Origin: Bacteroidia bacterium
GTDB taxonomy: Bacteria; Bacteroidota; Bacteroidia; SpSt-205
DNA: 64,000 bases
Assembly: GCA_026414975.1 (NCBI GenBank)
Contig: JAOAHZ010000001.1
Coordinates: forward strand, 326,086 to 390,085
Direction of reading: 5' to 3'
The stretch's first letter is position 1, and each line of letters opens with the position of its first letter. The position numbers and the translations under genes are program-made. The notes under the pieces were generated by a model. It worked only from the letters and a program-made list of their open reading frames with translations. It did not search any database and had not been told where the DNA came from. Shown one piece after another: positions 1-64,000 of the stretch.

Positions 1-2474
1 TTTCGGTAGATAAAGGGGCGGAACACATCATTTATACCATCTCCATTCGGGGTAAAGGTGTTAGGTAGCATGAGGACAGGGCAGTTATCAAAGCAAATGG
101 GGGCGCCCAAAGGGCTTTCATTGCCGCTGGTATCACGGGCGGTGAGAGCAAAGCAAAAATTGAGTGTATTAGGAGCGCGCCAACGGAAGCGGCGTTGAGG
201 CTCTTGTACATAACTCAGAAGGGTGTATGGACCATTGGGTTGCTCAGCTAAATATACACCGTAGCTTCCTACATCTCCTCCACACGTGCTATCTGGAGCC
301 TCCCAGCGAATATCTACAACATAAGCCTCGCAATCTGCTTCTGCTTGATAACTCGTAGGGTCAGGCAGGCAAGGAGGGGTTGTGTCCCGCGGTGCTTCGC
401 AGGCTTTATTAGAGGCATTCCACAAAGGCGAGCGGACTCCGTTGACCCCATAAGATCCACGGCTCAGAATGTAATAGCAGTAAGTCTGGTCATTTTGAAG
501 CCCATAGTCTACATAAGTAAAGACTTGACGGCCCGTTGCTTGAACGGGTATAGCTGCAATCTGAACGAAGGGGCTGGGCTGGGGAGGATCGGCGCGGTAA
601 ATGAAAAAGGTATCATTAGTCCAAGGCACATTCTGCTCCCATCGAAGGACGAGAGCTCCGTCTCGAGGCTGAATAGTAAGAAATAGGCTAGTGGCCGTAT
701 TACTGGAAGCTACTTCTCGTCCTGTCCCATCTAAAAGACGCACCCGATATCGGTAGGGACGTGTACTAGTGGATAAGCCGCCTTGATCTAAATAGCCATC
801 CGTAGTCAAACCTGTAGCGATTGTTTGAAAGTTCGTCCCCGTGAAGCCTTCCGTTCGCTCCAGCGTATAAGTATAAGGAGGCGGGAAAAAAGTGCTGTCT
901 AAAATTAGGGGCGCTTGCCAAGCTACCCAGATGGCGCCGTTCGTGCCATCCGTGGTGTGGACACTATCCTGAAGCATAAGGGGAAAATTGATAGGTAAAG
1001 TGATACAAGCCTCCTCACTTGGGCAGCTTAGACTACCTCTGTACCGAGCTCGTATGCGATAGCAGTACTGAGGACTAAACTCCAAATCCGCATCCGTATA
1101 GGTCGTAACAGAGCCCAGAACAGTGGCAACTAACTCATAGCCTGTCAAGGGAGCTCTACAACAGGGGGTATCTACATAGCTTCGAGGGGCTGGAGAACGA
1201 TATATTTCATAAGCATCGGGTGGACAAGCTGCGGGTTGCCAGCTCAAAGTAATCTGACGAGGTCCCGGTGTTAGAGTCAGTCCTGAGGGAGGAGGGCCTA
1301 TCACATAAATCCTCGTTACAGCATTGGCAGCGAGGGGGGGACGATATTGAAGGTTATCGTGAGCATACCAGTCTATCTGATAAAAGTTGGCTCGGATGTG
1401 TTCGCACACTGTTTGCCAGTTGAGGGTTGCGCTTACTTCAGGTGGATTGACAGCTGTAAGAGGAAATGTATTAGGGAGGATGGTAGCAGGGCTGGGTTGG
1501 GCCTGAAAAGGGCCGTTGAAACCAAGTCCAGCGTTGTTTAGGTAGAAATAAATGCTGTCTCGGGCATCAGGGTCATAGGCTCGCACAGGAAAAGTTAGGC
1601 GTCGCCCGGCTGTGATGCAGGTTTCAGCTGGGGCTTCTATCACAGGAGGGCGATTTTGGCAGGGCGATACGAAAATCGCCATGTCGCGAACTACATACCC
1701 TATGCGGCGTCCATTTCGGTACTCCTCTATGAGGATGGCGATATTGTAGACCCCTACCTGCTGAGGCGTATCCCATGTAATCAGTCCCGTTTGTCTGTCA
1801 ATAGTAAAGGTTCCCCCAAAAGCATCGGGGAAGCGATAATTGGCGACGGGGATAGGATTCTGCATCACGCCGGGGTCGTACTGCCGGCAGGGAATCAAGC
1901 TATACACTAAAGAGTCCCCATCCGGATCGTATGCGCCGGGATTGTGTGTCCATAAGCGCCCAATGCAGGCGTCGTCTATGGGCTCGTTGAGTAGAATGGG
2001 GGAGTTATTTATACCGATGAAGGGGTTATTATTGAGGAGGGTCTCTACGTAAAATGAGCTAGCTCCTGAATTGGTCATGTTACGCACATTTTCCACGCGG
2101 GCGAAGTCAGCAAAACGCAGCTCGTACGAGCCGGGTCCTGGAAGAGTGATTTCTACAGTGTAGTCGCTGCGCTTGACACGAGGGCGCAGTCGCGTGCCGA
2201 TGCGGGCGGGGGCATTACAACCAGGCCCACTGGGACCATTGGATCGGGGTATGTTGGTATAAGCAGCAACGAAAGTCTTTGTATTCCCAATCACGCTCCA
2301 GACCTCTAAATCTACAAAACAGCGGTCCACCCCAGCCGCAGCGGAGTCAGAATAATACGTAATCGTGACGCGGTATCGGTTTGGAGCAATGTAGGTATAG
2401 CTGATTTGGCCTGCGAGTCCATGGGTCGCTCGCAAGGTTGGTAGCAGCAGGAGAAAGGGGAGGACTTTCCGCAT
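1..2474 (-). CDS. T9SS type B (gliding-motility-associated CTD) surface protein, 3' end runs off the window
   Basis: Missing from the ORF track; both ends read manually and they share a frame. ATG at 2474 gives MRKVLPFLLLLPTLRATHGLAGQISYTY; the window edge reads LMLPNTFTPNGDGINDVFRPF, the CHU_C/TIGR04131 motif. Confidence 0.88.
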   Translation of the reverse strand, partial: MRKVLPFLLLLPTLRATHGLAGQISYTYIAPNRYRVTITYYSDSAAAGVDRCFVDLEVWSVIGNTKTFVAAYTNIPRSNGPSGPGCNAPARIGTRLRPRVKRSDYTVEITLPGPGSYELRFADFARVENVRNMTNSGASSFYVETLLNNNPFIGINNSPILLNEPIDDACIGRLWTHNPGAYDPDGDSLVYSLIPCRQYDPGVMQNPIPVANYRFPDAFGGTFTIDRQTGLITWDTPQQVGVYNIAILIEEYRNGRRIGYVVRDMAIFVSPCQNRPPVIEAPAETCITAGRRLTFPVRAYDPDARDSIYFYLNNAGLGFNGPFQAQPSPATILPNTFPLTAVNPPEVSATLNWQTVCEHIRANFYQIDWYAHDNLQYRPPLAANAVTRIYVIGPPPSGLTLTPGPRQITLSWQPAACPPDAYEIYRSPAPRSYVDTPCCRAPLTGYELVATVLGSVTTYTDADLEFSPQYCYRIRARYRGSLSCPSEEACITLPINFPLMLQDSVHTTDGTNGAIWVAWQAPLILDSTFFPPPYTYTLERTEGFTGTNFQTIATGLTTDGYLDQGGLSTSTRPYRYRVRLLDGTGREVASSNTATSLFLTIQPRDGALVLRWEQNVPWTNDTFFIYRADPPQPSPFVQIAAIPVQATGRQVFTYVDYGLQNDQTYCYYILSRGSYGVNGVRSPLWNASNKACEAPRDTTPPCLPDPTSYQAEADCEAYVVDIRWEAPDSTCGGDVGSYGVYLAEQPNGPYTLLSYVQEPQRRFRWRAPNTLNFCFALTARDTSGNESPLGAPICFDNCPVLMLPNTFTPNGDGINDVFRPFIYR

Positions 2475-2505
2475 TTGAGTACCACAAAATAAACATATTT
2501 GTGCA

Positions 2506-3444
2506 GTGCTATTAGAGCAGCTCGTAGGTGCCGCTCAAAAGATTGTGATAGGTCAGCGAGAATCGTTGGAGCATCTTTGGACGGCCTTAGTGGCAGGTGG
2601 GCATGTTTTATTAGAAGGTGTGCCTGGTGTGGCTAAGACGCTGATGGCGAGCACCATCGCTCGTCTATCGGGATTAGAGTTTCGGCGCGTGCAGTTTACG
2701 CCTGATATGCTCCCTTCAGACCTGACAGGAGGCTTGGTATATGAAGGACCCGGGCGCTTCACAGTGCGTAAAGGACCCATATTTACTCAGGTACTTTTAG
2801 CTGATGAAGTGAATCGGGCTCCAGCCAAAGTACAGAGTGCTCTGCTGGAGTCTATGCAGGAGGGCCAGGTTACCATCGGAGAGGAGAGTTATCCTTTGCC
2901 TAAGCCGTTTTGGGTATTGGCGACCCAGAATCCCATAGAGCAGGAGGGTACGTATGCCCTTCCCGAGGCTCAGGTAGATCGGTTTCTCTTCCGCGTGGAG
3001 GTCTCCTACCCAACGAGTGAGGAGGAAGAAGAGATTTTGCGGCGATGGGCTCGTCATCAGTATCCTGAGCCGCCTGCGCCCCTCCTTTCTGCTTCAAAGG
3101 TATTAGACTATCAAGATCAAGCCAACCGAGTAGAAGTGACTCAGCGGCTGGAGCAGTACATAGTGCGATTAGTACGAGCTACTCGGGCGCCTGAAGCCGC
3201 TGGTATTAAGGGCTGGCAGCATAAAATAGCTTATGGGGCTTCGCCCCGCGCAGCTTTAGCTCTTCACCGAGCGGCACGAGCTCGGGCCTTTCTCTTAGGA
3301 CGCTCTGCTGTGCTGCCCGAAGACATCAAGGCTGTGGCCCTTCCCGTCTTACGACATCGGATTATTCTATCTTACAGCGCTTTAGCCGAGGGCATCTCAT
3401 CCGACTCCTTCATTCAATCACTCCTTTCGGCTATTCCTTATTGA
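2506..3444 (+). CDS. MoxR family AAA+ ATPase
   Basis: GHVLLEGVPGVAKT Walker A, RVQFTPDMLPSD, LADEVNRAPAKVQSALLE, ATQNPIEQEGTY. Confidence 0.95.
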   Translation: MLLEQLVGAAQKIVIGQRESLEHLWTALVAGGHVLLEGVPGVAKTLMASTIARLSGLEFRRVQFTPDMLPSDLTGGLVYEGPGRFTVRKGPIFTQVLLADEVNRAPAKVQSALLESMQEGQVTIGEESYPLPKPFWVLATQNPIEQEGTYALPEAQVDRFLFRVEVSYPTSEEEEEILRRWARHQYPEPPAPLLSASKVLDYQDQANRVEVTQRLEQYIVRLVRATRAPEAAGIKGWQHKIAYGASPRAALALHRAARARAFLLGRSAVLPEDIKAVALPVLRHRIILSYSALAEGISSDSFIQSLLSAIPY

Positions 3445-3445
3445 T

Positions 3446-4681
3446 ATGAAACGCGCTGCGCCCGACTGGTTGCTTTACTTTCTGGCTTTCACTCTAATGA
3501 GTGTAGGTATCCTGAACCTTTACTCTATAGAGGATTTTCCAGCCTGGAGTTGGAAGTACGCATATGTGAGGCAGTTTACATGGGCTGGTATCAGTGTATT
3601 AGCCATGGTCTTGGCTAGCCTTATAGAGGGACAAGTCTGGCGCTACTTTGCTTATACTCTGTATGGTCTTGGGGTAGCTGTTATGCTCCTTACGGCGGTT
3701 ACCGCTCGAGAAATCAACGGGGCTCGAGCATGGTTGAGCATCGGTCCCCTTCAGATTCAACCGGCGGAGTTTATGAAGATAGCTACGGCTCTGGCGCTCG
3801 CGGCTTATCTAACGCGTTATGACTTTCGTTGGGGACAGTGGCGCGACCGCCTCATGGTGGGTGTACTGATTGGGGTGCCTATGGCTCTCACTTTACTGCA
3901 GAGTGATACGGGTACAGCTCTGACTTTTGCCGCCTTTTTGGTGCCTTTGTATCGATGGGGCCTATCCATTTGGGTCATCCTAATACCCGTTATACTGGGG
4001 GGGCTGGCGTTTATGACCCTTCTGTATCCATGGGTCTACATAGCTTCCATCCTAACCGTTCTATTGGCTCTAGTTTACTTTTTTATCCTTAAGAGGCGCT
4101 ATCTAAGCCTTCATATCGCTCTGGCTGTCCTACTTTGGGTATGGCTTGGGTTTTCAGGATATCTTTACCATGAGGTTTTGGCACCGCATCAGCGGCAGCG
4201 TATAGAAGTGCTTTTGGATCCGTACAAAGACCCTCTGGGTTCAGGGTGGAATACCATTCAAGCTCGGGTTGCTTTAGTAGCAGGCGGCTTGACAGGTCAA
4301 GGTTATGGCAAGGGCCTTCAGAGTAAGTTAGATTTCATTCCGCAGCGGCACACGGACTTTGCCTATTGTAGCATTGCAGAAGAGTGGGGGTGGTTAGGGG
4401 GGGTGGTAGTCATAAGTCTGTACCTCTTTTTTCTGCTGCGTATCGCATGGGTGGCTGAAAGTACAAATAATCGCTTTGCCCTGCTGTATGGATATGCTTT
4501 ATCCGCTCTACTCTGGATACATTTACTGATCAATGTAGCTATGATTGTGGGACTACTCCCTGTAGTTGGGATTCCCCTAATCTTCATTAGTTATGGGGGC
4601 TCCTCTTGGGTAGCGATAGGATGGGGGCTGGGTATTTTGCAAAGCTTTTATCGTGAGCGCTGGATGCGTCTATTTGGATAG
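3446..4681 (+). CDS. rodA: Rod shape-determining SEDS protein RodA
   Basis: GARAW, IQPAEFMK, DTGTA, IPQRHTDF, EEWG, GIPLIFISYGGSS; polytopic membrane protein. Confidence 0.9.
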   Translation: MKRAAPDWLLYFLAFTLMSVGILNLYSIEDFPAWSWKYAYVRQFTWAGISVLAMVLASLIEGQVWRYFAYTLYGLGVAVMLLTAVTAREINGARAWLSIGPLQIQPAEFMKIATALALAAYLTRYDFRWGQWRDRLMVGVLIGVPMALTLLQSDTGTALTFAAFLVPLYRWGLSIWVILIPVILGGLAFMTLLYPWVYIASILTVLLALVYFFILKRRYLSLHIALAVLLWVWLGFSGYLYHEVLAPHQRQRIEVLLDPYKDPLGSGWNTIQARVALVAGGLTGQGYGKGLQSKLDFIPQRHTDFAYCSIAEEWGWLGGVVVISLYLFFLLRIAWVAESTNNRFALLYGYALSALLWIHLLINVAMIVGLLPVVGIPLIFISYGGSSWVAIGWGLGILQSFYRERWMRLFG

Positions 4682-5230
4682 AAGGGCTTGTAAAAGCGGC
4701 TCTTCAGTTATCTCTGATAAAAGAGCGGGTTCTTGGTGGATACATTTCTCCAGTAGTTCAGCTGCTTCAGCGGTGCGTCCTAACCGAGCTAAAAATAATG
4801 CCCTGTAGTAAAGCAGTTCAGGGGTTTGCTGAGGTAGCTCACTGGCGCGTTGGAGAGCTTCTTCCGCAGTTTGTGTATCGCCAAAATGCATGGCCCAAAA
4901 TGCTTTATGGGCCCACCAGCGGGGATTCGTAGAGTCCTGCTTAAGAAGTTCATCTAACACATGATACGCTTCTCTGACGCGATTTTGCTTAAGGAGCTCT
5001 TCGTAATGCGAGCGCAAAGCAGGTAGATAAGTTGGGCAAACAAGTCTACACTGTACCAGAGCGGAATAGGCCTCGGGGTCTCCCAGCTTCTTAAGTAAGC
5101 GGTATTTCTCATACCACAGCTCAGGGCTATTCGGAAAAAGACTAAGCCCTACATAAAGGGGTGTAAGAGCTTCTCTTAGCAGGCCTTCTTCACTTAGCCG
5201 AAAGCTCTGCCCCAAGTACTCGGCGACCAT
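4670..5230 (-). CDS. Tetratricopeptide repeat protein
   Basis: TPR-like helices (PELWYEK, PRWWAHKA, PELLYYRA). Start moved to ATG 5230 because the track's TTG lies inside a TAACTTTG promoter element. Confidence 0.75.
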   Translation of the reverse strand: MVAEYLGQSFRLSEEGLLREALTPLYVGLSLFPNSPELWYEKYRLLKKLGDPEAYSALVQCRLVCPTYLPALRSHYEELLKQNRVREAYHVLDELLKQDSTNPRWWAHKAFWAMHFGDTQTAEEALQRASELPQQTPELLYYRALFLARLGRTAEAAELLEKCIHQEPALLSEITEEPLLQALLSK

Positions 5231-5292
5231 GACTAAGAACAAAGTTAGACAAAAGTCGTACCTCTCAAAACCATCTATGCCTTAAGCATAAA

Positions 5293-5311
5293 TGCCCCCC
5301 ATCGGGGGGCA
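5293..5311. terminator. GC-rich hairpin, possible terminator
   Basis: Perfect 8-bp inverted repeat TGCCCCCC-ATC-GGGGGGCA; only a short TTTAT follows on the minus strand. Confidence 0.35.
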
Positions 5312-5355
5312 CCCAGAACCCATCTATGAAGAGCGAATAGACTCCAATAGGAAAA

Positions 5356-5420
5356 GGGAGCATGGAAGGATAGCGTCGGGCAGGCGAACCTTGTAATTGG
5401 CGCTACCTTCTGATGCTTTT
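5356..5420 (+). other. Long irregular stem-loop, candidate structured RNA
   Basis: GGGAGCAT/ATGCTTTT, GAAGG/CCTTC, TAGCG/CGCTA and AGG-CGAA-CCT nest into one rod; G-U pairs favour the + strand. Confidence 0.35.
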
Positions 5421-5456
5421 ATACGCAGGGAAGGCAAATGAAGTTGCATAGGTAGG

Positions 5457-5464
5457 TATCTTTG
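5457..5464 (+). promoter_or_regulatory. Bacteroidota -7 element TATCTTTG
   Basis: Exact TAnnTTTG, 4 nt before GTG 5469. Confidence 0.55.
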
Positions 5465-5468
5465 TCCT

Positions 5469-5654
5469 GTGAAAAAGATGTACCCAGAAGTTCTCCCTTT
5501 GTCTTCGGGAGAGGGCAGCTGCCTGCTCATAAAATGGATTTCACAGCGTGTAGTCGGTTTGATTTGTAGGTTTGAGGGGGGGGCTCTCCCTATAGGGCAG
5601 ACGGGGGGCTCAGCTCTTGGGTTATACTTCCAACCCTCCCGAGGACTTGATTGA
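5469..5654 (+). CDS. Possible small protein (61 aa) or leader ORF
   Basis: No recognisable family. Supported only by the -7 element 4 nt upstream and by the stop overlapping the PAP2 start. Confidence 0.3.
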   Translation: MKKMYPEVLPLSSGEGSCLLIKWISQRVVGLICRFEGGALPIGQTGGSALGLYFQPSRGLD

Positions 5655-6198
5655 GAAACTCTTAGAGTGGGATACCCAGGCTCTACTCTGGATAAATACA
5701 AATGGTATGGAGCCATGGGATACAATTGCTTGGTACGGAACAAAAGGGTGGATCGGTATTCCTCTGTATCTCGTGGCGAGCGGTTGGCTTCTGTGGCGGA
5801 AAGGGAAACAGGGTTTGCGAGCCTTGGCGGTGATTGTAGCGATTATTGCTGCGACGGACCTTATCTGTGCCCGCATACTCAAGCCGGGTGTAGGACGGCT
5901 GCGTCCTTCTCATGAACCTTGCCTATCTGGGCGCCTTCGGCTTTTGCATGGCTATAGGGGAGGGTTATACAGCTTTCCCTCTAATCATGCGGCGAACACA
6001 GCAGCCGGTAGTGTAGCGTTTGCTTTATACATTCGTCATCCTCTCGTATGGCTGATAGGTGCGCTCTGGACTTTTCTGCATAGCTTTACGCGGGTGTATT
6101 TAGGGGTGCATTATCCGAGCGACATTTTGGCTGGCTGGATAATCGGAAGTCTTCTATCCCTCGTACTTTTGAAAGTTTATCAGAGGCGGTATGCTTAA
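5647..6198 (+). CDS. PAP2 family phosphatase
   Basis: KPGVGRLRP, SFPSNH, TRVYLGVHYPSD; likely start TTG 5647 (MIEKLLEWD). Confidence 0.92.
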   Translation: MIEKLLEWDTQALLWINTNGMEPWDTIAWYGTKGWIGIPLYLVASGWLLWRKGKQGLRALAVIVAIIAATDLICARILKPGVGRLRPSHEPCLSGRLRLLHGYRGGLYSFPSNHAANTAAGSVAFALYIRHPLVWLIGALWTFLHSFTRVYLGVHYPSDILAGWIIGSLLSLVLLKVYQRRYA

Positions 6199-7126
6199 TC
6201 ACCCAGTTCTGTGGGGTTTTATAGCCCTTGTCTCAGGATACTTGATATTGGATTTAGGACTTTTGCATCGAAAAGTACGGGTTCTCACACTGCGTCAGGC
6301 GGCTTGGCAATCGCTCCTCATAGTTCTAATAGCTCTCTCATTTGGCGTGTTTGTGTATGCGCAAAAAGGACGAAGCGCTGCGGCTGAATACTACTCGGCT
6401 TATGTCATGGAGTATGCCCTTTCTATGGACAATGTCTTCGTGATTTTGCTCATCTTTCGCTACTTCTCTATAGAGCCTCAGTATCAGCATCGAGTCCTGT
6501 TTTGGGGGATAGTTGGTGCTATGGTCATGCGAGGGATGTTCATATTTGCAGGTGTCCTTATAGTGCGTCAGTTTCACTGGGTTTTGTACTTTTTTGGTGC
6601 ATTTCTGGTGTGGGCTGGCATCAAAAATCTATTTTTCCGCTCCGATGAACCACCTGATCTGAGTAAGAATCTTCTTCTACGATTCTTGAGTCGCTATCTG
6701 AGGATTACGACCGCCCCCCATCAAGGAAAGTTTATTATAAAACGCCACAACAAGCGATACTTTACGCTGCTTGCTCTTGCCCTGATGATGGTAGAATTCA
6801 CGGATTTGCTATTTGCTGTGGATTCTATTCCGGCAGCTTTTGCTATAACTCAAGATGAGGATATTCTGTTTAGCTCCAATATCCTTGCGGTCATGGGACT
6901 TCGGTCTATGTTTTTCATGCTGGCGGCGGTGATTGATCGCTTCTGGGCATTAGAGTATGGTATTTCTATTGTGCTGGTTGGGATCGGGCTTAAGATGTTT
7001 CAAGGCCTTATGGGCTTTCATGTATCAGCCGAAGTCTCTCTAATATTTATTCTGGGCGCGCTTAGTCTGAGTATTCTTCTCTCCCTAATCGTACCCAAAC
7101 GAGATGAGACCCCTGCTACCCCATAA
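6191..7126 (+). CDS. TerC/Alx family membrane protein
   Basis: EYALSMDNVFV, QHRVLFWGIVGA, DLLFAVDSIPA, SNILAVMGLRSMFF. Confidence 0.95.
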   Translation: MLNHPVLWGFIALVSGYLILDLGLLHRKVRVLTLRQAAWQSLLIVLIALSFGVFVYAQKGRSAAAEYYSAYVMEYALSMDNVFVILLIFRYFSIEPQYQHRVLFWGIVGAMVMRGMFIFAGVLIVRQFHWVLYFFGAFLVWAGIKNLFFRSDEPPDLSKNLLLRFLSRYLRITTAPHQGKFIIKRHNKRYFTLLALALMMVEFTDLLFAVDSIPAAFAITQDEDILFSSNILAVMGLRSMFFMLAAVIDRFWALEYGISIVLVGIGLKMFQGLMGFHVSAEVSLIFILGALSLSILLSLIVPKRDETPATP

Positions 7127-7931
7127 GCGATTAGGAAGGCGAGGACCCTGGCTGATCTTATTGCATGGGTATATGGTGGATGGAGGCATGTTCATGCCCG
7201 TGGAAAGCACACTGGCTCAGCATTACAGATTGTTGATCCCCGACTTGCGGGGCTATGGTAGTGCGTGGTCGTGGGAAGGGCCTTACACCTTTCTCCAGAG
7301 AGCCGAAGATGTAGCTCGTCTTATAGAGGCATTTTCGCCCAGCGAGCCCGTCTGGGTTTTGGGCTATTCTATGGGAGGGGTTATCGCTCAAGTCCTTTTG
7401 AAGCACTATCCAGAGAAAATAAGAGGGGTGATTTTGGCCTGTACCTTTGCTTACAAGCCCCTTACTACCTTAGAACAGTGGCAGGGTCGCCTGCTGCCCC
7501 GTCTCCTGAAGCTTCTACCGCCTGCTTCTTTAGCGAACTTGCTGTATCCCCAAGCATTTGGTACGGAAACCTTTCCGCCCGAAGTGGTGGAGTGGTACAA
7601 AAAAGCTCTTCAGCGCACACGCTTAGAAGTGCTTTTAGCGGATGCAGAGAACCTATTCAGCTTTGATGGGCGTCCCTTTTTGGCTGCTATCCAGAAGCCT
7701 ACTTTGGTCATAGGAGGAATGGCGGACCTGATTGTTCCGGCTCATCATAGCCAGCTCATAGCAGATAAAATTCCCAGCGCCCGTTTAGTCCTCTATCCGG
7801 GTGCAGGTCATGCTCTAATATTTACGCATAGGCGTCCTTTTGCTCGGGATATACATCGCTTCATTCTACAGGCGGCTCATACATCTGGAGAACCCAGTCC
7901 GCACTCTGTCCTGTCTCAATCTCAGCAATGA
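7104..7931 (+). CDS. Alpha/beta fold hydrolase
   Basis: LLHG, PDLRGYG, GYSMGG nucleophile elbow, DLIVP, AGH. Confidence 0.92.
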   Translation: MRPLLPHKRLGRRGPWLILLHGYMVDGGMFMPVESTLAQHYRLLIPDLRGYGSAWSWEGPYTFLQRAEDVARLIEAFSPSEPVWVLGYSMGGVIAQVLLKHYPEKIRGVILACTFAYKPLTTLEQWQGRLLPRLLKLLPPASLANLLYPQAFGTETFPPEVVEWYKKALQRTRLEVLLADAENLFSFDGRPFLAAIQKPTLVIGGMADLIVPAHHSQLIADKIPSARLVLYPGAGHALIFTHRRPFARDIHRFILQAAHTSGEPSPHSVLSQSQQ

Positions 7932-8451
7932 TAGCTTCTATCAGAAGTTCCCGAGCGGGGTCGTAGGTTAATTTCAGATTGGAGCCGTATAAACGAGCAA
8001 TGCTCTGCCAAAAAGTTGCTTGGATACCCCCTAAGTAGTCCTGAATCAGCGTGTAGACGTCCACACCTGTTTCTCGGTGAATGAGCTTGATGAGTAAAAT
8101 ACCCTGCGTCACGGTCATATCGCGTAAGATAGGCTCGTATTTGTCAAACAGGTCTTTTTTGAGCTGTTTAGAGTACCGTTTGTAATCACGGCTTTTTTCA
8201 CCGAGGCGAGCGCGTTCATTATCTACTTCGCGTACGATGCGAGCAGCCTCCTTAGCTAAGGGGTAAACGAAATGCACATTACGGCGCAACCGTTGGAAAG
8301 CAGCCCACTGCTTACGCACTTCGGCGATGCGCTCGGGAGAAGGCAAAGCTGCTACAATCTCCACGGGGTTCATCACATAGATAGGAATGCTGTCTGGCCC
8401 TAAGAGGAGCTTATGAGGGGTCTGCGCATGCAAAATTAGAGAGACGGGCAT
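7861..8451 (-). CDS. DUF4294-like Bacteroidota protein
   Basis: RLRRNVHFVYPLAK, MTVTQGILLIKLIHRETG, FWQSIARLYGSNLKLTYDP. Start uncertain; the track's 8712 start overlaps miaB. Confidence 0.78.
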   Translation of the reverse strand: MPVSLILHAQTPHKLLLGPDSIPIYVMNPVEIVAALPSPERIAEVRKQWAAFQRLRRNVHFVYPLAKEAARIVREVDNERARLGEKSRDYKRYSKQLKKDLFDKYEPILRDMTVTQGILLIKLIHRETGVDVYTLIQDYLGGIQATFWQSIARLYGSNLKLTYDPARELLIEAIIAEIETGQSADWVLQMYEPPVE

Positions 8452-8463
8452 GACAAATCTTCT

Positions 8464-8471
8464 TACCTTTG
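8464..8471 (+). promoter_or_regulatory. -7 element TACCTTTG of miaB
   Basis: Exact TAnnTTTG, 7 nt before ATG 8479. Confidence 0.65.
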
Positions 8472-8478
8472 TGAAAAT

Positions 8479-9858
8479 ATGGCACTGGCGCATGAGCGAG
8501 TATTCGGCCAGCGAGCGGACCTGCTTCCTGTGGCGGCGTACAAAGCCTACATAGAGACCTACGGCTGCCAGATGAACTTTGCGGATAGCGAACTGGTAGC
8601 GGGGATTTTGCAAAATACGGGATACGGCTTTACCCAGCAGCCCGAGGATGCGGACCTCGTGCTCATCAATACCTGTGCGATCCGAGAGCACGCAGAAGAG
8701 AAAATCTGGCAAAGGCTAAGGTACTTTACTTCGCTGAAACGGCAGCGTCCTCACTTGATTATAGGGGTGATTGGCTGCATGGCTGAGCGCCTCAAAAAAA
8801 GGCTACTGGATGAGGCTCCCGTGGTGGATTTGATAGCCGGCCCAGACTCCTATCGGTATTTGCCCCAGCTTATTCGGCAGGTGGAGAGTGGGACTAAAGC
8901 AGTACATGTGCTTCTTTCCCGAGAGGAGACGTACGCTGATGTGGCACCCTTGCGACTCTCACCCAATCGCGTCAGCGCCTACATTTCCATTATGCGGGGC
9001 TGTAATAATATGTGCTCGTTTTGCATTGTGCCTTTCACGCGGGGGCGGGAGCGAAGCCGACCTTGGGAAAGCATCGTAGAGGAGGTGATTCATTTGGCTG
9101 AGGCGGGTTATAGGGAGATTACCCTTTTAGGGCAGAATGTAGACTCCTACGAGGACCGAGGGGTGCGCTTTGCTCATCTTTTAGCGAAAGTAGCTGAGGC
9201 CGCCCCCCAGGTGTGGATTCGTTTCGCCACCTCTCATCCTAAGGACATGCAGGATGAAGTTTTAGAGACGATAGCTCAACATCCTAATCTTACACCCTAC
9301 ATCCATTTGCCGGTACAGGCAGGGAGTGATGCTGTTCTACAGCGCATGAATCGCGGCTACACCGCCGAATGGTATCTCCAGCGAGTGGAAGCGATCCGAC
9401 GCTATCTGCCTGATGCGGTGGTTTCTACAGATATTATTGTGGGCTTCTGTGGAGAGACGGAAGCGGATTTTGAAGAAACTTTGAAGCTGATGGAAGCGGC
9501 TCAGTTTGACTCGGTCTATCAGTTCATGTATTCAGAACGGCCAGGCACGTTTGCTGCGCGGCGGTATGCTGACGATATTCCACCTGAAGTGAAAAAAGAG
9601 CGGTTAGAGCGAGTGATTCAATCAGCTCAGGCGCTGAGCTTAGCCCGCAATCGCCTCCAAATAGGGACGCGGCAGCGCGTGCTGTTAGAGAAACCTTCAC
9701 GGCGTGACCCAAAAGACTTTGTGGGTCGTACCTTTTCTGGACGCACGACAGTGGTCCGAGGAGCAGCTGCTTTCGCTAATCCTGGCGACATAGTTTTAGC
9801 AGAGATTACCGACGCTACTTCAGCTACGCTTATCGGCTATGTATCATGTCCTAACTGA
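8479..9858 (+). CDS. miaB: tRNA-2-methylthio-N6-dimethylallyladenosine synthase
   Basis: TYGCQMN, NTCAIRE, radical SAM CNNMCSFC, C-terminal TRAM domain. Confidence 0.97.
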   Translation: MALAHERVFGQRADLLPVAAYKAYIETYGCQMNFADSELVAGILQNTGYGFTQQPEDADLVLINTCAIREHAEEKIWQRLRYFTSLKRQRPHLIIGVIGCMAERLKKRLLDEAPVVDLIAGPDSYRYLPQLIRQVESGTKAVHVLLSREETYADVAPLRLSPNRVSAYISIMRGCNNMCSFCIVPFTRGRERSRPWESIVEEVIHLAEAGYREITLLGQNVDSYEDRGVRFAHLLAKVAEAAPQVWIRFATSHPKDMQDEVLETIAQHPNLTPYIHLPVQAGSDAVLQRMNRGYTAEWYLQRVEAIRRYLPDAVVSTDIIVGFCGETEADFEETLKLMEAAQFDSVYQFMYSERPGTFAARRYADDIPPEVKKERLERVIQSAQALSLARNRLQIGTRQRVLLEKPSRRDPKDFVGRTFSGRTTVVRGAAAFANPGDIVLAEITDATSATLIGYVSCPN

Positions 9859-11017
9859 AAGTCCTCGGGATATTGCTCGGCGCTTTCGTCTAATCGGGGA
9901 ATGGCCGCCGTTTCTGCGCGCCGTGGAGTTAGCGGCTCGGGTTGCCCCTACTAATGTTCCTGTCCTCATTTTGGGAGAAAATGGAACCGGCAAAGAGATA
10001 TTTGCCCATATTTTGCATCAGCTAAGCTTGCGACGGGACAAGCCGCTTTTAGCCATCAACTGCGGCGCTATTCCTGAAGGAACGATAGATTCAGAGCTTT
10101 TCGGCCACGAAAAAGGGGCATTTACCTCGGCTTATGAGAGCCGAAAAGGCTACTTTGAAGTAGCCAATGGCGGAACCCTCTTTCTGGACGAAATCGGGGA
10201 AATGCCCTTAGGAACTCAGGCGCGGCTCCTCCGCGTCTTGGAGACGGGGGAGTATTTGCGTGTCGGTAGTAGCAGGGTCCAGAAGACCGACGTGCGCGTG
10301 ATAGCCGCTACAAACAGAGACCTGCTGGGCCTTATCCGCAAAGGAAAGTTTCGCGAAGACTTGTACCATCGTCTGAATACGATTACGATCCGCGTGCCCC
10401 CTCTGCGCGAAAGAGGACGAGATGTGGAACTGCTATTTGAGTTTTTTGTAGATGAGCTATCTCGAGAATGGGGCGTTCCCCCTGTAGAGTTAGATTCTGG
10501 GGCGGTGGAAAAATTGATGCGTTATCCTTGGCCTGGTAATGTTCGCGAGCTCAAGCACTTAGTAGAAAAGCTCCTTATCCTGCATCCAGGCCAGCGTATC
10601 ACGGCAGCTATTTTACAGGAATATCTGCCCGAACGCGAGGTTCTACTCCCCGTGGTATATGAAGGGGGCTCGCCTCTGCCTCGTTCCGCTAAGAGGTCTA
10701 TCTCGGAAGACCTTATTTATGCGAAGTTTGAACGACTGGAGACCCTTCTCCTGCGCATCCAGGATTCGCTCTCGCTTCTTCAGGAGATGACGCGCCAAAT
10801 AGGGCAGCATATTCTAGATAGCGACAAAGGTCGTCTACCGCCTGCGACGCCTTCCTCAGACATCCAAGATTTTTCTTTGGAAGCAAACGAGCGACGACTC
10901 ATAGAGGCTGCTCTTCGACATTACAACGGAAACCGTAAGCGAGCCGCTCAGGCCCTAGGCATCGCCGAACGAACCCTGTATCGAAAGATCGAAGATTATG
11001 GGCTTGAGGGGCTCTAA
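9839..11017 (+). CDS. Sigma-54-interacting AAA+ regulator with Fis HTH, no receiver domain
   Basis: GENGTGKE, SELFGHEKGAFTSA, LFLDEIGE, WPGNVREL, AAQALGIAERTLYRK. Confidence 0.93.
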   Translation: MYHVLTESPRDIARRFRLIGEWPPFLRAVELAARVAPTNVPVLILGENGTGKEIFAHILHQLSLRRDKPLLAINCGAIPEGTIDSELFGHEKGAFTSAYESRKGYFEVANGGTLFLDEIGEMPLGTQARLLRVLETGEYLRVGSSRVQKTDVRVIAATNRDLLGLIRKGKFREDLYHRLNTITIRVPPLRERGRDVELLFEFFVDELSREWGVPPVELDSGAVEKLMRYPWPGNVRELKHLVEKLLILHPGQRITAAILQEYLPEREVLLPVVYEGGSPLPRSAKRSISEDLIYAKFERLETLLLRIQDSLSLLQEMTRQIGQHILDSDKGRLPPATPSSDIQDFSLEANERRLIEAALRHYNGNRKRAAQALGIAERTLYRKIEDYGLEGL

Positions 11018-11501
11018 AGAGCTTATAGGTCTCCTTGGATGGCTATTGACAAGCTGTGCTTATTCATTTCGTAGTGGAGCCCTTCCGCCTGATGTACAAA
11101 CGGTCAGCATTCCTCCTATCCAAAATGAAGCTTCCCTGGTCATTCCTACTTTGACGCAGACTTTTGCTGAAGCGCTTCGGCAGAAATTTATTTCACAATC
11201 ACCTCTCAGCCTTGTCTCAGAGAAGGGGGATTTAACTTTATATGGGCGGGTTGTGGACTTCAAAGTAGCCCCTGTGGCGATTCAGGGGACCCAGCAAGCT
11301 GCCCAAAATCGTCTAAGCATTACGGTTCATATCCGATGTGTCAGCGCTCGCCATCCTGAGCTAAACTGGGAACAAAGCTTCATGAACTTTGCAGACTTTC
11401 CCGCAGCTCAACCCTTGACCGCTGTACAAGAGGTACTCATTGCTGATATTTGTGAGCGGATTGCCCAAGACATTGTGAATAAAACCTTATCTTACTGGTG
11501 A
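10998..11501 (+). CDS. lptE: LptE family lipoprotein
   Basis: Lipobox LTSC then YSF; position after miaB and the sigma54 regulator as in Bacteroidota; ends in W. Confidence 0.8.
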   Translation: MGLRGSKELIGLLGWLLTSCAYSFRSGALPPDVQTVSIPPIQNEASLVIPTLTQTFAEALRQKFISQSPLSLVSEKGDLTLYGRVVDFKVAPVAIQGTQQAAQNRLSITVHIRCVSARHPELNWEQSFMNFADFPAAQPLTAVQEVLIADICERIAQDIVNKTLSYW

Positions 11502-11502
11502 T

Positions 11503-13356
11503 ATGAACTGGCACGAAGTATATCTGCACATGAAAGCGGGGGCTGCGTTAGATGAAGCCCATCAGCGGGAGATAGCGGCTGCACTGGAGAAGTACCCCTT
11601 TTTCGCTATGGGACGGATGATGATGGCGAAGGTGGCGACGAAATTGGGTGACCCTCGGGCTCAACAGCTACGGTTTTTAGGTTCCTTGTATGCGCCCTCT
11701 CGTCAGTCCTATGCATTCTTCTTGGAGGAGCGAATGCGTCCTAAAGTAGCCCCCCCGCCTCGTCTGACATCTTCAGGACGGGAGTCTCAGACGCCCCCTG
11801 CTCGTAGCGAGCAAAAAGAAGAGCAGTCTCCTTCTAACGAGGAGCCTGGTCCCCCTGAAATGCCTTTCTCTGAGGCCTTTTTGCCCTCTCTACAGGGATG
11901 GGTGGCAGCACGCCGCACGCTGTATCAGAAGTTAGGTCAGCGCCTTCGTGCTCAGCTTGCAGCGTCTTCGGCTATGTTTCCTTCGGCTGTTTCTACCCAA
12001 AACGAATCATCCCCTGTTTCAGAAGAGCTAATAGCTCCGGAGGAGGCTCAGGCTTCCTCCTCAGCTGAGACCGCGCGTTTTCCCCAACCTACAACCTCTT
12101 CAGAGGCAGCTCCTGTCCAATTAATGGACAGGCCCCTTTCTTCCCGAGAAACTTCTACTTCCCCCCACTCGGAGCTAACGCCGACCCAATCTCCTCCCTT
12201 AGAACCTGACCCTTTAGAGAGCTCGCAAACATTCCGAAAACTTCCATCTACTTCTGCGAGGATACCCCATGTAGTAGCCTTCACTCCCTTAGGAGTGAGA
12301 AATCTACTGCAGTTTGAGCTGCCTAAGTCTGAAAGCGCCTCTGTACAACTTCTACCCGCTCAAGCAGCCTCAATTCAAACAGAATCTCCTGCTGGTCAGC
12401 AAATTCCATCATCAACCCCTACCTCTCCTGCATCGGATGAAATGTCCGCTACCCCTGAGGCTGAAACACCCTCCTTGATCTATCCAGAGACACTTCGGGA
12501 ACAGTTCCACCGAAGCTACGTACCTCTGGAAGAGAGCCATGCTTCCGTACATTTATCGTATGAAACTTCCCCCTCCCAGCCAGTCTCTTCTACTGAAGAG
12601 AGCTCAGTGTCTGAGGAAGCGGCTGTCTCTATTCCGAAGGCTGGGGAGGGCTTTCATAGAGCCTACATTCCTTTAGAAGGGGTGGAAAATCGCATCCATC
12701 TTGATAGTTCCTCGGGGTCATTGGATGCTCCTTCGTCAGTAGTGTATAAGAGCGACAGCCCCATACGATCATTTGTACCTCTGGATATAGATGTAGAAGC
12801 CTCTATTCATCTACCTGTACCCGAAGTTGAGACAACGCCTCCTTCTGAACCCCTCTCCCGCTCTTCCAGCGAAGGTGAGCCTGCCTCAGCACCCCCATCG
12901 GAGCAAAAGCCGGGGAGCATGTGGCATTCCTTTTTAGCTGAGCTGCAAAAAGAACTACCTCTCCCTGAAGCGATGACTCAACCCGCGACTCGGGAGTTGG
13001 AAGGGCTTCGTCGGGAGTTTATTCGGCGATTGCTCTCGCAGCGACTTATCCAGCCTCATGCTGCTCCTTCTGTATCTGATACAGACCTCATAGATACGCT
13101 GATTAAGAAGCTGGAAGCCTTTCGACCCCATGCGCCACCGCCAGAGCGCGAAGTACCCGACCTTACGGTACCTAATTGGGAGCCAGCCGATACAGCCCCC
13201 CGTATTTATACGGAGACCATGGCTAAGCTCTACTGGTCCCAAGGCGATGCCGTGAAAGCTATAGAGGTGTATGAAGTGCTTATTCGTAAAAACCCCCAAA
13301 ACGCTGAACACTATCGTCGGCAGATAGAGCGGATTCGTGCCGGTGAAAGTCCATGA
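11503..13356 (+). CDS. Hypothetical protein with long Ser/Pro/Glu linker and C-terminal TPR
   Basis: N-terminal LEKYPFF; C-terminal TETMAKLYWSQG..KAIEVYEVL..NP, typical of the gene following lptE. Confidence 0.8.
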   Translation: MNWHEVYLHMKAGAALDEAHQREIAAALEKYPFFAMGRMMMAKVATKLGDPRAQQLRFLGSLYAPSRQSYAFFLEERMRPKVAPPPRLTSSGRESQTPPARSEQKEEQSPSNEEPGPPEMPFSEAFLPSLQGWVAARRTLYQKLGQRLRAQLAASSAMFPSAVSTQNESSPVSEELIAPEEAQASSSAETARFPQPTTSSEAAPVQLMDRPLSSRETSTSPHSELTPTQSPPLEPDPLESSQTFRKLPSTSARIPHVVAFTPLGVRNLLQFELPKSESASVQLLPAQAASIQTESPAGQQIPSSTPTSPASDEMSATPEAETPSLIYPETLREQFHRSYVPLEESHASVHLSYETSPSQPVSSTEESSVSEEAAVSIPKAGEGFHRAYIPLEGVENRIHLDSSSGSLDAPSSVVYKSDSPIRSFVPLDIDVEASIHLPVPEVETTPPSEPLSRSSSEGEPASAPPSEQKPGSMWHSFLAELQKELPLPEAMTQPATRELEGLRREFIRRLLSQRLIQPHAAPSVSDTDLIDTLIKKLEAFRPHAPPPEREVPDLTVPNWEPADTAPRIYTETMAKLYWSQGDAVKAIEVYEVLIRKNPQNAEHYRRQIERIRAGESP

Positions 13357-14024
13357 TAGAATGGATCTTTCCTCGGTTCTGCGTGAGCTGTGATGCGCCT
13401 CTCTTGCCTTCAGAAAAGGAGGGGGCTTGCCTGAAATGTCTTTTAGAGCTTCCTAAGACGGATTTCTGGTTTTTTCCCTGTGCGAATGAGGGCTACTATC
13501 GCCTTGCTCCTCATGCACCTAACCTACGTGGGGTGGTATGTGGATTTTGGTATGGGGTGGGAAGTCCGCTTCGGCGATGGATACAAGCGGCAAAATATGA
13601 AGGGCAACCTCGTCTCTTGTATGCTGCAGCTCGGCACATGGCTGCTTTGAGCGAGCGATATTTGCCTTTATCGGAGATTCAGGGCATCTTGCCAATACCC
13701 ATATCGGCTCTCAGGTGGCGCAAACGGGGCTATAATCAAGCTGAATGGGCTGCACGAGGTTTCTCAGAAGGGTGGAATATACCCCTTCTTAGTCGGCACT
13801 GGGTTCGTCGCCCTAGCTCGGGTTCTCAACTAGGGCGAAAGCAGACAGCTCGCTGGATAGAACTGGAGGGAGAGTTTCGGTGTGTTCGCCCGCTGCCTTC
13901 CGTAGTGGCGGTAGTGGATGATGTACTGACGACGGGGGCAACGCTGGCGGCAGCGCTGCGCAGCCTACCCGCATCTACGGCGGCTTGGGTACTGACCGTT
14001 GGCATCACCCAGCGTCGTCGCTAA
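13353..14024 (+). CDS. ComF family protein (zinc ribbon + PRTase)
   Basis: CVSC..CLKC, RGYNQA, VVDDVLTTGATL. Confidence 0.9.
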   Translation: MIEWIFPRFCVSCDAPLLPSEKEGACLKCLLELPKTDFWFFPCANEGYYRLAPHAPNLRGVVCGFWYGVGSPLRRWIQAAKYEGQPRLLYAAARHMAALSERYLPLSEIQGILPIPISALRWRKRGYNQAEWAARGFSEGWNIPLLSRHWVRRPSSGSQLGRKQTARWIELEGEFRCVRPLPSVVAVVDDVLTTGATLAAALRSLPASTAAWVLTVGITQRRR

Positions 14025-14029
14025 CTTTG
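14022..14029 (+). promoter_or_regulatory. -7 element TAACTTTG of pdhB
   Basis: Exact TAnnTTTG that includes the comF stop codon; 4 nt before ATG 14034. Confidence 0.6.
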
Positions 14030-14033
14030 CCGT

Positions 14034-15017
14034 ATGGCCATTCTACAGTTACGGGAAGCGCTGCGTGCGGCGTTGAGAGAGGAGATGCAGCGCGACCCTC
14101 GTGTCTTCCTTATGGGAGAAGAGGTAGGTGAGTATAACGGGGCCTACAAGGTCAGCGAAGGCCTGTTAGCTGAGTTTGGACCTCAACGCGTGATTGATAC
14201 ACCTATCTCTGAGTTAGGCTTTGCTGCTATAGGGGTTGGCGCAGCTATGGTGGGCCTGCGTCCAGTGATAGAGTTCATGACCTTCAACTTTGCTCTCCTG
14301 GCTATTGATCAAATCGTCAATCACGCCGCTAAGATGCTTCATATGAGTGGGGGTCAGTTTTCGATTCCTATTGTTTTTCGCGGTCCGAGCGGTTCAGCTG
14401 GTCAACTCGCTCAACAGCATTCTCAATCATTTGAAAACTGGTATGCAAATGTACCTGGTCTCAAAGTGGTGTCTCCGAGCACTCCTCGGGATGCTAAAGG
14501 GCTTCTCAAGAGTGCCATTCGGGATGAGGACCCCGTGATTGTAATGGAGTCCGAGCTTATGTATGGCATGAAGGGGGAAGTGCCGGAGGACTCTGATTTT
14601 CTCATACCGATTGGGGTAGCCGATATCAAGCGGCCTGGTACAGATGTAACCATAGTTGCATTTGGCAAAATGGTCCATGTAGCCTTAGAGGCAGCTCAAG
14701 CCCTCGAGCAGGATGGTTTGTCTGCGGAGGTTATAGACTTGCGCAGCTTGAGACCGATAGATTATGCAACGATTATTCAGTCGGTACAGCGTACCAATCG
14801 ACTGGTAGTAGTAGAGGAGTCTTGGCCTTTGGCCGGATTGGCGGCGGAGGTGGCTTTTGCGGTGCAACGCTGGGCATTTGACTATTTAGATGCTCCGATT
14901 GTTCGGATCACGGGGGCCGACACACCGATGGCTTATGCCCCTACGCTGGTAGAAGCTTTTTTACCTAACCCTAAAAAGGTGGTGGAGGCGGCGAAGTATG
15001 TATCCTACCGGCTCTGA
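14034..15017 (+). CDS. pdhB: Pyruvate dehydrogenase E1 beta subunit
   Basis: GEEVGEYNGAYKVS, DTPISE, EFMTFNF, QHSQ, AFDYLDAP. Confidence 0.96.
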   Translation: MAILQLREALRAALREEMQRDPRVFLMGEEVGEYNGAYKVSEGLLAEFGPQRVIDTPISELGFAAIGVGAAMVGLRPVIEFMTFNFALLAIDQIVNHAAKMLHMSGGQFSIPIVFRGPSGSAGQLAQQHSQSFENWYANVPGLKVVSPSTPRDAKGLLKSAIRDEDPVIVMESELMYGMKGEVPEDSDFLIPIGVADIKRPGTDVTIVAFGKMVHVALEAAQALEQDGLSAEVIDLRSLRPIDYATIIQSVQRTNRLVVVEESWPLAGLAAEVAFAVQRWAFDYLDAPIVRITGADTPMAYAPTLVEAFLPNPKKVVEAAKYVSYRL

Positions 15018-15753
15018 CCTCGCGCTGAACGTATAGAAGCAGAGCGGCTGCAACGGCAGCGTTGAGCGATTCAGCTTGAGAAAGAGGATCGGGAGGTATG
15101 GACACCTTAGGCCATCTTTGAGGGGCTCGCTGAACCCCATGGGCTTCACTGCCGATATAAAGGCTATCGTACTGCGACCAATCTACCTCATGGGCTGGGA
15201 TTCCCTTCAAAGCAGCGACTATGCAGCGTCCTTCGTAGCCCTGAAGCAGCTCATCCCAACGGTCTGTTCGTTGCACATTCAAGCGAAACAGGCTCCCCAT
15301 GCTGGCCCGCACTGCCTTTGGGCTGAAAGGATCAGCGCTGTCAGCAGTCAGCCAGAGATGCTTCCACCCTAACCACTCCATAGAACGAATGAGCGTCCCT
15401 AAGTTTCCGGGGTCTTGGAGCCGTTCCACTAAGACAGCTGGAGGGAAGGGAGGAAAAAGGTAAGGTTGGGGGAGACGCAAAATGGTAACAAAGCCGTCGG
15501 GTGTCTCTTGTCCGCTGATTCGTCGGATTTGCCAAGAGGGCAGGGGAAAGGCTCGCTCATTGAGAGGAGAAGGCAAAAAAGGAGGCAATTCAGCTTGGTC
15601 GTATAATATAGCGTGGAATCGATCCAGACTCAGACTGCGAAGCGCTTCGGTCAGAAGCTTCCTGCCCGGTGCTATGAAGAGACCGGTAGCCCGACGATGC
15701 GCTGCGTCTTGGAGGCGGTAATAGTATTCAGGCGGATGGGGCAGACGAGGCAC
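14971..15753 (-). CDS. TrmH/SpoU family RNA methyltransferase
   Basis: LQDPGNLGTLIRS, KAVRASMGS, GSEAHG, ESLNAAVA. Confidence 0.93.
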   Translation of the reverse strand: MPRLPHPPEYYYRLQDAAHRRATGLFIAPGRKLLTEALRSLSLDRFHAILYDQAELPPFLPSPLNERAFPLPSWQIRRISGQETPDGFVTILRLPQPYLFPPFPPAVLVERLQDPGNLGTLIRSMEWLGWKHLWLTADSADPFSPKAVRASMGSLFRLNVQRTDRWDELLQGYEGRCIVAALKGIPAHEVDWSQYDSLYIGSEAHGVQRAPQRWPKVSIPPDPLSQAESLNAAVAAALLLYVQREVRAGRIHTSPPPPPF

Positions 15754-17590
15754 TGGCAGACTGCAGACGCTGCTGCAGACGCTTAATCATCTCTTGAGTG
15801 CGAGTGATTTGGGATTGCGTTTCCGTGATCTTGCCTTCTATTTCTTTGCGTAGCGGCTCACTGCCTTTGCCACGAGCTAAGAGAGCAAGGGTGTTTTGAT
15901 AGCCTTGAAGGTCCTGCTTGTATTTATTCAGTTGAGCTCGCAGAGATTCTATGCTCTTGCGAATCTGGGCCGGGGATTGCCGAGCAATTTGGGCGGTCAT
16001 CCAGGCTTCTTGGAACTGGGCTTCGGTTAGGCCAGCATTGGCAATGAAACGCTGAATCGCTTGTCGCTGCCGATTGAGAAGCCGTTCCCGATGAGAAGGA
16101 GCAACTTCTCCGGCTTGATCGTATTCCATGAGCTTAGCAACGAACTCTTCTAATTTCTCGGGCTTAGCTTGCTCGCTGAGTTCATCCATCTGATTGAGGA
16201 GGTGGATCCGCTTTTCTAAATGTTCGTTGAGTTTCCGAGCATAAGCCTTTTGGGCTTCTCGGAGTTGGGCTCCTACTTCGCTCAGTTGCTGGGTAACTTC
16301 AGCGATGGGGGGCTCAGCTTGGAATCGATGGGCGCGCCGCTTCCAAGGAGCCACTCGGGAGCGATAGATTTTGACAGCTTCGGGAATGTCGTTGCCCTTC
16401 ATGTGTTTTTGGACCTCGCGGATGATTTGGCGGCCAACTTCGACTAAACGATTAATCTGTTTGCGGCGATATTCCTGGCTGAATGCTTCGGATTTCTCAT
16501 TGAAGGTATCCAGAAGTTCGCTAAACTGCTGGTTGAGTGGAGCGTAAAATCGCCGTACTTCTTTAGAGTCGTCTTGGGCGAGGGATTTTTCTGTAAGGGT
16601 GCGCCATTCCCGCACGTACTGGCGAACTTGACGATTAGCTTCTTTCCATTCGTCGGGGGTCTGATAGGTTCTCTCTACCAGTGGACGCAGGAGCTCTAAA
16701 ATCTGGCGCTTGCGGCGGAATGTGTCTTGGAGAATGGGATTCTTTTGTACGCGCTGGTAGGCTTGGGAGCGGAAAAGATTATACTGCTCGCGAAACTTAC
16801 GAACAAGCTGGCGGTAGGTTTCGCCCAGCTCGCGCTCTTGTCGGCTATTCAGACGGGGCAGAGATTGCCATTCGCTCTGCAGGAGAGCCAGTCGGTCTCG
16901 CTGCTGTTGCCAAAACTCAAAGGTCGTCTGGGCCCCTTCGGGAGGGAATAGCTTTTCTATCTCTGCTACTATCTGGGCTCGCCGTTGAAACAAAGCGTTT
17001 CTTTCCCCCTCAAATATGTCCTTGTAGCGCTGGTAGAGGGCATCAAACTGTCCTAAGAAGTCTTTTATAGGCCGTTCTAGCTCCTTGCGGTCGCTTGGGA
17101 GTAGCTCGCGGCGCAGCCGCAACCACTCTCGACTGATTTGGCGCACCCGGGGATACTCATCTAACTGTTCATTAAGCACGATATCCTTGAGTTGAGCTAA
17201 GAGCATACGAGCCTTTTCAGCGTTTTCCCGGCAGCGCTGCTCGTAGGCTTCTCGAGCCGCCTCAAATCGTATCGTCGCATCTTCAAATCGCCGCTGAAAT
17301 TTCTCTAATCGCGGAATGTCCTCCTTAGGGTTGGAGCGCCATTCGGACATGTGCTGATTTACGAAGCGCTTGAAGGCTTGGATAAGGGGGTTGTAGCTAC
17401 GCTGGTAGGGTAGTTGGACTAAATACTCTGTCAATAGCGTAACTTCCGACAAATGGGGGCGGCGTCTTTCTAGCTCGCGTTTCAGATTTTCTGGACTTTC
17501 TGAAAGAAGCTCCTCTAAAGTCTTTCGTAGGTGCTCTTCAGGAAAAGAGACCTCCACATCGGGCTGCTCAGGGGTTTGATGCTCCACCAT
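15728..17590 (-). CDS. DUF349-like helical repeat/coiled-coil protein
   Basis: Repeated helical units with W (ISREW, LQSEW, VREW); C-terminal YQNTLALL..EPLRKEIEGKI resembles Bacteroidota DUF349 proteins. Confidence 0.7.
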   Translation of the reverse strand: MVEHQTPEQPDVEVSFPEEHLRKTLEELLSESPENLKRELERRRPHLSEVTLLTEYLVQLPYQRSYNPLIQAFKRFVNQHMSEWRSNPKEDIPRLEKFQRRFEDATIRFEAAREAYEQRCRENAEKARMLLAQLKDIVLNEQLDEYPRVRQISREWLRLRRELLPSDRKELERPIKDFLGQFDALYQRYKDIFEGERNALFQRRAQIVAEIEKLFPPEGAQTTFEFWQQQRDRLALLQSEWQSLPRLNSRQERELGETYRQLVRKFREQYNLFRSQAYQRVQKNPILQDTFRRKRQILELLRPLVERTYQTPDEWKEANRQVRQYVREWRTLTEKSLAQDDSKEVRRFYAPLNQQFSELLDTFNEKSEAFSQEYRRKQINRLVEVGRQIIREVQKHMKGNDIPEAVKIYRSRVAPWKRRAHRFQAEPPIAEVTQQLSEVGAQLREAQKAYARKLNEHLEKRIHLLNQMDELSEQAKPEKLEEFVAKLMEYDQAGEVAPSHRERLLNRQRQAIQRFIANAGLTEAQFQEAWMTAQIARQSPAQIRKSIESLRAQLNKYKQDLQGYQNTLALLARGKGSEPLRKEIEGKITETQSQITRTQEMIKRLQQRLQSASASSAPSA

Positions 17591-17599
17591 ATAGCCCTA

Positions 17600-17629
17600 C
17601 AAAGGTACAAGGAAATCGGCATACATTTG
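17600..17629. promoter_or_regulatory. Divergent -7 elements
   Basis: TACCTTTG on - (17600-17607, 9 nt to ATG) and TACATTTG on + (17622-17629, 7 nt to ATG). Confidence 0.65.
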
Positions 17630-17636
17630 TGCTTAT

Positions 17637-18452
17637 ATGGGAAAGCTCATAGCTGGGATCGATTATAGCCCAGCCTCTTTATGCGCACTCGAAGCCCTTC
17701 TGCTTCTGCAAAAAGCCTTGAAAAACTCTATCGCTCTCTATCATGCCTATCAGTTGCCAAAAGGACTTCCATTCCTCTCAGCTCATGTCATAGAGGACAT
17801 GGAGATGGAAGCAGAAAGAACAGCGATACAGAGACTACGCCATTTTTTGCGAGAATCTTTACCAGACCGGGCGGCGCAACGCATTCAAATCATTGCCCAG
17901 CGAGATTTTCTCACCGAAGGGTTGAGCCGGTATCTCCAAACGGGGCGATTCAGCCTTTTAGCGTTAGGTGCGCGAGGCGAAGCTGAAACCGAGTCAGAGC
18001 CTATCGGCTTCCATGCTCGTCATTTTATTCAGCACTCCCCGATACCTGTTCTAATCACATTTCCCCACACGACCGTAACTTGGAAGCGGCTTTTGGTGGC
18101 TTATGAGCCCAATTTTCGTTCGCCTGGGGGCCAGCGGTTTCTGAGACAACTTACCCGCAAGCTTAACCTTCCCGTGGCAGGCTTACCACTCTTGCGCCCT
18201 AATCCTAACCTGGACCGTGTGCATAATCAAATTCGGCGTATAACGCGGGCTACGGACTACCAGCGAGTTGTTTGGGACGGAGCTCACCTTGTGCGGCTTC
18301 TCCTTCAAGCCGCTCGTTCTTACGAAGCGGATGTCATAGCTTATTTCAGTGAGCCTCAGGGCATCCTTCAGGGCATGCGTTCTATGATGGAAACTGAATT
18401 AGATGGACAACCTGCGTGGATGTTTTTCCCAGGCTTCTCCCCTGTAGAGTAG
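17637..18452 (+). CDS. Universal stress protein (tandem Usp)
   Basis: LIAGIDYSPAS, LYHAY, LALGARG, SPIPVLI. Confidence 0.85.
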   Translation: MGKLIAGIDYSPASLCALEALLLLQKALKNSIALYHAYQLPKGLPFLSAHVIEDMEMEAERTAIQRLRHFLRESLPDRAAQRIQIIAQRDFLTEGLSRYLQTGRFSLLALGARGEAETESEPIGFHARHFIQHSPIPVLITFPHTTVTWKRLLVAYEPNFRSPGGQRFLRQLTRKLNLPVAGLPLLRPNPNLDRVHNQIRRITRATDYQRVVWDGAHLVRLLLQAARSYEADVIAYFSEPQGILQGMRSMMETELDGQPAWMFFPGFSPVE

Positions 18453-18456
18453 ACGT

Positions 18457-19086
18457 CTGAATAGAAGCCCTGCGATTTCTCATTTCTGGCGTCTTAGCCG
18501 AATCACGCAGCGCCTGCTCGGAGCCTATATTCCTCCTTGCAGGGGAGCCAGATCGGTTTTTCTCACTTTTGACGATGGTCCGACTCCTTACACGCCCTTT
18601 CTTATAGAGCTGCTGGCAGAATATGGACTGCAGGCTACGTTTTTCTGGACTTGGAGCCGCTACTCGGACAAAGTCATTCCTTCACTCCTTCCTCACCTCT
18701 GGGTGCACCATCATAAAGTCGCTTTACATGGGCTGGTTCATCTCAGTGCTTGGCGGGAAGCAGTCAGGGTTTCAGACCTTCGGCGAGCTATCCACCTTTG
18801 GAAAAAAGCAGGTGTGCCGCTCGTACCTGCTTATCGTCCGCCTTATGGGCACCTTTGGCCCCTGTTTTTATCGAGGTATCTTCACTTAGTATTTTGGGAC
18901 CTGATGCCCCCCGACTACCTACCGACAAAGGGCTGGGAAAGAGAACTTTTGGGACGCTTACGGCCCGGCGATGTGGTCGTCCTACACGAACATGCCCACA
19001 ATCGAAAACGGTGGCGTTCTCTTTTTAGCGCCTTCGTTTCCGAGGGGTGGCAGTCGGCGGCCCTACCGTTGGCGGTTCTGGAATAA
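18457..19086 (+). CDS. Polysaccharide deacetylase (NodB/CE4)
   Basis: In frame upstream of the track ORF: VFLTFDDGP and ATFF; then HGLVH, YRPPYG, VVVLHE. No ATG/GTG/TTG precedes TFDDGP, so CTG 18457 is proposed. Confidence 0.85.
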   Translation: MNRSPAISHFWRLSRITQRLLGAYIPPCRGARSVFLTFDDGPTPYTPFLIELLAEYGLQATFFWTWSRYSDKVIPSLLPHLWVHHHKVALHGLVHLSAWREAVRVSDLRRAIHLWKKAGVPLVPAYRPPYGHLWPLFLSRYLHLVFWDLMPPDYLPTKGWERELLGRLRPGDVVVLHEHAHNRKRWRSLFSAFVSEGWQSAALPLAVLE

Positions 19087-20386
19087 TAGGAGGTAGCTTG
19101 TCCATAGGTAGATAAAAAGGCACAAACTTTGGAATGATGTAGGGTAAAATCACAAGGTAAGAGCGCTGCCAGGCTTTTTCTCCTTCCATATAAAGTCCCC
19201 AGTCATCGCCGATCTCAGGGTTTATTTCGCCTTGAAGTTTGATCCGCAGCTTCATTCCTGGAAACACCCGATAGCCCCAGAGCTGATTCCATCGTACGAT
19301 TTGATAGGGGGATACACGGTACTCTCGGGCTATTCTGTATAGGCTCTCCCCTGGACGAACGGTATGCCATAGGATACCTTTAGATGTGCTATAGGTCTGA
19401 CTGACAGGCTGCAGCATCAGCTCTCCTCGTTCCATGCGGATTATCGCTTCTGAGACTTCGTGCGCAGCTACTGTAGGTACTCTCAAGATATACCCCGCAG
19501 GAACGATATCCGCCCTTAGCTCGGCGTTGTAGAACTTGAGCCAAGCCAGCGGGACACGCGCCGCTGATGCTATAATAGAAAGTCGGGTGCGTATGGGACA
19601 GAAAACCGTATCAACTTCTCGCGGTATATCGGGGAAGATAGGCTGGATACCATGAGCTTGAGCGTAATTCATTACGTAGCAAGCTGCAATAAAAGCTGGC
19701 ACATAACCGCGCGTTTCAATGGGTAGGTAGGGAGCGATTTCCCAGTAGTTAGTGCGTCCGCCCGATCGCTTGATAGCTCGTACCACGCCCGCTGTACCGC
19801 AGTTGTAGGCAGCTATCACCAGCAGCCAGTCTCCTAATATCTGATAGCTGTCTCGAAGATACCGAGCCGCAGCATGCGTAGATTTGACCAGGTCATAACG
19901 TTCATCTATGATCCGATCCACACGCAGTCCATAGAGCCGCCCTGTGGCAGGGATAAACTGCCATATGCCTGCCGCAGCCATAGGGGATAGTGCCTCGGGA
20001 ATAAAAGCACTCTCTATAACGGGAAGGTATTGAAGCTCCGGAGGGAGTCCATAGGCGCGTAGGATCGGCTCTATAACAGGCAAATAGTAATCAGCTAGCC
20101 CCAGAAGCTGAGCAGAGAGCGATGTTTGTTTGTAAAGGTACATGTAGGTGAACTGAAGGCTGATGGGGTTAGCCTCCAAGGGTATGGTGGTATGCAGGGC
20201 TTGGAGCCGCTCTTCAAATTCCTCCGGGCTAAGGGGGGTGGGTTCTGCAAACATGGGGGACATGTCACCCCCATCTCGCTGCCAAGCGAGATAAGCTCGC
20301 ATGAGGCTATCCATCGCTGCCAAGCGGGATGACCAGTTTTGCCCCCATACAAGGGCCCAGCTACTGAGCCAGAGTATCCAACGCAT
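19025..20386 (-). CDS. MltD-like lytic transglycosylase (SLT + LysM)
   Basis: LPVIES, AAGIWQFIP, AAYNCG, ETRGYVP; LysM HTVRPGESLYRIA; signal MRWILWLSSWALVWGQ. Confidence 0.92.
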   Translation of the reverse strand: MRWILWLSSWALVWGQNWSSRLAAMDSLMRAYLAWQRDGGDMSPMFAEPTPLSPEEFEERLQALHTTIPLEANPISLQFTYMYLYKQTSLSAQLLGLADYYLPVIEPILRAYGLPPELQYLPVIESAFIPEALSPMAAAGIWQFIPATGRLYGLRVDRIIDERYDLVKSTHAAARYLRDSYQILGDWLLVIAAYNCGTAGVVRAIKRSGGRTNYWEIAPYLPIETRGYVPAFIAACYVMNYAQAHGIQPIFPDIPREVDTVFCPIRTRLSIIASAARVPLAWLKFYNAELRADIVPAGYILRVPTVAAHEVSEAIIRMERGELMLQPVSQTYSTSKGILWHTVRPGESLYRIAREYRVSPYQIVRWNQLWGYRVFPGMKLRIKLQGEINPEIGDDWGLYMEGEKAWQRSYLVILPYIIPKFVPFYLPMDKLPPIIPEPPTVGPPTATPRKRRR

Positions 20387-21755
20387 ACGCTGCTGCAAAT
20401 AAGCGATTTTCAGCAAATAAGCCCCCCATCACTTGAAGCCCTATAAATCCTTGTAGGGGTATTTGTAAAGCTGGATGGCCGGTAAGGTTAGCATACACGG
20501 TGAGGAGGTCAGACAAATACATTTGAATAGGGTCCTGGGTTTTTTCTCCTAAGCGGAAGGGAGGGGTGGCACTGGTGGGCATCGCTATAACATCATAGCG
20601 CTGCAGGAGGGATTCAGTGTAATCGTATAGCAGTCGTCGCACTTTCTGGGCTCGAGTATAATACGCGTCGTAGTAGCCCGTTGAGAGCACAAAGGTGCCA
20701 AGGAGAATACGCCGCTTTACTTCTCTGCCAAAACCTTCACTGCGCGAGCGAGCATATAAACTTTCTATAGAGGAGGCCTCCTGAGTACGATAACCATAGC
20801 GTACTCCATCATACCGAGCTAAGTTAGAAGAGGCTTCAGCTGTCGTGAGGATGTAATAAGTGGGGATCAGATAATCCCAGTAGGGAAAATCTACGCTTTC
20901 CACCTCCATCCCTGCATTATGGAGCTTATTTATGAGCGAGTGGAAGGCGGTTTCTACTTCAGAGTGCAAGCCCTTAGGGAGCAGAAAAGCCCATCGTTTG
21001 GGCGGGGGCATTTCATGGGAGAAGGGTTCAAGGCTAATCGAGGCTGTGGTAGCATCCTTCGGGTCAAAACCGGCTATCACTTCATACACGGCGATGAGTT
21101 CTTGGAGGGAAGGGGCGATGGGGCCGATCTGGTCAAAAGAGGAGGCGTAGGCTATGAGCCCATACCGAGAAACACGGCCGTAAGTGGGCTTGAGCCCATA
21201 AAGGCCGCAAAAGGCGGCTGGCTGCCGAATAGAACCTCCCGTATCGCTGCCGAGAGCGACATGACAAAATCCAGCGGCCGCAGCAGCCGCTGACCCGCCT
21301 GAGGAGCCACCTGGTACATACCCTTCCAGTAGAGGATGCTGTACAGGCCCATAAGCTGAGTTCTCGTTGGATGAGCCCATCGCAAATTCATCGCAGTTAG
21401 CTCGTCCGATGCATATGGCTCCAGCGTTTCGCAGCCGTTCAATAACGGTCGCATCAAAAGGGGAGACATAACCTTCTAATATGCGGGAGGCTGCCCCTAA
21501 GCGATGACCAGCTACCGCTATGTTGTCTTTATGAACATAAACCAGCCCTGCCAGGGGAGGAAGGGGCTGACCTCGCTGATAGAGTTTATCCCAGTTCTGC
21601 GCCGCTTCTATGGCTTCGGTATCATACACTTCCAACAAGGCATTTAGGCGAGGGTTATCAGAGTAGATTTTCTGCAGAAAGCTTTCTACCCTCTCGGTAA
21701 ATGTTGTATCCCCTCGCTCTACGGCGCGACGCAGTGCATAGTAAGAGTGGTTCAT
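20361..21755 (-). CDS. gatA: Asp/Glu-tRNA amidotransferase subunit A
   Basis: KDNI, GGSSGGS, GSDTGGSIRQPA, EASSNLARYDG, EVKRRILLG. Confidence 0.96.
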   Translation of the reverse strand: MNHSYYALRRAVERGDTTFTERVESFLQKIYSDNPRLNALLEVYDTEAIEAAQNWDKLYQRGQPLPPLAGLVYVHKDNIAVAGHRLGAASRILEGYVSPFDATVIERLRNAGAICIGRANCDEFAMGSSNENSAYGPVQHPLLEGYVPGGSSGGSAAAAAAGFCHVALGSDTGGSIRQPAAFCGLYGLKPTYGRVSRYGLIAYASSFDQIGPIAPSLQELIAVYEVIAGFDPKDATTASISLEPFSHEMPPPKRWAFLLPKGLHSEVETAFHSLINKLHNAGMEVESVDFPYWDYLIPTYYILTTAEASSNLARYDGVRYGYRTQEASSIESLYARSRSEGFGREVKRRILLGTFVLSTGYYDAYYTRAQKVRRLLYDYTESLLQRYDVIAMPTSATPPFRLGEKTQDPIQMYLSDLLTVYANLTGHPALQIPLQGFIGLQVMGGLFAENRLFAAAYALDTLAQ

Positions 21756-21949
21756 TCTAAGGTTTTTTCCTTCGTGGGAAGGGGCTCTTCTTTACGGGAT
21801 CGGTCGCTCCCATCGCTTCGCATGGCTTCACGGAACTCCCGGATACTGGCTCCCAAGCCCCGAGCCAACTCGGGTAGCTTGCGTCCTCCGAATAGAAGCA
21901 GCAAAACGGCGAAAATCAAAAGCCACTCCCCATATCCAAGCCCAAACAT
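21752..21949 (-). CDS. tatA: Twin-arginine translocase TatA/E
   Basis: LLLFGGRKLPELARGLG..IREFR. Confidence 0.95.
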   Translation of the reverse strand: MFGLGYGEWLLIFAVLLLLFGGRKLPELARGLGASIREFREAMRSDGSDRSRKEEPLPTKEKTLE

Positions 21950-21975
21950 GCGTCAAAGCTACGCATTTTTGTCCG
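21950..21975. promoter_or_regulatory. 26-nt symmetric bidirectional promoter
   Basis: 4 nt + TAGCTTTG(-) + 2 nt + CATTTTTG(+) + 4 nt fills the whole tatA/nspC spacer. Confidence 0.65.
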
Positions 21976-23100
21976 ATGCTGCCCTCTCCAGCCTTTATCA
22001 TAGAGCGGACCAAAGTGCGCGATAACCTGACCTGCCTTCGCCGTGTCAAAGAGTCAGCCCAAATACAACTGCTTTTTGCTCTAAAGGGCTTCGCTCTACC
22101 CGCTCTGATGCCAGATATCCTTCAAGTAGCCGATGGAGTCGCTGCCAGCTCTTTGAACGAGGCTTTACTTGGGTATCTCCATAGTCGGAAGCCTGTTCAT
22201 CTCTACGCCCCGGCGTATCGGCCGTCGGATGTGCCCGAACTAATACCCATTACGAGCACATGGATTTTCAATTCTTTAGAAGCCTATCATCGCTGGGTTG
22301 CTCATCTGCCTGAGTCTATGGAGATCGGTCTGCGAGTCAATCCTCATTATGGCTACGCTGGGGCTGATATATATAACCCGGGTCGTCCGGGCTCTCGTTT
22401 AGGCGTACCGCCTACAGCGACGACTCAGCCCCTTCCTTCTCGTATTACGGGACTCCATGTACATACTTTATGTGAAGCTAATGCGGAGGCTTTCGCCGTC
22501 CTTATACAATCTCTCTTGGAACAGTTTGCCCCTTGGCTGCATTCCATTCGCTGGCTAAACTTGGGTGGGGGGCACCTCATCACTCGAGTGGGCTACGACA
22601 TAGACCTGTTTATAGAGACCATCCATCACCTAAGAAAGCGATTGCCCCATTTAGAGCGCCTATCTATAGAACCCAGCGCTGCGTTTGTCTGGGAGGCTGG
22701 GTACCTCCAGGCCCAAGTGCTAGATATTACCGAAACCGCTGGGCGCCAATGGGCAATGTTAGATGTCTCCTTCACAGCTCACATGCCTGACACTTTAGAA
22801 ATGCCCTACAAGCCTATTATTCGTGAAGCTCTACCTCATCCTGATTTCGCGTATCACACTTATTGGATGGGTGGGGTTACCTGTCTGGCTGGGGATGAGA
22901 TGGGGCCTTACAGCTTTGTCAGGCCGCTGGAGCTGGGGCAGACCTTGACTTTCCATGATATGGCCCATTACACTTTCGTCAAGACAACTCTCTTCAATGG
23001 CGTGGCCCACCCCGCCTTGGTAGTGAAAGAAGAGAACGGCTATCGGATAGTCAAAGCATTTGATTTTGAAGATTATAGGCGTCGGCTAAGCAACGGATAG
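21976..23100 (+). CDS. nspC: Carboxynorspermidine decarboxylase
   Basis: ALKGF, ASSLNEA, HVHTLCE, NLGGGH, HMPDTLEMPY, CLAGD, HYTFVKTTLFNG. Confidence 0.94.
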   Translation: MLPSPAFIIERTKVRDNLTCLRRVKESAQIQLLFALKGFALPALMPDILQVADGVAASSLNEALLGYLHSRKPVHLYAPAYRPSDVPELIPITSTWIFNSLEAYHRWVAHLPESMEIGLRVNPHYGYAGADIYNPGRPGSRLGVPPTATTQPLPSRITGLHVHTLCEANAEAFAVLIQSLLEQFAPWLHSIRWLNLGGGHLITRVGYDIDLFIETIHHLRKRLPHLERLSIEPSAAFVWEAGYLQAQVLDITETAGRQWAMLDVSFTAHMPDTLEMPYKPIIREALPHPDFAYHTYWMGGVTCLAGDEMGPYSFVRPLELGQTLTFHDMAHYTFVKTTLFNGVAHPALVVKEENGYRIVKAFDFEDYRRRLSNG

Positions 23101-24259
23101 TCCCCAAAACCTCTAAGTCAGTACGATAGGAAGACCAAGGAGCGGGTAGCGCTTTTTGCCTTTGTGTTACGCGAAAGACTGTGAAATCCAACGGATACCC
23201 CTCTTGGACGGTGGATGGCCCTAATCCGAAGAGGTGTCGCGGTAACTCTGCGAGAACCTTTACAAGGGAGGATAGGCCCTGCTGCTCACCTAAGGCCCTT
23301 TGAAGAAGGGACGCAGCTATAGGAGCCAGTATCCCTAAAGTAGGATGCCCTACACTGGCGGCAGACCACTCTAAGAGCTTCTCTTCCGGCGGGGGATTCA
23401 TATCCCACGAAGCTAAGAGGATAGATGAATGCTCTAAGGCGCTACAGAGCACCTGCTGATCTTGTGAGCTGCGTAAAGGCGGATGAAGCTTCCAAACGGG
23501 GTCATATCCCAATAAATTCTCTGCATGGGCTGCAACATAGCTTATTGCTGTGAAGGCAGGTATGCCGTACTGCTGAGTCAGCTGAGCTCCTTCTGCTGTA
23601 GTAATAGGACCCACGATGATTCGCCCCCCATGTCTGCGATACAGGGCTGCTATCGCATGAATAGCTACGGTCTCTGCATAAGGAGGAATGCCTTTCCACC
23701 CCGACAGAGCTAGTTCTGGTGTCTCGGGAACCCCCGTTTCTCCTGAAGCGCCCTCCCAATAGGGCAAAAGAAACAAAGGCCCACCTACATAGCGGATGTA
23801 GGGAATAGCTTTATCTAAAGTATCCCAAGGTATGTAGCGAAGAGGAGGCAGAGACCACCCAAAAGCTCCTTCAGCTCGGAGGCTCTCTATCGGGGCAATG
23901 CGGTTTGTTTCATCAGCCCAAGCCGCTAAGAGATGCACATAAACTCCACTATATTGCGTTTCGTGGCGAATTTGAGCAAGAAGAGCAGGATCGTGCCAAC
24001 CGTGCCATCCTCCCAAAAATACATGAGTGATACCCCCGCGCTTGGCTCGCTCCAACGCCTGTTGAATACTCTCAGCCGGTGCCGTCTGAGGTTGCCATGT
24101 CCATGTCCCGATATCTACCCACCCTGGCGACAATTCAGCCCGAGCCTCCTCCTGAGCTAAATACACTTTTTCCACGCCCCTCTCTTCCAGTTCCAAAAAG
24201 ACCGTCTGTTGATGCCAGCGAGAAGAAGGAGATATGAGGCGCACCGGACCAAATCGCAC
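23051..24259 (-). CDS. Dihydroorotase-like amidohydrolase, probably inactive
   Basis: LSPGWVD, GGIT, AETVAI, KLHPPLRS; the HxH and DHAP metal ligands are absent. Confidence 0.75.
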   Translation of the reverse strand: MRFGPVRLISPSSRWHQQTVFLELEERGVEKVYLAQEEARAELSPGWVDIGTWTWQPQTAPAESIQQALERAKRGGITHVFLGGWHGWHDPALLAQIRHETQYSGVYVHLLAAWADETNRIAPIESLRAEGAFGWSLPPLRYIPWDTLDKAIPYIRYVGGPLFLLPYWEGASGETGVPETPELALSGWKGIPPYAETVAIHAIAALYRRHGGRIIVGPITTAEGAQLTQQYGIPAFTAISYVAAHAENLLGYDPVWKLHPPLRSSQDQQVLCSALEHSSILLASWDMNPPPEEKLLEWSAASVGHPTLGILAPIAASLLQRALGEQQGLSSLVKVLAELPRHLFGLGPSTVQEGYPLDFTVFRVTQRQKALPAPWSSYRTDLEVLGTIRCLADAYNLQNQML

Positions 24260-24423
24260 TCAACAAAGATGAACAAACTCCCATGCAAGCGATATGTGGC
24301 CTATCTCAAGACAGAGACCATGAGTAAAGCTGACGCCGAGAGAAAAACGCCTCTATTCCTTTCGGTAGGCGTAGAGCCTTCTCAATATGCAGAGAATAAC
24401 TGCCCTATATGTTTATTTGTGGG

Positions 24424-24822
24424 ATGCGGCTTCTCATCGCGGCACTTGCCATCGGACTCGTACTTACCCTCTTGCTGATTAACCTGGGGGAGGAGATGAC
24501 CATATACACCGATTTTCAGACGGCGGCAAGCCAGCCGTCCAAAACCTTTCATGTCGTGGCGGAGTGGGTAGATAGGGAGAATAGCTATTACGATCCCTCG
24601 CAGGACGTCTTTCATTTCAGAGCTAAGGATACCCTAGGAACGGTTCGTTGGGTGCAGTATCCTGACCCGAAACCCATAAACTTTGACGCAGCCCAACGAA
24701 TAGTTTTGATTGGACATCATCAAGATACAGTCTTCTTTGCCGAGAAGATTCTCATGAAATGCCCTTCTAAGTACAAGGAGCCCTCTGCTCAAGTTTCCAG
24801 TTCCATGGCTCGTCCCGAATAA
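24424..24822 (+). CDS. ccmE: Cytochrome c maturation heme chaperone CcmE (CxxxY type)
   Basis: N-terminal TM, FFAEKILMKCPSKY; start ATG 24424. Confidence 0.85.
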   Translation: MRLLIAALAIGLVLTLLLINLGEEMTIYTDFQTAASQPSKTFHVVAEWVDRENSYYDPSQDVFHFRAKDTLGTVRWVQYPDPKPINFDAAQRIVLIGHHQDTVFFAEKILMKCPSKYKEPSAQVSSSMARPE

Positions 24823-24929
24823 GCGGTTAGCTCGTCCTCCACTTGTAAGGGGGCTGTTCGGGCTGCCTCTGTCCTGCGGTTAGCGATGAGCTGCTCTCAG
24901 AAGACCGTGGCATACCCTAACTTCGCCTT

Positions 24930-26180
24930 GTGTCGGAATGGATAGCCTCCCTGCGAGTCCGCGGGTTAGTTCAGGACCATACTCCCCTTCCTGACAGGCC
25001 AGAGGCGTTGGGAGCTATGTACGTGGGGATAGACCCTACGGCGGATTCTCTGCATATTGGGCATTTAGCTCCGCTTCAGCTTCTCTATCATTTAGCTCAG
25101 CTGGGAATTCATCCTATAGTAGTGATTGGTGGGGCAACGGCACGTGTCGGGGACCCCTCTGGAAGAAAATCTGAGCGGCCGCTTCTGCCCCCTGAAGTGG
25201 TTCAGCAAAATGCCCAAAAGATCGCAGCGCAGGTTCAGCGTCTTCTCCCCTTCCCCTTCACTCTTTTAGATAACTATGAGTGGATAGGAGGGCTATCTCT
25301 TTTAGACTTTCTCCGAGAAGTAGGAAAGTTCATCACCGTAAGCTATCTTCTGTCAAAGGAAACGGTTCTCTCTCGCTTGGAGAGTGGTATTTCCTTCACG
25401 GAATTTTCTTATCCGCTTTTACAGGCTTATGACTTTTACTACTTATGCCGCCATAGAGGGTGTAGGCTTCAAATAGGTGGGGCGGATCAGTGGGGCAATA
25501 TAACGACGGGGATAGAACTTATTCGTAAGCTCACAGGAGAGGAAGTCTATGGGCTTACCTGTCCGCTGCTGACTCGAGCAGATGGAACCAAATTTGGCAA
25601 GAGCGATTCGGGGGATAACATCTGGTTAGACCCGACCAAGACCTCTCCCTATAAGTTTTACCAGTTCTGGTTCAATCAAAGTGACGCCGATATACCTATG
25701 CTCTTGAAGGTATTTAGCTGGAGGCCTCTTCAGGAGATTCAGGCGATCTTAGAGGACCAAGCTAAGACACCTGAGCGACGGTTGGCTCAGCGCACCTTAG
25801 CGTATGAAATGACCGCTCGCGTTCATGGAGAGGACATAGCTCAAAGCGTTCAGCGAGCATCAGAGGTAGTTTTTGGAGCAGGGGATTTGGCTGAGTTGGA
25901 GCGGTTGCCGGCGACGCTGTTAGAGGCCATAGCTAATGATATGCCTCATTACACCTGGGCTGAACCTAACCTGCCAGTGTTAGATATCTTGGTAAGAATT
26001 GGTTTTCTCCGATCTAAATCAGAGGGTCGCCAGCTTCTCCTGCAGGGAGGGCTTTCCGTTAATCGTCAGCGAATCGCTGATGAAAGGCAAACCTTGGCAG
26101 CTATTCCTCCGCTTCGAGGACGCTACTGGCTCATCCAGCGCGGCAAGAAGCATTTAGCCTGGCTATCTATCTTGACTTGA
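24930..26180 (+). CDS. tyrS: Tyrosine--tRNA ligase
   Basis: YVGIDPTADSLHIGH, QIGGADQWGNI, KFGKS, C-terminal S4. Confidence 0.97.
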   Translation: MSEWIASLRVRGLVQDHTPLPDRPEALGAMYVGIDPTADSLHIGHLAPLQLLYHLAQLGIHPIVVIGGATARVGDPSGRKSERPLLPPEVVQQNAQKIAAQVQRLLPFPFTLLDNYEWIGGLSLLDFLREVGKFITVSYLLSKETVLSRLESGISFTEFSYPLLQAYDFYYLCRHRGCRLQIGGADQWGNITTGIELIRKLTGEEVYGLTCPLLTRADGTKFGKSDSGDNIWLDPTKTSPYKFYQFWFNQSDADIPMLLKVFSWRPLQEIQAILEDQAKTPERRLAQRTLAYEMTARVHGEDIAQSVQRASEVVFGAGDLAELERLPATLLEAIANDMPHYTWAEPNLPVLDILVRIGFLRSKSEGRQLLLQGGLSVNRQRIADERQTLAAIPPLRGRYWLIQRGKKHLAWLSILT

Positions 26181-26195
26181 AAGCTGCAAAAGCCT

Positions 26196-26203
26196 TATCT
26201 TTG
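26196..26203 (+). promoter_or_regulatory. -7 element TATCTTTG
   Basis: Exact TAnnTTTG, 7 nt before ATG 26211. Confidence 0.65.
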
Positions 26204-26210
26204 CGAAAGT

Positions 26211-29200
26211 ATGCCTAACCGCCTGCACTACTCTCTGCTGGTTGTAGGACTCCTCTGGGCTCAGTTGAATGGCACTTATACTATTGGCTCTGGAGGAGAT
26301 TACAATACGATACAAGACGCTCTTAATGCCCTCGCCTCCCAGGGGGTATCGGGGAATGTAGTCTTTCAAATCCTACCCTCTTACACAGGGGAAGATATCA
26401 ATACCGTCAATTGTCTTATTGTCAATCCTTACTCAGGCATGGGTACCCACAATGTAACCCTAACCGTGCATCCAACCCGAACGACCATAGCCGAAGTGGC
26501 CTTGGATCCCTCTTCTTTGTCATCGGAGCGTTTTGTTTTACGATTCAATGGCATTAATAACTTTACGATAGATGGGGGACCTAATCGCCTCTTGCGTTTT
26601 CGGGTCGGCTCCCCCGATGTGGGTTTGGGGGTGATCGGACTCATACCCACTGGTCCTAATCCTTGTCGGAATATCACAATCAAGAATATAGAAGTAGATG
26701 GTGGAAGCAAGAGTCAGACGAGGGTGGGAATCTATCTTGGGTCGGCCACCTCTTTTCCAGGAGCCCCTACCGTGGGGGGAAATCATAACAACCGTATAGA
26801 AAACTGCTGGATATATCGGGTTCAAGAGGGGGTTATTTTGCATGGAAGTTCTGCCAGCACGAGGGACATTGGCAATACCATATTGAGGTGCAAAATCGGT
26901 CATCCTAACTTAGTGCGTAGCTGGGGTGGCGGTGGTGATTATCGCTCTGGCATTGTGGCCGTTCATCAGGATGGGCTGCGTATAGAACGAGACACCATTT
27001 TCAATGCTAGTAGTGACCAAAACTATGGATTCTCAGGTATCCTACTGGGAGCTCCTCCTGGATCAACCGTCTTTCCCACCTCAACAATGCCTTGCGTCAA
27101 TACACACATAGCAGCAAACTGGATTCATAGCTTAGAGTATTCTGGCACAGGGGGATGGGACGTCAATGGTATGCGCGTCTATGTAGGAAGTGTCACGAAC
27201 GCCAACGTATTCATCTACAATAACTTCATTGCTGGCATCATTGCAGATGGATTTAGCTCCCCAGGTGGTTCGTGGAATGCCTATGGAATTTTACTTCAGG
27301 GCTCTTCTAATGCCAACGCTGGAATTTATGTGTATCACAACTCTATCCACCTATATGGCACTCCTTCTACAAACTCCCCTCCCTCCACCTCTACTCCTTC
27401 CTGTATAGCGATTCGGTCGGGCATCACCGGAGGTGTGTATATTCGCAATAACATTTTGCAAAACGCGCAAACTCCTGCGGGGACCGCTTTGCCCACCCGT
27501 ACTACGGTGGCGATTGCCTATGAGGGCTCCAGCCCCAGTGTGTTTGCCGAGTTAGACAATAACGCCTACTATGTAAGCAACGCAAATGGGGCAAGCTATG
27601 CTTTTGTAGGGGCTTTAGGTACAAATCGCTATGCTACAATCGCTGCGTGGCGTACGGCGGTTGGTGGGGGACGTGAGCAGAATAGCATCCAGCTTGCCAG
27701 TCCTTTGCCCTTCGTTTCTACTACGGACCTACACTTACCTCTCTCAGCTGCTGAACTCCCAGTTGAAGGAGGAGGGGTCTTTATTACCTCTCCATTGAGT
27801 ATCAATACAGATATAGACGGCGAGTCTCGCCCTATTGGAACGCCTACAGGTCCCGATATTGGAGCAGATGAGATGCTGGTGCCTCCTTGTCCGAGCTCTA
27901 TCACAGCTGGGACACTCAGCATAACTCCGGCCAGTGTGGAGGCGGGGTTACAAAGCTTTACGATTACGGCGGCTGGCCCTGTTACCCTTCCCGCTGAGTG
28001 GCAAATATCCATCAATGGAGGTCCATGGACTACTCTTCAGCCTTATCAGGCTTCAGCTCCCAGCATTACATACACGCCTCAGCAGGCGGGTACTTATGAG
28101 TTTCGGATTGTAGCGCGGGTGGCTCGGTATCATCAGACCTGCCCTGGTCTTCAAAATGATACTTCTGCTGCTGTCTCCGGCGTAGCTACCTGTCCCTCCA
28201 ACCTTAGCACCGGCACGATCTCAACCAGTACCACGAGTCAGCCTGCGGGGAATCCATTTACTATCACATCAACGGGGCCTGTAAGTCTTCCTGCTCAGTG
28301 GGAAGATTCCAGTGCCGCTGGCGGATGGAATGTAGTGGCTCCCTACTCAGGTTCTACCTTCAACTACACGCCCTCATCCCCTGGCACCTACTACCTTAGG
28401 TTAGCTGCTTTACCCCCCACTGGCTGCTCAGGTTCCCCTTTATACTCTAATGTGCTTGTTTTGACTGCCACTGCCACTGGCAATACCATATTAGACCCTC
28501 TAAACATTACTCCTCAGACCCCTACCCGCACCGATACCACTGTAAGCGGAGACCTTAGTTTGCCCCCTTTTACCGATACTTATACGGGCCCTAGCAATCG
28601 CCCCACCCCAGATATATTCTTCATGTATATCCTGCGGGAATGCTTGGACTCTATCCGCATAACTACCTGTCCTACGCAGCCTCCTAATCATGATACTTAC
28701 CTTCATGTTATTCACAAGAGAACTGGACGAACCCTTTATACGGACGGCGGGCGTTGCAACTTTCTCAACCAAGCTGAGATTTTCGCCTTTCATGATCCGG
28801 CTGCGACAGGAAGCCAGAATGTCACCAGCACAACGAGCTATCGGGCTGGAATGCGTTTAGCGGCTAATGATACTCTCATTATTGTGGTAGAGCACTGGTT
28901 TTCTACGTATGTAGGGCCATTTGTCTTACAAGTACAAGAGTTTCGTTATAACCCACTCAACCAGCCTACTCTGCCCAATCCTCCCTTCTTTGGCTCTGAT
29001 ACCAGTCGAGTCTGCTGGCGGGGGGGCACGGCTTATGATACCCTTAGTACGGGCATTAATGTGCCGGGCATCATTCATAGGTGGTACCGGAATGGGCAGC
29101 TCGTACCTGGAATAGATACATCCGTATTTATACCTCAATTCACACGCCCTGGAGTAGATACCATAGTTGTAGAGCTACGCTCAGCCTCTACCTCATACTG

Positions 29201-29792
29201 TGCCCCCGCCTCTGCTACTCCTCGGGACACTATCTATGTAGTAGTTGACTCTCTGCCAGATGTGCATTTCCTTGTGAACGGAAGCCCTTACTTTCATCTA
29301 AACTACGCTGATATACAGGCAACAGGTAGCACGGTATGCGTGGAATATATGGCTTCTACGAATGTCTATGATTCCTACACGTGGCGAATAGGAGGGTCTA
29401 CCTACACGGGCCCAGGTCCTCATGTTGAGTGTTATGGTCCATCCGTGACATCGGATGTGGTTGTGTTGGTAACAACCAATGGAGCTTGTCTCAGGCGGGA
29501 TACTCTATTCGTCACCATTGATCGCACCAGTAGCCTGTTAGCTTCCCACAGCTACATAAAAGCCTATCCTAACCCAGCGCAAGATGTACTTTATATCGCC
29601 TCAGCTAACTCGGGAGAAGCTGAGGTACGGATTTATGAGTTATCAGGGCAGGAGCTTCTGTCGAGCAGGGTGAGCCTAAGGGGTGGCGAACCATTCAGAC
29701 TTCGCTTGCCTTCGATACCCATGGGCATCTATATATTAGAAGTCCGCTTAGGAGACCACCTTCTTAGAGAGCGCCTAATGATAGAGAAATAA
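26211..29792 (+). CDS. T9SS type A secreted protein: beta-helix + tandem Ig-like repeats
   Basis: Signal LLWAQ, LNGTYTIG, Asn-rich beta-helix repeats, DIDGESR..PDIGADE, CTD YPNPA..GIYILEV..RLMIEK. Confidence 0.9.
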   Translation: MPNRLHYSLLVVGLLWAQLNGTYTIGSGGDYNTIQDALNALASQGVSGNVVFQILPSYTGEDINTVNCLIVNPYSGMGTHNVTLTVHPTRTTIAEVALDPSSLSSERFVLRFNGINNFTIDGGPNRLLRFRVGSPDVGLGVIGLIPTGPNPCRNITIKNIEVDGGSKSQTRVGIYLGSATSFPGAPTVGGNHNNRIENCWIYRVQEGVILHGSSASTRDIGNTILRCKIGHPNLVRSWGGGGDYRSGIVAVHQDGLRIERDTIFNASSDQNYGFSGILLGAPPGSTVFPTSTMPCVNTHIAANWIHSLEYSGTGGWDVNGMRVYVGSVTNANVFIYNNFIAGIIADGFSSPGGSWNAYGILLQGSSNANAGIYVYHNSIHLYGTPSTNSPPSTSTPSCIAIRSGITGGVYIRNNILQNAQTPAGTALPTRTTVAIAYEGSSPSVFAELDNNAYYVSNANGASYAFVGALGTNRYATIAAWRTAVGGGREQNSIQLASPLPFVSTTDLHLPLSAAELPVEGGGVFITSPLSINTDIDGESRPIGTPTGPDIGADEMLVPPCPSSITAGTLSITPASVEAGLQSFTITAAGPVTLPAEWQISINGGPWTTLQPYQASAPSITYTPQQAGTYEFRIVARVARYHQTCPGLQNDTSAAVSGVATCPSNLSTGTISTSTTSQPAGNPFTITSTGPVSLPAQWEDSSAAGGWNVVAPYSGSTFNYTPSSPGTYYLRLAALPPTGCSGSPLYSNVLVLTATATGNTILDPLNITPQTPTRTDTTVSGDLSLPPFTDTYTGPSNRPTPDIFFMYILRECLDSIRITTCPTQPPNHDTYLHVIHKRTGRTLYTDGGRCNFLNQAEIFAFHDPAATGSQNVTSTTSYRAGMRLAANDTLIIVVEHWFSTYVGPFVLQVQEFRYNPLNQPTLPNPPFFGSDTSRVCWRGGTAYDTLSTGINVPGIIHRWYRNGQLVPGIDTSVFIPQFTRPGVDTIVVELRSASTSYCAPASATPRDTIYVVVDSLPDVHFLVNGSPYFHLNYADIQATGSTVCVEYMASTNVYDSYTWRIGGSTYTGPGPHVECYGPSVTSDVVVLVTTNGACLRRDTLFVTIDRTSSLLASHSYIKAYPNPAQDVLYIASANSGEAEVRIYELSGQELLSSRVSLRGGEPFRLRLPSIPMGIYILEVRLGDHLLRERLMIEK

Positions 29793-29829
29793 AAGCAGCT
29801 ATCCACAACCTGCATCTCCCCTCTCCCGT

Positions 29830-29884
29830 GCCCCGCTGTTCTCCCTATCTTTTGAGGTGGGCAGCGGGGCGTTAGTTTATTTTG
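29830..29884 (+). terminator. Putative intrinsic terminator
   Basis: GCCCCGCTGTTC / GGGCAGCGGGGC stem (17-nt loop) then GTTAGTTTATTTT. Confidence 0.45.
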
Positions 29885-29892
29885 GACCTTAG

Positions 29893-30366
29893 ATGAGACG
29901 AACTGAGGTTGTGCTTGCACTTACAGTTCTGCTAAAGGGCCTCTGGGCTCAAAATCGTTCAGCTCTATATGAGCGAGCCCAGGGTTGGACTCGGCGTGGG
30001 CAATCTGATAGTGCCCTGGCTATCTGGCGTTCCCTCCTTTTGATAGAGCGCGATTCAATGGCCCTTGCTCTTATCTACCAGCAGTTAGGCTTAGTGGCCT
30101 TGCAACGACGAGATAGTGTAGAAGCTCTGCGACTTTGGAAAAAGAGCCTTCATTATCATCCAGCATACACCGTGGCTCGTCAAAACTATGGCTGGTTATA
30201 TTCCAAACTGCGCCGCCCCCCTGAAGAAAGTCCCCTTGAGCGCACCCTGTACGAGCCCCATGTCATCCCATTGGAACGAAACCCTCCTTTCATGGGGAGT
30301 AGGCATGTCGTGGCAAAACCTAAAACAGTCTTATGGTTGCTGCAAGTGCGGGGGAAAGAGCCCTAA
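29893..30366 (+). CDS. Secreted TPR protein
   Basis: Signal ending LWAQ; TPR-like YQQLG..ALRLWKKSL..P. Confidence 0.65.
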   Translation: MRRTEVVLALTVLLKGLWAQNRSALYERAQGWTRRGQSDSALAIWRSLLLIERDSMALALIYQQLGLVALQRRDSVEALRLWKKSLHYHPAYTVARQNYGWLYSKLRRPPEESPLERTLYEPHVIPLERNPPFMGSRHVVAKPKTVLWLLQVRGKEP

Positions 30367-30382
30367 TGTTGTGTAAAGGAGT

Positions 30383-30390
30383 TATATTTG
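30383..30390 (+). promoter_or_regulatory. -7 element TATATTTG
   Basis: Exact TAnnTTTG, 4 nt before ATG 30395. Confidence 0.65.
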
Positions 30391-30394
30391 CCTC

Positions 30395-33235
30395 ATGCGG
30401 CGTTTACTCATCGCACTTGGAGCCTCATTGGCAGGACTTCTTGTATTCCAAATCAGTTGGCATCCTCAAAGCGTTTATCTAGAAAGCTCCGCCTCCTACT
30501 TTCCGTGGGAACCAGTCGGACCTTATAACTTGGGGCATATTCTAACCTGTGGCGTTCGGTTTGGGAATAAAGTATTCGTCGGCTCAGCTTTCGGGGGCCT
30601 ATATGAGTCGGGGGACGGTGGTCGGAGCTGGAAACCCGTCCAAAGCTTTACTCTTAATCAGAATGGGGAGGCCGTATATAGAGCTCTTTCGGTTGTATCT
30701 CTCGCCGTAGATGGAAATAACCTATATGTTGGCACAGGCAATGTACCGCTATTTAATGCGGCTGGCGTATCTCATAGGGTTATAGATACGCTGCGGGGCA
30801 ATATACTGGGTGGATTTGGTCTCCCTGGCATGGGAGTCTATGTATCGTCTGATGGTGGGAATACTTTTTCTAACCAAAACTCTACTTGGCGCTTATCCTA
30901 TCCTGCTATCTCCTATCGTCCCGCTTATGAGGGAGCTGGGGCTGTCGTGAATGTCATAGACATAGCGGCTTCTGAAGGTAAAGTGGCGATTTTGGCTCCT
31001 GATAGTTTGCTTATATCCTTAGATGGGCTACAGACCATAGAGAAGCGGCCTATACCTGGCGGACGGCCACCTCGTAGTGTCACTTGGGGGGCGAATGGCA
31101 CCCTATTTTTAGCTACTACGGATACGCTGTATCGTTCCGAAGATAATGGACAGAGTTTCACCCCCATAAGGGGTCTCTCCCTTCCTTCTGAGGTTACACA
31201 GCCTGGAACCTCCTCTGCCTACGGGCGAAGTGGATTTGGAGGCTCCACCATAGTCGTCCGAGCTGCACCTTCTAATCCTAATATTATCTATGCAGCCAGC
31301 GCTGGTAGCACGGGTAGGCTCATCTGTGTGTGGGCCTCCTCTGACAATGGGCTTACATGGAATGCAATCTCTTCTGCTCAGAATGCTTCATTCAATGTCC
31401 TAGACTCTGCAAATGTGGGGATTTTAGCACTTAGAATAGACCCTCAGGACCCTACTCGTATTCTTATTGGAGGTCGTCAAATATGGGAGTTCTCCCCTCA
31501 AAATGGATGGCAGCGCATCATTCCTTCTAATGTAGATGGCATCGTGCTGTCGCTGCCTCGGCCTATACGAGACTTTGTCTTTTTAGACAATGGAGCCTTT
31601 TTAGTGATAGGTACAGGGCGCCTTTTGCGCATCATAGATAATGGAACTCGGGCCGAGGATGCAACCCGCGGCATTCAGGCTTCTCCTATTTTGTCGGTTT
31701 CTATTGCTTCGAATGGCGATTTGTATGCTTCTGGTCCGACTCCTCTAAATATCACGATGCATTACACGGAGAGCGATCCCATAGGTATATTTAGACTCCT
31801 CAACTTGGGTAGTCCTTTTAGTCCCGTTACTTCACCTGTAGGATATGTGGCTGCCAGCATGCGCTTCCCCGGCTCAGCTTACTTTTCGTATCAAGGGGGG
31901 CGGCTGCGTTTATCTACGGATAGATCGGGGCGTTTCCTTTCGGTCTATAACCCTCCGGCTCCTTCTGCATTTTACAGACAAACCACCGCTGATAGTATTC
32001 AGCCACCTTCTAATCGTACCTCCTTTACGGAAGATCGTCCAGCAGCAGCTGGTCCTGTTTACCCGCCATTTGCTTTGGTGGAAAGTTTTCCCGAACTTTT
32101 GATTGATCGCAATAGGTATCTTGCTGGTGTATCGCATTTATTCATAGCCACCTCCCGCCATCTATGGTATATATCTAACTCTATCACCAATGTAGTGGAC
32201 TCCCTTCAGTACTGGAGTCGAGTCAGTCCTACTTTTATTAGCAACCTCACGGCTGCAGCCACCATTCCTGACTACTACCGCAGCACAAACAGTATCCCAA
32301 CAGCTATGGCGGTTAGCCTTGACGATAATGGGGATTGCACCGTGTGGATTGGCAGCTCTAACGGCGAGCTTCGACGAATCCAAAAGGCTCAGGACATTAC
32401 TCTGGATCGGTCAGCCAGCTATAACTTTGAGAACCTCACACCCTCTATAGCTACCCTTTTAGAGGGCCGAACCATCAGCGCTATAGCGATTCATCCGAAA
32501 AATCCCGACCTTCTGGCTATCGCCACGAGCTCTTATCGGGGTCCAGATGCTCGCATATTTCTCACCACTAATGCCAGGGATGCCAATCCTAACTTCATTT
32601 CCATCCATGGCAACCTCCCTAATATACCTGTCTATAGCCTCTTCTTCCATCCAGACTCAGCTCGGCTGCTTTTGGCGGGGACCCAGTGGGGCTTATGGCG
32701 CTGTGTAGATGTAAGCAATCCTACATGGGAAGAGATGACAGGAGAAACGGTGGGGCGAGTACCCGTAACAGCTATCGCATGGAAGCCATACCGTTATCAA
32801 ATAGATACAGTGGATCGTTCAGACCCCGAGGCGCCTGTGTGGGAGGCTCGAGCCCTCCCTGACCCAGAGCGTCCTATTTACATCGCTACATGGGGACGCG
32901 GTATTTGGAAGATTAGTAGTCGTTCGGCTACCTCTCTCCCTACGGCTGCTTCTGCCCAACCGATTCGGGTGGAAGCCTTTCCCAATCCCTTCGGAGAGGA
33001 TATCAAGATAAAGTTATCAGCTCCTATGGGTACCAAGCAGATTAGCTGGCAGCTTCTCAATCTATCAGGCCAGCGATTGGGTGGGCATACCCATTCTGAC
33101 CCTTTGCCGGCCGGAGAGCACACCTTCTCTTGGCGGGTGGGTCAGCTCCCCCTTGGTGTCTATTTCATACAGGTAGAGGCTATAGATCAGCAAGGCCGAC
33201 GCTACGCTCAAACCTTCAAGCTCCTTCATCAGTAA
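30395..33235 (+). CDS. T9SS type A secreted BNR/Asp-box beta-propeller protein
   Basis: WEPVGPYN, SGDGGRSW, SSDGGNTF, SEDNGQSF, SSDNGLTW, ATWGRGIW, CTD FPNPF..GVYFIQV. Confidence 0.9.
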   Translation: MRRLLIALGASLAGLLVFQISWHPQSVYLESSASYFPWEPVGPYNLGHILTCGVRFGNKVFVGSAFGGLYESGDGGRSWKPVQSFTLNQNGEAVYRALSVVSLAVDGNNLYVGTGNVPLFNAAGVSHRVIDTLRGNILGGFGLPGMGVYVSSDGGNTFSNQNSTWRLSYPAISYRPAYEGAGAVVNVIDIAASEGKVAILAPDSLLISLDGLQTIEKRPIPGGRPPRSVTWGANGTLFLATTDTLYRSEDNGQSFTPIRGLSLPSEVTQPGTSSAYGRSGFGGSTIVVRAAPSNPNIIYAASAGSTGRLICVWASSDNGLTWNAISSAQNASFNVLDSANVGILALRIDPQDPTRILIGGRQIWEFSPQNGWQRIIPSNVDGIVLSLPRPIRDFVFLDNGAFLVIGTGRLLRIIDNGTRAEDATRGIQASPILSVSIASNGDLYASGPTPLNITMHYTESDPIGIFRLLNLGSPFSPVTSPVGYVAASMRFPGSAYFSYQGGRLRLSTDRSGRFLSVYNPPAPSAFYRQTTADSIQPPSNRTSFTEDRPAAAGPVYPPFALVESFPELLIDRNRYLAGVSHLFIATSRHLWYISNSITNVVDSLQYWSRVSPTFISNLTAAATIPDYYRSTNSIPTAMAVSLDDNGDCTVWIGSSNGELRRIQKAQDITLDRSASYNFENLTPSIATLLEGRTISAIAIHPKNPDLLAIATSSYRGPDARIFLTTNARDANPNFISIHGNLPNIPVYSLFFHPDSARLLLAGTQWGLWRCVDVSNPTWEEMTGETVGRVPVTAIAWKPYRYQIDTVDRSDPEAPVWEARALPDPERPIYIATWGRGIWKISSRSATSLPTAASAQPIRVEAFPNPFGEDIKIKLSAPMGTKQISWQLLNLSGQRLGGHTHSDPLPAGEHTFSWRVGQLPLGVYFIQVEAIDQQGRRYAQTFKLLHQ

Positions 33236-33253
33236 AACTCATAGGCTTCTCTC

Positions 33254-33287
33254 AATCCCCCGTTCTATTGGGCGGGGGATTTTTTTT
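33254..33287 (+). terminator. Intrinsic terminator
   Basis: AATCCCCCGTTC-TATT-GGGCGGGGGATT stem ending in a T8 run, after the T9SS gene. Confidence 0.8.
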
Positions 33288-33303
33288 ATACTTGCCCCCA
33301 TCT

Positions 33304-33606
33304 ATGCTGGCTATCATAGAGCTAGGAGGGCAGCAGTGGAAGGTTACGCCTGGCATGCGCATTGCCGTCAATAAGCTCCCCTACGAGGTAGGCGCAGAGA
33401 TTATGATAAATAAAGCCCTCCTTGTAGAAAAAGACGGGCAAGTTTTCATAGGCAAGCCCTATGTGCCCGTCTCGATCCAAGCTAAAGTAGAAGCTCACAT
33501 CCGAGCGCCCAAGGTAGTGGTCTTCAAGAAAAAGCGTCGCAAAGGCTATAAACGCAAGCGAGGGCATCGCCAACTGATGACTCTTGTATCTATTCAATCT
33601 GTATAA
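33304..33606 (+). CDS. rplU: 50S ribosomal protein L21
   Basis: MLAIIELGGQQWKV..KVVVFKKKRRKGYKRKRGHRQ; start ATG 33304. Confidence 0.97.
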   Translation: MLAIIELGGQQWKVTPGMRIAVNKLPYEVGAEIMINKALLVEKDGQVFIGKPYVPVSIQAKVEAHIRAPKVVVFKKKRRKGYKRKRGHRQLMTLVSIQSV

Positions 33607-33609
33607 CCT

Positions 33610-33879
33610 ATGGCACATAAAAAGGGACTAGGAAGCACTCGAAATGGACGGGAGTCCGAGAGCAAGCGATTGGGTGTAAAGCTATTTGGAGGTCAACTGG
33701 CTCGGCCGGGCCACATTATTGTACGCCAGCGGGGGACCCGCTTTTGGCCTGGCAGTGGTGTCAAGATGGGTAAAGATCATACGCTTTTCGCTACCATAGA
33801 GGGGATTGTGCACTTCCGTAGCCGCAGAGGGCGCAAGTATGTAGAGGTTCGCCCGTTACTCCTTACGCCAGAAGCGTAG
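33610..33879 (+). CDS. rpmA: 50S ribosomal protein L27
   Basis: [35 protein letters not shown]. Confidence 0.98.
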
Positions 33880-34782
33880 CTTCCCTACTGACTCTTGGAT
33901 GAGGAGGTGAGCCCATGCTCCGATAGGGATAGGGAAGTTGGTTTCTTGATGTCCTACGGGAAAGCCACTGGCTATGGGTGCGAGAGAGCCTGTACTATCT
34001 GACGCTATTTGCTGGGGTGAAAGGCTATACTCCTCTTCTTCATCATCTGACATGGCGGTAAGCCCTCCTATCACCAAAGCCGCTGCTTTGTGATACCAAC
34101 CTGCGTTGTGCAGATGCCAGCTCATACGGTCCAGCTTATAGTAGTATTCGCTTGTCTCCTCCCAGAAAAGGATAGGGCGGCTTTCCCATTCCTTTAGGTC
34201 AAGTGGGGTGCCGCATAGGGTTTGTAGGAGCGACAGATTGCCTCCTAAAAGCGGACCAAAAGCGGTACCCACTCGCCATGCGTCCCAAGGGCGTCGTTGC
34301 CAAGTTAGAGTGCAATCCAGCTCCTCGCTCTGCAAAAGCTGAAGCAATAGCTCAAGTGCCTTTGGAGATACTCTGTGAGGAATGTGGGCGGCGACTGGTC
34401 CATGTATAGCTACTATACCTGCCCGTGCAGCGCCCCATAGAAGCGGGGTGATATCGCTAAATCCAATAAGCCATTTAGGGTAGCGTTGAAGACCCTCCCA
34501 CGATAATCGCCGCCATAAATGACTGACTCCATGCCCCCCTCGCACGAACCAGATAGCTCGGACTTCTGGATTATCTAAAGCTGCCTGAAGTTGAACAAGC
34601 CGATGTGCAGCTGTACCTGCCAGAGCCCCCTCTCGGGCAAAAAGGCCAGCCTCATACCTTACTTTCCAACCCTGATTTTCAGTAAACTCCATAAAAGGTC
34701 TAATGTCAGCCGGATATACCTGCCGAGAGGGGGCTACCAACACTATACTATCTCCTGGCCGAAGAGGGGCAGGCCATCGCAC
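33856..34782 (-). CDS. LD-carboxypeptidase (S66)
   Basis: VRGGHG, IGFSDIT, GGNLSLL, WEE, PVGH; likely start GTG 34782. Confidence 0.93.
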
Positions 34783-34785
34783 AGG

Positions 34786-34809
34786 CAAAGGTAGCCCATC
34801 GTATTTTTG
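34786..34809. promoter_or_regulatory. Divergent -7 elements
   Basis: TACCTTTG on - (3 nt to GTG 34782) and TATTTTTG on + (4 nt to GTG 34814). Confidence 0.65.
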
Positions 34810-34813
34810 TAGA

Positions 34814-36007
34814 GTGCAGTTACGGGAATGGATTTTCTGGACTAGTCTTTTGCTGGTGCTCTATCCATACGGCATATATCCTCCTTTGATTGTCGGTTTG
34901 GCTTGGATCAAGCGCCGCTTTCTTCCTCCGACGCAGCAGACACCCTCAGAATGGCCTGAAGTAACCATCGTTATTCCCGCTTACAAGGAAGCTAAAGCGG
35001 TCATACCCAAAATGGAATCAATTCGGCGGTTAGACTATCCAGCGGAGAAACTCAGGATTCTCTGGGTTATAGCTACGCATGAAGGGGATGAGAGCTTTAG
35101 CTCTACGATGGAGGCTCTTCAAGGTTATCCTGAGGCTGAAGTTATGATAGTGCCTCACCGAGGCAAGATACACTCGCTCAATGAGGCCAGGAAAGCGGTT
35201 CAGACAGAGTATGCTCTGATCACTGATGCCGATACAATTCTCTCGCCTGACTCTCTAAGACAAGCGGTATTAGAAGCTGTGCATCATCCGAAAGTGGGTT
35301 TGGTAGGGGGCAGCCGACGCGTGCTTCCTCACCAGCAGACGGTCAGCCAAAACGAAGCCTACTATGTACTCTACGATGAGCGCCTTGCTTGGGCTGAGAG
35401 CACTTGGGGATGTGCGCTGGGTGTGTGGGGGGGATTTCTACTGGTGCGAAAATCATACTGGGTAGAGATGCCCTCGGGTGTCGTGGATGATTTGTACCTA
35501 AACTTGGAAGTGAACCTGAGGGGAGGTATGACAGTTATAGCTCCGCGGGCCTATGCGTATGAGGCTGGTTCTGCCCTAATGCCCATAGAGTTTAGACGCA
35601 AGGCTCGCATTGCTTATACTGCTTTTCATACGCTCCACCAGCGATTTAGAGTATCAGAAGCCTTTCGGCACCCGCTGTTTCTCTTCTTTTTTTTCTCTCA
35701 CAAGTTTTGCCGCTACCTCATAGCACCTGTGGCTCTTTTGAGCTTGCTTTTGAGCACCACGTTGCTCTTGGTTTGGTCTCCCCTCCCATTGTATTGGGTG
35801 ATTTGGCTCTTTCAGGTGGGTGCATGGGTAGAGGGATTTGTACTTCTTCATTATCCTACGCTCAAGCTGCCTAAGGGAGTAGGACTGCCAGGCTACTTTG
35901 TGCTGGCTCACTTGGCTCAGTTGGTAGGCTTTTGGAAGTATATTCGGAGAGAGGACCCGCTTGTGGTCTGGCAGCGTCTGCCTCGGGCGGAAATGCAACC
36001 TTACTAA
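34814..36007 (+). CDS. Glycosyltransferase family 2 (CESA-like), membrane-bound
   Basis: VIPAYKE, GK, TDAD, DD, EFRRKARI; N- and C-terminal TMs. Confidence 0.9.
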   Translation: MQLREWIFWTSLLLVLYPYGIYPPLIVGLAWIKRRFLPPTQQTPSEWPEVTIVIPAYKEAKAVIPKMESIRRLDYPAEKLRILWVIATHEGDESFSSTMEALQGYPEAEVMIVPHRGKIHSLNEARKAVQTEYALITDADTILSPDSLRQAVLEAVHHPKVGLVGGSRRVLPHQQTVSQNEAYYVLYDERLAWAESTWGCALGVWGGFLLVRKSYWVEMPSGVVDDLYLNLEVNLRGGMTVIAPRAYAYEAGSALMPIEFRRKARIAYTAFHTLHQRFRVSEAFRHPLFLFFFFSHKFCRYLIAPVALLSLLLSTTLLLVWSPLPLYWVIWLFQVGAWVEGFVLLHYPTLKLPKGVGLPGYFVLAHLAQLVGFWKYIRREDPLVVWQRLPRAEMQPY

Positions 36008-36009
36008 GG

Positions 36010-37068
36010 ATGATTTGGACTCCAGAGATACAAGCTGCGCCGCCGCGGACAGAAACGCTAAGCTGGGATAAGATTCCATTTGGGCGGGTATTCAGTCGGC
36101 ACCTTGCGGTAGCGCAGTACGCCGAGGGGTCTTGGCAGCGTCCTCGCATTCAGCCTATGGGTGAGCTGTCTCTCCATCCAGGCACATCGGCTTTACATTA
36201 TGGCCAGTCTTTATTTGAAGGGCTCAAAGCCTATCAGCGGCCCGACGGCACTCGATTTGCATTTCGGGCGGAAGATCACTGGAAGCGACTCAATCGCTCT
36301 GCTGCCCGTTTGGCGATGCCTGAAGTACCTTACGACCTCTTCGCTAACATGCTAAAGGCTTTATTAGAGGTAGAACGAGACCTTTTCCCGCCTGACTTAG
36401 AGCATGCCGTGTATATCCGACCCCTGTACTTTGCTGCCGATCGCTGGCTCGGTGTGCGTCCATCGGAGACTTATACGCTTCTGATTTATCTCACGCCAGT
36501 CGGGCCCTATTACACGGGAGAGGTGAAGGCTTATGTGGAAAACGAAATGAGCCGCGCTGCGCCAGGTGGAACAGGTAGCGTCAAGATGGCAGGCAACTAC
36601 GCTGCTGCTATGCTCAGCGGTAAAAAAGCCCAACAGTTTGGCTGCCAAGTCTCTCTCTGGCTGGATGCCCTCAGCCGAGAATACATAGAGGAGTTCAGTA
36701 CCATGAACGCCTTCATCGTACAGCGAGGTCCTAAGCTACTTACTCCCCCCTTGGATAGGGGCACGATTTTACCCGGTGTAACGCGAGATACCATCTTGTA
36801 TTTAGCCTCTCATTTGGGCATACCGGTTGAAGAGCGAGAGGTATCTATCTACGAAATTGTAGAAGGTATCACGCATGGGGAAGTTAGCGAAGTTTTCGGT
36901 ACAGGTACGGCGGCCACTATTATGCCCATTCAGGCTCTTCATTATGATGGCAAGCTATGGACCTTGCCCTCTACTCATCCTGTCGCTGATGAGCTAAGCC
37001 GCAGCTATCGTCGTCTCCTAGCAGGTGAGCTAAGTCCTTCTAAGTCAGAGTGGATATGGCTGATTTAG
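36010..37068 (+). CDS. ilvE: Branched-chain amino acid aminotransferase
   Basis: LHYGQSLFEGLKA, YIRP, KMAGNYA, ILPGVTR, FGTGTAA. Confidence 0.95.
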   Translation: MIWTPEIQAAPPRTETLSWDKIPFGRVFSRHLAVAQYAEGSWQRPRIQPMGELSLHPGTSALHYGQSLFEGLKAYQRPDGTRFAFRAEDHWKRLNRSAARLAMPEVPYDLFANMLKALLEVERDLFPPDLEHAVYIRPLYFAADRWLGVRPSETYTLLIYLTPVGPYYTGEVKAYVENEMSRAAPGGTGSVKMAGNYAAAMLSGKKAQQFGCQVSLWLDALSREYIEEFSTMNAFIVQRGPKLLTPPLDRGTILPGVTRDTILYLASHLGIPVEEREVSIYEIVEGITHGEVSEVFGTGTAATIMPIQALHYDGKLWTLPSTHPVADELSRSYRRLLAGELSPSKSEWIWLI

Positions 37069-37697
37069 ACTTGATGAGTTTACGCCGTCAATATTCCCAG
37101 GCACCTCTTAGAGAAGAGCAAACCCCATCTGATCCCTACAACCTTCTGAAGCAGTGGCTCAGTGAGGCGGTTGCTGCCCAGCTTTTAGAGCCTAACGCCT
37201 TCACCCTTGCAACCGTAGATAAGGAAGGGCAGCCTCACGCTCGCATTGTACTGCTCAAAGGTATGGAACCCCCATACCTGTATTTTTACACGAACTATGA
37301 AAGCGCTAAGGCCCAAGAGATAGCCGATAATGCTCGGGTGGCGGCGACTTTTTGGTGGGATGTGCTTGAGCGTCAGGTTCGGATAGAAGGATGGGCCGAA
37401 AAGGCTCCTCCCGAAGTATCTGACATCTACTTCGCTACGCGCCCCTACGGCAGTCAGATAGGAGCATGGGCTTCCCCTCAAAGCCATCCTATTTCGCTGG
37501 CAGAGCTGGAGCAGCGCTGGGCTGAGTATTGTCAGCGTTATCCGGAGGGGAAAGTTCCTCGACCGCCCCATTGGGGAGGGTACCGGATTATACCTCGCCG
37601 AATAGAGTTTTGGCAAGGGCGGCCCAATCGTCTGCATGATCGGATCGTCTATATCCGACGTGGAGATAGCTGGCACAAGCAGCGCCTTGCCCCTTAG
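37056..37697 (+). CDS. pdxH: Pyridoxamine 5'-phosphate oxidase
   Basis: RIVLLK, FYTNYES, ERQVRIEG, EFWQGRPNRLHDR, RLAP. Confidence 0.97.
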   Translation: MADLDLMSLRRQYSQAPLREEQTPSDPYNLLKQWLSEAVAAQLLEPNAFTLATVDKEGQPHARIVLLKGMEPPYLYFYTNYESAKAQEIADNARVAATFWWDVLERQVRIEGWAEKAPPEVSDIYFATRPYGSQIGAWASPQSHPISLAELEQRWAEYCQRYPEGKVPRPPHWGGYRIIPRRIEFWQGRPNRLHDRIVYIRRGDSWHKQRLAP

Positions 37698-39781
37698 AGA
37701 TTAGGGATATAAAATCGCTCTCCGTAACGATGGGCGAGATATTCCATGCGTTGGCGAAACCGCTCAAGCCCCGTCCATTCTACAAAGTGAAATACTCCCC
37801 CTGTGAATGGGGCAAAGCCCCAGCCTAAAATGGATCCCACGTCACCGTCGGCCTTTTCTAATAACACTCCTTCTTGGTAGGTGCGAAAGGCTTCAGCAAC
37901 TTGCACATAGAGAAAGCGATCTTTGAGGTCTTCGTATGCCTGAGGGTCCACCTGACGGGTCGGAAAGAAGGTGCTTAGCTCAGGCCAGAGGTACTTTTTG
38001 CCACCTTCAGGGTATTCATAAAATCCTTTGCCTGCTTTTCGTCCTGATCGTCCTAACTTCTCTACGAAAAGAGCTCCTATTTCGGACACGGGATCATCGG
38101 CCAAGCTCAGCCCCAAATCAGCTTCGGTCTGGCGCAGGATGCTATACATGAGGGAGATACTTACTTCGTCCGCCAAAGCTAAGGGACCGACGGGCATGCC
38201 AGCTTGTCGGCCGAGGTTCTCTATGAGAGCTGGGGGTATGCCCTCTTGGAGCATTCGCAGCCCCTCTCGGACATAGGTTCCAAATACACGAGAGGTGAAA
38301 AAACCACGGCTATCCCGTACGACAATAGGCACTTTCCCAATCTGCTTGGCAAAATCTAACGACCAGGCCAGCGTTTCTTCATTCGTAGCTTTTCCTAAGA
38401 TAATCTCCAAAAGGGGCATCCGTTCAGCAGGTGAGAAAAAGTGGAGTCCGATAAATCGCTCAGGCATGCCCGCCGCCTCGGCTAAACCTGTGATAGGAAG
38501 GGTAGACGTATTTGAAGCTAAAATCCCTTTTTCGCTTAGGTAGGGGCGAACTTCGTGGTAGACTTGGGTTTTGATGGGACGACTTTCAAATACCGCTTCT
38601 ATGACAAGGTCTGCACCACTTAGGTCTTCGTAACGCAAGGTATAGTGGAGGCGTTTTTGAATGGAATCGGCTTCGGCTGCTGAGAGGCGTCTGCGTCGGA
38701 CGGCTTTCTCGGTGAGATCTTGGGCGAAGCGTTGGGCATAGGAGAGGGCCTTCTCATCCGTATCCTTAACCCATGTTTCGTATCCAGCGCTTGCTGTTAC
38801 ATAGGCGATGGCTCGGCCCATCATGCCAGCGCCAAGGATAGCGACCTTTTGGAAGGGGGCGGGGGAAATAGACTTGGGGCGATGGGGTAAATGAAGAAGG
38901 CGCTGACGTTCAATAAAGAGCGTTTTCAGCATGGCCCGGGCTGTAGGGGTCATGAGGGTCTTGGCGAAGTATAGGCTCTCAATCTGCAGCCCTTGTAAAA
39001 AGGGCACCTGCAGCCCTTCGTAAATGGCACTTAGAGCATGCACTAAGCCCGGGTAGTGACCATAAGAGCGCTCTCGCAGGCGAGCAATAGCGGCTGCAAA
39101 GATGTTTCGTCCCATCTCGCTCTGAACTCTCGGACCTGAGAGCTGAAAATCAGGCTGATGCCACGGATTAGAAGCTCGGGGATGGGCCTGTAGCCACGCT
39201 AAAGCGCGCTCCATTAGAGCGTCTTGACTTGGAACGACCTCTTCTATGAGATTACTTTGCAGGGCTTCCTGAGGACGGAGACGCCGACCTTCTAATACGA
39301 GCTCTAAACTCCCCATAAGACCTATCTTACGGGGTAGACGCTGCGTCCCCCCTCCCCCCGGCATAAGTCCAATACTGGTCTCTGGTAATCCGATCTCTAT
39401 GCGAGGGTCATCTACGGCAATCCGATGGTGGCATGCCAAAGCTAACTCATAGCCACCCCCCAGAGCAGCTCCATTTATAGCAGCTACTACTGGCTTGCCC
39501 CCTGTCTCCAAGCGTAAAAATACCGACTGGATTTGCCAGCTTGCCTCAAAGATACTCTGGCTGTTCTCAGTCTCCATGAGCCGCTGGATAGTCTCTATAT
39601 CGGCTCCTGCAATAAACTCTTTGTTTTGGGAGCCGATGACAAGGCCTTTGACCGCAGAGTCGGTTAGAGCGCTTTCCAAAGCCTCAGCAAACGCTCGTAC
39701 GCTATCCGCACTAAGGACATTCACTCGGGGCATGCCCCATAGCAGCAGCGCATAAGCTCCGTCACGCAGGGTCTCTATCAC
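37694..39781 (-). CDS. Fatty acid oxidation multifunctional enzyme (enoyl-CoA hydratase/3-hydroxyacyl-CoA dehydrogenase; FadB/FadJ)
   Basis: FIAGADI, ALGGGYELALAC, GAGMMG, ASNTSTLPI, GLHFFSP. Confidence 0.95.
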   Translation of the reverse strand: MIETLRDGAYALLLWGMPRVNVLSADSVRAFAEALESALTDSAVKGLVIGSQNKEFIAGADIETIQRLMETENSQSIFEASWQIQSVFLRLETGGKPVVAAINGAALGGGYELALACHHRIAVDDPRIEIGLPETSIGLMPGGGGTQRLPRKIGLMGSLELVLEGRRLRPQEALQSNLIEEVVPSQDALMERALAWLQAHPRASNPWHQPDFQLSGPRVQSEMGRNIFAAAIARLRERSYGHYPGLVHALSAIYEGLQVPFLQGLQIESLYFAKTLMTPTARAMLKTLFIERQRLLHLPHRPKSISPAPFQKVAILGAGMMGRAIAYVTASAGYETWVKDTDEKALSYAQRFAQDLTEKAVRRRRLSAAEADSIQKRLHYTLRYEDLSGADLVIEAVFESRPIKTQVYHEVRPYLSEKGILASNTSTLPITGLAEAAGMPERFIGLHFFSPAERMPLLEIILGKATNEETLAWSLDFAKQIGKVPIVVRDSRGFFTSRVFGTYVREGLRMLQEGIPPALIENLGRQAGMPVGPLALADEVSISLMYSILRQTEADLGLSLADDPVSEIGALFVEKLGRSGRKAGKGFYEYPEGGKKYLWPELSTFFPTRQVDPQAYEDLKDRFLYVQVAEAFRTYQEGVLLEKADGDVGSILGWGFAPFTGGVFHFVEWTGLERFRQRMEYLAHRYGERFYIPNL

Positions 39782-39786
39782 AGAAG

Positions 39787-39794
39787 CAAATATA
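39787..39794 (-). promoter_or_regulatory. -7 element TATATTTG
   Basis: Exact TAnnTTTG, 5 nt before GTG 39781. Confidence 0.65.
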
Positions 39795-39882
39795 CATCAC
39801 ATCCCTAAGGAGCGTCTGGATGCTCCGTTTGTAGGCAACCTCTCTGCAAGTCAGAATTTTTTGATATATCTTTGCCCCGTAC

Positions 39883-40755
39883 TTGAAACTGGCTTGGGTA
39901 ATGCGAAGGTTTTTACATCGCTTTGAATGGGATGAGCAGACTTTGACTTTTAGGCGAATACCCTGGTCCCCTTGGCAAACTCTCAAGGCTATCCCAAGGT
40001 CTCTCTTCTGGGGCATGCTTGTCGGCGGTGGGCTTATACCTTTTACCTATTCGTACTGGGAGAGCTACTTTATTGAGTCGGTACAAACCGAAGTTCAGGC
40101 ATTGCATCACGAAAAGAGACGCCTTGTAGCCAGCATTCAGAGTATAGAAGCGCACCGAGCGGTCCTGTACGAACGGGTTCAAAAGTTTTACCGTCCGCTT
40201 CTGGGGCTGCCGCCACTTCCCGCTTCTGAATGGGATGGTGGGATGGGTGGGGCGCCCTCTACACCCGAAGAACTCTCTCTCTATCGCGGGCATCGCCTTA
40301 TTAGCGAGTACTTGTCTCTGCAGAAGCAGCTGGCCGAAGTGAATGGTCGATTAGAACGGATGCCTTGCCTGATGCCCCTGCAAGGGCGCATTCTTAGCGG
40401 CTTCGGCTACCGAACTGATCCCTTCACAGGGGCGTGGCAGATGCATACTGGGCTGGATATAGATGCCCCTTATGGAGCTCCAGTGCGGGCAGCCGCCGCA
40501 GGTAAGGTCATCTTTGCTGGCTGGGATTATGGCGGGGGGTATGGCATTCAAGTAGAAATAGATCACTTGAATGGATTAGTAACTAAGTACGCTCACCTGT
40601 CTCGCCTAGCCGTGAAAGAGGGTGATACAGTCATGCGTGGCCAAACGATTGGCTATGTAGGTTCCACGGGCTATTCTACTGGGGCTCATCTTCACTATGA
40701 GGTGATAGAGCGCGGTGTGAAGGTGAATCCCCAGAAGTACTTACTTTTACCTTGA
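39883..40755 (+). CDS. M23 family metallopeptidase
   Basis: HTGLD, YAHL, HLHYE; TM plus coiled coil. Start TTG 39883 or ATG 39901. Confidence 0.93.
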   Translation: MKLAWVMRRFLHRFEWDEQTLTFRRIPWSPWQTLKAIPRSLFWGMLVGGGLIPFTYSYWESYFIESVQTEVQALHHEKRRLVASIQSIEAHRAVLYERVQKFYRPLLGLPPLPASEWDGGMGGAPSTPEELSLYRGHRLISEYLSLQKQLAEVNGRLERMPCLMPLQGRILSGFGYRTDPFTGAWQMHTGLDIDAPYGAPVRAAAAGKVIFAGWDYGGGYGIQVEIDHLNGLVTKYAHLSRLAVKEGDTVMRGQTIGYVGSTGYSTGAHLHYEVIERGVKVNPQKYLLLP

Positions 40756-40756
40756 T

Positions 40757-41170
40757 ATGTACCTAAGGCTCATTGCGGCTGGCAGGCTTGCCCGAGATGC
40801 AGAGTTACGCTCTCTTAGCAGCGGACAGGTGATTCGTTTCTCTATCCCCCACAGCTTGACGCTTTCCTCGGGCGAGGAGAAGACTCAGTGGATAGAATGC
40901 TCTTACTGGAGAAACCCCGGCGATAGCATAGAGGTGCTCAAACATCTTAGGAAGGGGGCCGTGGTCTTAGTAGAAGGTGTGCCAAGTGCGAGGTTTTATA
41001 CCCGGCAAGATAATACACCTGGAGTTAGCTTAGAATGTCGGGTCACTAACTTGCGCATTTTGGTGTATGCTCCCTCAGAAGCGCTACAGCCCCCTGGAGC
41101 CAGCATGCAAGCTGACCCTGTGGAACCTGTGCCTCCAGAGCTGCCCGATGAAAGCGACCTGCCCTTCTGA
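40757..41170 (+). CDS. ssb: Single-stranded DNA-binding protein
   Basis: GRLARDAELR, LRKGAVVLVEG, C-terminal DLPF. Confidence 0.9.
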   Translation: MYLRLIAAGRLARDAELRSLSSGQVIRFSIPHSLTLSSGEEKTQWIECSYWRNPGDSIEVLKHLRKGAVVLVEGVPSARFYTRQDNTPGVSLECRVTNLRILVYAPSEALQPPGASMQADPVEPVPPELPDESDLPF

Positions 41171-42510
41171 AGCGTAGCTTACCAGAGTCTATAGCACCTC
41201 GGCTGTCTAAATACGTTGTTCCTCCGGCCCGCGTGCTCGTAGCTTTCAGCGGTGGGCCCGATTCGGTAGGACTGGCTTTAGCCCTCAGAGACCTCGGGTA
41301 TGAACCCTACTTAGCCTATGTAAATCACAACCTGAGGGGGGCTTTTTCTCTTCAAGAGGCTCAGTGGGTGCGAGAGTTTGCTCAGCAGTGGGCTTTCCCT
41401 CTCCAAGTCTTGGAGCTCTCGCCTGATCGCCTTAGAGGGGAACGCGGTATTCAAGCTGCTGCTCGGCAAGCTCGGTATGCGTGGATGGAGCAACTTCTAA
41501 ATGAGAGGGCTATAGCGTGGGGGGCTACAGCCCACACATGGGAAGATCAAATGGAGACATTTCTCTATCGCTTTGTGAGGGGGGGAATAGAGTGGGATTG
41601 GAGAGGTATTCCTTATCGGCGGGGAAGGTGGTTGCGCCCGTTGCTTTATACCACACGTCAAGAGATCATTCTCTACTTACAAGCTCAGGGAGCAGCCTAC
41701 TTCTTGGACCATACTAACTACATGCCGAAATACCTTCGCAATCAAGTGCGCTGGTGCGCGCTTCCTCCTCTCTATCGGCTCAACCCTGATCTGCGCACAT
41801 CATGGCTGTATCGATGGCGCCTGGCTCAGGCCCAAAGGAGGCATCTTTTACGATTATATGCTCAGTGGGAGGCCCAGGCCTTTCTTTCAAGGCCTTATGG
41901 CGAAATCTTGGTTAGGTCCTTGCCTATAGATGCTTTCTATCATATCCTAAGGCGACGATGGACTCTCACCAGTGAATCCTTGAAGCGGTTATGGCGACTA
42001 TGGCACTCTAATCGGAGCGGTGCTTTGTATGAGAGCAATGCCACGATATATGTACGCACGCCTCAGGGAATTGAAAGAGGGGAAAAGAGTTTGTGGAAAC
42101 CAGCTTGGGAGCCTTTAGAGCTATCTGCAGAGCCTGGCCAGTGGACATGGGGCCTTTGGCATATAGAGACCGGTACAGGGGAGGGGCCACCCGATTCTAT
42201 CATGTGGGATAAAGTCAAACTGAATTTTCCTCTGCGAGTCCGCTTATGGCAAGTAGGAGACCGCTTAGCCCCGGCTGGGCTAAAAGGCTATACCAAAAAA
42301 CTCAGCGATATCTGGCAAGAGGTAGGGTTGTATGGTTTTGAGCGCCGGCATGCCTTTGTTATAGAGGATAGCCGAGGTAATCTCATCGGAGCAGTAGGAT
42401 ATCGCCCTTCGTACGATACCATCCCCACGGCTTCCACTGCAGAAACTTTTTACCTTCGGGCGAGATATGGCGGCGCTCTCTCGGCTTTCTCCCCTACTTC
42501 GCAGCCCTGA
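41167..42510 (+). CDS. tilS: tRNA(Ile)-lysidine synthase
   Basis: VAFSGGPDS, NHNLR, ARQARY, TAH..DQMET, RPLL, RNQVR. Start CTG 41167 (proposed) or GTG 41233. Confidence 0.92.
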   Translation: MKRSLPESIAPRLSKYVVPPARVLVAFSGGPDSVGLALALRDLGYEPYLAYVNHNLRGAFSLQEAQWVREFAQQWAFPLQVLELSPDRLRGERGIQAAARQARYAWMEQLLNERAIAWGATAHTWEDQMETFLYRFVRGGIEWDWRGIPYRRGRWLRPLLYTTRQEIILYLQAQGAAYFLDHTNYMPKYLRNQVRWCALPPLYRLNPDLRTSWLYRWRLAQAQRRHLLRLYAQWEAQAFLSRPYGEILVRSLPIDAFYHILRRRWTLTSESLKRLWRLWHSNRSGALYESNATIYVRTPQGIERGEKSLWKPAWEPLELSAEPGQWTWGLWHIETGTGEGPPDSIMWDKVKLNFPLRVRLWQVGDRLAPAGLKGYTKKLSDIWQEVGLYGFERRHAFVIEDSRGNLIGAVGYRPSYDTIPTASTAETFYLRARYGGALSAFSPTSQP

Positions 42511-44542
42511 TTTGACTCGAGCGGAACTTTTCTTCAATCGGGAGCTGAGCTGGTTAGAGTTCAATGCTAGGGTATTGGAGGAGACGCTGCATGCTGTCCA
42601 TCCGCTTCTGAGCCGCACTCGCTTTTTGTCCATTTTTTACAGCAATCTGGATGAGTTCTTCATGATACGCGTAGCAGGTATCAAAGAGCAAATCCGGGCT
42701 GGGGTCCGTCAGCGAGGTCCGGATGGGCTGACCCCTAAACAGACGCTACAACGAATCCGCGAGCGGGTGCGCCAGCTTTTAGCTCGGGCAGAGGAGATAT
42801 TCTACGATGAAATCCTACCTGCCTTAGAGGCGGCAGGCATTTACATTTATCAGGGACGGCGCCTCCCTCGTTTGCCCCGCGAAGCCCTAGAACGATATTT
42901 TCAAGAGCAGGTATTTCCTTTGCTCACGCCCTTAGCCATAGACTCGGCCCATCCTGTGCCGCCTCTGAGGGGATTGGAACTGATTCTTTGGGTGGAGCTG
43001 CGCGATGGCTCGGCCTTGGTGCCTATACCGCAGGTACTTCCCCGTTTTGTCCCCTTCCATAGCGCTCAGCGATATGGTTTTTTGCCTATTGAGCGTTTAG
43101 TAGGGCTTTTTTTGGAGGAGCTTTTTCCTGGGCGAAAAGTGAAAGAGTATTACACCTTCCGCTTGACTCGGGATGCGGACATAGAGATATCTGAAGTAGA
43201 AGCTGATGACCTCCTTGAGCTGGTAGAGAAGGAGCTTCGGCGTCGTCGCTTAGGGGAGGTGGTGCGCTTAGAAGTGAGCGCCGACATGCCCGCTGAGCCC
43301 GTGAGGTTGCTCATGGAAGAACTGGGCTTTGAACCCGAGGACGTTTATGAGGTACGAGGTTTGTTGGGGTTGGAACGGCTGTGGGACATTCTGAATGAAG
43401 TGGATGAGCCGGGTCTACTGGATAGGCCGTTTGTTCCCGCTCTACCCCCTCCGCTGCAGGGCAAGACTAACATATTTGAGGCCGTAGCTCAGGGAGATAT
43501 CCTCCTGCATCATCCTTACGATAGCTTTCTACCTGTGGTGGAGTTTATTCGGCAGGCTGCTCGCGACCCCCAGGTTTTGGCTATCAAGCAAACGCTCTAC
43601 CGAACTACGGGAGAAAAGTCGCTTATTGTTCAAGCCCTCCGAGAGGCGGTAGATCGGGGCAAGCAGGTAACGGTTCTCATAGAACTCAAAGCTCGTTTTG
43701 ATGAGGAATCTAATATCTATTGGGCGAAAGAACTAGAGAAAGCTGGAGCAAATGTCGTTTACGGCATGTTAGGGCTCAAAATCCACTGCAAGGCAGCCTT
43801 AGTTATTCGGCGAGAGGGCAACATCCTTCGGCGATACGCCCACCTCAGCACAGGCAACTACAACGAGAGAACGGCTATGATGTATACCGACATCGGTCTC
43901 TTGACAGCCGATGCAGAAATAACCCGAGACATCGCTGAGCTCTTCAACTATCTCACAGGCAACTCAGGTCAAAAAGAATGGCGTCGTTTAGCAGTGGCCC
44001 CGGAGAACCTTCGGGAGACTTTCCTCAACGAGATTGAACGATGCATGGTGGAGCATTCCCCTGAGCAGCCAAGCCGCATCATTCTGGTTATGAACTCGCT
44101 GGTAGATTCCGAAATGATACGCGCTCTCTATGCGGCCTCCTTGGCAGGGGTTAGGTCAGACTTAGTTATCCGAGGCATCTGTTGTCTCGTTCCAGAAACA
44201 GCTATAAGTGCCTCAATACGTGTTCATAGTATCATAGGGCGCTTTTTAGAACACAGCCGACTTTACATCTTTCAGAGTGGGGGACAGACGCGCGTCTACT
44301 CTGGAAGTGCCGATTGGATGCCAAGAAACTTGGATCGGCGAGTAGAGGTGGTCTATCCTCTCACAGGTCATCTTGCAGACCAGGCGATGGAGATAGCTGA
44401 GACCCTGTTAAACGATACCACCCATACATGGGTCTTGCAGCCTGATGGACGATATAAGCGTCGCTCCCTTCTCCAACCTGATTTACCATCTTTTTCGGCT
44501 CATATGGAGTTTTTGCGGCGCCGCAATCTCTTAAGAGGATAG
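42467..44542 (+). CDS. ppk1: Polyphosphate kinase 1
   Basis: NRELSWLEFN, NLDEFFMIRVAG, LHHPYDSF, ELKARFDEE, GRFLEHSR, SADWMPRNLDRRVE. Confidence 0.97.
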   Translation: MAALSRLSPLLRSPDLTRAELFFNRELSWLEFNARVLEETLHAVHPLLSRTRFLSIFYSNLDEFFMIRVAGIKEQIRAGVRQRGPDGLTPKQTLQRIRERVRQLLARAEEIFYDEILPALEAAGIYIYQGRRLPRLPREALERYFQEQVFPLLTPLAIDSAHPVPPLRGLELILWVELRDGSALVPIPQVLPRFVPFHSAQRYGFLPIERLVGLFLEELFPGRKVKEYYTFRLTRDADIEISEVEADDLLELVEKELRRRRLGEVVRLEVSADMPAEPVRLLMEELGFEPEDVYEVRGLLGLERLWDILNEVDEPGLLDRPFVPALPPPLQGKTNIFEAVAQGDILLHHPYDSFLPVVEFIRQAARDPQVLAIKQTLYRTTGEKSLIVQALREAVDRGKQVTVLIELKARFDEESNIYWAKELEKAGANVVYGMLGLKIHCKAALVIRREGNILRRYAHLSTGNYNERTAMMYTDIGLLTADAEITRDIAELFNYLTGNSGQKEWRRLAVAPENLRETFLNEIERCMVEHSPEQPSRIILVMNSLVDSEMIRALYAASLAGVRSDLVIRGICCLVPETAISASIRVHSIIGRFLEHSRLYIFQSGGQTRVYSGSADWMPRNLDRRVEVVYPLTGHLADQAMEIAETLLNDTTHTWVLQPDGRYKRRSLLQPDLPSFSAHMEFLRRRNLLRG

Positions 44543-44546
44543 CTTT

Positions 44547-45143
44547 ATGGTCTACCCTGTCGTGGAGCACTTTTACACGCTCCAGGGAGAGGGGTATTGG
44601 GCGGGCAAACCGGCCTATTTCATACGGTTAGGGGGCTGCGATGTAGGTTGTACCTGGTGCGATACGCAGTACAGCTGGAGAAAAGAAGGATGGCCCAAAG
44701 TAACCCCCGAAGAGATTCTGGGGTGGGTGCGAAATACGGCGGCCGTCCACGTCGTCATTACAGGGGGAGAACCTACACTCCACTGTTTGGATGCGCTTAT
44801 TGCTGCCTTTCGGAGTGAAGGGTATTTCACCCAGTTGGAGACTTCTGGAGCTTACCCGCCCCCGACGGTCTTGCCGGATTGGATTACCCTGTCTCCCAAG
44901 CGGTTCAAGCTCCCTCATTCCGCTTGGTACGCTCACGCCAGAGAGCTCAAAGTTGTGATCCATGCCCGAAGCGACTTGGATTGGGCAGAGGCGCAAATGA
45001 GGCTGTGTAGAAACGATGTTCATGCGTTTCTACAGCCTGAGTTTTATCGGCCGGAGGCGCTGGGGTGGATTTTAGAGTACATAAAGCTCAATCCGCATTG
45101 GAGACTTAGCCTTCAGTGGCATAGGTATTTAGGGATACCGTAA
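44547..45143 (+). CDS. queE: 7-carboxy-7-deazaguanine synthase
   Basis: FYTLQGEG, CDVGCTWCDT, TGGEP, LSPK, LQPE. Confidence 0.95.
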   Translation: MVYPVVEHFYTLQGEGYWAGKPAYFIRLGGCDVGCTWCDTQYSWRKEGWPKVTPEEILGWVRNTAAVHVVITGGEPTLHCLDALIAAFRSEGYFTQLETSGAYPPPTVLPDWITLSPKRFKLPHSAWYAHARELKVVIHARSDLDWAEAQMRLCRNDVHAFLQPEFYRPEALGWILEYIKLNPHWRLSLQWHRYLGIP

Positions 45144-45285
45144 GGTTTGTCATACACCATGGCTACTGGTTGGCTCGGAAAGGATCAGATAAACGGTGCT
45201 GACCGGGATGCAAGTCCATTTTTCTTGCAGGCAGGGTGATAGGGGTACGATTTAGCGCTTGGTTGGATGTGTAGTTTTGCCTGAT

Positions 45286-47271
45286 ATGAGAGTAAATAGG
45301 TGGGGACAGGAAAGCCTATGTAAGATGACTTGCCTTCTGGCTGTAGCAACAGCCGTAGTCGGCTATAAGGCAGGAGCGCAGCCCCCACCACCCAAGGGAG
45401 TCTCTAAACGCGCTTACGACCTTTACTTGCAGGCGGTAAGATTAGCTCAGGCCCGACAAGAAGAGCGAGCCCTTCTTGTTTTGGAGGAGGTGCTCAAGGC
45501 GGAGCCAGCCTACGAGGAGGCCCTCTTGCTCCAAGGTAAGCTTCAAGTCAGCCGGCAAGCCTACAGAGAAGCGAAGGAAACAGGACGCCGCCTCTTATCC
45601 CTGCGTAATGCCTCGGCCAAAGGTACCGCTTGGGCTTTGTACTTCATGGGCAAAGGATACATGTCGGAAATGGCCTACGACTCGGCCGAAGCGGTATGGC
45701 GACGATTCGTTTTGGCTGCGGTCGGGCATCTTCCCCGTTCCCTTCAGGACGAAGGGGCTATCCTCCTAAGTCAAAGTCAAAGCGCCGCTGAGCTAGTGAA
45801 GCGACCCATTCCCTTTCATCCTCGGAACTTAGGTGCAGCGGTAAATAGCCCCGCCGAAGAATACCTCCCTAGTCTAACCGCCGATGGCCGAAGGTTGTAC
45901 TTCACTTCACGACGACGGAAACCCGATCAGCCTGTCAATCCTCTGACAGGACCTGATGAAGACTTGTACTGGAGCGAAAGAGACCCTGAAACAGGGGCTT
46001 GGCTTCCGGCTCAGCGAATGCCTACCCCGATTAGCTCTCATAAAAACGAAGGAGCGGCCTTCTTTTCATCGGATGGGCAGTGGGCGTTTATCACCTTATG
46101 TGACCGCGCTGAGGGGCTGGGGTCTTGCGACCTCTATTTTTCAGAGTTGAAGGGGCTTATGTGGTCGGAGCCCCGCAACCTGGGACCTGAAGTCAATAGC
46201 CCCCATTGGGACTCGCACCCTTCCTTGACGCATGATAGAAAGAGGTTATACTTTGCCTCGGGTCGTCCCGGCGGCATGGGGGGGGTTGACATTTGGTACT
46301 CTGAGTGGAAGGAGGGGCGCTGGCAAAAGCCCATCAATCTCGGCCCGCCTATCAACACGCCAGGAGACGAATACAGTCCAATGATAGCCGCCGACGGACG
46401 AACCCTCTATTTTGCTTCTAACTATCATCCAGGCATGGGGGGGCAGGATATTTTTGTATCCTACCTCACCGATACTGGATGGACCCAGCCCAAGAATCTG
46501 GGCTATCCGCTCAATACCCCTGCCGATGAGCAAACGCTTTGCTTAGACGCTCGCGGGCACCTAGCGTATATCGCCTTGGTGCGTCCAGAAGGCTTTGGGA
46601 AAGAGGATATTTATGAGTTTGAGTTATGGGAGGGGGTAAGACCGCAGCTTGGCGCTACATACGTGCGGGGGCGGGTAGTGGATGCTGCTACCCAGCGACC
46701 TGTTGCTGCCCAAGTCGCCGTCATAGATTTAGAGCGTCGCGATACCATCCGAGCCCTTCGCTGCAACGAAGCAACCGGTGAATTCTTGCTTTCTTTACCT
46801 CTTGGACGGCGCTACGGACTCTTCGCTGAAGCTAAAGGCTATCTGTACTACAGCGGGCACTTTGACTTAGTTCGCAGTGACTCAGCCTATGAGCTTCTTG
46901 TGCCTTTAGAGCGGCTCCAGCAAGGGGCTCGGCTCACTCTGCGAAATGTATTCTTTGACTTTGATAAGGCTGAGCTGAAACCCGAATCTGAAGCTGAACT
47001 ATTGGAAGTGGTACGCTTGCTCCGAATGAACCCTCAGTGGAGGGTGGAGATTGAAGGGCATACAGACAGCATAGGCTCAGCTGGCTACAATCAAGCGCTC
47101 TCCCAGCGCCGAGCTGAGGCTGTTCGGGCTTATTTGATACAGCAGGGCATCTCTCCTGAGCGGCTTACCGCTCGCGGCTATGGCTCCTCTAAGCCGATAG
47201 CCGATAATCGTACCGAGGCGGGACGCGCCCTCAATCGCCGAACCGAGTTGCTCTTCGTTCAGGGAAAATGA
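45286..47271 (+). CDS. TPR + PD40 repeats + OmpA family protein (PorE-like architecture)
   Basis: NLGAAVNS/NLGPEVNS/NLGPPINT/NLGYPLNT repeats, EGHTD..NQALSQRRA, NRRTE; TAGTTTTG 6 nt before ATG 45286. Confidence 0.92.
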   Translation: MRVNRWGQESLCKMTCLLAVATAVVGYKAGAQPPPPKGVSKRAYDLYLQAVRLAQARQEERALLVLEEVLKAEPAYEEALLLQGKLQVSRQAYREAKETGRRLLSLRNASAKGTAWALYFMGKGYMSEMAYDSAEAVWRRFVLAAVGHLPRSLQDEGAILLSQSQSAAELVKRPIPFHPRNLGAAVNSPAEEYLPSLTADGRRLYFTSRRRKPDQPVNPLTGPDEDLYWSERDPETGAWLPAQRMPTPISSHKNEGAAFFSSDGQWAFITLCDRAEGLGSCDLYFSELKGLMWSEPRNLGPEVNSPHWDSHPSLTHDRKRLYFASGRPGGMGGVDIWYSEWKEGRWQKPINLGPPINTPGDEYSPMIAADGRTLYFASNYHPGMGGQDIFVSYLTDTGWTQPKNLGYPLNTPADEQTLCLDARGHLAYIALVRPEGFGKEDIYEFELWEGVRPQLGATYVRGRVVDAATQRPVAAQVAVIDLERRDTIRALRCNEATGEFLLSLPLGRRYGLFAEAKGYLYYSGHFDLVRSDSAYELLVPLERLQQGARLTLRNVFFDFDKAELKPESEAELLEVVRLLRMNPQWRVEIEGHTDSIGSAGYNQALSQRRAEAVRAYLIQQGISPERLTARGYGSSKPIADNRTEAGRALNRRTELLFVQGK

Positions 47272-48419
47272 GCTCTGCAAAAGGGATCCTCTTAACAGGT
47301 CCTGGAACCTACACCCATCTCCTCACTAATGCCCTCTCAGAAGGTAATCGTCTGCAGGCTGTCATAAAATACTACCCAGAATGGGAACTGGTGTCCTCTA
47401 ATGGGAGGTCAGTAAGAATCCCTCTCTATAAGTACAGCGTATGGGCCCTGTGGGCTGCATGGCGGCGCCTTCCCTATTGGGGGCAGTTTGAGCATCCGCG
47501 CACATGGCACTTTGCTCTATACGACTACCTTGCCAGACTTCATTTTCCCCCTGAAGCCCAGTTTCTCTGGGCTTGGAGCGGTACGAGTCTCTTCACGATG
47601 CGTCATGCTAAAAGGTTAGGCCTACCTGTATTTTTAGAGTTTCCTGCAGCCCATCCTCGTTTTTGGGCTGAGCTCGCTACAAAGACATATCGCTCTCTCC
47701 CCCTTTCGAAGGGTCGCTTTGGGATTCTCCCAGAAAGTCTCATTCGGCGTCAAGAAGCCGAAATCAAATCAGCCGATAAAGTGGTGGTGCTCTCTTCATT
47801 TGCAAAGCGCACTCTGATAGAAAAAGGTGTGCCCTCTGAAAAGATCGCTATCATCCCCTTAGGGGTGGAAGCGAATGTATTCACGCCAGCCTCACGACTC
47901 CTCAGGTCGCCATTTCGTGTAGTGTATGTCGGGCGTATAGACCCTCTCAAAGGCGTCCATGTGCTTCTGAAAGCATGGGAACGCTTGAACCTCCCTCAAG
48001 CGGAACTGTGGATTGTAGGTCATGTCGTGCCTGAGATGCAAAGGGTATTAGCCCAGTATGAGGGGAGGTTTAGGCTAATACAGGCTTTGTCTCGAGAGAA
48101 ACTCCCAGACCTCTATCGCCAAGCCACAGTTTTGGTCTTTCCTACCCTGATGGATGCTTTTGGATTGGTATTATTAGAAGCCATGGCATCAGGTCTGCCT
48201 GTGATTGCCACGCAAAATAGCGCCGCTCCAGACGTATTGGAAGAGGGGATTATCCCCGCTGATGATGGAGAAGCTCTACAGGCCGCTCTCTTAGACTTCT
48301 ACAAGCGGCGGGACTTAGAGGACATAGGCAGGGCGAATCGGGAGCGGGTAGAGCGGGGTTATACCGCTGCGCACTATTACCAGCGGGTTAATCGTCTTTT
48401 AGAGGAGCATGGCTTGTAA
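47268..48419 (+). CDS. Glycosyltransferase family 4
   Basis: YVGRIDPLKG, DAFGLVLLEAMASGLPVI. Confidence 0.92.
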   Translation: MSSAKGILLTGPGTYTHLLTNALSEGNRLQAVIKYYPEWELVSSNGRSVRIPLYKYSVWALWAAWRRLPYWGQFEHPRTWHFALYDYLARLHFPPEAQFLWAWSGTSLFTMRHAKRLGLPVFLEFPAAHPRFWAELATKTYRSLPLSKGRFGILPESLIRRQEAEIKSADKVVVLSSFAKRTLIEKGVPSEKIAIIPLGVEANVFTPASRLLRSPFRVVYVGRIDPLKGVHVLLKAWERLNLPQAELWIVGHVVPEMQRVLAQYEGRFRLIQALSREKLPDLYRQATVLVFPTLMDAFGLVLLEAMASGLPVIATQNSAAPDVLEEGIIPADDGEALQAALLDFYKRRDLEDIGRANRERVERGYTAAHYYQRVNRLLEEHGL

Positions 48420-49476
48420 TCTCCGCGTAGCCTATTTGCGGGGTCGTCCCGACGGTCATCCCATCCACAAAGCTTATGCTCAAGCAATTGGAGACAACTT
48501 TCATTATGTGGATGAGGTGGCAAGGTAACACGATTTAGCTTTACCTGCGCCCATTCGGTATTGGCGATGGCTTCAGAATGCCTTGAGGTTTCCTTATGGC
48601 CAATACGATGCTCTTCTGATTGAGGGACCTCACATATGGCCTCCTCTTGCTGGCCGGTGGCTTCAGATACCTGTGTGGGGTCTTATAGATGAGCATACCT
48701 TTTATTTTCTTCATGAGCGATACTTTCCGAAAACTACTCGGTTGGCCCTCACTTTTGCTTTACGACGCTACACGGGCCTTTTTGTAATAGGACAAATGCT
48801 GGCTCGATTAGCTAAGAGCGTCTTAGGCCCAACCTGTCCTCCCCTCTATATCGGCTTCAACGGTGTAGAAGAGCTCCGTTTAGAGCGCCTTCTGATGGTG
48901 AAGCCCTTGCTTGAGAATCCGACCCTTATCATCATTGCTCATGGAGAGGAGGGGTGGCGTACCTATTACAAAGGTTTAGACCTGTACATGGAGACGCTTA
49001 CCCTTCTGAGGAGGCACATGCCCAGCATACAGGGACTGATTGTGGGGCGTTGGACAAAGCGAGAGCAGGATCGACTGTTTGGTCTATTTCCAAAGGCACC
49101 CGTCCGCTTTTTAGGCGCCGTGGGGGATATAGAGACAATCTTAGGAGAGACCAGTTTATACCTTCACTTAGCACGAGGAGAGGCTTGGGGCATAGCTGTC
49201 CAAGAAGCTATCGCAGCCGGCGTACCAGCAATTGTATCCGAATGGACGGGAGCCGCCGAAGTCGTCTCTCAAATATGGAGCCATGGGGTCGTCCCCCTCT
49301 GCCCTAAGACAGCGACTGAACGCATCTTAGAGTACTTCAGCCTGCCTGTAGCCGAACGCAAAGTCATAGCCGAACGAGGTCGCTCCCTCATAAGGTCCTC
49401 CTACACGCGTCGTCAAGCGGTAGAGCGCTTCTACCAGCTCTTTGAGGACGCCTGTCGCCGTGTATCCGTGAGCTGA
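48409..49476 (+). pseudogene. GT4 glycosyltransferase interrupted by an in-frame TAA
   Basis: ATG 48409 (MACNLRVAYLRGRPDGHPIH..EVAR) then TAA 48526-48528; the same frame continues HDLALP.. into EAWGIAVQEAIAAG. Confidence 0.75.
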
Positions 49477-49498
49477 TTTTGTTATCTTGCACTCAGGT

Positions 49499-49966
49499 AT
49501 GCTGCCTGAGCTTCAAACTTTATACCAGGAGCTGATCATGGAACATAATCGGTATCCACGCAATTATAAGCGGATTGAGGCTCCCACACATGAAGGACAT
49601 GGCTATAATCCTCTCTGCGGGGACGAAGTTCATGTAACGCTGCGTGTGGAGGACCATGTCATAGCTGATGTTGGGTTTGAGGGTAAGAGCTGCGCTATCT
49701 GTAGAGCTTCTTCCTCCATCATGACTACACTTATAAAAGGGCAGTCCTTGGAGATGGTGGAAAGCCTTTTTCAAGCCTTTCATGAGCTCCTTACGCAGGA
49801 GGAGGCGCCACATATGGCTAGCCTCCCACCCGCTTTCCAAGAGAAGCTCCGAATTTTTTCCACTGTAAAGAACTTTCCAATGCGAGTCAAGTGCGCTACT
49901 CTCCCTTGGCATACTTTGCATACTGCCCTGCATAAACCTGCCGGAGTCGTAGCTACCACAGAATAA
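49499..49966 (+). CDS. sufU: SUF system NifU-like protein SufU
   Basis: LYQELIMEH, NPLCGD, CAIC, RVKCATLPWH. Confidence 0.92.
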   Translation: MLPELQTLYQELIMEHNRYPRNYKRIEAPTHEGHGYNPLCGDEVHVTLRVEDHVIADVGFEGKSCAICRASSSIMTTLIKGQSLEMVESLFQAFHELLTQEEAPHMASLPPAFQEKLRIFSTVKNFPMRVKCATLPWHTLHTALHKPAGVVATTE

Positions 49967-49975
49967 TAATCGCTT

Positions 49976-50305
49976 ATGGAGACCTTCTCCTTTCAGGACC
50001 CAGCCCTTCTCCAAGAAGCCATAATCCGTGCTCTCCGAGAAGTGTATGACCCAGAGATCCCCGTAGATATCTATGAGCTGGGGCTGATTTATCACATAGA
50101 GGTAAGTCCAGTAGGGGAGGTAAAAATTGTTATGACCTTGACTTCGGCTTTCTGTCCCGCTGCTCAACACCTTCCGGATGATGTCAAGAAGGCCGTAGAA
50201 GCCGTCCCTGGCGTCAAATCCGTAGAAGTAGAAGTTACATTTGACCCTCCCTGGGATATGTCTCGTATGAGCGAAAATGCCCGAATTCAGTTAGGACTTC
50301 TATAA
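49976..50305 (+). CDS. DUF59/SufT Fe-S assembly protein
   Basis: VYDPEIPVDIYELGLIY, MTLTSAFCP, FDPPW. Confidence 0.93.
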   Translation: METFSFQDPALLQEAIIRALREVYDPEIPVDIYELGLIYHIEVSPVGEVKIVMTLTSAFCPAAQHLPDDVKKAVEAVPGVKSVEVEVTFDPPWDMSRMSENARIQLGLL

Positions 50306-50313
50306 AACCTCTG

Positions 50314-50321
50314 TAACTTTG
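50314..50321 (+). promoter_or_regulatory. -7 element TAACTTTG
   Basis: Exact TAnnTTTG, 4 nt before ATG 50326. Confidence 0.65.
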
Positions 50322-50325
50322 GAGA

Positions 50326-50949
50326 ATGAAAGTTCTCCTATGTACGGGTGTTTTGATGGGCTTTGTATGGTCGCAGAAGGCCCAGTGTATCTTGGTTAAG
50401 CTCAAGCATGCCTCTGACCTCACGGCCGACAACGCCTTGCATCCTTCTTGGGAGGAGAAAAGTGTCCGCCTCAAACTACCTGACAACTTAGAAGAGTCCT
50501 TTATAGACGCAGAGGATGAAGCTACAGACCGCTCCATTGCAGAATGTTTTACGCCTCAGCTCAAACTTATCACCGAGCGATACACCTATATCATAAGTTT
50601 AGCTTGCCAAAATCTCATCGCCTACCAGAATACTTCCCCTTACAAGCCATCTCCCCGTCGTGTTCAAAGTCCTATAAGCTTTACCGAGGATTTTCGCTAT
50701 TTCCTGGAGAAATCCATTGAAAAATACATGAAAGTACCCCCTCGTCGACTTTATGCTGAATATTCGCTGGCTTATATTCCACCTACTCAAGGGGTCATCA
50801 AGTATGAAGAGTTGGACTTTCTCCTCAATCAGTCTCAACTGATGGAAGAAGAGGACGACGATGAGGACCCAGAGCCTGATTTGCCCAGCGAGTCTCCAAG
50901 TGATTGGATGGGAGAGGAACTGGAAGAAGCCGATGGAGAGAATGACTGA
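50326..50949 (+). CDS. Secreted hypothetical protein with acidic tail
   Basis: Signal ending VWSQ; C-terminus EEEDDDEDPEPD..EELEEADGEND. Confidence 0.7.
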   Translation: MKVLLCTGVLMGFVWSQKAQCILVKLKHASDLTADNALHPSWEEKSVRLKLPDNLEESFIDAEDEATDRSIAECFTPQLKLITERYTYIISLACQNLIAYQNTSPYKPSPRRVQSPISFTEDFRYFLEKSIEKYMKVPPRRLYAEYSLAYIPPTQGVIKYEELDFLLNQSQLMEEEDDDEDPEPDLPSESPSDWMGEELEEADGEND

Positions 50950-50969
50950 GCTTTTTGTTTTTAGCTCGT

Positions 50970-51431
50970 ATGAGTACTCTATTAGCAATCGGTACAGAGG
51001 CTCCTGACTTTGCAGCACCTGACCAGTCGGGTCGCATGATACGCCTATCTGACTTTCGGGGTAAGAAGGTCATCCTCTACTTTTATCCTAAAGATGATAC
51101 GCCTGGCTGTACCAAAGAAGCCTGTAATCTGCGCGACCACTACAAAGAACTACAAAATGCCGGCTATGTAGTCTTGGGTGTGAGCGCAGATGATGTAAGT
51201 TCGCATAAGCGCTTTGCGGAAAAGTATAACCTTCCCTTCCCGCTCTTAGCAGACCCTGACAAGTCTATCATCAAGGCCTACGGGGCTTGGGGCGTGAAGA
51301 AGATGTATGGTAAAACCTACGAGGGTACTCAGCGCATCACCTATGTGATTGATGAGCAAGGTCGTATTATGAAAGTCATCACTCAGGTCAAAACCGAAGC
51401 CCACGCTCAGCAAATCTTAGGAGAGGCATGA
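50970..51431 (+). CDS. bcp: BCP-type peroxiredoxin
   Basis: YFYPKDDTPGCTKEAC. Confidence 0.95.
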   Translation: MSTLLAIGTEAPDFAAPDQSGRMIRLSDFRGKKVILYFYPKDDTPGCTKEACNLRDHYKELQNAGYVVLGVSADDVSSHKRFAEKYNLPFPLLADPDKSIIKAYGAWGVKKMYGKTYEGTQRITYVIDEQGRIMKVITQVKTEAHAQQILGEA

Positions 51432-52147
51432 AGCCTCCCATCCAGTTCATAGGGGCCGGAGGAGCTCATGATGTTCATTTAGGGAACTCGGCTGCCCTCC
51501 TCCAATGGAATGGCAAGAACATTCTTATAGACTGCGGCTTTACTGTATATCCCAGCCTCGTTCGTCACCAGCTGGTAGAGGATATTGACGCCATTTGTAT
51601 CACCCACCTGCATGATGACCATATCGGTAGTTTATCGGCTCTGCTTTACCATCGGCACTTTATCAGTAAGCTACCTCCTGTCCCTGTGATAGCGGGCATA
51701 CCGGAGCTGTATTCCAAGCTTTACACCTACCTTCACTTCCTCATGGGAGAGGTGGAGCGATTTGCCCAAGTGCTCCTACCCAAAGGGTATGCTTCTTATA
51801 TAGAGGCCATTTCTACTACGCGTTTGCATTCACCTCATATGCCGAGTTGTGCTTACCTTTTCACCTCATCTGAGATGAATCTGATCTACAGCGGAGACAT
51901 TGGAGAACCCTTGCCCATGTTGAGAGATTCTGAATGGTTAGAAGCCCATCCATCTCTGTATGTATTTCACGATGTAGCTTTTCATCCGACGCCGTCTCAC
52001 TGCTACTATCAATCGCTTCATTCGTTTTTAGGAAAGGTCAAGCTCTGGGGCTATCACTGCGACCCTCGTGAAGCTCCTAGCGATAATCAGATTCCTTTGG
52101 TTCATAACGAGCTGATGTTAGAGCGTTATGAAAGAGGAGCGAGATAA
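51428..52147 (+). CDS. MBL-fold metallo-hydrolase (RNase Z-like)
   Basis: GAGGA, LIDCG, THLHDDH, YSGD. Confidence 0.88.
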   Translation: MKPPIQFIGAGGAHDVHLGNSAALLQWNGKNILIDCGFTVYPSLVRHQLVEDIDAICITHLHDDHIGSLSALLYHRHFISKLPPVPVIAGIPELYSKLYTYLHFLMGEVERFAQVLLPKGYASYIEAISTTRLHSPHMPSCAYLFTSSEMNLIYSGDIGEPLPMLRDSEWLEAHPSLYVFHDVAFHPTPSHCYYQSLHSFLGKVKLWGYHCDPREAPSDNQIPLVHNELMLERYERGAR

Positions 52148-52445
52148 GCTGGTATTTTCTACTCGTCCGATTAAGGGGCCTGATCCGGAGGGGCCTCCCA
52201 CTCCTTCTCGCCAGACCCTTCGGATACAGCGGCGCCGCATTGCTGGGGGAAAGGAGGTTACGGAGATCACAGGCTTTGTAGGGAAGCGTACCGATCTGGA
52301 AGCTCTCGCTAAGCGGCTCCGACAGGCTTGTGCCACAGGGGGTAGCATCACCGAGGACAAAATTCTCCTTCAAGGAGACCAAGTAGAGAAAGTTTTAGAG
52401 CTTCTGCGCCAAGAAGGCCACATCGCTAAACGTAGTGGTGGATAA
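52128..52445 (+). CDS. SUI1/YciH translation initiation factor homolog
   Basis: GGKEVTEITGF, LAKRLRQACATGGS, ILLQGD. Confidence 0.92.
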   Translation: MKEERDKLVFSTRPIKGPDPEGPPTPSRQTLRIQRRRIAGGKEVTEITGFVGKRTDLEALAKRLRQACATGGSITEDKILLQGDQVEKVLELLRQEGHIAKRSGG

Positions 52446-52989
52446 GTGGGTCTTTGCTACCAAAAATCCCCATAAGTTTTCTGAGGTTTGTCAAATCGTC
52501 GGGTCTGCCATCTGCATAGAGACTCTTCCTCCCGATGTAGAAGAGGCTCCTGAGCCTTACTCTACTCTGTACGAGAACGCCCTATCTAAAGCCGCCTTTT
52601 ATGCTGATCGGCTTCGCTTACCGGTGATAGCCGAAGATAGCGGGCTCTTCGTTCCGGCATTGGGGGGGCGGCCGGGGGTGCACACCGCTCGCCTGGGCGG
52701 ACCTGAGCGCCTCTTAGAACTCATGCAAGGTGTGCAAGACCGACGAGCCTATTTTGTGTCCGTGATGGTAGCTTATCGCAGCCCAGACCAGTACCTCTTT
52801 AGTACGGGGTTCTGGCAGGGCTCTATTGCTCTAAAACCGGCTGGTCAGGCAGGATTTGGGTATGACCCAGTTTTTGTTCCGCATGGATATTCAGATACTG
52901 TGGCTCAGCTTGGTGTGGCTTGGAAACTTCAGCATTCTCACCGAACTCGGGCCCTTCATAAGCTGCTCGTACAGCTCTCCCAGAAATGA
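52435..52989 (+). CDS. rdgB: Non-canonical purine NTP pyrophosphatase (HAM1)
   Basis: ATKNPHK, ENALSKA, EDSGL, GFGYDPVF, SHR. Confidence 0.94.
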   Translation: MVDKWVFATKNPHKFSEVCQIVGSAICIETLPPDVEEAPEPYSTLYENALSKAAFYADRLRLPVIAEDSGLFVPALGGRPGVHTARLGGPERLLELMQGVQDRRAYFVSVMVAYRSPDQYLFSTGFWQGSIALKPAGQAGFGYDPVFVPHGYSDTVAQLGVAWKLQHSHRTRALHKLLVQLSQK

Positions 52990-53001
52990 GACCTTTGCGG
53001 T

Positions 53002-53625
53002 ATGCCCTATTGGGTAGGGATCACGGGCGGAAGTGCGTCAGGGAAGACATACCTATTAGAACTGCTTCGCAAAGCCCTGCCTTCCAATAAGGTAACCTTC
53101 ATCTCTATCGATCACTACTATAAGGACCTGTCCTTGCAACCAAAAGACCCTGAGGGACGCATCAACTTTGACCACCCAGAAGCGATAGATTACGAGAAGC
53201 TCTATCACGACTTTAGGGCGCTTAGGTCAGGGCAATCTGTAACTCAACGGGAATATACCTTCAATCAGCCTGGTGTAGAGCCTCGGCTTTTGACTTTCAG
53301 GCCTGCTCCAGTTCTGATTGCGGAGGGGCTATTTCTTTTTTACTGGGCGCCGATCCGGGACTTATTTGACCTGCGGATATTCATGGAGGCAGAGGAGCCG
53401 TATCGCTTTATTCGTCGCCTTCAGCGAGATCAGAAGGAGCGCGGCTACTCGGCCGACTCTATCACGCACCAGTATCTTACGCAAGTTTTACCCTCGTATG
53501 AGCAGTTTGTGGCGCCATTGCGCCAGTACTCTCACCTTATCATTCAAAATCGGTACGGAGACCTCATGCCTGCGCTGAGCGTTCTGCTCAGTCATCTTAA
53601 GGGCGTAGTAGAGCGAAGCTCATAA
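53002..53625 (+). CDS. udk: Uridine kinase
   Basis: GITGGSASGKT, DHYY, NFDHPEA, RRLQRD..ERG. Confidence 0.93.
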   Translation: MPYWVGITGGSASGKTYLLELLRKALPSNKVTFISIDHYYKDLSLQPKDPEGRINFDHPEAIDYEKLYHDFRALRSGQSVTQREYTFNQPGVEPRLLTFRPAPVLIAEGLFLFYWAPIRDLFDLRIFMEAEEPYRFIRRLQRDQKERGYSADSITHQYLTQVLPSYEQFVAPLRQYSHLIIQNRYGDLMPALSVLLSHLKGVVERSS

Positions 53626-53711
53626 GAGAGGATGCCCCTCAGGATGAAGCAATCCGTAGCTGCCACCAGTCAAAGGGGGCTCTTTTCGTCTTAGGAGGGG
53701 TGGATAAGAGA

Positions 53712-54013
53712 GGGGGATGGGTGGTAAGCCGGGTTCTGTGTCTACGCCTGCATTTCTCTAAGCGGCTTACCCGCCAGCTATGGGAGCGGTCATCGCTGGC
53801 TACTTAGCCTTGCGTCGGCTGGGGGTTGTCCGAGGGGACGCTTTTACCGTCCCTTTTCACCCTTACCTCAAAGGAGGCGGTATATTTTCTGTGACCCTGT
53901 CCGTCTGGGCCCCTTGCGAAGCCCAGCCTCCCCTTTCGGGGAGCAGCCTGCTCCCTGACGCCCGGACTTTCCTCCAAAAGCTTTCGCTCTCGGCGCAGGC
54001 GCCCCCATCCCCC
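53712..54013 (-). ncRNA. rnpB: RNase P RNA (reduced type A)
   Basis: Reverse strand has GAGGAAAGUCCGGG and ACAGAACCCGGCUUA (P4), ACAGAAA and GGUGAAA, P1 GGGGGAUGGG/CCCAUCCCCC, P2 CGCCUGC/GCAGGCG. Confidence 0.97.
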
Positions 54014-54022
54014 AAATCAATA

Positions 54023-56035
54023 TCATCTTTCTGCAAAATCCAGTCCAATAATCCTAAACTCCGCCCGACGATTAGCTTGCTCATCTGCATCAGAGAGTTC
54101 AGGATAGATCAGGGGTTGCGACTCTCCATAGCCAACAGATGTAAGACGACGGGGGTTGATCCCTTTTTGCGTCAAATAATTCACCACCGATTTAGCTCGG
54201 TTATTGGAGAGGCGGATATTATACTGCTCGCTGCCATTGGTATCCGTATGAGCTCCAATCAGGATACGAAGGGAAGGATTATTTTGAAGGAGGACAACCA
54301 GTCTATCTAGCTCAGCTGCCGCATCAGGGCGAATGTCATACTTATCAAAATCAAAGTAGATATTTTGCAGGACAATCGGGCGAGCTATTTCAATGCGATC
54401 CAAGTAAATGTCTATGTCGGCTTCCAGCTCCATGGACTTTGAGGCGTCACGGGTGGAGACAGCTACTTCGTTTGCGAGGTACTCTGGAGCATTGCCAATT
54501 AGACGATAATCCTTTCCAGGTTGTAGCGTGAAGCGGTAGCGAGCGCTCTGGTCTGTGTTGAAGGTATCGAGAGGAATGAGCCTGCCTTCTTTGGCTTCGT
54601 AGAGCGTGACGGTGGCAAAGGGGATAGGGAGCTTAGTAGTACCGTCGCGGACTGTACCTTGTACGGCAAGCTCTATCTTTACGACGGGGATCCGTTTGAT
54701 ATAGTAGATATCATCTCGCCCTCGCCCGCCGGGTCGGTTAGAGGCTAAGAAACCCAAGGAGTCTTGCCTGACCCAGAAAAGGGAAAAGTCATCGTAGGAG
54801 GAATTAATAGGAGAACCAAGGTTTTTAGGGGGTTGCCAGGAGGCTAAACGTCCTTCGGCTCGGAAAATATCATAACCTCCTAAGCCAGGATGTCCATCTG
54901 AGGCGAAGTACAGCGTCTTCCCGTCTCGTCCTACATGGGGGTAAATTTCGTTGAAAGGCGTGTTAATGATTTTGCCCGCATGGACGGGGGCCCCCCATTC
55001 TTTGCCCACCTTTTGAGCGTACCAAATATCCGTTCCACCCAAACCTCCATCTCGGTCAGAAATGAAATACATAATGTTTCCGTCGGGAGTGAGCGTCGGC
55101 TGTGCATCGTAAGTTGGGACGAGTTTCTTCTTGCCCTTGGAATTCACGGCCACTTCTCGTTTGCCTGCTAAGGCTTCTATTTTCTCAAAGGGGCCCCATT
55201 CTTTCTTCTGAGGGTCATAAGTACTCTGGTAAATACCACACCCCCAGTACTTGTGGTATTTTCCTTGACCACAGATGGTATAATACATTGTGAGTCCATC
55301 GGGCGCGATGACTGCGCCTCCATCGTTGGCTGCGGTGTTAACCTTCTTGCCGAGATTTTGCACTTTGCTAACCACCTTGCCGAGGAAAGCTGTGTCGCTC
55401 TTGAGCTGAACAACCCACAAGTCCGAGTAAGTCGGCTCCCCATACTCATAAAAGCGCTCTCGACTTTGCCCCCCCGTTCGATGGCTGGTGAAAATCAGAA
55501 AGGTGTCGCTCTTGACGACAAAAAGCGTAGGGGCATATTCGCTTACTTGGGAATTTACTGCAGCAAGGGCGCGCAACTCATACTCGGGTTTTTCGGCTAA
55601 GAGGCGTTCAGCTAATGTGCATCCTTCTATCTCTATCTCAGCCTGCTTACGCAGAATATCCTGAGCCTTGTGCCGGGATAAAAACTCTTGCAAGGTCTTC
55701 TTAGCTTCGGCATATTGCCCGAGTTTTTTCTGAGCGATGCCCAAGTCTAAATAGATCGTGTCACAGGTTTCTGCATTGATAGCCAGGGCTTTCTGATAGG
55801 CTTCTACAGCTCTTTCCGTTTCGTTAGTGTACCAGTAGCAACGAGCCAAACGATAAGCGGCATATTGATTATTCTGATCTAAGGAGAGAACCTGCTTATA
55901 TAGCTCTGCTGCCTTTTCTGGATTGCGGTTGGTGTAGTATTCCTTGTCTGCTTCGGCGAGCAGTTTGCGTACCTTAGACGACTGGGCAAAGAGAGTCGCC
56001 AGCCCAGCACTTAGTAATAGTGCATACAGTCGCAT
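54023..56035 (-). CDS. TPR + PD40 + OmpA family protein (PorE-like architecture)
   Basis: Signal LFAQ, TPRs, SDRDGGLGGTDIW, SDGHPGLGGYDIF, NIYFDFDK, AHTD, NRRAEF. Confidence 0.93.
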   Translation of the reverse strand: MRLYALLLSAGLATLFAQSSKVRKLLAEADKEYYTNRNPEKAAELYKQVLSLDQNNQYAAYRLARCYWYTNETERAVEAYQKALAINAETCDTIYLDLGIAQKKLGQYAEAKKTLQEFLSRHKAQDILRKQAEIEIEGCTLAERLLAEKPEYELRALAAVNSQVSEYAPTLFVVKSDTFLIFTSHRTGGQSRERFYEYGEPTYSDLWVVQLKSDTAFLGKVVSKVQNLGKKVNTAANDGGAVIAPDGLTMYYTICGQGKYHKYWGCGIYQSTYDPQKKEWGPFEKIEALAGKREVAVNSKGKKKLVPTYDAQPTLTPDGNIMYFISDRDGGLGGTDIWYAQKVGKEWGAPVHAGKIINTPFNEIYPHVGRDGKTLYFASDGHPGLGGYDIFRAEGRLASWQPPKNLGSPINSSYDDFSLFWVRQDSLGFLASNRPGGRGRDDIYYIKRIPVVKIELAVQGTVRDGTTKLPIPFATVTLYEAKEGRLIPLDTFNTDQSARYRFTLQPGKDYRLIGNAPEYLANEVAVSTRDASKSMELEADIDIYLDRIEIARPIVLQNIYFDFDKYDIRPDAAAELDRLVVLLQNNPSLRILIGAHTDTNGSEQYNIRLSNNRAKSVVNYLTQKGINPRRLTSVGYGESQPLIYPELSDADEQANRRAEFRIIGLDFAER

Positions 56036-56042
56036 GCCGCCA

Positions 56043-56088
56043 CAAATATAGATAAAAGGCTAAGACCCTTGCGCATTCTTTACCTTTG
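56043..56088. promoter_or_regulatory. Divergent -7 elements
   Basis: TATATTTG on - (7 nt to ATG 56035) and TACCTTTG on + (4 nt to ATG 56093). Confidence 0.65.
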
Positions 56089-56092
56089 CTTT

Positions 56093-58666
56093 ATGTGGTC
56101 AACGGCTCGGGTGCGAAAGACTTTTCTGGATTTTTTCAGTGAAAGAGGACATTTGATAGTTCCTTCGGCCCCCTTAGTCAATAAACACGATCCCACGCTT
56201 TTCTTCGTGAATGCTGGCATGAATCCATTCAAGGATGTGTTTATGGGTTTCAAGGAGGCACCTGCTCCTCGGGTAGCTGATACTCAGAAGTGCCTCCGTG
56301 TTTCAGGCAAACACAACGACCTTGAAGAAGTGGGGCATGACACCTATCATCACACCTTTTTTGAGATGTTGGGCAACTGGTCCTTTGGAGATTACTTTAA
56401 GGCTGAGGCTATCGCTTGGGCCTGGGAGCTCCTGACAAAGGTCTATCAAATCCCCGAAGAACGCTTATATGTTACGGTATTTGGAGGGGATGAAGAATGG
56501 GGACTGCCCAAAGATGAAGAGGCTTACGCTCTGTGGCTACAATATGTGCCGACCGAACGGATTCGGTTCTTTGGGAGAAAGGATAACTTTTGGGAAATGG
56601 GGGACACGGGCCCTTGCGGCCCCTGCACAGAGATACATATAGACCTGCGTCCTGATGCTAAGGACTCGGCGGCTTCTCTCCTCAATACAGGTAATCCACT
56701 CGTGATAGAGCTTTGGAATCTAGTCTTTATCCAGTACAATCGCCGTAGTGATGGGTCTTTGGAGCTCCTTCCGATGAAGAGTGTAGATACAGGCATGGGT
56801 TTAGAGCGGCTTGCCATGGTTCTCCAAGGGCAGACTTCCACTTATGACATAGACCTCTTTCGGCGCTTGCGCTCTGCTGTAGAGGAGAAGACAGGCGTTC
56901 GATACGGAACGGGTGGCCCGACCGATGTAGCCATACGGGTAGTTTGCGACCACATTCGTGCGTTAGGCTTTGCCATGGCAGATGGACAGGTGCCCAGCAA
57001 TACGGGTGCAGGGTATGTTCTACGCCGCTTGCTGCGGCGTGCTGTGCGATATGGGTATCAGTTTCTCGGTTGCCAGCAGCCCTTCCTGCATACGCTGATT
57101 CCATTATTAGTGGAGCTATACAGAGACACCTTTCCAGACCTTGAAGAACAGATGGATACCATCCAGCGGGTTATCGCCGGCGAGGAGGAGAGCTTTCTAC
57201 GAACCTTAGGGCGTGGTATGGCTCGCTTAGAAGGGTTTCTCTCGCAGCATCGGGGGAATGTTATTCCGGGCGAAGTGGCTTTTGAGCTCTATGATACATA
57301 CGGATTTCCATTGGATTTGACACAGCTCATTGCCCGCGAGCGAGGGCTTTCAGTAGATGTGGAGGGGTATGAGCGCGCTTTGGCTGCGCAAAAAGCTCGA
57401 AGCCGACAAGCCACTCACCGAGATTTCGGAGACTGGTTAGAAGTAGAAGAAGGCGAGCATTCTCACTTCGTGGGATACGATGCCTATGAGGCCCGTGTGC
57501 TTATTATACGCATGCGCCAAGTAGAAGGAGCTAAGGGACGAGAGTACCATGTCGTTCTTGACAAGACTCCTTTCTATCCAGAGGGCGGAGGACAAGTTAG
57601 CGATGTAGGGTATCTCCGACGGGAGCGAGACCGCTTAGAGGTCATCCATGTGTATCGGGAGCAGGACAGCATCATCCACGTTTTGAATGCGCTGCCCGAA
57701 AATCCCGAGGGAGAATGGTATGCGGCTATAGATATTGGTCGTCGGAAAGCCACCTCGCAGCATCATACGGCTACCCATCTCTTACATGCCGCCTTGCGTG
57801 AGGTATTGGGGCCTCATGTTCGGCAAAGCGGCTCTCTGGTAGCCCCCGACCGACTGCGCTTTGATTTTTCTCACCCTCAAAAAGTAACCCCCGACGAGCT
57901 GAATACGATAGAACGGATCGTGAATGATAAAATAGCCGCAGCCCTCCCCCGCCGAGAATATAGAGACCTTCCCTACGAAGTCGCTTTGGCCAAGGGAGCT
58001 CTGGCCTTTTTCGGTGAGAAGTACGGAGAGCGGGTGCGCATGATAGAGTTTGGGGGGAAGTTCTCTCGAGAACTGTGTGGGGGGACTCATGTTTCCAATA
58101 CCTTAGAGCTGCGTTACTTCAAAATCCTAAGTGAGTCCGCCAGCGCAGCAGGCATACGACGGATAGAGGCCATCACCGGTGAGGCTTACTTTAGTTGGGT
58201 GCAAAGCCACTTTCAAGAGATGGAGCAGATTCGCGGCCTTCTCAAGCACCCCCCTCATCTTCTGAAGGCTGTGGAGAAGCTGATAGCCGAAAAGGCTGAA
58301 CTGGATCGTCGTCAGGCTGCCTGGCTGCGCTTGTATGCTCAGATGCTCTTGGCTCGGTGGCAGCTGCGCTCCCTTTATCTTGAACAGGTAGAGCTGCCAG
58401 ATGGCGTTGAATTACGGGACCTTCTGCAAGCTCTCCAGCATCAGCATCCTGAAGCCACCTTTATTCTCCTCGTTCCAGAAAAGTCAGGCTATGGTATAGG
58501 TGTAGCGGCCCCCCGAGAGGCGCAGCGAATCTTAGCCAGTATATGCGGCGCCTTAGGAGGTCGAGGAGGCGGACAGGCCAAGCTTGCCCTTGGCAAGCTC
58601 CCCTCCTTATCAGACCCCGTGAAGCAGATTTCGTCGTTTCTGCCTGCAATTCAGAGTCCTTTGTAA
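56093..58666 (+). CDS. alaS: Alanine--tRNA ligase
   Basis: NAGMNPFK, HHTFFEMLGNWSFGDYFK, DTGMGLER, HTATHLLH, ELCGGTHV. Confidence 0.98.
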   Translation: MWSTARVRKTFLDFFSERGHLIVPSAPLVNKHDPTLFFVNAGMNPFKDVFMGFKEAPAPRVADTQKCLRVSGKHNDLEEVGHDTYHHTFFEMLGNWSFGDYFKAEAIAWAWELLTKVYQIPEERLYVTVFGGDEEWGLPKDEEAYALWLQYVPTERIRFFGRKDNFWEMGDTGPCGPCTEIHIDLRPDAKDSAASLLNTGNPLVIELWNLVFIQYNRRSDGSLELLPMKSVDTGMGLERLAMVLQGQTSTYDIDLFRRLRSAVEEKTGVRYGTGGPTDVAIRVVCDHIRALGFAMADGQVPSNTGAGYVLRRLLRRAVRYGYQFLGCQQPFLHTLIPLLVELYRDTFPDLEEQMDTIQRVIAGEEESFLRTLGRGMARLEGFLSQHRGNVIPGEVAFELYDTYGFPLDLTQLIARERGLSVDVEGYERALAAQKARSRQATHRDFGDWLEVEEGEHSHFVGYDAYEARVLIIRMRQVEGAKGREYHVVLDKTPFYPEGGGQVSDVGYLRRERDRLEVIHVYREQDSIIHVLNALPENPEGEWYAAIDIGRRKATSQHHTATHLLHAALREVLGPHVRQSGSLVAPDRLRFDFSHPQKVTPDELNTIERIVNDKIAAALPRREYRDLPYEVALAKGALAFFGEKYGERVRMIEFGGKFSRELCGGTHVSNTLELRYFKILSESASAAGIRRIEAITGEAYFSWVQSHFQEMEQIRGLLKHPPHLLKAVEKLIAEKAELDRRQAAWLRLYAQMLLARWQLRSLYLEQVELPDGVELRDLLQALQHQHPEATFILLVPEKSGYGIGVAAPREAQRILASICGALGGRGGGQAKLALGKLPSLSDPVKQISSFLPAIQSPL

Positions 58667-58745
58667 AGTCCAAGGGACGCAAAGAGGATCAGGATAGGGC
58701 TGTGCGGCTCAGGTAGAGCAAACTTTTTGGCTTACCTTTAGGCGT

Positions 58746-60032
58746 ATGAACCGCTGGATAGCCTGCCTTTTAGGCTTTGTAAGCCTACTCGCAGCTCAGA
58801 CAGCCTACGAAAAAGATATCCAAGTAGCCTTCTCCAAGGCAAAGAAGCAAAAGCGCCCCCTTTGGATTATGGTTTCGGCGACCTGGTGCGGTCCCTGCAA
58901 GGTCGTAGAACAGCGTGTCCTCACGGACCCACGATTTGTAGAGGCTCTGAACCGAGATTTTGTACCCCTCAAAGTGTATGCTGCCAGTGATGAAGAAAGT
59001 ACTCCGGGGGGCGACTCGCTGGCTAAGGTGTATAATGTGAAAGTTTTTCCCACCTTTCTAGGGGTGGAGCCATCGGGTGAGCTTTTCTACCGAGCGGAGG
59101 GGGTTATTCAAGACTCCGAGAACCCTACGGCTTCTTTGACTGAGGGCTTTCTGCGAAGTCTAGAGCAGGCAAAAACCGCTCGCAAGGAACTACCCGAGAT
59201 GCGCCGCCGTTTCCAGAGAGGGGAGCGCTCTTTGGATTTTCTGCGGAGCTACTTGTTGAAGTTAGCGGAGTTGGGTCAGAAAGAGGAGGGTACTAAAGTG
59301 CTTGAAGCCTATCTCAAAGTGGCTAAAACTCCTCGTATAGCTTGGCTGGGTACGCCAGGTTATGTAGGAATTTTAGCTCGCATCAGTGAATGGGGGCCTC
59401 AGTATGCTGAGTATGTGTTTTCTCTGGCAGATACGCTACGCCCGGCCGTTCCCTCGGACTTGTATGAAGCGATCTACATGCCTATTTTAGAAAAGAGCCT
59501 GGTCAAAAAGCTTAGCAGCTCCTCCCGAAAGGAGTGGGATGAGGCGGCAAGCATAGTAGAGCAGTTTATAAAGGAGCACCGCAGCCGCTTCCCTTTTGTA
59601 GAGAGCATGGCTCTAACGGCACTCTGGCAAAATGGACTGAAATCACCTAAGCCAGAAACTCGGGCGAAGGCTGCCTCCCTGGCGCTTAGAGCTGTAGCTT
59701 TGGAATGGCCCCTGGAGATTCCTAACGCAGAGGACCGTCAGATCCGAGCCCTAAGCTACAACAACTTGGCTTGGACCTTTTATGAGCAGGTGGAAGACCC
59801 TGATAAGCTCTGGGTAGCCGTGATTTTAGCTAAGCAGGCCCTGGCTTATGCGCCAGATGAATGGCATATTTGGGATACCCTCGGGGCCCTATACTACAAG
59901 CTGGGGCGAAAGCGTGACTCTTTAGAGACTTTGGATAAGGCTATTCAATTGGCTAAGCAGCAGGGCGTGCCAGAGAGTGATTACGAAGATACCTTAAAAC
60001 TGTATCAGAAGGCGATGCAGCTTGGAGATTAG
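58746..60032 (+). CDS. Secreted thioredoxin-fold protein with C-terminal TPR
   Basis: Signal LAAQ, WCGPCK, cis-Pro FPT, NNLAW, DTLGALYYKLG. Confidence 0.85.
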   Translation: MNRWIACLLGFVSLLAAQTAYEKDIQVAFSKAKKQKRPLWIMVSATWCGPCKVVEQRVLTDPRFVEALNRDFVPLKVYAASDEESTPGGDSLAKVYNVKVFPTFLGVEPSGELFYRAEGVIQDSENPTASLTEGFLRSLEQAKTARKELPEMRRRFQRGERSLDFLRSYLLKLAELGQKEEGTKVLEAYLKVAKTPRIAWLGTPGYVGILARISEWGPQYAEYVFSLADTLRPAVPSDLYEAIYMPILEKSLVKKLSSSSRKEWDEAASIVEQFIKEHRSRFPFVESMALTALWQNGLKSPKPETRAKAASLALRAVALEWPLEIPNAEDRQIRALSYNNLAWTFYEQVEDPDKLWVAVILAKQALAYAPDEWHIWDTLGALYYKLGRKRDSLETLDKAIQLAKQQGVPESDYEDTLKLYQKAMQLGD

Positions 60033-60145
60033 GGGGGCTGTCGGTAAGCATTTGCTGATAGTTTGTCCTTGAGGGGTGTATCTTCATCCTTGTGAGGGTG
60101 TAGAGGGGAGGCTGAAAATTTTTCGGGCGAGACAAGGTGGTCTCC

Positions 60146-60153
60146 TACTTTTG
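60146..60153 (+). promoter_or_regulatory. -7 element TACTTTTG
   Basis: Exact TAnnTTTG, 3 nt before ATG 60157. Confidence 0.6.
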
Positions 60154-60156
60154 CAT

Positions 60157-61233
60157 ATGGCTGAGATATTTACAATACGCTGCAAGGGTTGTGGTGCATC
60201 TGTTGTATACGAGGCAACCCGCGAGAAGCTACAATGCCCCTATTGTAAGGGAGAGCAGGATGTGCCAGTTTCTTATGAGGGCATACAGGAGATAGACTTA
60301 GAAGCGGCCCTCAAAGCCGCCCAAGAAGCACGCGAAGCTATCCCAGAACACATCGTGCTGAGCTGTAGCAGCTGCGGGGCTCAAATCGCGTGTAAAGAAG
60401 CCCGTGCTACATGCGATTTCTGTGGAGCTGAGGCCGTGAGTGAAATGGCTCTAAAAAACCAGCCTATACGGCCTCAGGGGGTTCTTCCCTTCAAGGTGGA
60501 AGCTCGTTCCGCTCAGGAGGCGTTCCAACGATGGGTAAAGAGCCTTTGGTTTGCCCCCTCTGACCTTATGCGTCGCACGCGAGTAGATGACCTGCGCGGG
60601 GTGTATTTACCAGTTTGGACTTTTGACGCTCATGTATGGGCTCACTGGCAGGCCATCCCGGGGTATTACCGCACGCGCACTGAACGGTTTTTTGATCAGC
60701 AGACCCGCTCTTGGCAGACCCGCACCGTTACTTATACTGAATGGGGCCCCCCCGTCTCGGGGCACCACCGAGACTTTTTTGACGATGTATTGATTTCAGG
60801 CTTACGCAGCCTTCCCAACCATTATTTAGAGGGCGTAGGAGAGTTTGCTACGACCACGGACCTGCGGGCCTACGAGCCTGCTTATTTCTTGGGCTGGGAT
60901 GTCGCCCTGCCAGATAAGCCCCTTCAGGAAGCCTGGGGCGAAGGCCATCGTCGCATATACGACATGACCGCTGAAATCTGCAAGAGAGCCATTCCGGGCG
61001 ATACCTACAAGGACTTTCGAATGCAGCTTCAGCTCTCCGGACTCACAACGAAACTCGTATATGTGCCGATTTACATTCTGGCTTACCGCTACAGAAATAA
61101 GTCCTATCGGGTCGTAATTCACGGTCGTACAGGGGTCGTGAGTGGAGATCGTCCGGTGAGCTGGGTGAAGGTGGGTCTTGCTATCCTTCTTGGACTTGCT
61201 GTCATAGCAGGGCTTGCCTACCTAGCTCAGTAG
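60157..61233 (+). CDS. Double zinc-ribbon protein with C-terminal membrane anchor
   Basis: CKGC, CPYC, CSSC, CDFC; GVYLPVWTFD; HGRTGVVSGDRP then a TM helix. Confidence 0.85.
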   Translation: MAEIFTIRCKGCGASVVYEATREKLQCPYCKGEQDVPVSYEGIQEIDLEAALKAAQEAREAIPEHIVLSCSSCGAQIACKEARATCDFCGAEAVSEMALKNQPIRPQGVLPFKVEARSAQEAFQRWVKSLWFAPSDLMRRTRVDDLRGVYLPVWTFDAHVWAHWQAIPGYYRTRTERFFDQQTRSWQTRTVTYTEWGPPVSGHHRDFFDDVLISGLRSLPNHYLEGVGEFATTTDLRAYEPAYFLGWDVALPDKPLQEAWGEGHRRIYDMTAEICKRAIPGDTYKDFRMQLQLSGLTTKLVYVPIYILAYRYRNKSYRVVIHGRTGVVSGDRPVSWVKVGLAILLGLAVIAGLAYLAQ

Positions 61234-61316
61234 AGCTTGTAAAAACCTCAGCCATCTCCAGCCCTTGTAGCATGGGCTCGCCCGAGGAAGTTCTCGTTTC
61301 CGATGGCAATCCTTGT

Positions 61317-61520
61317 CTAAGGATTGGGACAGCTTTTTCGGACGGGGCGGGCGGCTTTGCCGATTTTGCCTCGGCTGCGGGTTTCTTTCGCCAGTCGTGA
61401 GGCTTGCTGCTGCCTGATGTACTCTTCGTGTTTTGGATGATTGCAGTTGGCCCGTGGATCGCGGAATATACCGCAGCCCATCAGCCAAATAAGCGGTATG
61501 AGTAAGGCTTTAGTCCGCAT
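61317..61520 (-). CDS. Small basic lipoprotein
   Basis: MRTKALLIPLIWLMGC lipobox; start overlaps the upstream stop. Confidence 0.6.
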   Translation of the reverse strand: MRTKALLIPLIWLMGCGIFRDPRANCNHPKHEEYIRQQQASRLAKETRSRGKIGKAARPVRKSCPNP

Positions 61521-62013
61521 CGCTATCTGATTGAGGTCCCTCTATCATCTGAAAATCACCTTGCTCGGCGAGATATGCCCGAATCTTCTCCACTTTATCT
61601 GGCAAATCGGGGGGGCACTGTGCTCGGCAGGTTATTTTTTTCTCCTGGCCTCCCATCTTGTAGTGTAAAATGAGAGAAGGGAGGTCCGTAATGTAGGGGT
61701 TGTCATAGACGTCCTTATAGGCTTCAAATCGTCCCTCTCTCAGAAGCTGATAGAGCTCAGAGCGTTCCTTGTCTGAGATACGACGAGTGTAAACGCCCAC
61801 TCTGTCCACAAAGCGCTCACCGTAGTACCGGACCGTGCCATCTGGCAGGAGTTCAACCTTGTCTATGGGACATCGTCCGTAACAGCCAGTGCGAGCCACC
61901 GATATGTATAGGGTATCAGTCGCTGAGCCTTTGGGGGTAGGTTGGCTCCGTCCGCCGCACTGATGGACATGGAGCCACAAAAAAGCTGCTCCGCCGAGCA
62001 TGTACAGCCTCAT
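61510..62013 (-). CDS. DUF6438-like exported protein
   Basis: RTGCYGRCP, DGTVRYYG, TDLPS. Confidence 0.75.
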   Translation of the reverse strand: MRLYMLGGAAFLWLHVHQCGGRSQPTPKGSATDTLYISVARTGCYGRCPIDKVELLPDGTVRYYGERFVDRVGVYTRRISDKERSELYQLLREGRFEAYKDVYDNPYITDLPSLILHYKMGGQEKKITCRAQCPPDLPDKVEKIRAYLAEQGDFQMIEGPQSDSDAD

Positions 62014-62121
62014 CTAAGCTAAGATACGCGAAAGCAGCTAATCTCTTGAAGAGTCGTTAGCTGTGGCAGGATGTTTTTCTCATCGCTACGCTATATAGGG
62101 TAAGCGGATTCCCCCTTTTCT

Positions 62122-64000
62122 CTACTCTATCAGCAGCTTCATCGTCTCAGTGCCCCGCTGGCTTCTAATCTGGACCATATAGAGTCCAGTGGGTAAGTTG
62201 CCGAGAGGCATCCTATGGAGTCCTTCTTTTATTTGCCACTGCGCTGACACCTCTCCTCTCAGGCTAAACAGGCGTACCTCTCCCTCAAAGGGTGCTTCTA
62301 TCCACACCTCATCATGAGCGGGATTAGGGTATATTCGCCAACCCCGTCTGTTTAGCTCACCTGTCAGGCTGGTTACTTGCATTTCGGCTGTGCTGACCCC
62401 GCAGCCGTTATATGCATACAGCCGTAGAGTATAGGGGCCATTGCCTGCGTAGGTATGGGTTCCGGAAAGGACACCAGTGAGGGTATTCCCGTCCCCGAAG
62501 CTCCACACTACGCTATCTGCTCCCACTGCTTGACCCATGAAGGTAAGGATCCCGCCGGATAGGGAAGCTGAGAGGATTTGCGCTGTAGGCGGTCTATCCG
62601 CTACCACTATTGTGCGCGTGAAGGTTGTAAGACCACAAGAGGGGGTGTTGCTTCGCAGCGTTACATCGTAAATGCCTGGTTTGGTGTAGGTATGGCTAAA
62701 AGTCTGTGTGGTGTCGCCTCTGACAGTTCCATCTCCCATTTCCCACTGGAGGGCGGTGGGGTGGCCCTGCCAGGTGTTGGGGCTTTGTCTCTGGAAAAGG
62801 ACAGGCTGTCCGGCGCATGCTCGGGTAGGAGCCTGAAATGAAGCGGCTGCAGCTTCCTTGACTTCTAATCGTAGGGTCAGAGTATCTCGCGCCCCATTAC
62901 AAGCTTGCCAAATTTGATATAGGGTGTGGTGCCCTGGCTGGAATGGGGCGACGAAAGAGAGCGACCCTCCTGAGGTAGATACGACTTCAGGACGCTGACC
63001 GTTGGCATAGACTAGGCGCACACTTTCTATACCCCCTCCTCCATAATCTAAGATATACCCATAAGAAATCCATACTTGCGTGCCAGCACACACAGAGAAA
63101 GTCGCCTCACTCTTGTATGCAGATAAAACACCTCCTCCCCCTGGTGCACAGGTAGAGGGACCATCTTGAATCGCTCCAGGGCGCCCTAAGCCCTGGTTTT
63201 CTACGCGTACTGCCCATACTTCTTTCCAGACGCCGCAGGAGGTAATCAATTCACTCTCTATGCCGTACACGCCAGGGGTCTGGGGCAGCATGTAATCATA
63301 GGCTTCTGGTGCGCTTTCAGCCGTGAAGGTTACAGGACCGGTAGGCAGGGTAAGCCGCCACTGCCAAGAGGTCCCTCGAGGACGCTGAATGAGAGCGAAA
63401 CGAATAGGCGTCCCTCCACAGTACGCATTCTGCATCATGGTCGGGGGTATGCACCAATCCTGGGTGCAGGACTGAGGGACTCGGGTGACCCGAGTATGCC
63501 TCCCCATCGGCTGAAAGGTATTGAGTGCTCTTATAGAGACCCCACTTAGGGTTTGAGTACCTCCACTGGGATGGTAAAGCTGGGCTTGGACATTCAGAGG
63601 GACTCCACTCCAAACAACAGTAGTTTCTACGGCTGTTTCAGATGGAGCGGTCCAGCCCGTCCCAAAATTCCATGCAACTTGATGACCAGGTTCTCTCGGA
63701 GAAAAGTTTGCCGTCGGAGTGATACTTAGCGTAACCGAATCCCCTGCACAAAAGACGGGATTGCGAACCGATATGAACCCATTAGGTGTTAGAGTAGTGA
63801 CTATAGTAGGATTCCATGTGACTACATTTTCCTGACTTGTGCCGCAGAGTTCCTGGCGAATGCGTACCCGGTAGCCTCCGGCGGGCGGAGGGCTGGTGAA
63901 TCGGTATGTAGGGGTGCGGCGAGGGCTTGTACCACTCACAGACCCTTCCCATGTTCCATCGTCTTCAAAGTCTACGATAGTTAGCCCCTGAGCCCCTAAA
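62122..64000 (-). CDS. PKD-domain T9SS type A protein, 5' end outside the window
   Basis: Frame open to the window edge; WEMGDG..HTYTKPGIYDVTL, WSFGDG..HTY, CTD YPNPA..GLYMVQI..KLLIE. Confidence 0.9.
   Translation of the reverse strand, partial: LGAQGLTIVDFEDDGTWEGSVSGTSPRRTPTYRFTSPPPAGGYRVRIRQELCGTSQENVVTWNPTIVTTLTPNGFISVRNPVFCAGDSVTLSITPTANFSPREPGHQVAWNFGTGWTAPSETAVETTVVWSGVPLNVQAQLYHPSGGTQTLSGVSIRALNTFQPMGRHTRVTRVPQSCTQDWCIPPTMMQNAYCGGTPIRFALIQRPRGTSWQWRLTLPTGPVTFTAESAPEAYDYMLPQTPGVYGIESELITSCGVWKEVWAVRVENQGLGRPGAIQDGPSTCAPGGGGVLSAYKSEATFSVCAGTQVWISYGYILDYGGGGIESVRLVYANGQRPEVVSTSGGSLSFVAPFQPGHHTLYQIWQACNGARDTLTLRLEVKEAAAASFQAPTRACAGQPVLFQRQSPNTWQGHPTALQWEMGDGTVRGDTTQTFSHTYTKPGIYDVTLRSNTPSCGLTTFTRTIVVADRPPTAQILSASLSGGILTFMGQAVGADSVVWSFGDGNTLTGVLSGTHTYAGNGPYTLRLYAYNGCGVSTAEMQVTSLTGELNRRGWRIYPNPAHDEVWIEAPFEGEVRLFSLRGEVSAQWQIKEGLHRMPLGNLPTGLYMVQIRSQRGTETMKLLIE

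Follow-up and report, generated by a model that had tools for sequence, protein, structure and literature searches.

Sigma-ABfr and sigma-A promoters of the Bacteroidota, as described for B. fragilis, B. thetaiotaomicron, F. johnsoniae and F. psychrophilum, carry a -7 element TAnnTTTG and a -33 element TTTG. In the figures quoted from these studies, B. thetaiotaomicron has a median 5' UTR of 32 nt with ~3.7% under 10 nt (PMC7366714), and 5.5% of the F. psychrophilum mRNAs are leaderless (PMC9723704). For F. johnsoniae 87% of the leaders are given as >10 nt, 13% of the mRNAs as leaderless or short-leadered, the consensus as TAHHTTTG and the -33 TTTG as barely evident (PMC6847099). The medians reported for mapped species are 32 and 24 nt (PMC7366714, PMC9723704, PMC6847099). 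Zheng et al. (2011) list leaderless genes in one of 37 Bacteroidetes/Chlorobi genomes (2.4%), using a method which, as the authors noted, sees Pribnow-like boxes only (PMC3160421).

We analysed a window of 64,000 nt from the genome of an uncultured Bacteroidia bacterium. In this bacterium and its whole family most independently transcribed genes carry the box about 4 nt before the start codon, hence their mRNAs should be leaderless. The original prediction contrasted such mRNAs with the leadered ones of model Bacteroides and Flavobacterium, and this contrast holds against the published 5' UTR figures above. Throughout, the box is TAnnTTTG and the gap is the number of nt between box and start codon.

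The window contains 40 exact boxes compared to 28.0 +/- 5.0 in 100 shuffles, two of which reach 40. The raw count is thus just mildly high and the signal lies in the placement of the boxes. All 17 exact sites of the original prediction are among these 40, and its six one-mismatch sites indeed differ at one position and lie 4 nt before a start. The gaps proposed for the exact sites were reproduced in 16 cases as a called gene with ATG or GTG at exactly that distance; at 5457 merely a 61-aa ORF is found, and this box possibly serves an RNA or a leadered mRNA. Passing four permuted motifs through the identical pipeline yielded 5-15 exact hits per 1799 genes, corresponding to ~0.15-0.45 per 53 window genes where 16 box-gene pairs are observed. 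The earlier chance estimate of ~0.1 exact hits was therefore of the right order. The sites are listed in the following table. Apart from these, a box at the gene at 39883 is separated by 8 nt from a TTG and by 26 nt from the first in-frame ATG.

Table. TAnnTTTG boxes next to start codons, in window coordinates. Box positions are listed separately for minus-strand sites where given; spans run from box to start codon.
Box	Box position	Span (strand)	Gap (nt)	Start codon	Product and remarks
exact, TAACTTTG	5240-5247	5228..5247 (-)	9	ATG 5230	TPR-repeat protein
exact, TATCTTTG		5457..5471 (+)	4	GTG 5469	61-aa ORF in 386-nt spacer
exact		8464..8481 (+)	7	ATG 8479	radical-SAM methylthiotransferase-like (UPF0004, Radical_SAM, TRAM)
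exact, TAACTTTG		14022..14036 (+)	4	ATG 14034	transketolase-fold E1 beta-like protein; TAA of the box doubles as stop codon of upstream ORF 13353-14024
exact	17600-17607	17588..17607 (-)	9	ATG 17590	DUF349 protein; 46-nt divergent spacer shared with the back-to-back box at 17622
exact		17622..17639 (+)	7	ATG 17637	Usp-like protein
exact	21954-21961	21947..21961 (-)	4	ATG 21949	TatA; divergent spacer to the decarboxylase-like gene of just 26 nt
one mismatch		21964..21978 (+)	4	ATG 21976	decarboxylase-like protein
exact		26196..26213 (+)	7	ATG 26211	1193-aa protein, T9SS sorting tail
exact		30383..30397 (+)	4	ATG 30395	946-aa protein; weak T9SS sorting tail match (23.7 bits, below the curated cut-off of 27)
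exact	34786-34793	34780..34793 (-)	3	GTG 34782	LD-carboxypeptidase; 31-nt divergent spacer to the glycosyltransferase gene
exact		34802..34816 (+)	4	GTG 34814	family-2 glycosyltransferase
exact	39787-39794	39779..39794 (-)	5	GTG 39781	FadB-like enoyl-CoA hydratase / 3-hydroxyacyl-CoA dehydrogenase
exact		45272..45288 (+)	6	ATG 45286	OmpA/PD40 protein
exact		50314..50328 (+)	4	ATG 50326	207-aa protein, no Pfam match; 20-nt co-directional spacer
exact	56043-56050	56033..56050 (-)	7	ATG 56035	TPR/PD40/OmpA protein; box kept in most of the genus (judged by eye from the alignment, not counted)
exact, TACCTTTG		56081..56095 (+)	4	ATG 56093	alanyl-tRNA synthetase (alaS)
exact		60146..60159 (+)	3	ATG 60157	358-aa protein, no Pfam match
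one mismatch		2494..2508 (+)	4	GTG 2506	MoxR-type AAA ATPase; 31-nt divergent spacer
one mismatch	24264-24271	24257..24271 (-)	4	GTG 24259	
one mismatch		24412..24426 (+)	4	ATG 24424	
one mismatch		24918..24932 (+)	4	GTG 24930	tyrosyl-tRNA synthetase
one mismatch		52990..53004 (+)	4	ATG 53002	uridine kinase

Some starts in the original prediction had been chosen with the help of the motif. This concern is removed by a genome-wide count which uses no gene model, and the enrichment is stronger there than in the window. An ATG follows at gap 4 after 196 of the 1512 genomic boxes, compared to 7-20 for four permuted motifs, and 167 of these ATGs start an ORF of 100 aa or more. At gaps 3 and 5-9 we counted 42, 83, 59, 60, 49 and 39 ATGs, and each gap from 10 to 40 shows a background of 13-40. 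GTG peaks at gaps 4 and 5 (61 and 30). TTG shows no peak in the genome-wide count, with a single case at gap 4; such a restriction to purines fits a transcription start at this position. Altogether the start-adjacent set comprises 516 ATG/GTG sites. About half of the box-associated starts lie at gaps 5-9, hence many mRNAs would have leaders of 1-5 nt rather than none. The two variable positions of the box are poor in G (10-11% and 5-6%), and a pyrimidine occupies -1 in 76% of the gap-4 sites. A -33 TTTG element was not detectable at fixed or flexible spacing.

The box is largely confined to genes that require a promoter of their own. Among 500 divergently transcribed genes, 246 have an exact box at gap 3-9 (49%; permuted motifs 3-6 of 500), compared to only 11 of 583 co-directional genes overlapping the upstream gene (2%), a class inflated by our home-made gene caller, which assigns longest-ORF starts to boxless genes. 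For genes 0-10 nt behind the upstream gene the number is 19/174 (11%). With up to one mismatch allowed, 388 of the 500 divergent genes have a box compared to 85-114 for the controls, so that roughly 340-360 of 500 are real. Moreover, an exact box occurs no more than 80 nt from 32 of 45 tRNA genes (controls 0-2 of 45). Among the 34 cluster-first tRNA genes 32 have a box; its distance to the mature 5' end is 4-11 nt in 31 cases and never less than 4 nt, while 11 of the 13 boxless tRNA genes are second or third in their cluster. The gap is 4 in four tRNA genes, but most tRNA boxes are at gaps 6-10, which implies leaders of 1-6 nt. Translation plays no part at tRNA genes, and the box behaves as a promoter and not as a translation signal. 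Genes inside operons lack the box and mostly overlap the upstream gene, 241 of them at -4 and 49 at -1. The SD core is found before 9-10% of internal genes compared to 14% in random sequence, i.e. no SD use is seen there.

According to published mapping, the box spans -12 to -5 in F. psychrophilum (PMC9723704) and lies 4-5 nt before the start site in F. johnsoniae (PMC6847099). From this spacing, together with the sharp left edge at 4 nt in both gap distributions, we infer that +1 lies at box+5, which at a 4-nt gap coincides with the initial A or G of the start codon. Promoters of the TAnnTTTG type abutting the start and producing leaderless or near-leaderless mRNAs are the best explanation of our data, with a probability of about 85%. 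The leaderless reading of the original prediction is thus supported, having survived the genome-wide count as well as the comparison with operon-internal genes. TAnnTTTG would be the -7 element of the housekeeping (sigma-A, Bacteroides type) promoter, and transcription would begin at the first base of the functional RNA or 1-5 nt upstream of it. In ~70% of promoter-needing genes, +1 is predicted to be the A/G of the ATG/GTG (gap 4-5) or 1-5 nt upstream (gaps 6-9). Being leaderless or nearly so, these mRNAs would have to be translated by direct recognition of the 5'-terminal AUG/GUG, with no upstream ribosome-binding region. The mostly stop/start overlaps of the operon-internal genes, which have neither box nor Shine-Dalgarno sequence, suggest termination-reinitiation coupling. 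A short sigma containing region 2 is encoded in a 297-aa open frame, and the anti-SD is kept in the 16S of two genus members.

The start-adjacent box could be a real promoter while upstream promoters or read-through yield most of the mRNA, leaderless forms being minor or regulatory. Read-through is plausible for the co-directional genes 11-40 nt behind their neighbour, 88/172 of which have an exact box. In addition, upstream promoters with one mismatch or without consensus are possible, and at the gene at 39883 the first in-frame ATG stands 26 nt behind the box. However, co-directional read-through does not arise in divergent spacers, and their 272 sense boxes (control motifs 8-17 in total) comprise 229 at gap 3-9 and 43 farther away, namely 27 at 10-59 and 16 at 60-200. 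In 74 of 250 divergent pairs the spacer measures 20-59 nt, leaving no room for a second promoter outside the neighbouring gene. Two exact boxes are found in 59 divergent pairs, separated by as little as 21-25 nt. Furthermore, the genomic excess of the box over permuted motifs (1512 vs 517-996) roughly equals the start-adjacent set plus 31 tRNA sites. We thus regard a dominance of upstream transcription as unlikely.

Misplaced start codons are somewhat less probable still. True protein starts further downstream would make the mRNAs leadered, starts further upstream would put the boxes inside genes, and in 218 of 491 cases an in-frame candidate start precedes the box-associated one within its ORF. 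The large share of gap-4 ATGs that open long ORFs argues against such an artefact, and homology supports the box-defined start codons. Pfam profiles align almost from the box-defined Met (residue to profile position: AlaRS 7 to 2, TatA 4 to 1, transketolase 5 to 4, uridine kinase 5 to 2), and in 16 genomes of the order N-terminal AlaRS conservation sets in at the Met and does not extend into the upstream frame. Codons 4-9 after box-adjacent ATGs show an enrichment of T at codon position 2 (41-46%), as expected of signal-peptide-like N-termini. Among 53 orthologue pairs formed with a same-genus genome, 44 have retained box and start together (41 exact at gap 3-9, three with one mismatch). When queries were extended upstream of the box-defined Met, 16 of 34 orthologue alignments ran at least 5 codons upstream; on inspection most of them consist of an in-frame box plus gapped sequence of low identity. 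One of the 34, ungapped and hydrophobic with 13/30 identical residues, may have a true upstream start, and three begin >8 residues downstream.

A role of TAnnTTTG as RNA-level signal, i.e. a ribosome-binding element of non-Shine-Dalgarno type located 4 nt upstream of the start, would suit its fixed short distance, the lack of Shine-Dalgarno pairing in Bacteroidota and the non-SD motifs that GeneMarkS-2 reports near starts in 408/450 Bacteroidetes/Chlorobi genomes (PMC6028130), but is very improbable given its near absence before internal genes, its presence at tRNA genes, its identity to the experimentally defined -7 element and its lack of complementarity to the 16S 3' tail of the genus (...GGATTACCTCCTTTCT).

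Start-abutting boxes are seen throughout the family, with a start-adjacent peak in 17/17 genomes. The alaS box is found in 15/15 family genomes (gap 4 in 13, gap 5 in two); in the sister family it stands at gap 22. The peak is missing from most of about 610 other Bacteroidota genomes; one other Bacteroidia family shows it and the sister family does so in a weaker and mixed form. Hence, the trait also occurs outside this lineage. In 80 pooled loci from other Bacteroidia (1.4 Mb, 1456 boxes) 13 ORF-opening ATGs occur at gap 4, compared to the 167 found here.

The -7 element is shared with the known Bacteroidota promoters. The G-depletion at its variable positions resembles the F. johnsoniae consensus (PMC6847099), as does the weak or absent -33 element. 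In contrast, the box of mapped Bacteroidota is described tens of nt from the start, whereas here a distance of 3-9 nt applies to 229 of the 272 boxes in divergent spacers. Leaderless-rich bacteria (GeneMarkS-2 'group C': Actinobacteria, Deinococcus-Thermus) are likewise described with a box near operon-first starts and not before internal genes, with ATG/GTG only at the 5' end and as a genome-wide, lineage-wide trait (PMC6028130, PMC3160421). Their Pribnow box is placed 6-8 nt before the start, while TAnnTTTG ends 4 nt before it here; unlike in group C, internal genes lack SD sequences and are linked by overlaps instead. The predicted leaderless share of ~70% of promoter-needing genes exceeds the 25-50% given for group C by GeneMarkS-2.

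In this respect the bacterium would resemble many archaea ('group D'), for which 60-80% of operons are given as leaderless (PMC6028130). In Haloferax and Sulfolobus/Saccharolobus an operon majority is leaderless, predicted or shown, as is predicted here. Archaea however use a TATA box ~26 nt upstream and archaeal initiation factors, while the sigma-dependent promoter and the ribosome are bacterial in our case. Nanoarchaeum equitans transcribes its tRNA genes without 5' leaders. In a similar manner, the tRNA promoter here would place the start at or near the mature 5' end, most closely at the four genes with gap 4, but unlike in N. equitans most tRNA boxes lie farther off and an RNase P RNA is present, encoded in the window at 53709-54012.

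The element TAnnTTTG is the -7 element for the housekeeping sigma factor of Bacteroidota. For the window, the original prediction had listed 17 exact and six one-mismatch copies 3-9 nt before in-frame start codons and had read them as a sign of widespread leaderless transcription. The 40 exact matches (boxes) of the window include all 17 of the exact copies. Genes were called with a simple caller of our own, which scores stop-to-stop ORFs by codon usage and yields 1799 genes. It places an ATG or GTG at exactly the predicted gap (nt between box end and start codon) for 16 of the 17 exact sites and confirms six out of six one-mismatch sites. At site 5457 the box stands and the gene is uncertain, as its GTG opens an ORF of only 61 aa in a 386 nt spacer. 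Boxes are hardly more numerous in the window than in shuffles (40 vs. 28.0 +/- 5.0). Hence the finding is the position of the box and not its abundance.

The assembly holding the window comprises 2.21 Mb in 58 contigs with 51% G+C and is 96.7% complete. Here all boxes on both strands were taken regardless of gene models and the distance to the next ATG was scored. An ATG follows at gap 4 in 196 cases, and 167 of these ATGs begin ORFs of 100 aa or longer, while gaps 3, 5, 6, 7, 8 and 9 hold 42, 83, 59, 60, 49 and 39 and each of gaps 10-40 has 13-40. No peak is seen with four permuted motifs (7-20 ATG at gap 4, 0-5 ORF-opening ones at gaps 0-40). GTG also peaks (61 at gap 4, 30 at gap 5), gap 4 being the mode for ORF-opening ATG and for GTG, and TTG has no peak (1 at gap 4). 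As this count involves no selection of starts, it rules out the circular choice of start codons that the original prediction had feared. With gene models, an exact box is found before 491 of the 1799 genes; the start codons are 381 ATG and 110 GTG vs. 12 TTG candidates, and TTG is the nearest in-frame start in 94 of 752 internal genes. The box is thus located at a fixed short distance from operon-first starts, and the predicted 5'-terminal start is AUG or GUG, as in leaderless genes. GTG makes up 27-31% of starts at gaps 4-5, where the start codon is the predicted 5' end, and 9-12% at gaps 6-9, and in the latter the base preceding ATG is T in 43-75%.

The Flavobacterium johnsoniae consensus reads TAHHTTTG in passages of the published study, with G nearly absent at the variable positions and a -33 element called 'much less evident' (PMC6847099). 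The same passages give conserved T-12, A-11, T-8, T-7, T-6 and G-5 and a distance of 4-5 nt from box to start site, and an excerpt on F. psychrophilum locates the box at -12 to -5 (PMC9723704). Likewise, G is low at both variable positions in our genome (10-11% and 5-6%, with C or T favoured; 516 start-adjacent sites). A -33 TTTG about 19-21 nt upstream of the box was not found by an aligned logo or by TTTG/TTG spacer histograms. The upstream information content is 0.00-0.05 bits/position, with a faint TTTG excess at spacer 17-18 (8 and 5 of 491). Given its faintness in F. johnsoniae as well, the -33 element is a weak defining feature. Four Sigma70_r2 matches were obtained. The best, a candidate for the short Bacteroides-type primary sigma (no region 1.1), is in an open frame of 297 aa, where about 60 residues separate region 2 from the first Met (region 2 profile only).

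With the published box position, a gap of 4 nt would make the first base of the start codon (A or G) the +1. At gap-4 sites, 76% have a pyrimidine at box+4, with a purine at box+5, and the shortest distance from the box is 3-4 nt for both start codons and tRNA 5' ends. The predicted +1 at the start codon fits this pyrimidine, the missing TTG starts and the minimum distance. Gaps of 6-9 nt would imply leaders of 1-5 nt.

A start-adjacent motif could instead be a translation signal, in which case it should be equally common before operon-internal genes. An exact box at gap 3-9 was found for 246 of 500 divergent genes (upstream neighbour on the other strand), which need a promoter of their own, vs. 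11 of 583 co-directional genes overlapping their neighbour; the motif is thus rarer before operon-internal genes, as a promoter requires. Co-directional genes 0-10 nt behind their neighbour have it in 19 of 174 cases and those with larger spacers in 28-55%. Permuted motifs reach 3-6 of the 500 divergent genes for exact matches and 85-114 with up to one mismatch. The real motif with up to one mismatch precedes 388, from which we estimate that some 340-360 of 500 (~70%) carry a real start-adjacent box. In divergent spacers we counted 272 sense boxes; gap 3-9 accounts for 229, and 27 are 10-59 nt and 16 are 60-200 nt from the start, where six control motifs give 8-17 in total. Moreover, 74 of 250 divergent pairs have spacers of 20-59 nt and the 59 pairs with two exact boxes are spaced as closely as 21-25 nt, which leaves no space for leaders. 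Finally, the genome holds 1512 boxes vs. 517-996 for permuted motifs. This excess is about the size of the start-adjacent set (516 ATG/GTG sites and 31 tRNA sites), indicating that few consensus promoters are located elsewhere.

The tRNA genes exclude a translation signal, as the box precedes them as well. An exact box is present within 80 nt upstream of 32 of 45 tRNA genes (controls 0-2 of 45), and 31 of the 32 boxes lie 4-11 nt from the mature 5' end, four of them at gap 4 and none closer. It precedes 32 of 34 cluster-first tRNA genes (31 of 34 at 4-11 nt) vs. 0 of 11 cluster-internal ones; of 13 tRNA genes lacking a box, 11 occupy the second or third place in a cluster. Precursors should accordingly have predicted 5' leaders of 0-7 nt. 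The distance of the box from tRNA genes seems to be shorter in our genome, at 4-11 nt (genus sample, 5 of 6), than the 10-25 nt of other Bacteroidia; the numbers compared are small (4 of 6 and 5 of 12). Operon heads, RNA genes, divergent spacers and the total count point the same way, to a promoter and not a translation signal. Our genome conforms to the Bacteroidota sigma-A -7 element, which is found before independent units and RNA genes and not before operon-internal genes.

The start codons defined by the box were compared with Pfam profiles, which begin close to the respective Met (residue to profile position: AlaRS 7 to 2, TatA 4 to 1, a transketolase-fold protein 5 to 4, uridine kinase 5 to 2, LD-carboxypeptidase 13 to 1). 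AlaRS of 16 genomes of the order aligns from this Met (MW[ST]T...), the upstream frame being unrelated save for the in-frame box; best named relatives share 47-56% identity. In 15 genomes of the family the alaS box is kept (gap 4 in 13, gap 5 in two) while its flanks diverge at the nucleotide level, and in the sister family of the order (G013) the gap is 22. We also compared box genes of our genome with a 320-kb sample of a complete genome of the same genus. Among 53 orthologue pairs aligned to the N-terminus, 41 have an exact box at gap 3-9 (the same gap in 18), three a one-mismatch box and nine none. Queries extended upstream were meant as an unbiased check of the starts and gave 34 usable alignments: the alignment starts at -2 to +8 in 10, at -3 or -4 (in-frame box) in 8, 5 or more codons upstream in 16 and over 8 residues downstream in 3. 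Little is drawn from these counts, as the test is confounded by the conserved box, which is readable in frame as Y-L-C-x-M, and by nucleotide conservation due to neighbouring genes. The extensions inspected are mostly the box plus gapped low-identity sequence; one enters an overlapping neighbour gene, and another continues for 38 codons through an upstream element of strong conservation (23 of 38 identical). One extended alignment may reflect a true upstream start.

The distribution of the trait was assessed with the pattern TANNTTTGNNNNATG and the same pattern reversed as control. Our genome yields 196 vs. 9, 13 other genomes of the genus 137-223 vs. 2-23 and three of the second genus of the family 155-204 vs. 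7-10. The order is represented by only 18 species genomes, and its sister family (one genome, G013) gives 55 vs. 41. Most of 401 class genomes lie within about 1-2.5x control, a tally that includes our genome, 12 others of the family and two unpublished ones (G189, G108) that support no claim. A comparable excess per Mb was found in the class only for family f41, in all three genomes (G056, G099, G135; 284-357 vs. 75-97); five further families (f15, f43, f30, f54, f65) show 3-12-fold ratios at lower density. None of 226 genomes from other classes of the phylum comes near the excess of our family with the gap-4 pattern, which was used for both scans and under-detects lineages preferring gaps 5-8. 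Pooling 80 loci from named Bacteroidia (1.4 Mb with 1456 boxes) gives 13 ORF-opening ATGs at gap 4 and a wide shoulder spanning 15-30 nt.

The sister family is mixed in layout: gaps 5-8 hold 7, 3, 6 and 8 boxes and a second group lies at 20-31 nt, only these being interpretable since the contigs were picked by gap-4 matches, which biases the gap-4 bin (9) upward. A 275-kb sample of G056 (f41, 35% G+C) peaks at gaps 4-5 (16 and 16). Given this graded distribution the trait is quantitative, extreme and uniform in our own family, and it arose at least one more time in the class. The AT-rich family f41 (35% G+C) points to an independent origin of the start-adjacent layout.

In Bacteroidota the anti-SD is present, yet sequestered, and SD sequences are to our knowledge not used. 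An SD core at -18 to -4 of internal starts was found in 30 of 343 and 27 of 262 cases vs. 413 of 3000 random sites, i.e. below random (9-10% vs. 14%). Internal genes are mostly coupled via stop/start overlaps (241 of 4 nt, 49 of 1 nt), which suggests termination-reinitiation as the main route for their translation. A 16S gene was not found in our own assembly; the 16S 3' tail of two genomes of the same genus, used in its place, keeps CCTCC. The genome encodes bS21, IF3 and four proteins of the sigma-70 family. Many Flavobacteriales are described as having an extended SD on rpsU (PMC9976891); the rpsU gene found here is listed in the table with the other features.

Coordinates of features with or near a box (own genome; W, position in the window)
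Feature	Location	Strand	Observation
tRNA gene	C11:220537		with box
tRNA gene	C34:36792-36864		with box
tRNA gene	C54:51835-51923		with box
bS21 gene (rpsU)	G000:C3:28460-28645		exact box 6 nt before ATG; without upstream SD
infC	C11:425740-426265		exact box 8 nt before GTG
Divergent spacer, 26-57 nt	W 2474/2506		
Divergent spacer, 26-57 nt	W 17590/17637		
Divergent spacer, 26-57 nt	W 21949/21976		
Divergent spacer, 26-57 nt	W 34782/34814		
Divergent spacer, 26-57 nt	W 56035/56093		
Long divergent spacer	W 5240-5617		386 nt; exact box at 5457, GTG 4 nt on; long G-runs 5573-5610; GC hairpin ~5294-5311
Box before TTG	W 39867-39903	+	exact box 8 nt before TTG 39883, 26 nt before first in-frame ATG 39901; 290-aa gene
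Box in stop codon	W 14022-14024		TAA of box is stop codon of upstream gene; promoter within 9-nt co-directional spacer
PD40/OmpA protein	W 45286-47271	+	own start-adjacent box
PD40/OmpA protein	W 54023-56035	-	own start-adjacent box
RNase P RNA, bacterial class A	W 53709-54012	-	201 bits; begins 11 nt past stop of OmpA-like gene

Some loci of the window stand apart. The long divergent spacer is of unusual length; it may hold the gene for a small RNA or for an mRNA with a leader or under regulation, and Rfam at gathering thresholds gave no match in it. The 290-aa gene either starts, unusually, at TTG or belongs to the few with a leadered promoter. Two large outer-membrane proteins appear to be paralogues, both with PD40 beta-propeller repeats and a C-terminal OmpA domain, one also with TPRs. 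Upstream of the RNase P RNA an exact box was not found, the nearest candidate being a one-mismatch box with zero gap. It is therefore unusable as an additional promoter control and is probably co-transcribed and processed.

Taken together, each test on sequence supports widespread leaderless transcription as originally predicted, in which +1 would lie at or just before the start codon. The data support a family-wide, predicted leaderless gene organisation on the Bacteroidota -7 box, combined with SD-less, overlap-coupled internal genes. We give about even odds (0.5) to the stronger reading that the whole family is nearly fully leader-free. More than 80% of sigma-A promoters would then initiate transcription at the start codon or no more than 5 nt from it, tRNA leaders would be near zero and internal genes stop/start-coupled, and the family would be more leaderless than any other known bacterial lineage.

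A ribosome with an occluded anti-SD normally depends on an A-rich upstream context. If the reading is true, the family is a natural test of how such a ribosome initiates on a 5'-terminal AUG or GUG, which may need an adapted IF2/IF3 balance or 70S initiation. Start-abutting promoters in a Bacteroidia lineage would show that leaderless initiation can be the main route in the phylum. Our family, its mixed sister family and a second, independent family provide comparative material on which changes in ribosome, initiation factors or sigma factor accompany the switch. In such genomes gene finders expecting an RBS will mis-call starts, and the box is a precise predictor of start codons and operon heads.

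The three Bacteroidota species with mapped transcriptomes have leadered mRNAs with a Kozak-like upstream context, and leaderless mRNAs are rare in them. In the parts of the reports considered, 5' UTRs of <10 nt account for ~3.7% in B. thetaiotaomicron (PMC7366714), leaderless mRNAs make up 5.5% in F. psychrophilum (PMC9723704) and leaders exceed 10 nt in 87% of cases in F. johnsoniae (PMC6847099). A full-text literature search returned, among the matches listed, no report of a leaderless-dominant Bacteroidota lineage. Zheng et al. 2011, as excerpted, give leaderless genes in 1 of 37 Bacteroidetes/Chlorobi genomes by a method that sees Pribnow-like boxes only (PMC3160421). GeneMarkS-2 assigns 408 of 450 Bacteroidetes/Chlorobi genomes to the non-SD group B, and some of the 42 outside it may be group C calls within the phylum (PMC6028130). 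In group C, however, internal or leadered genes use a Shine-Dalgarno site, which our genome does not. The lineage is seemingly a combination of leaderless heads with SD-less, overlap-coupled internal genes.
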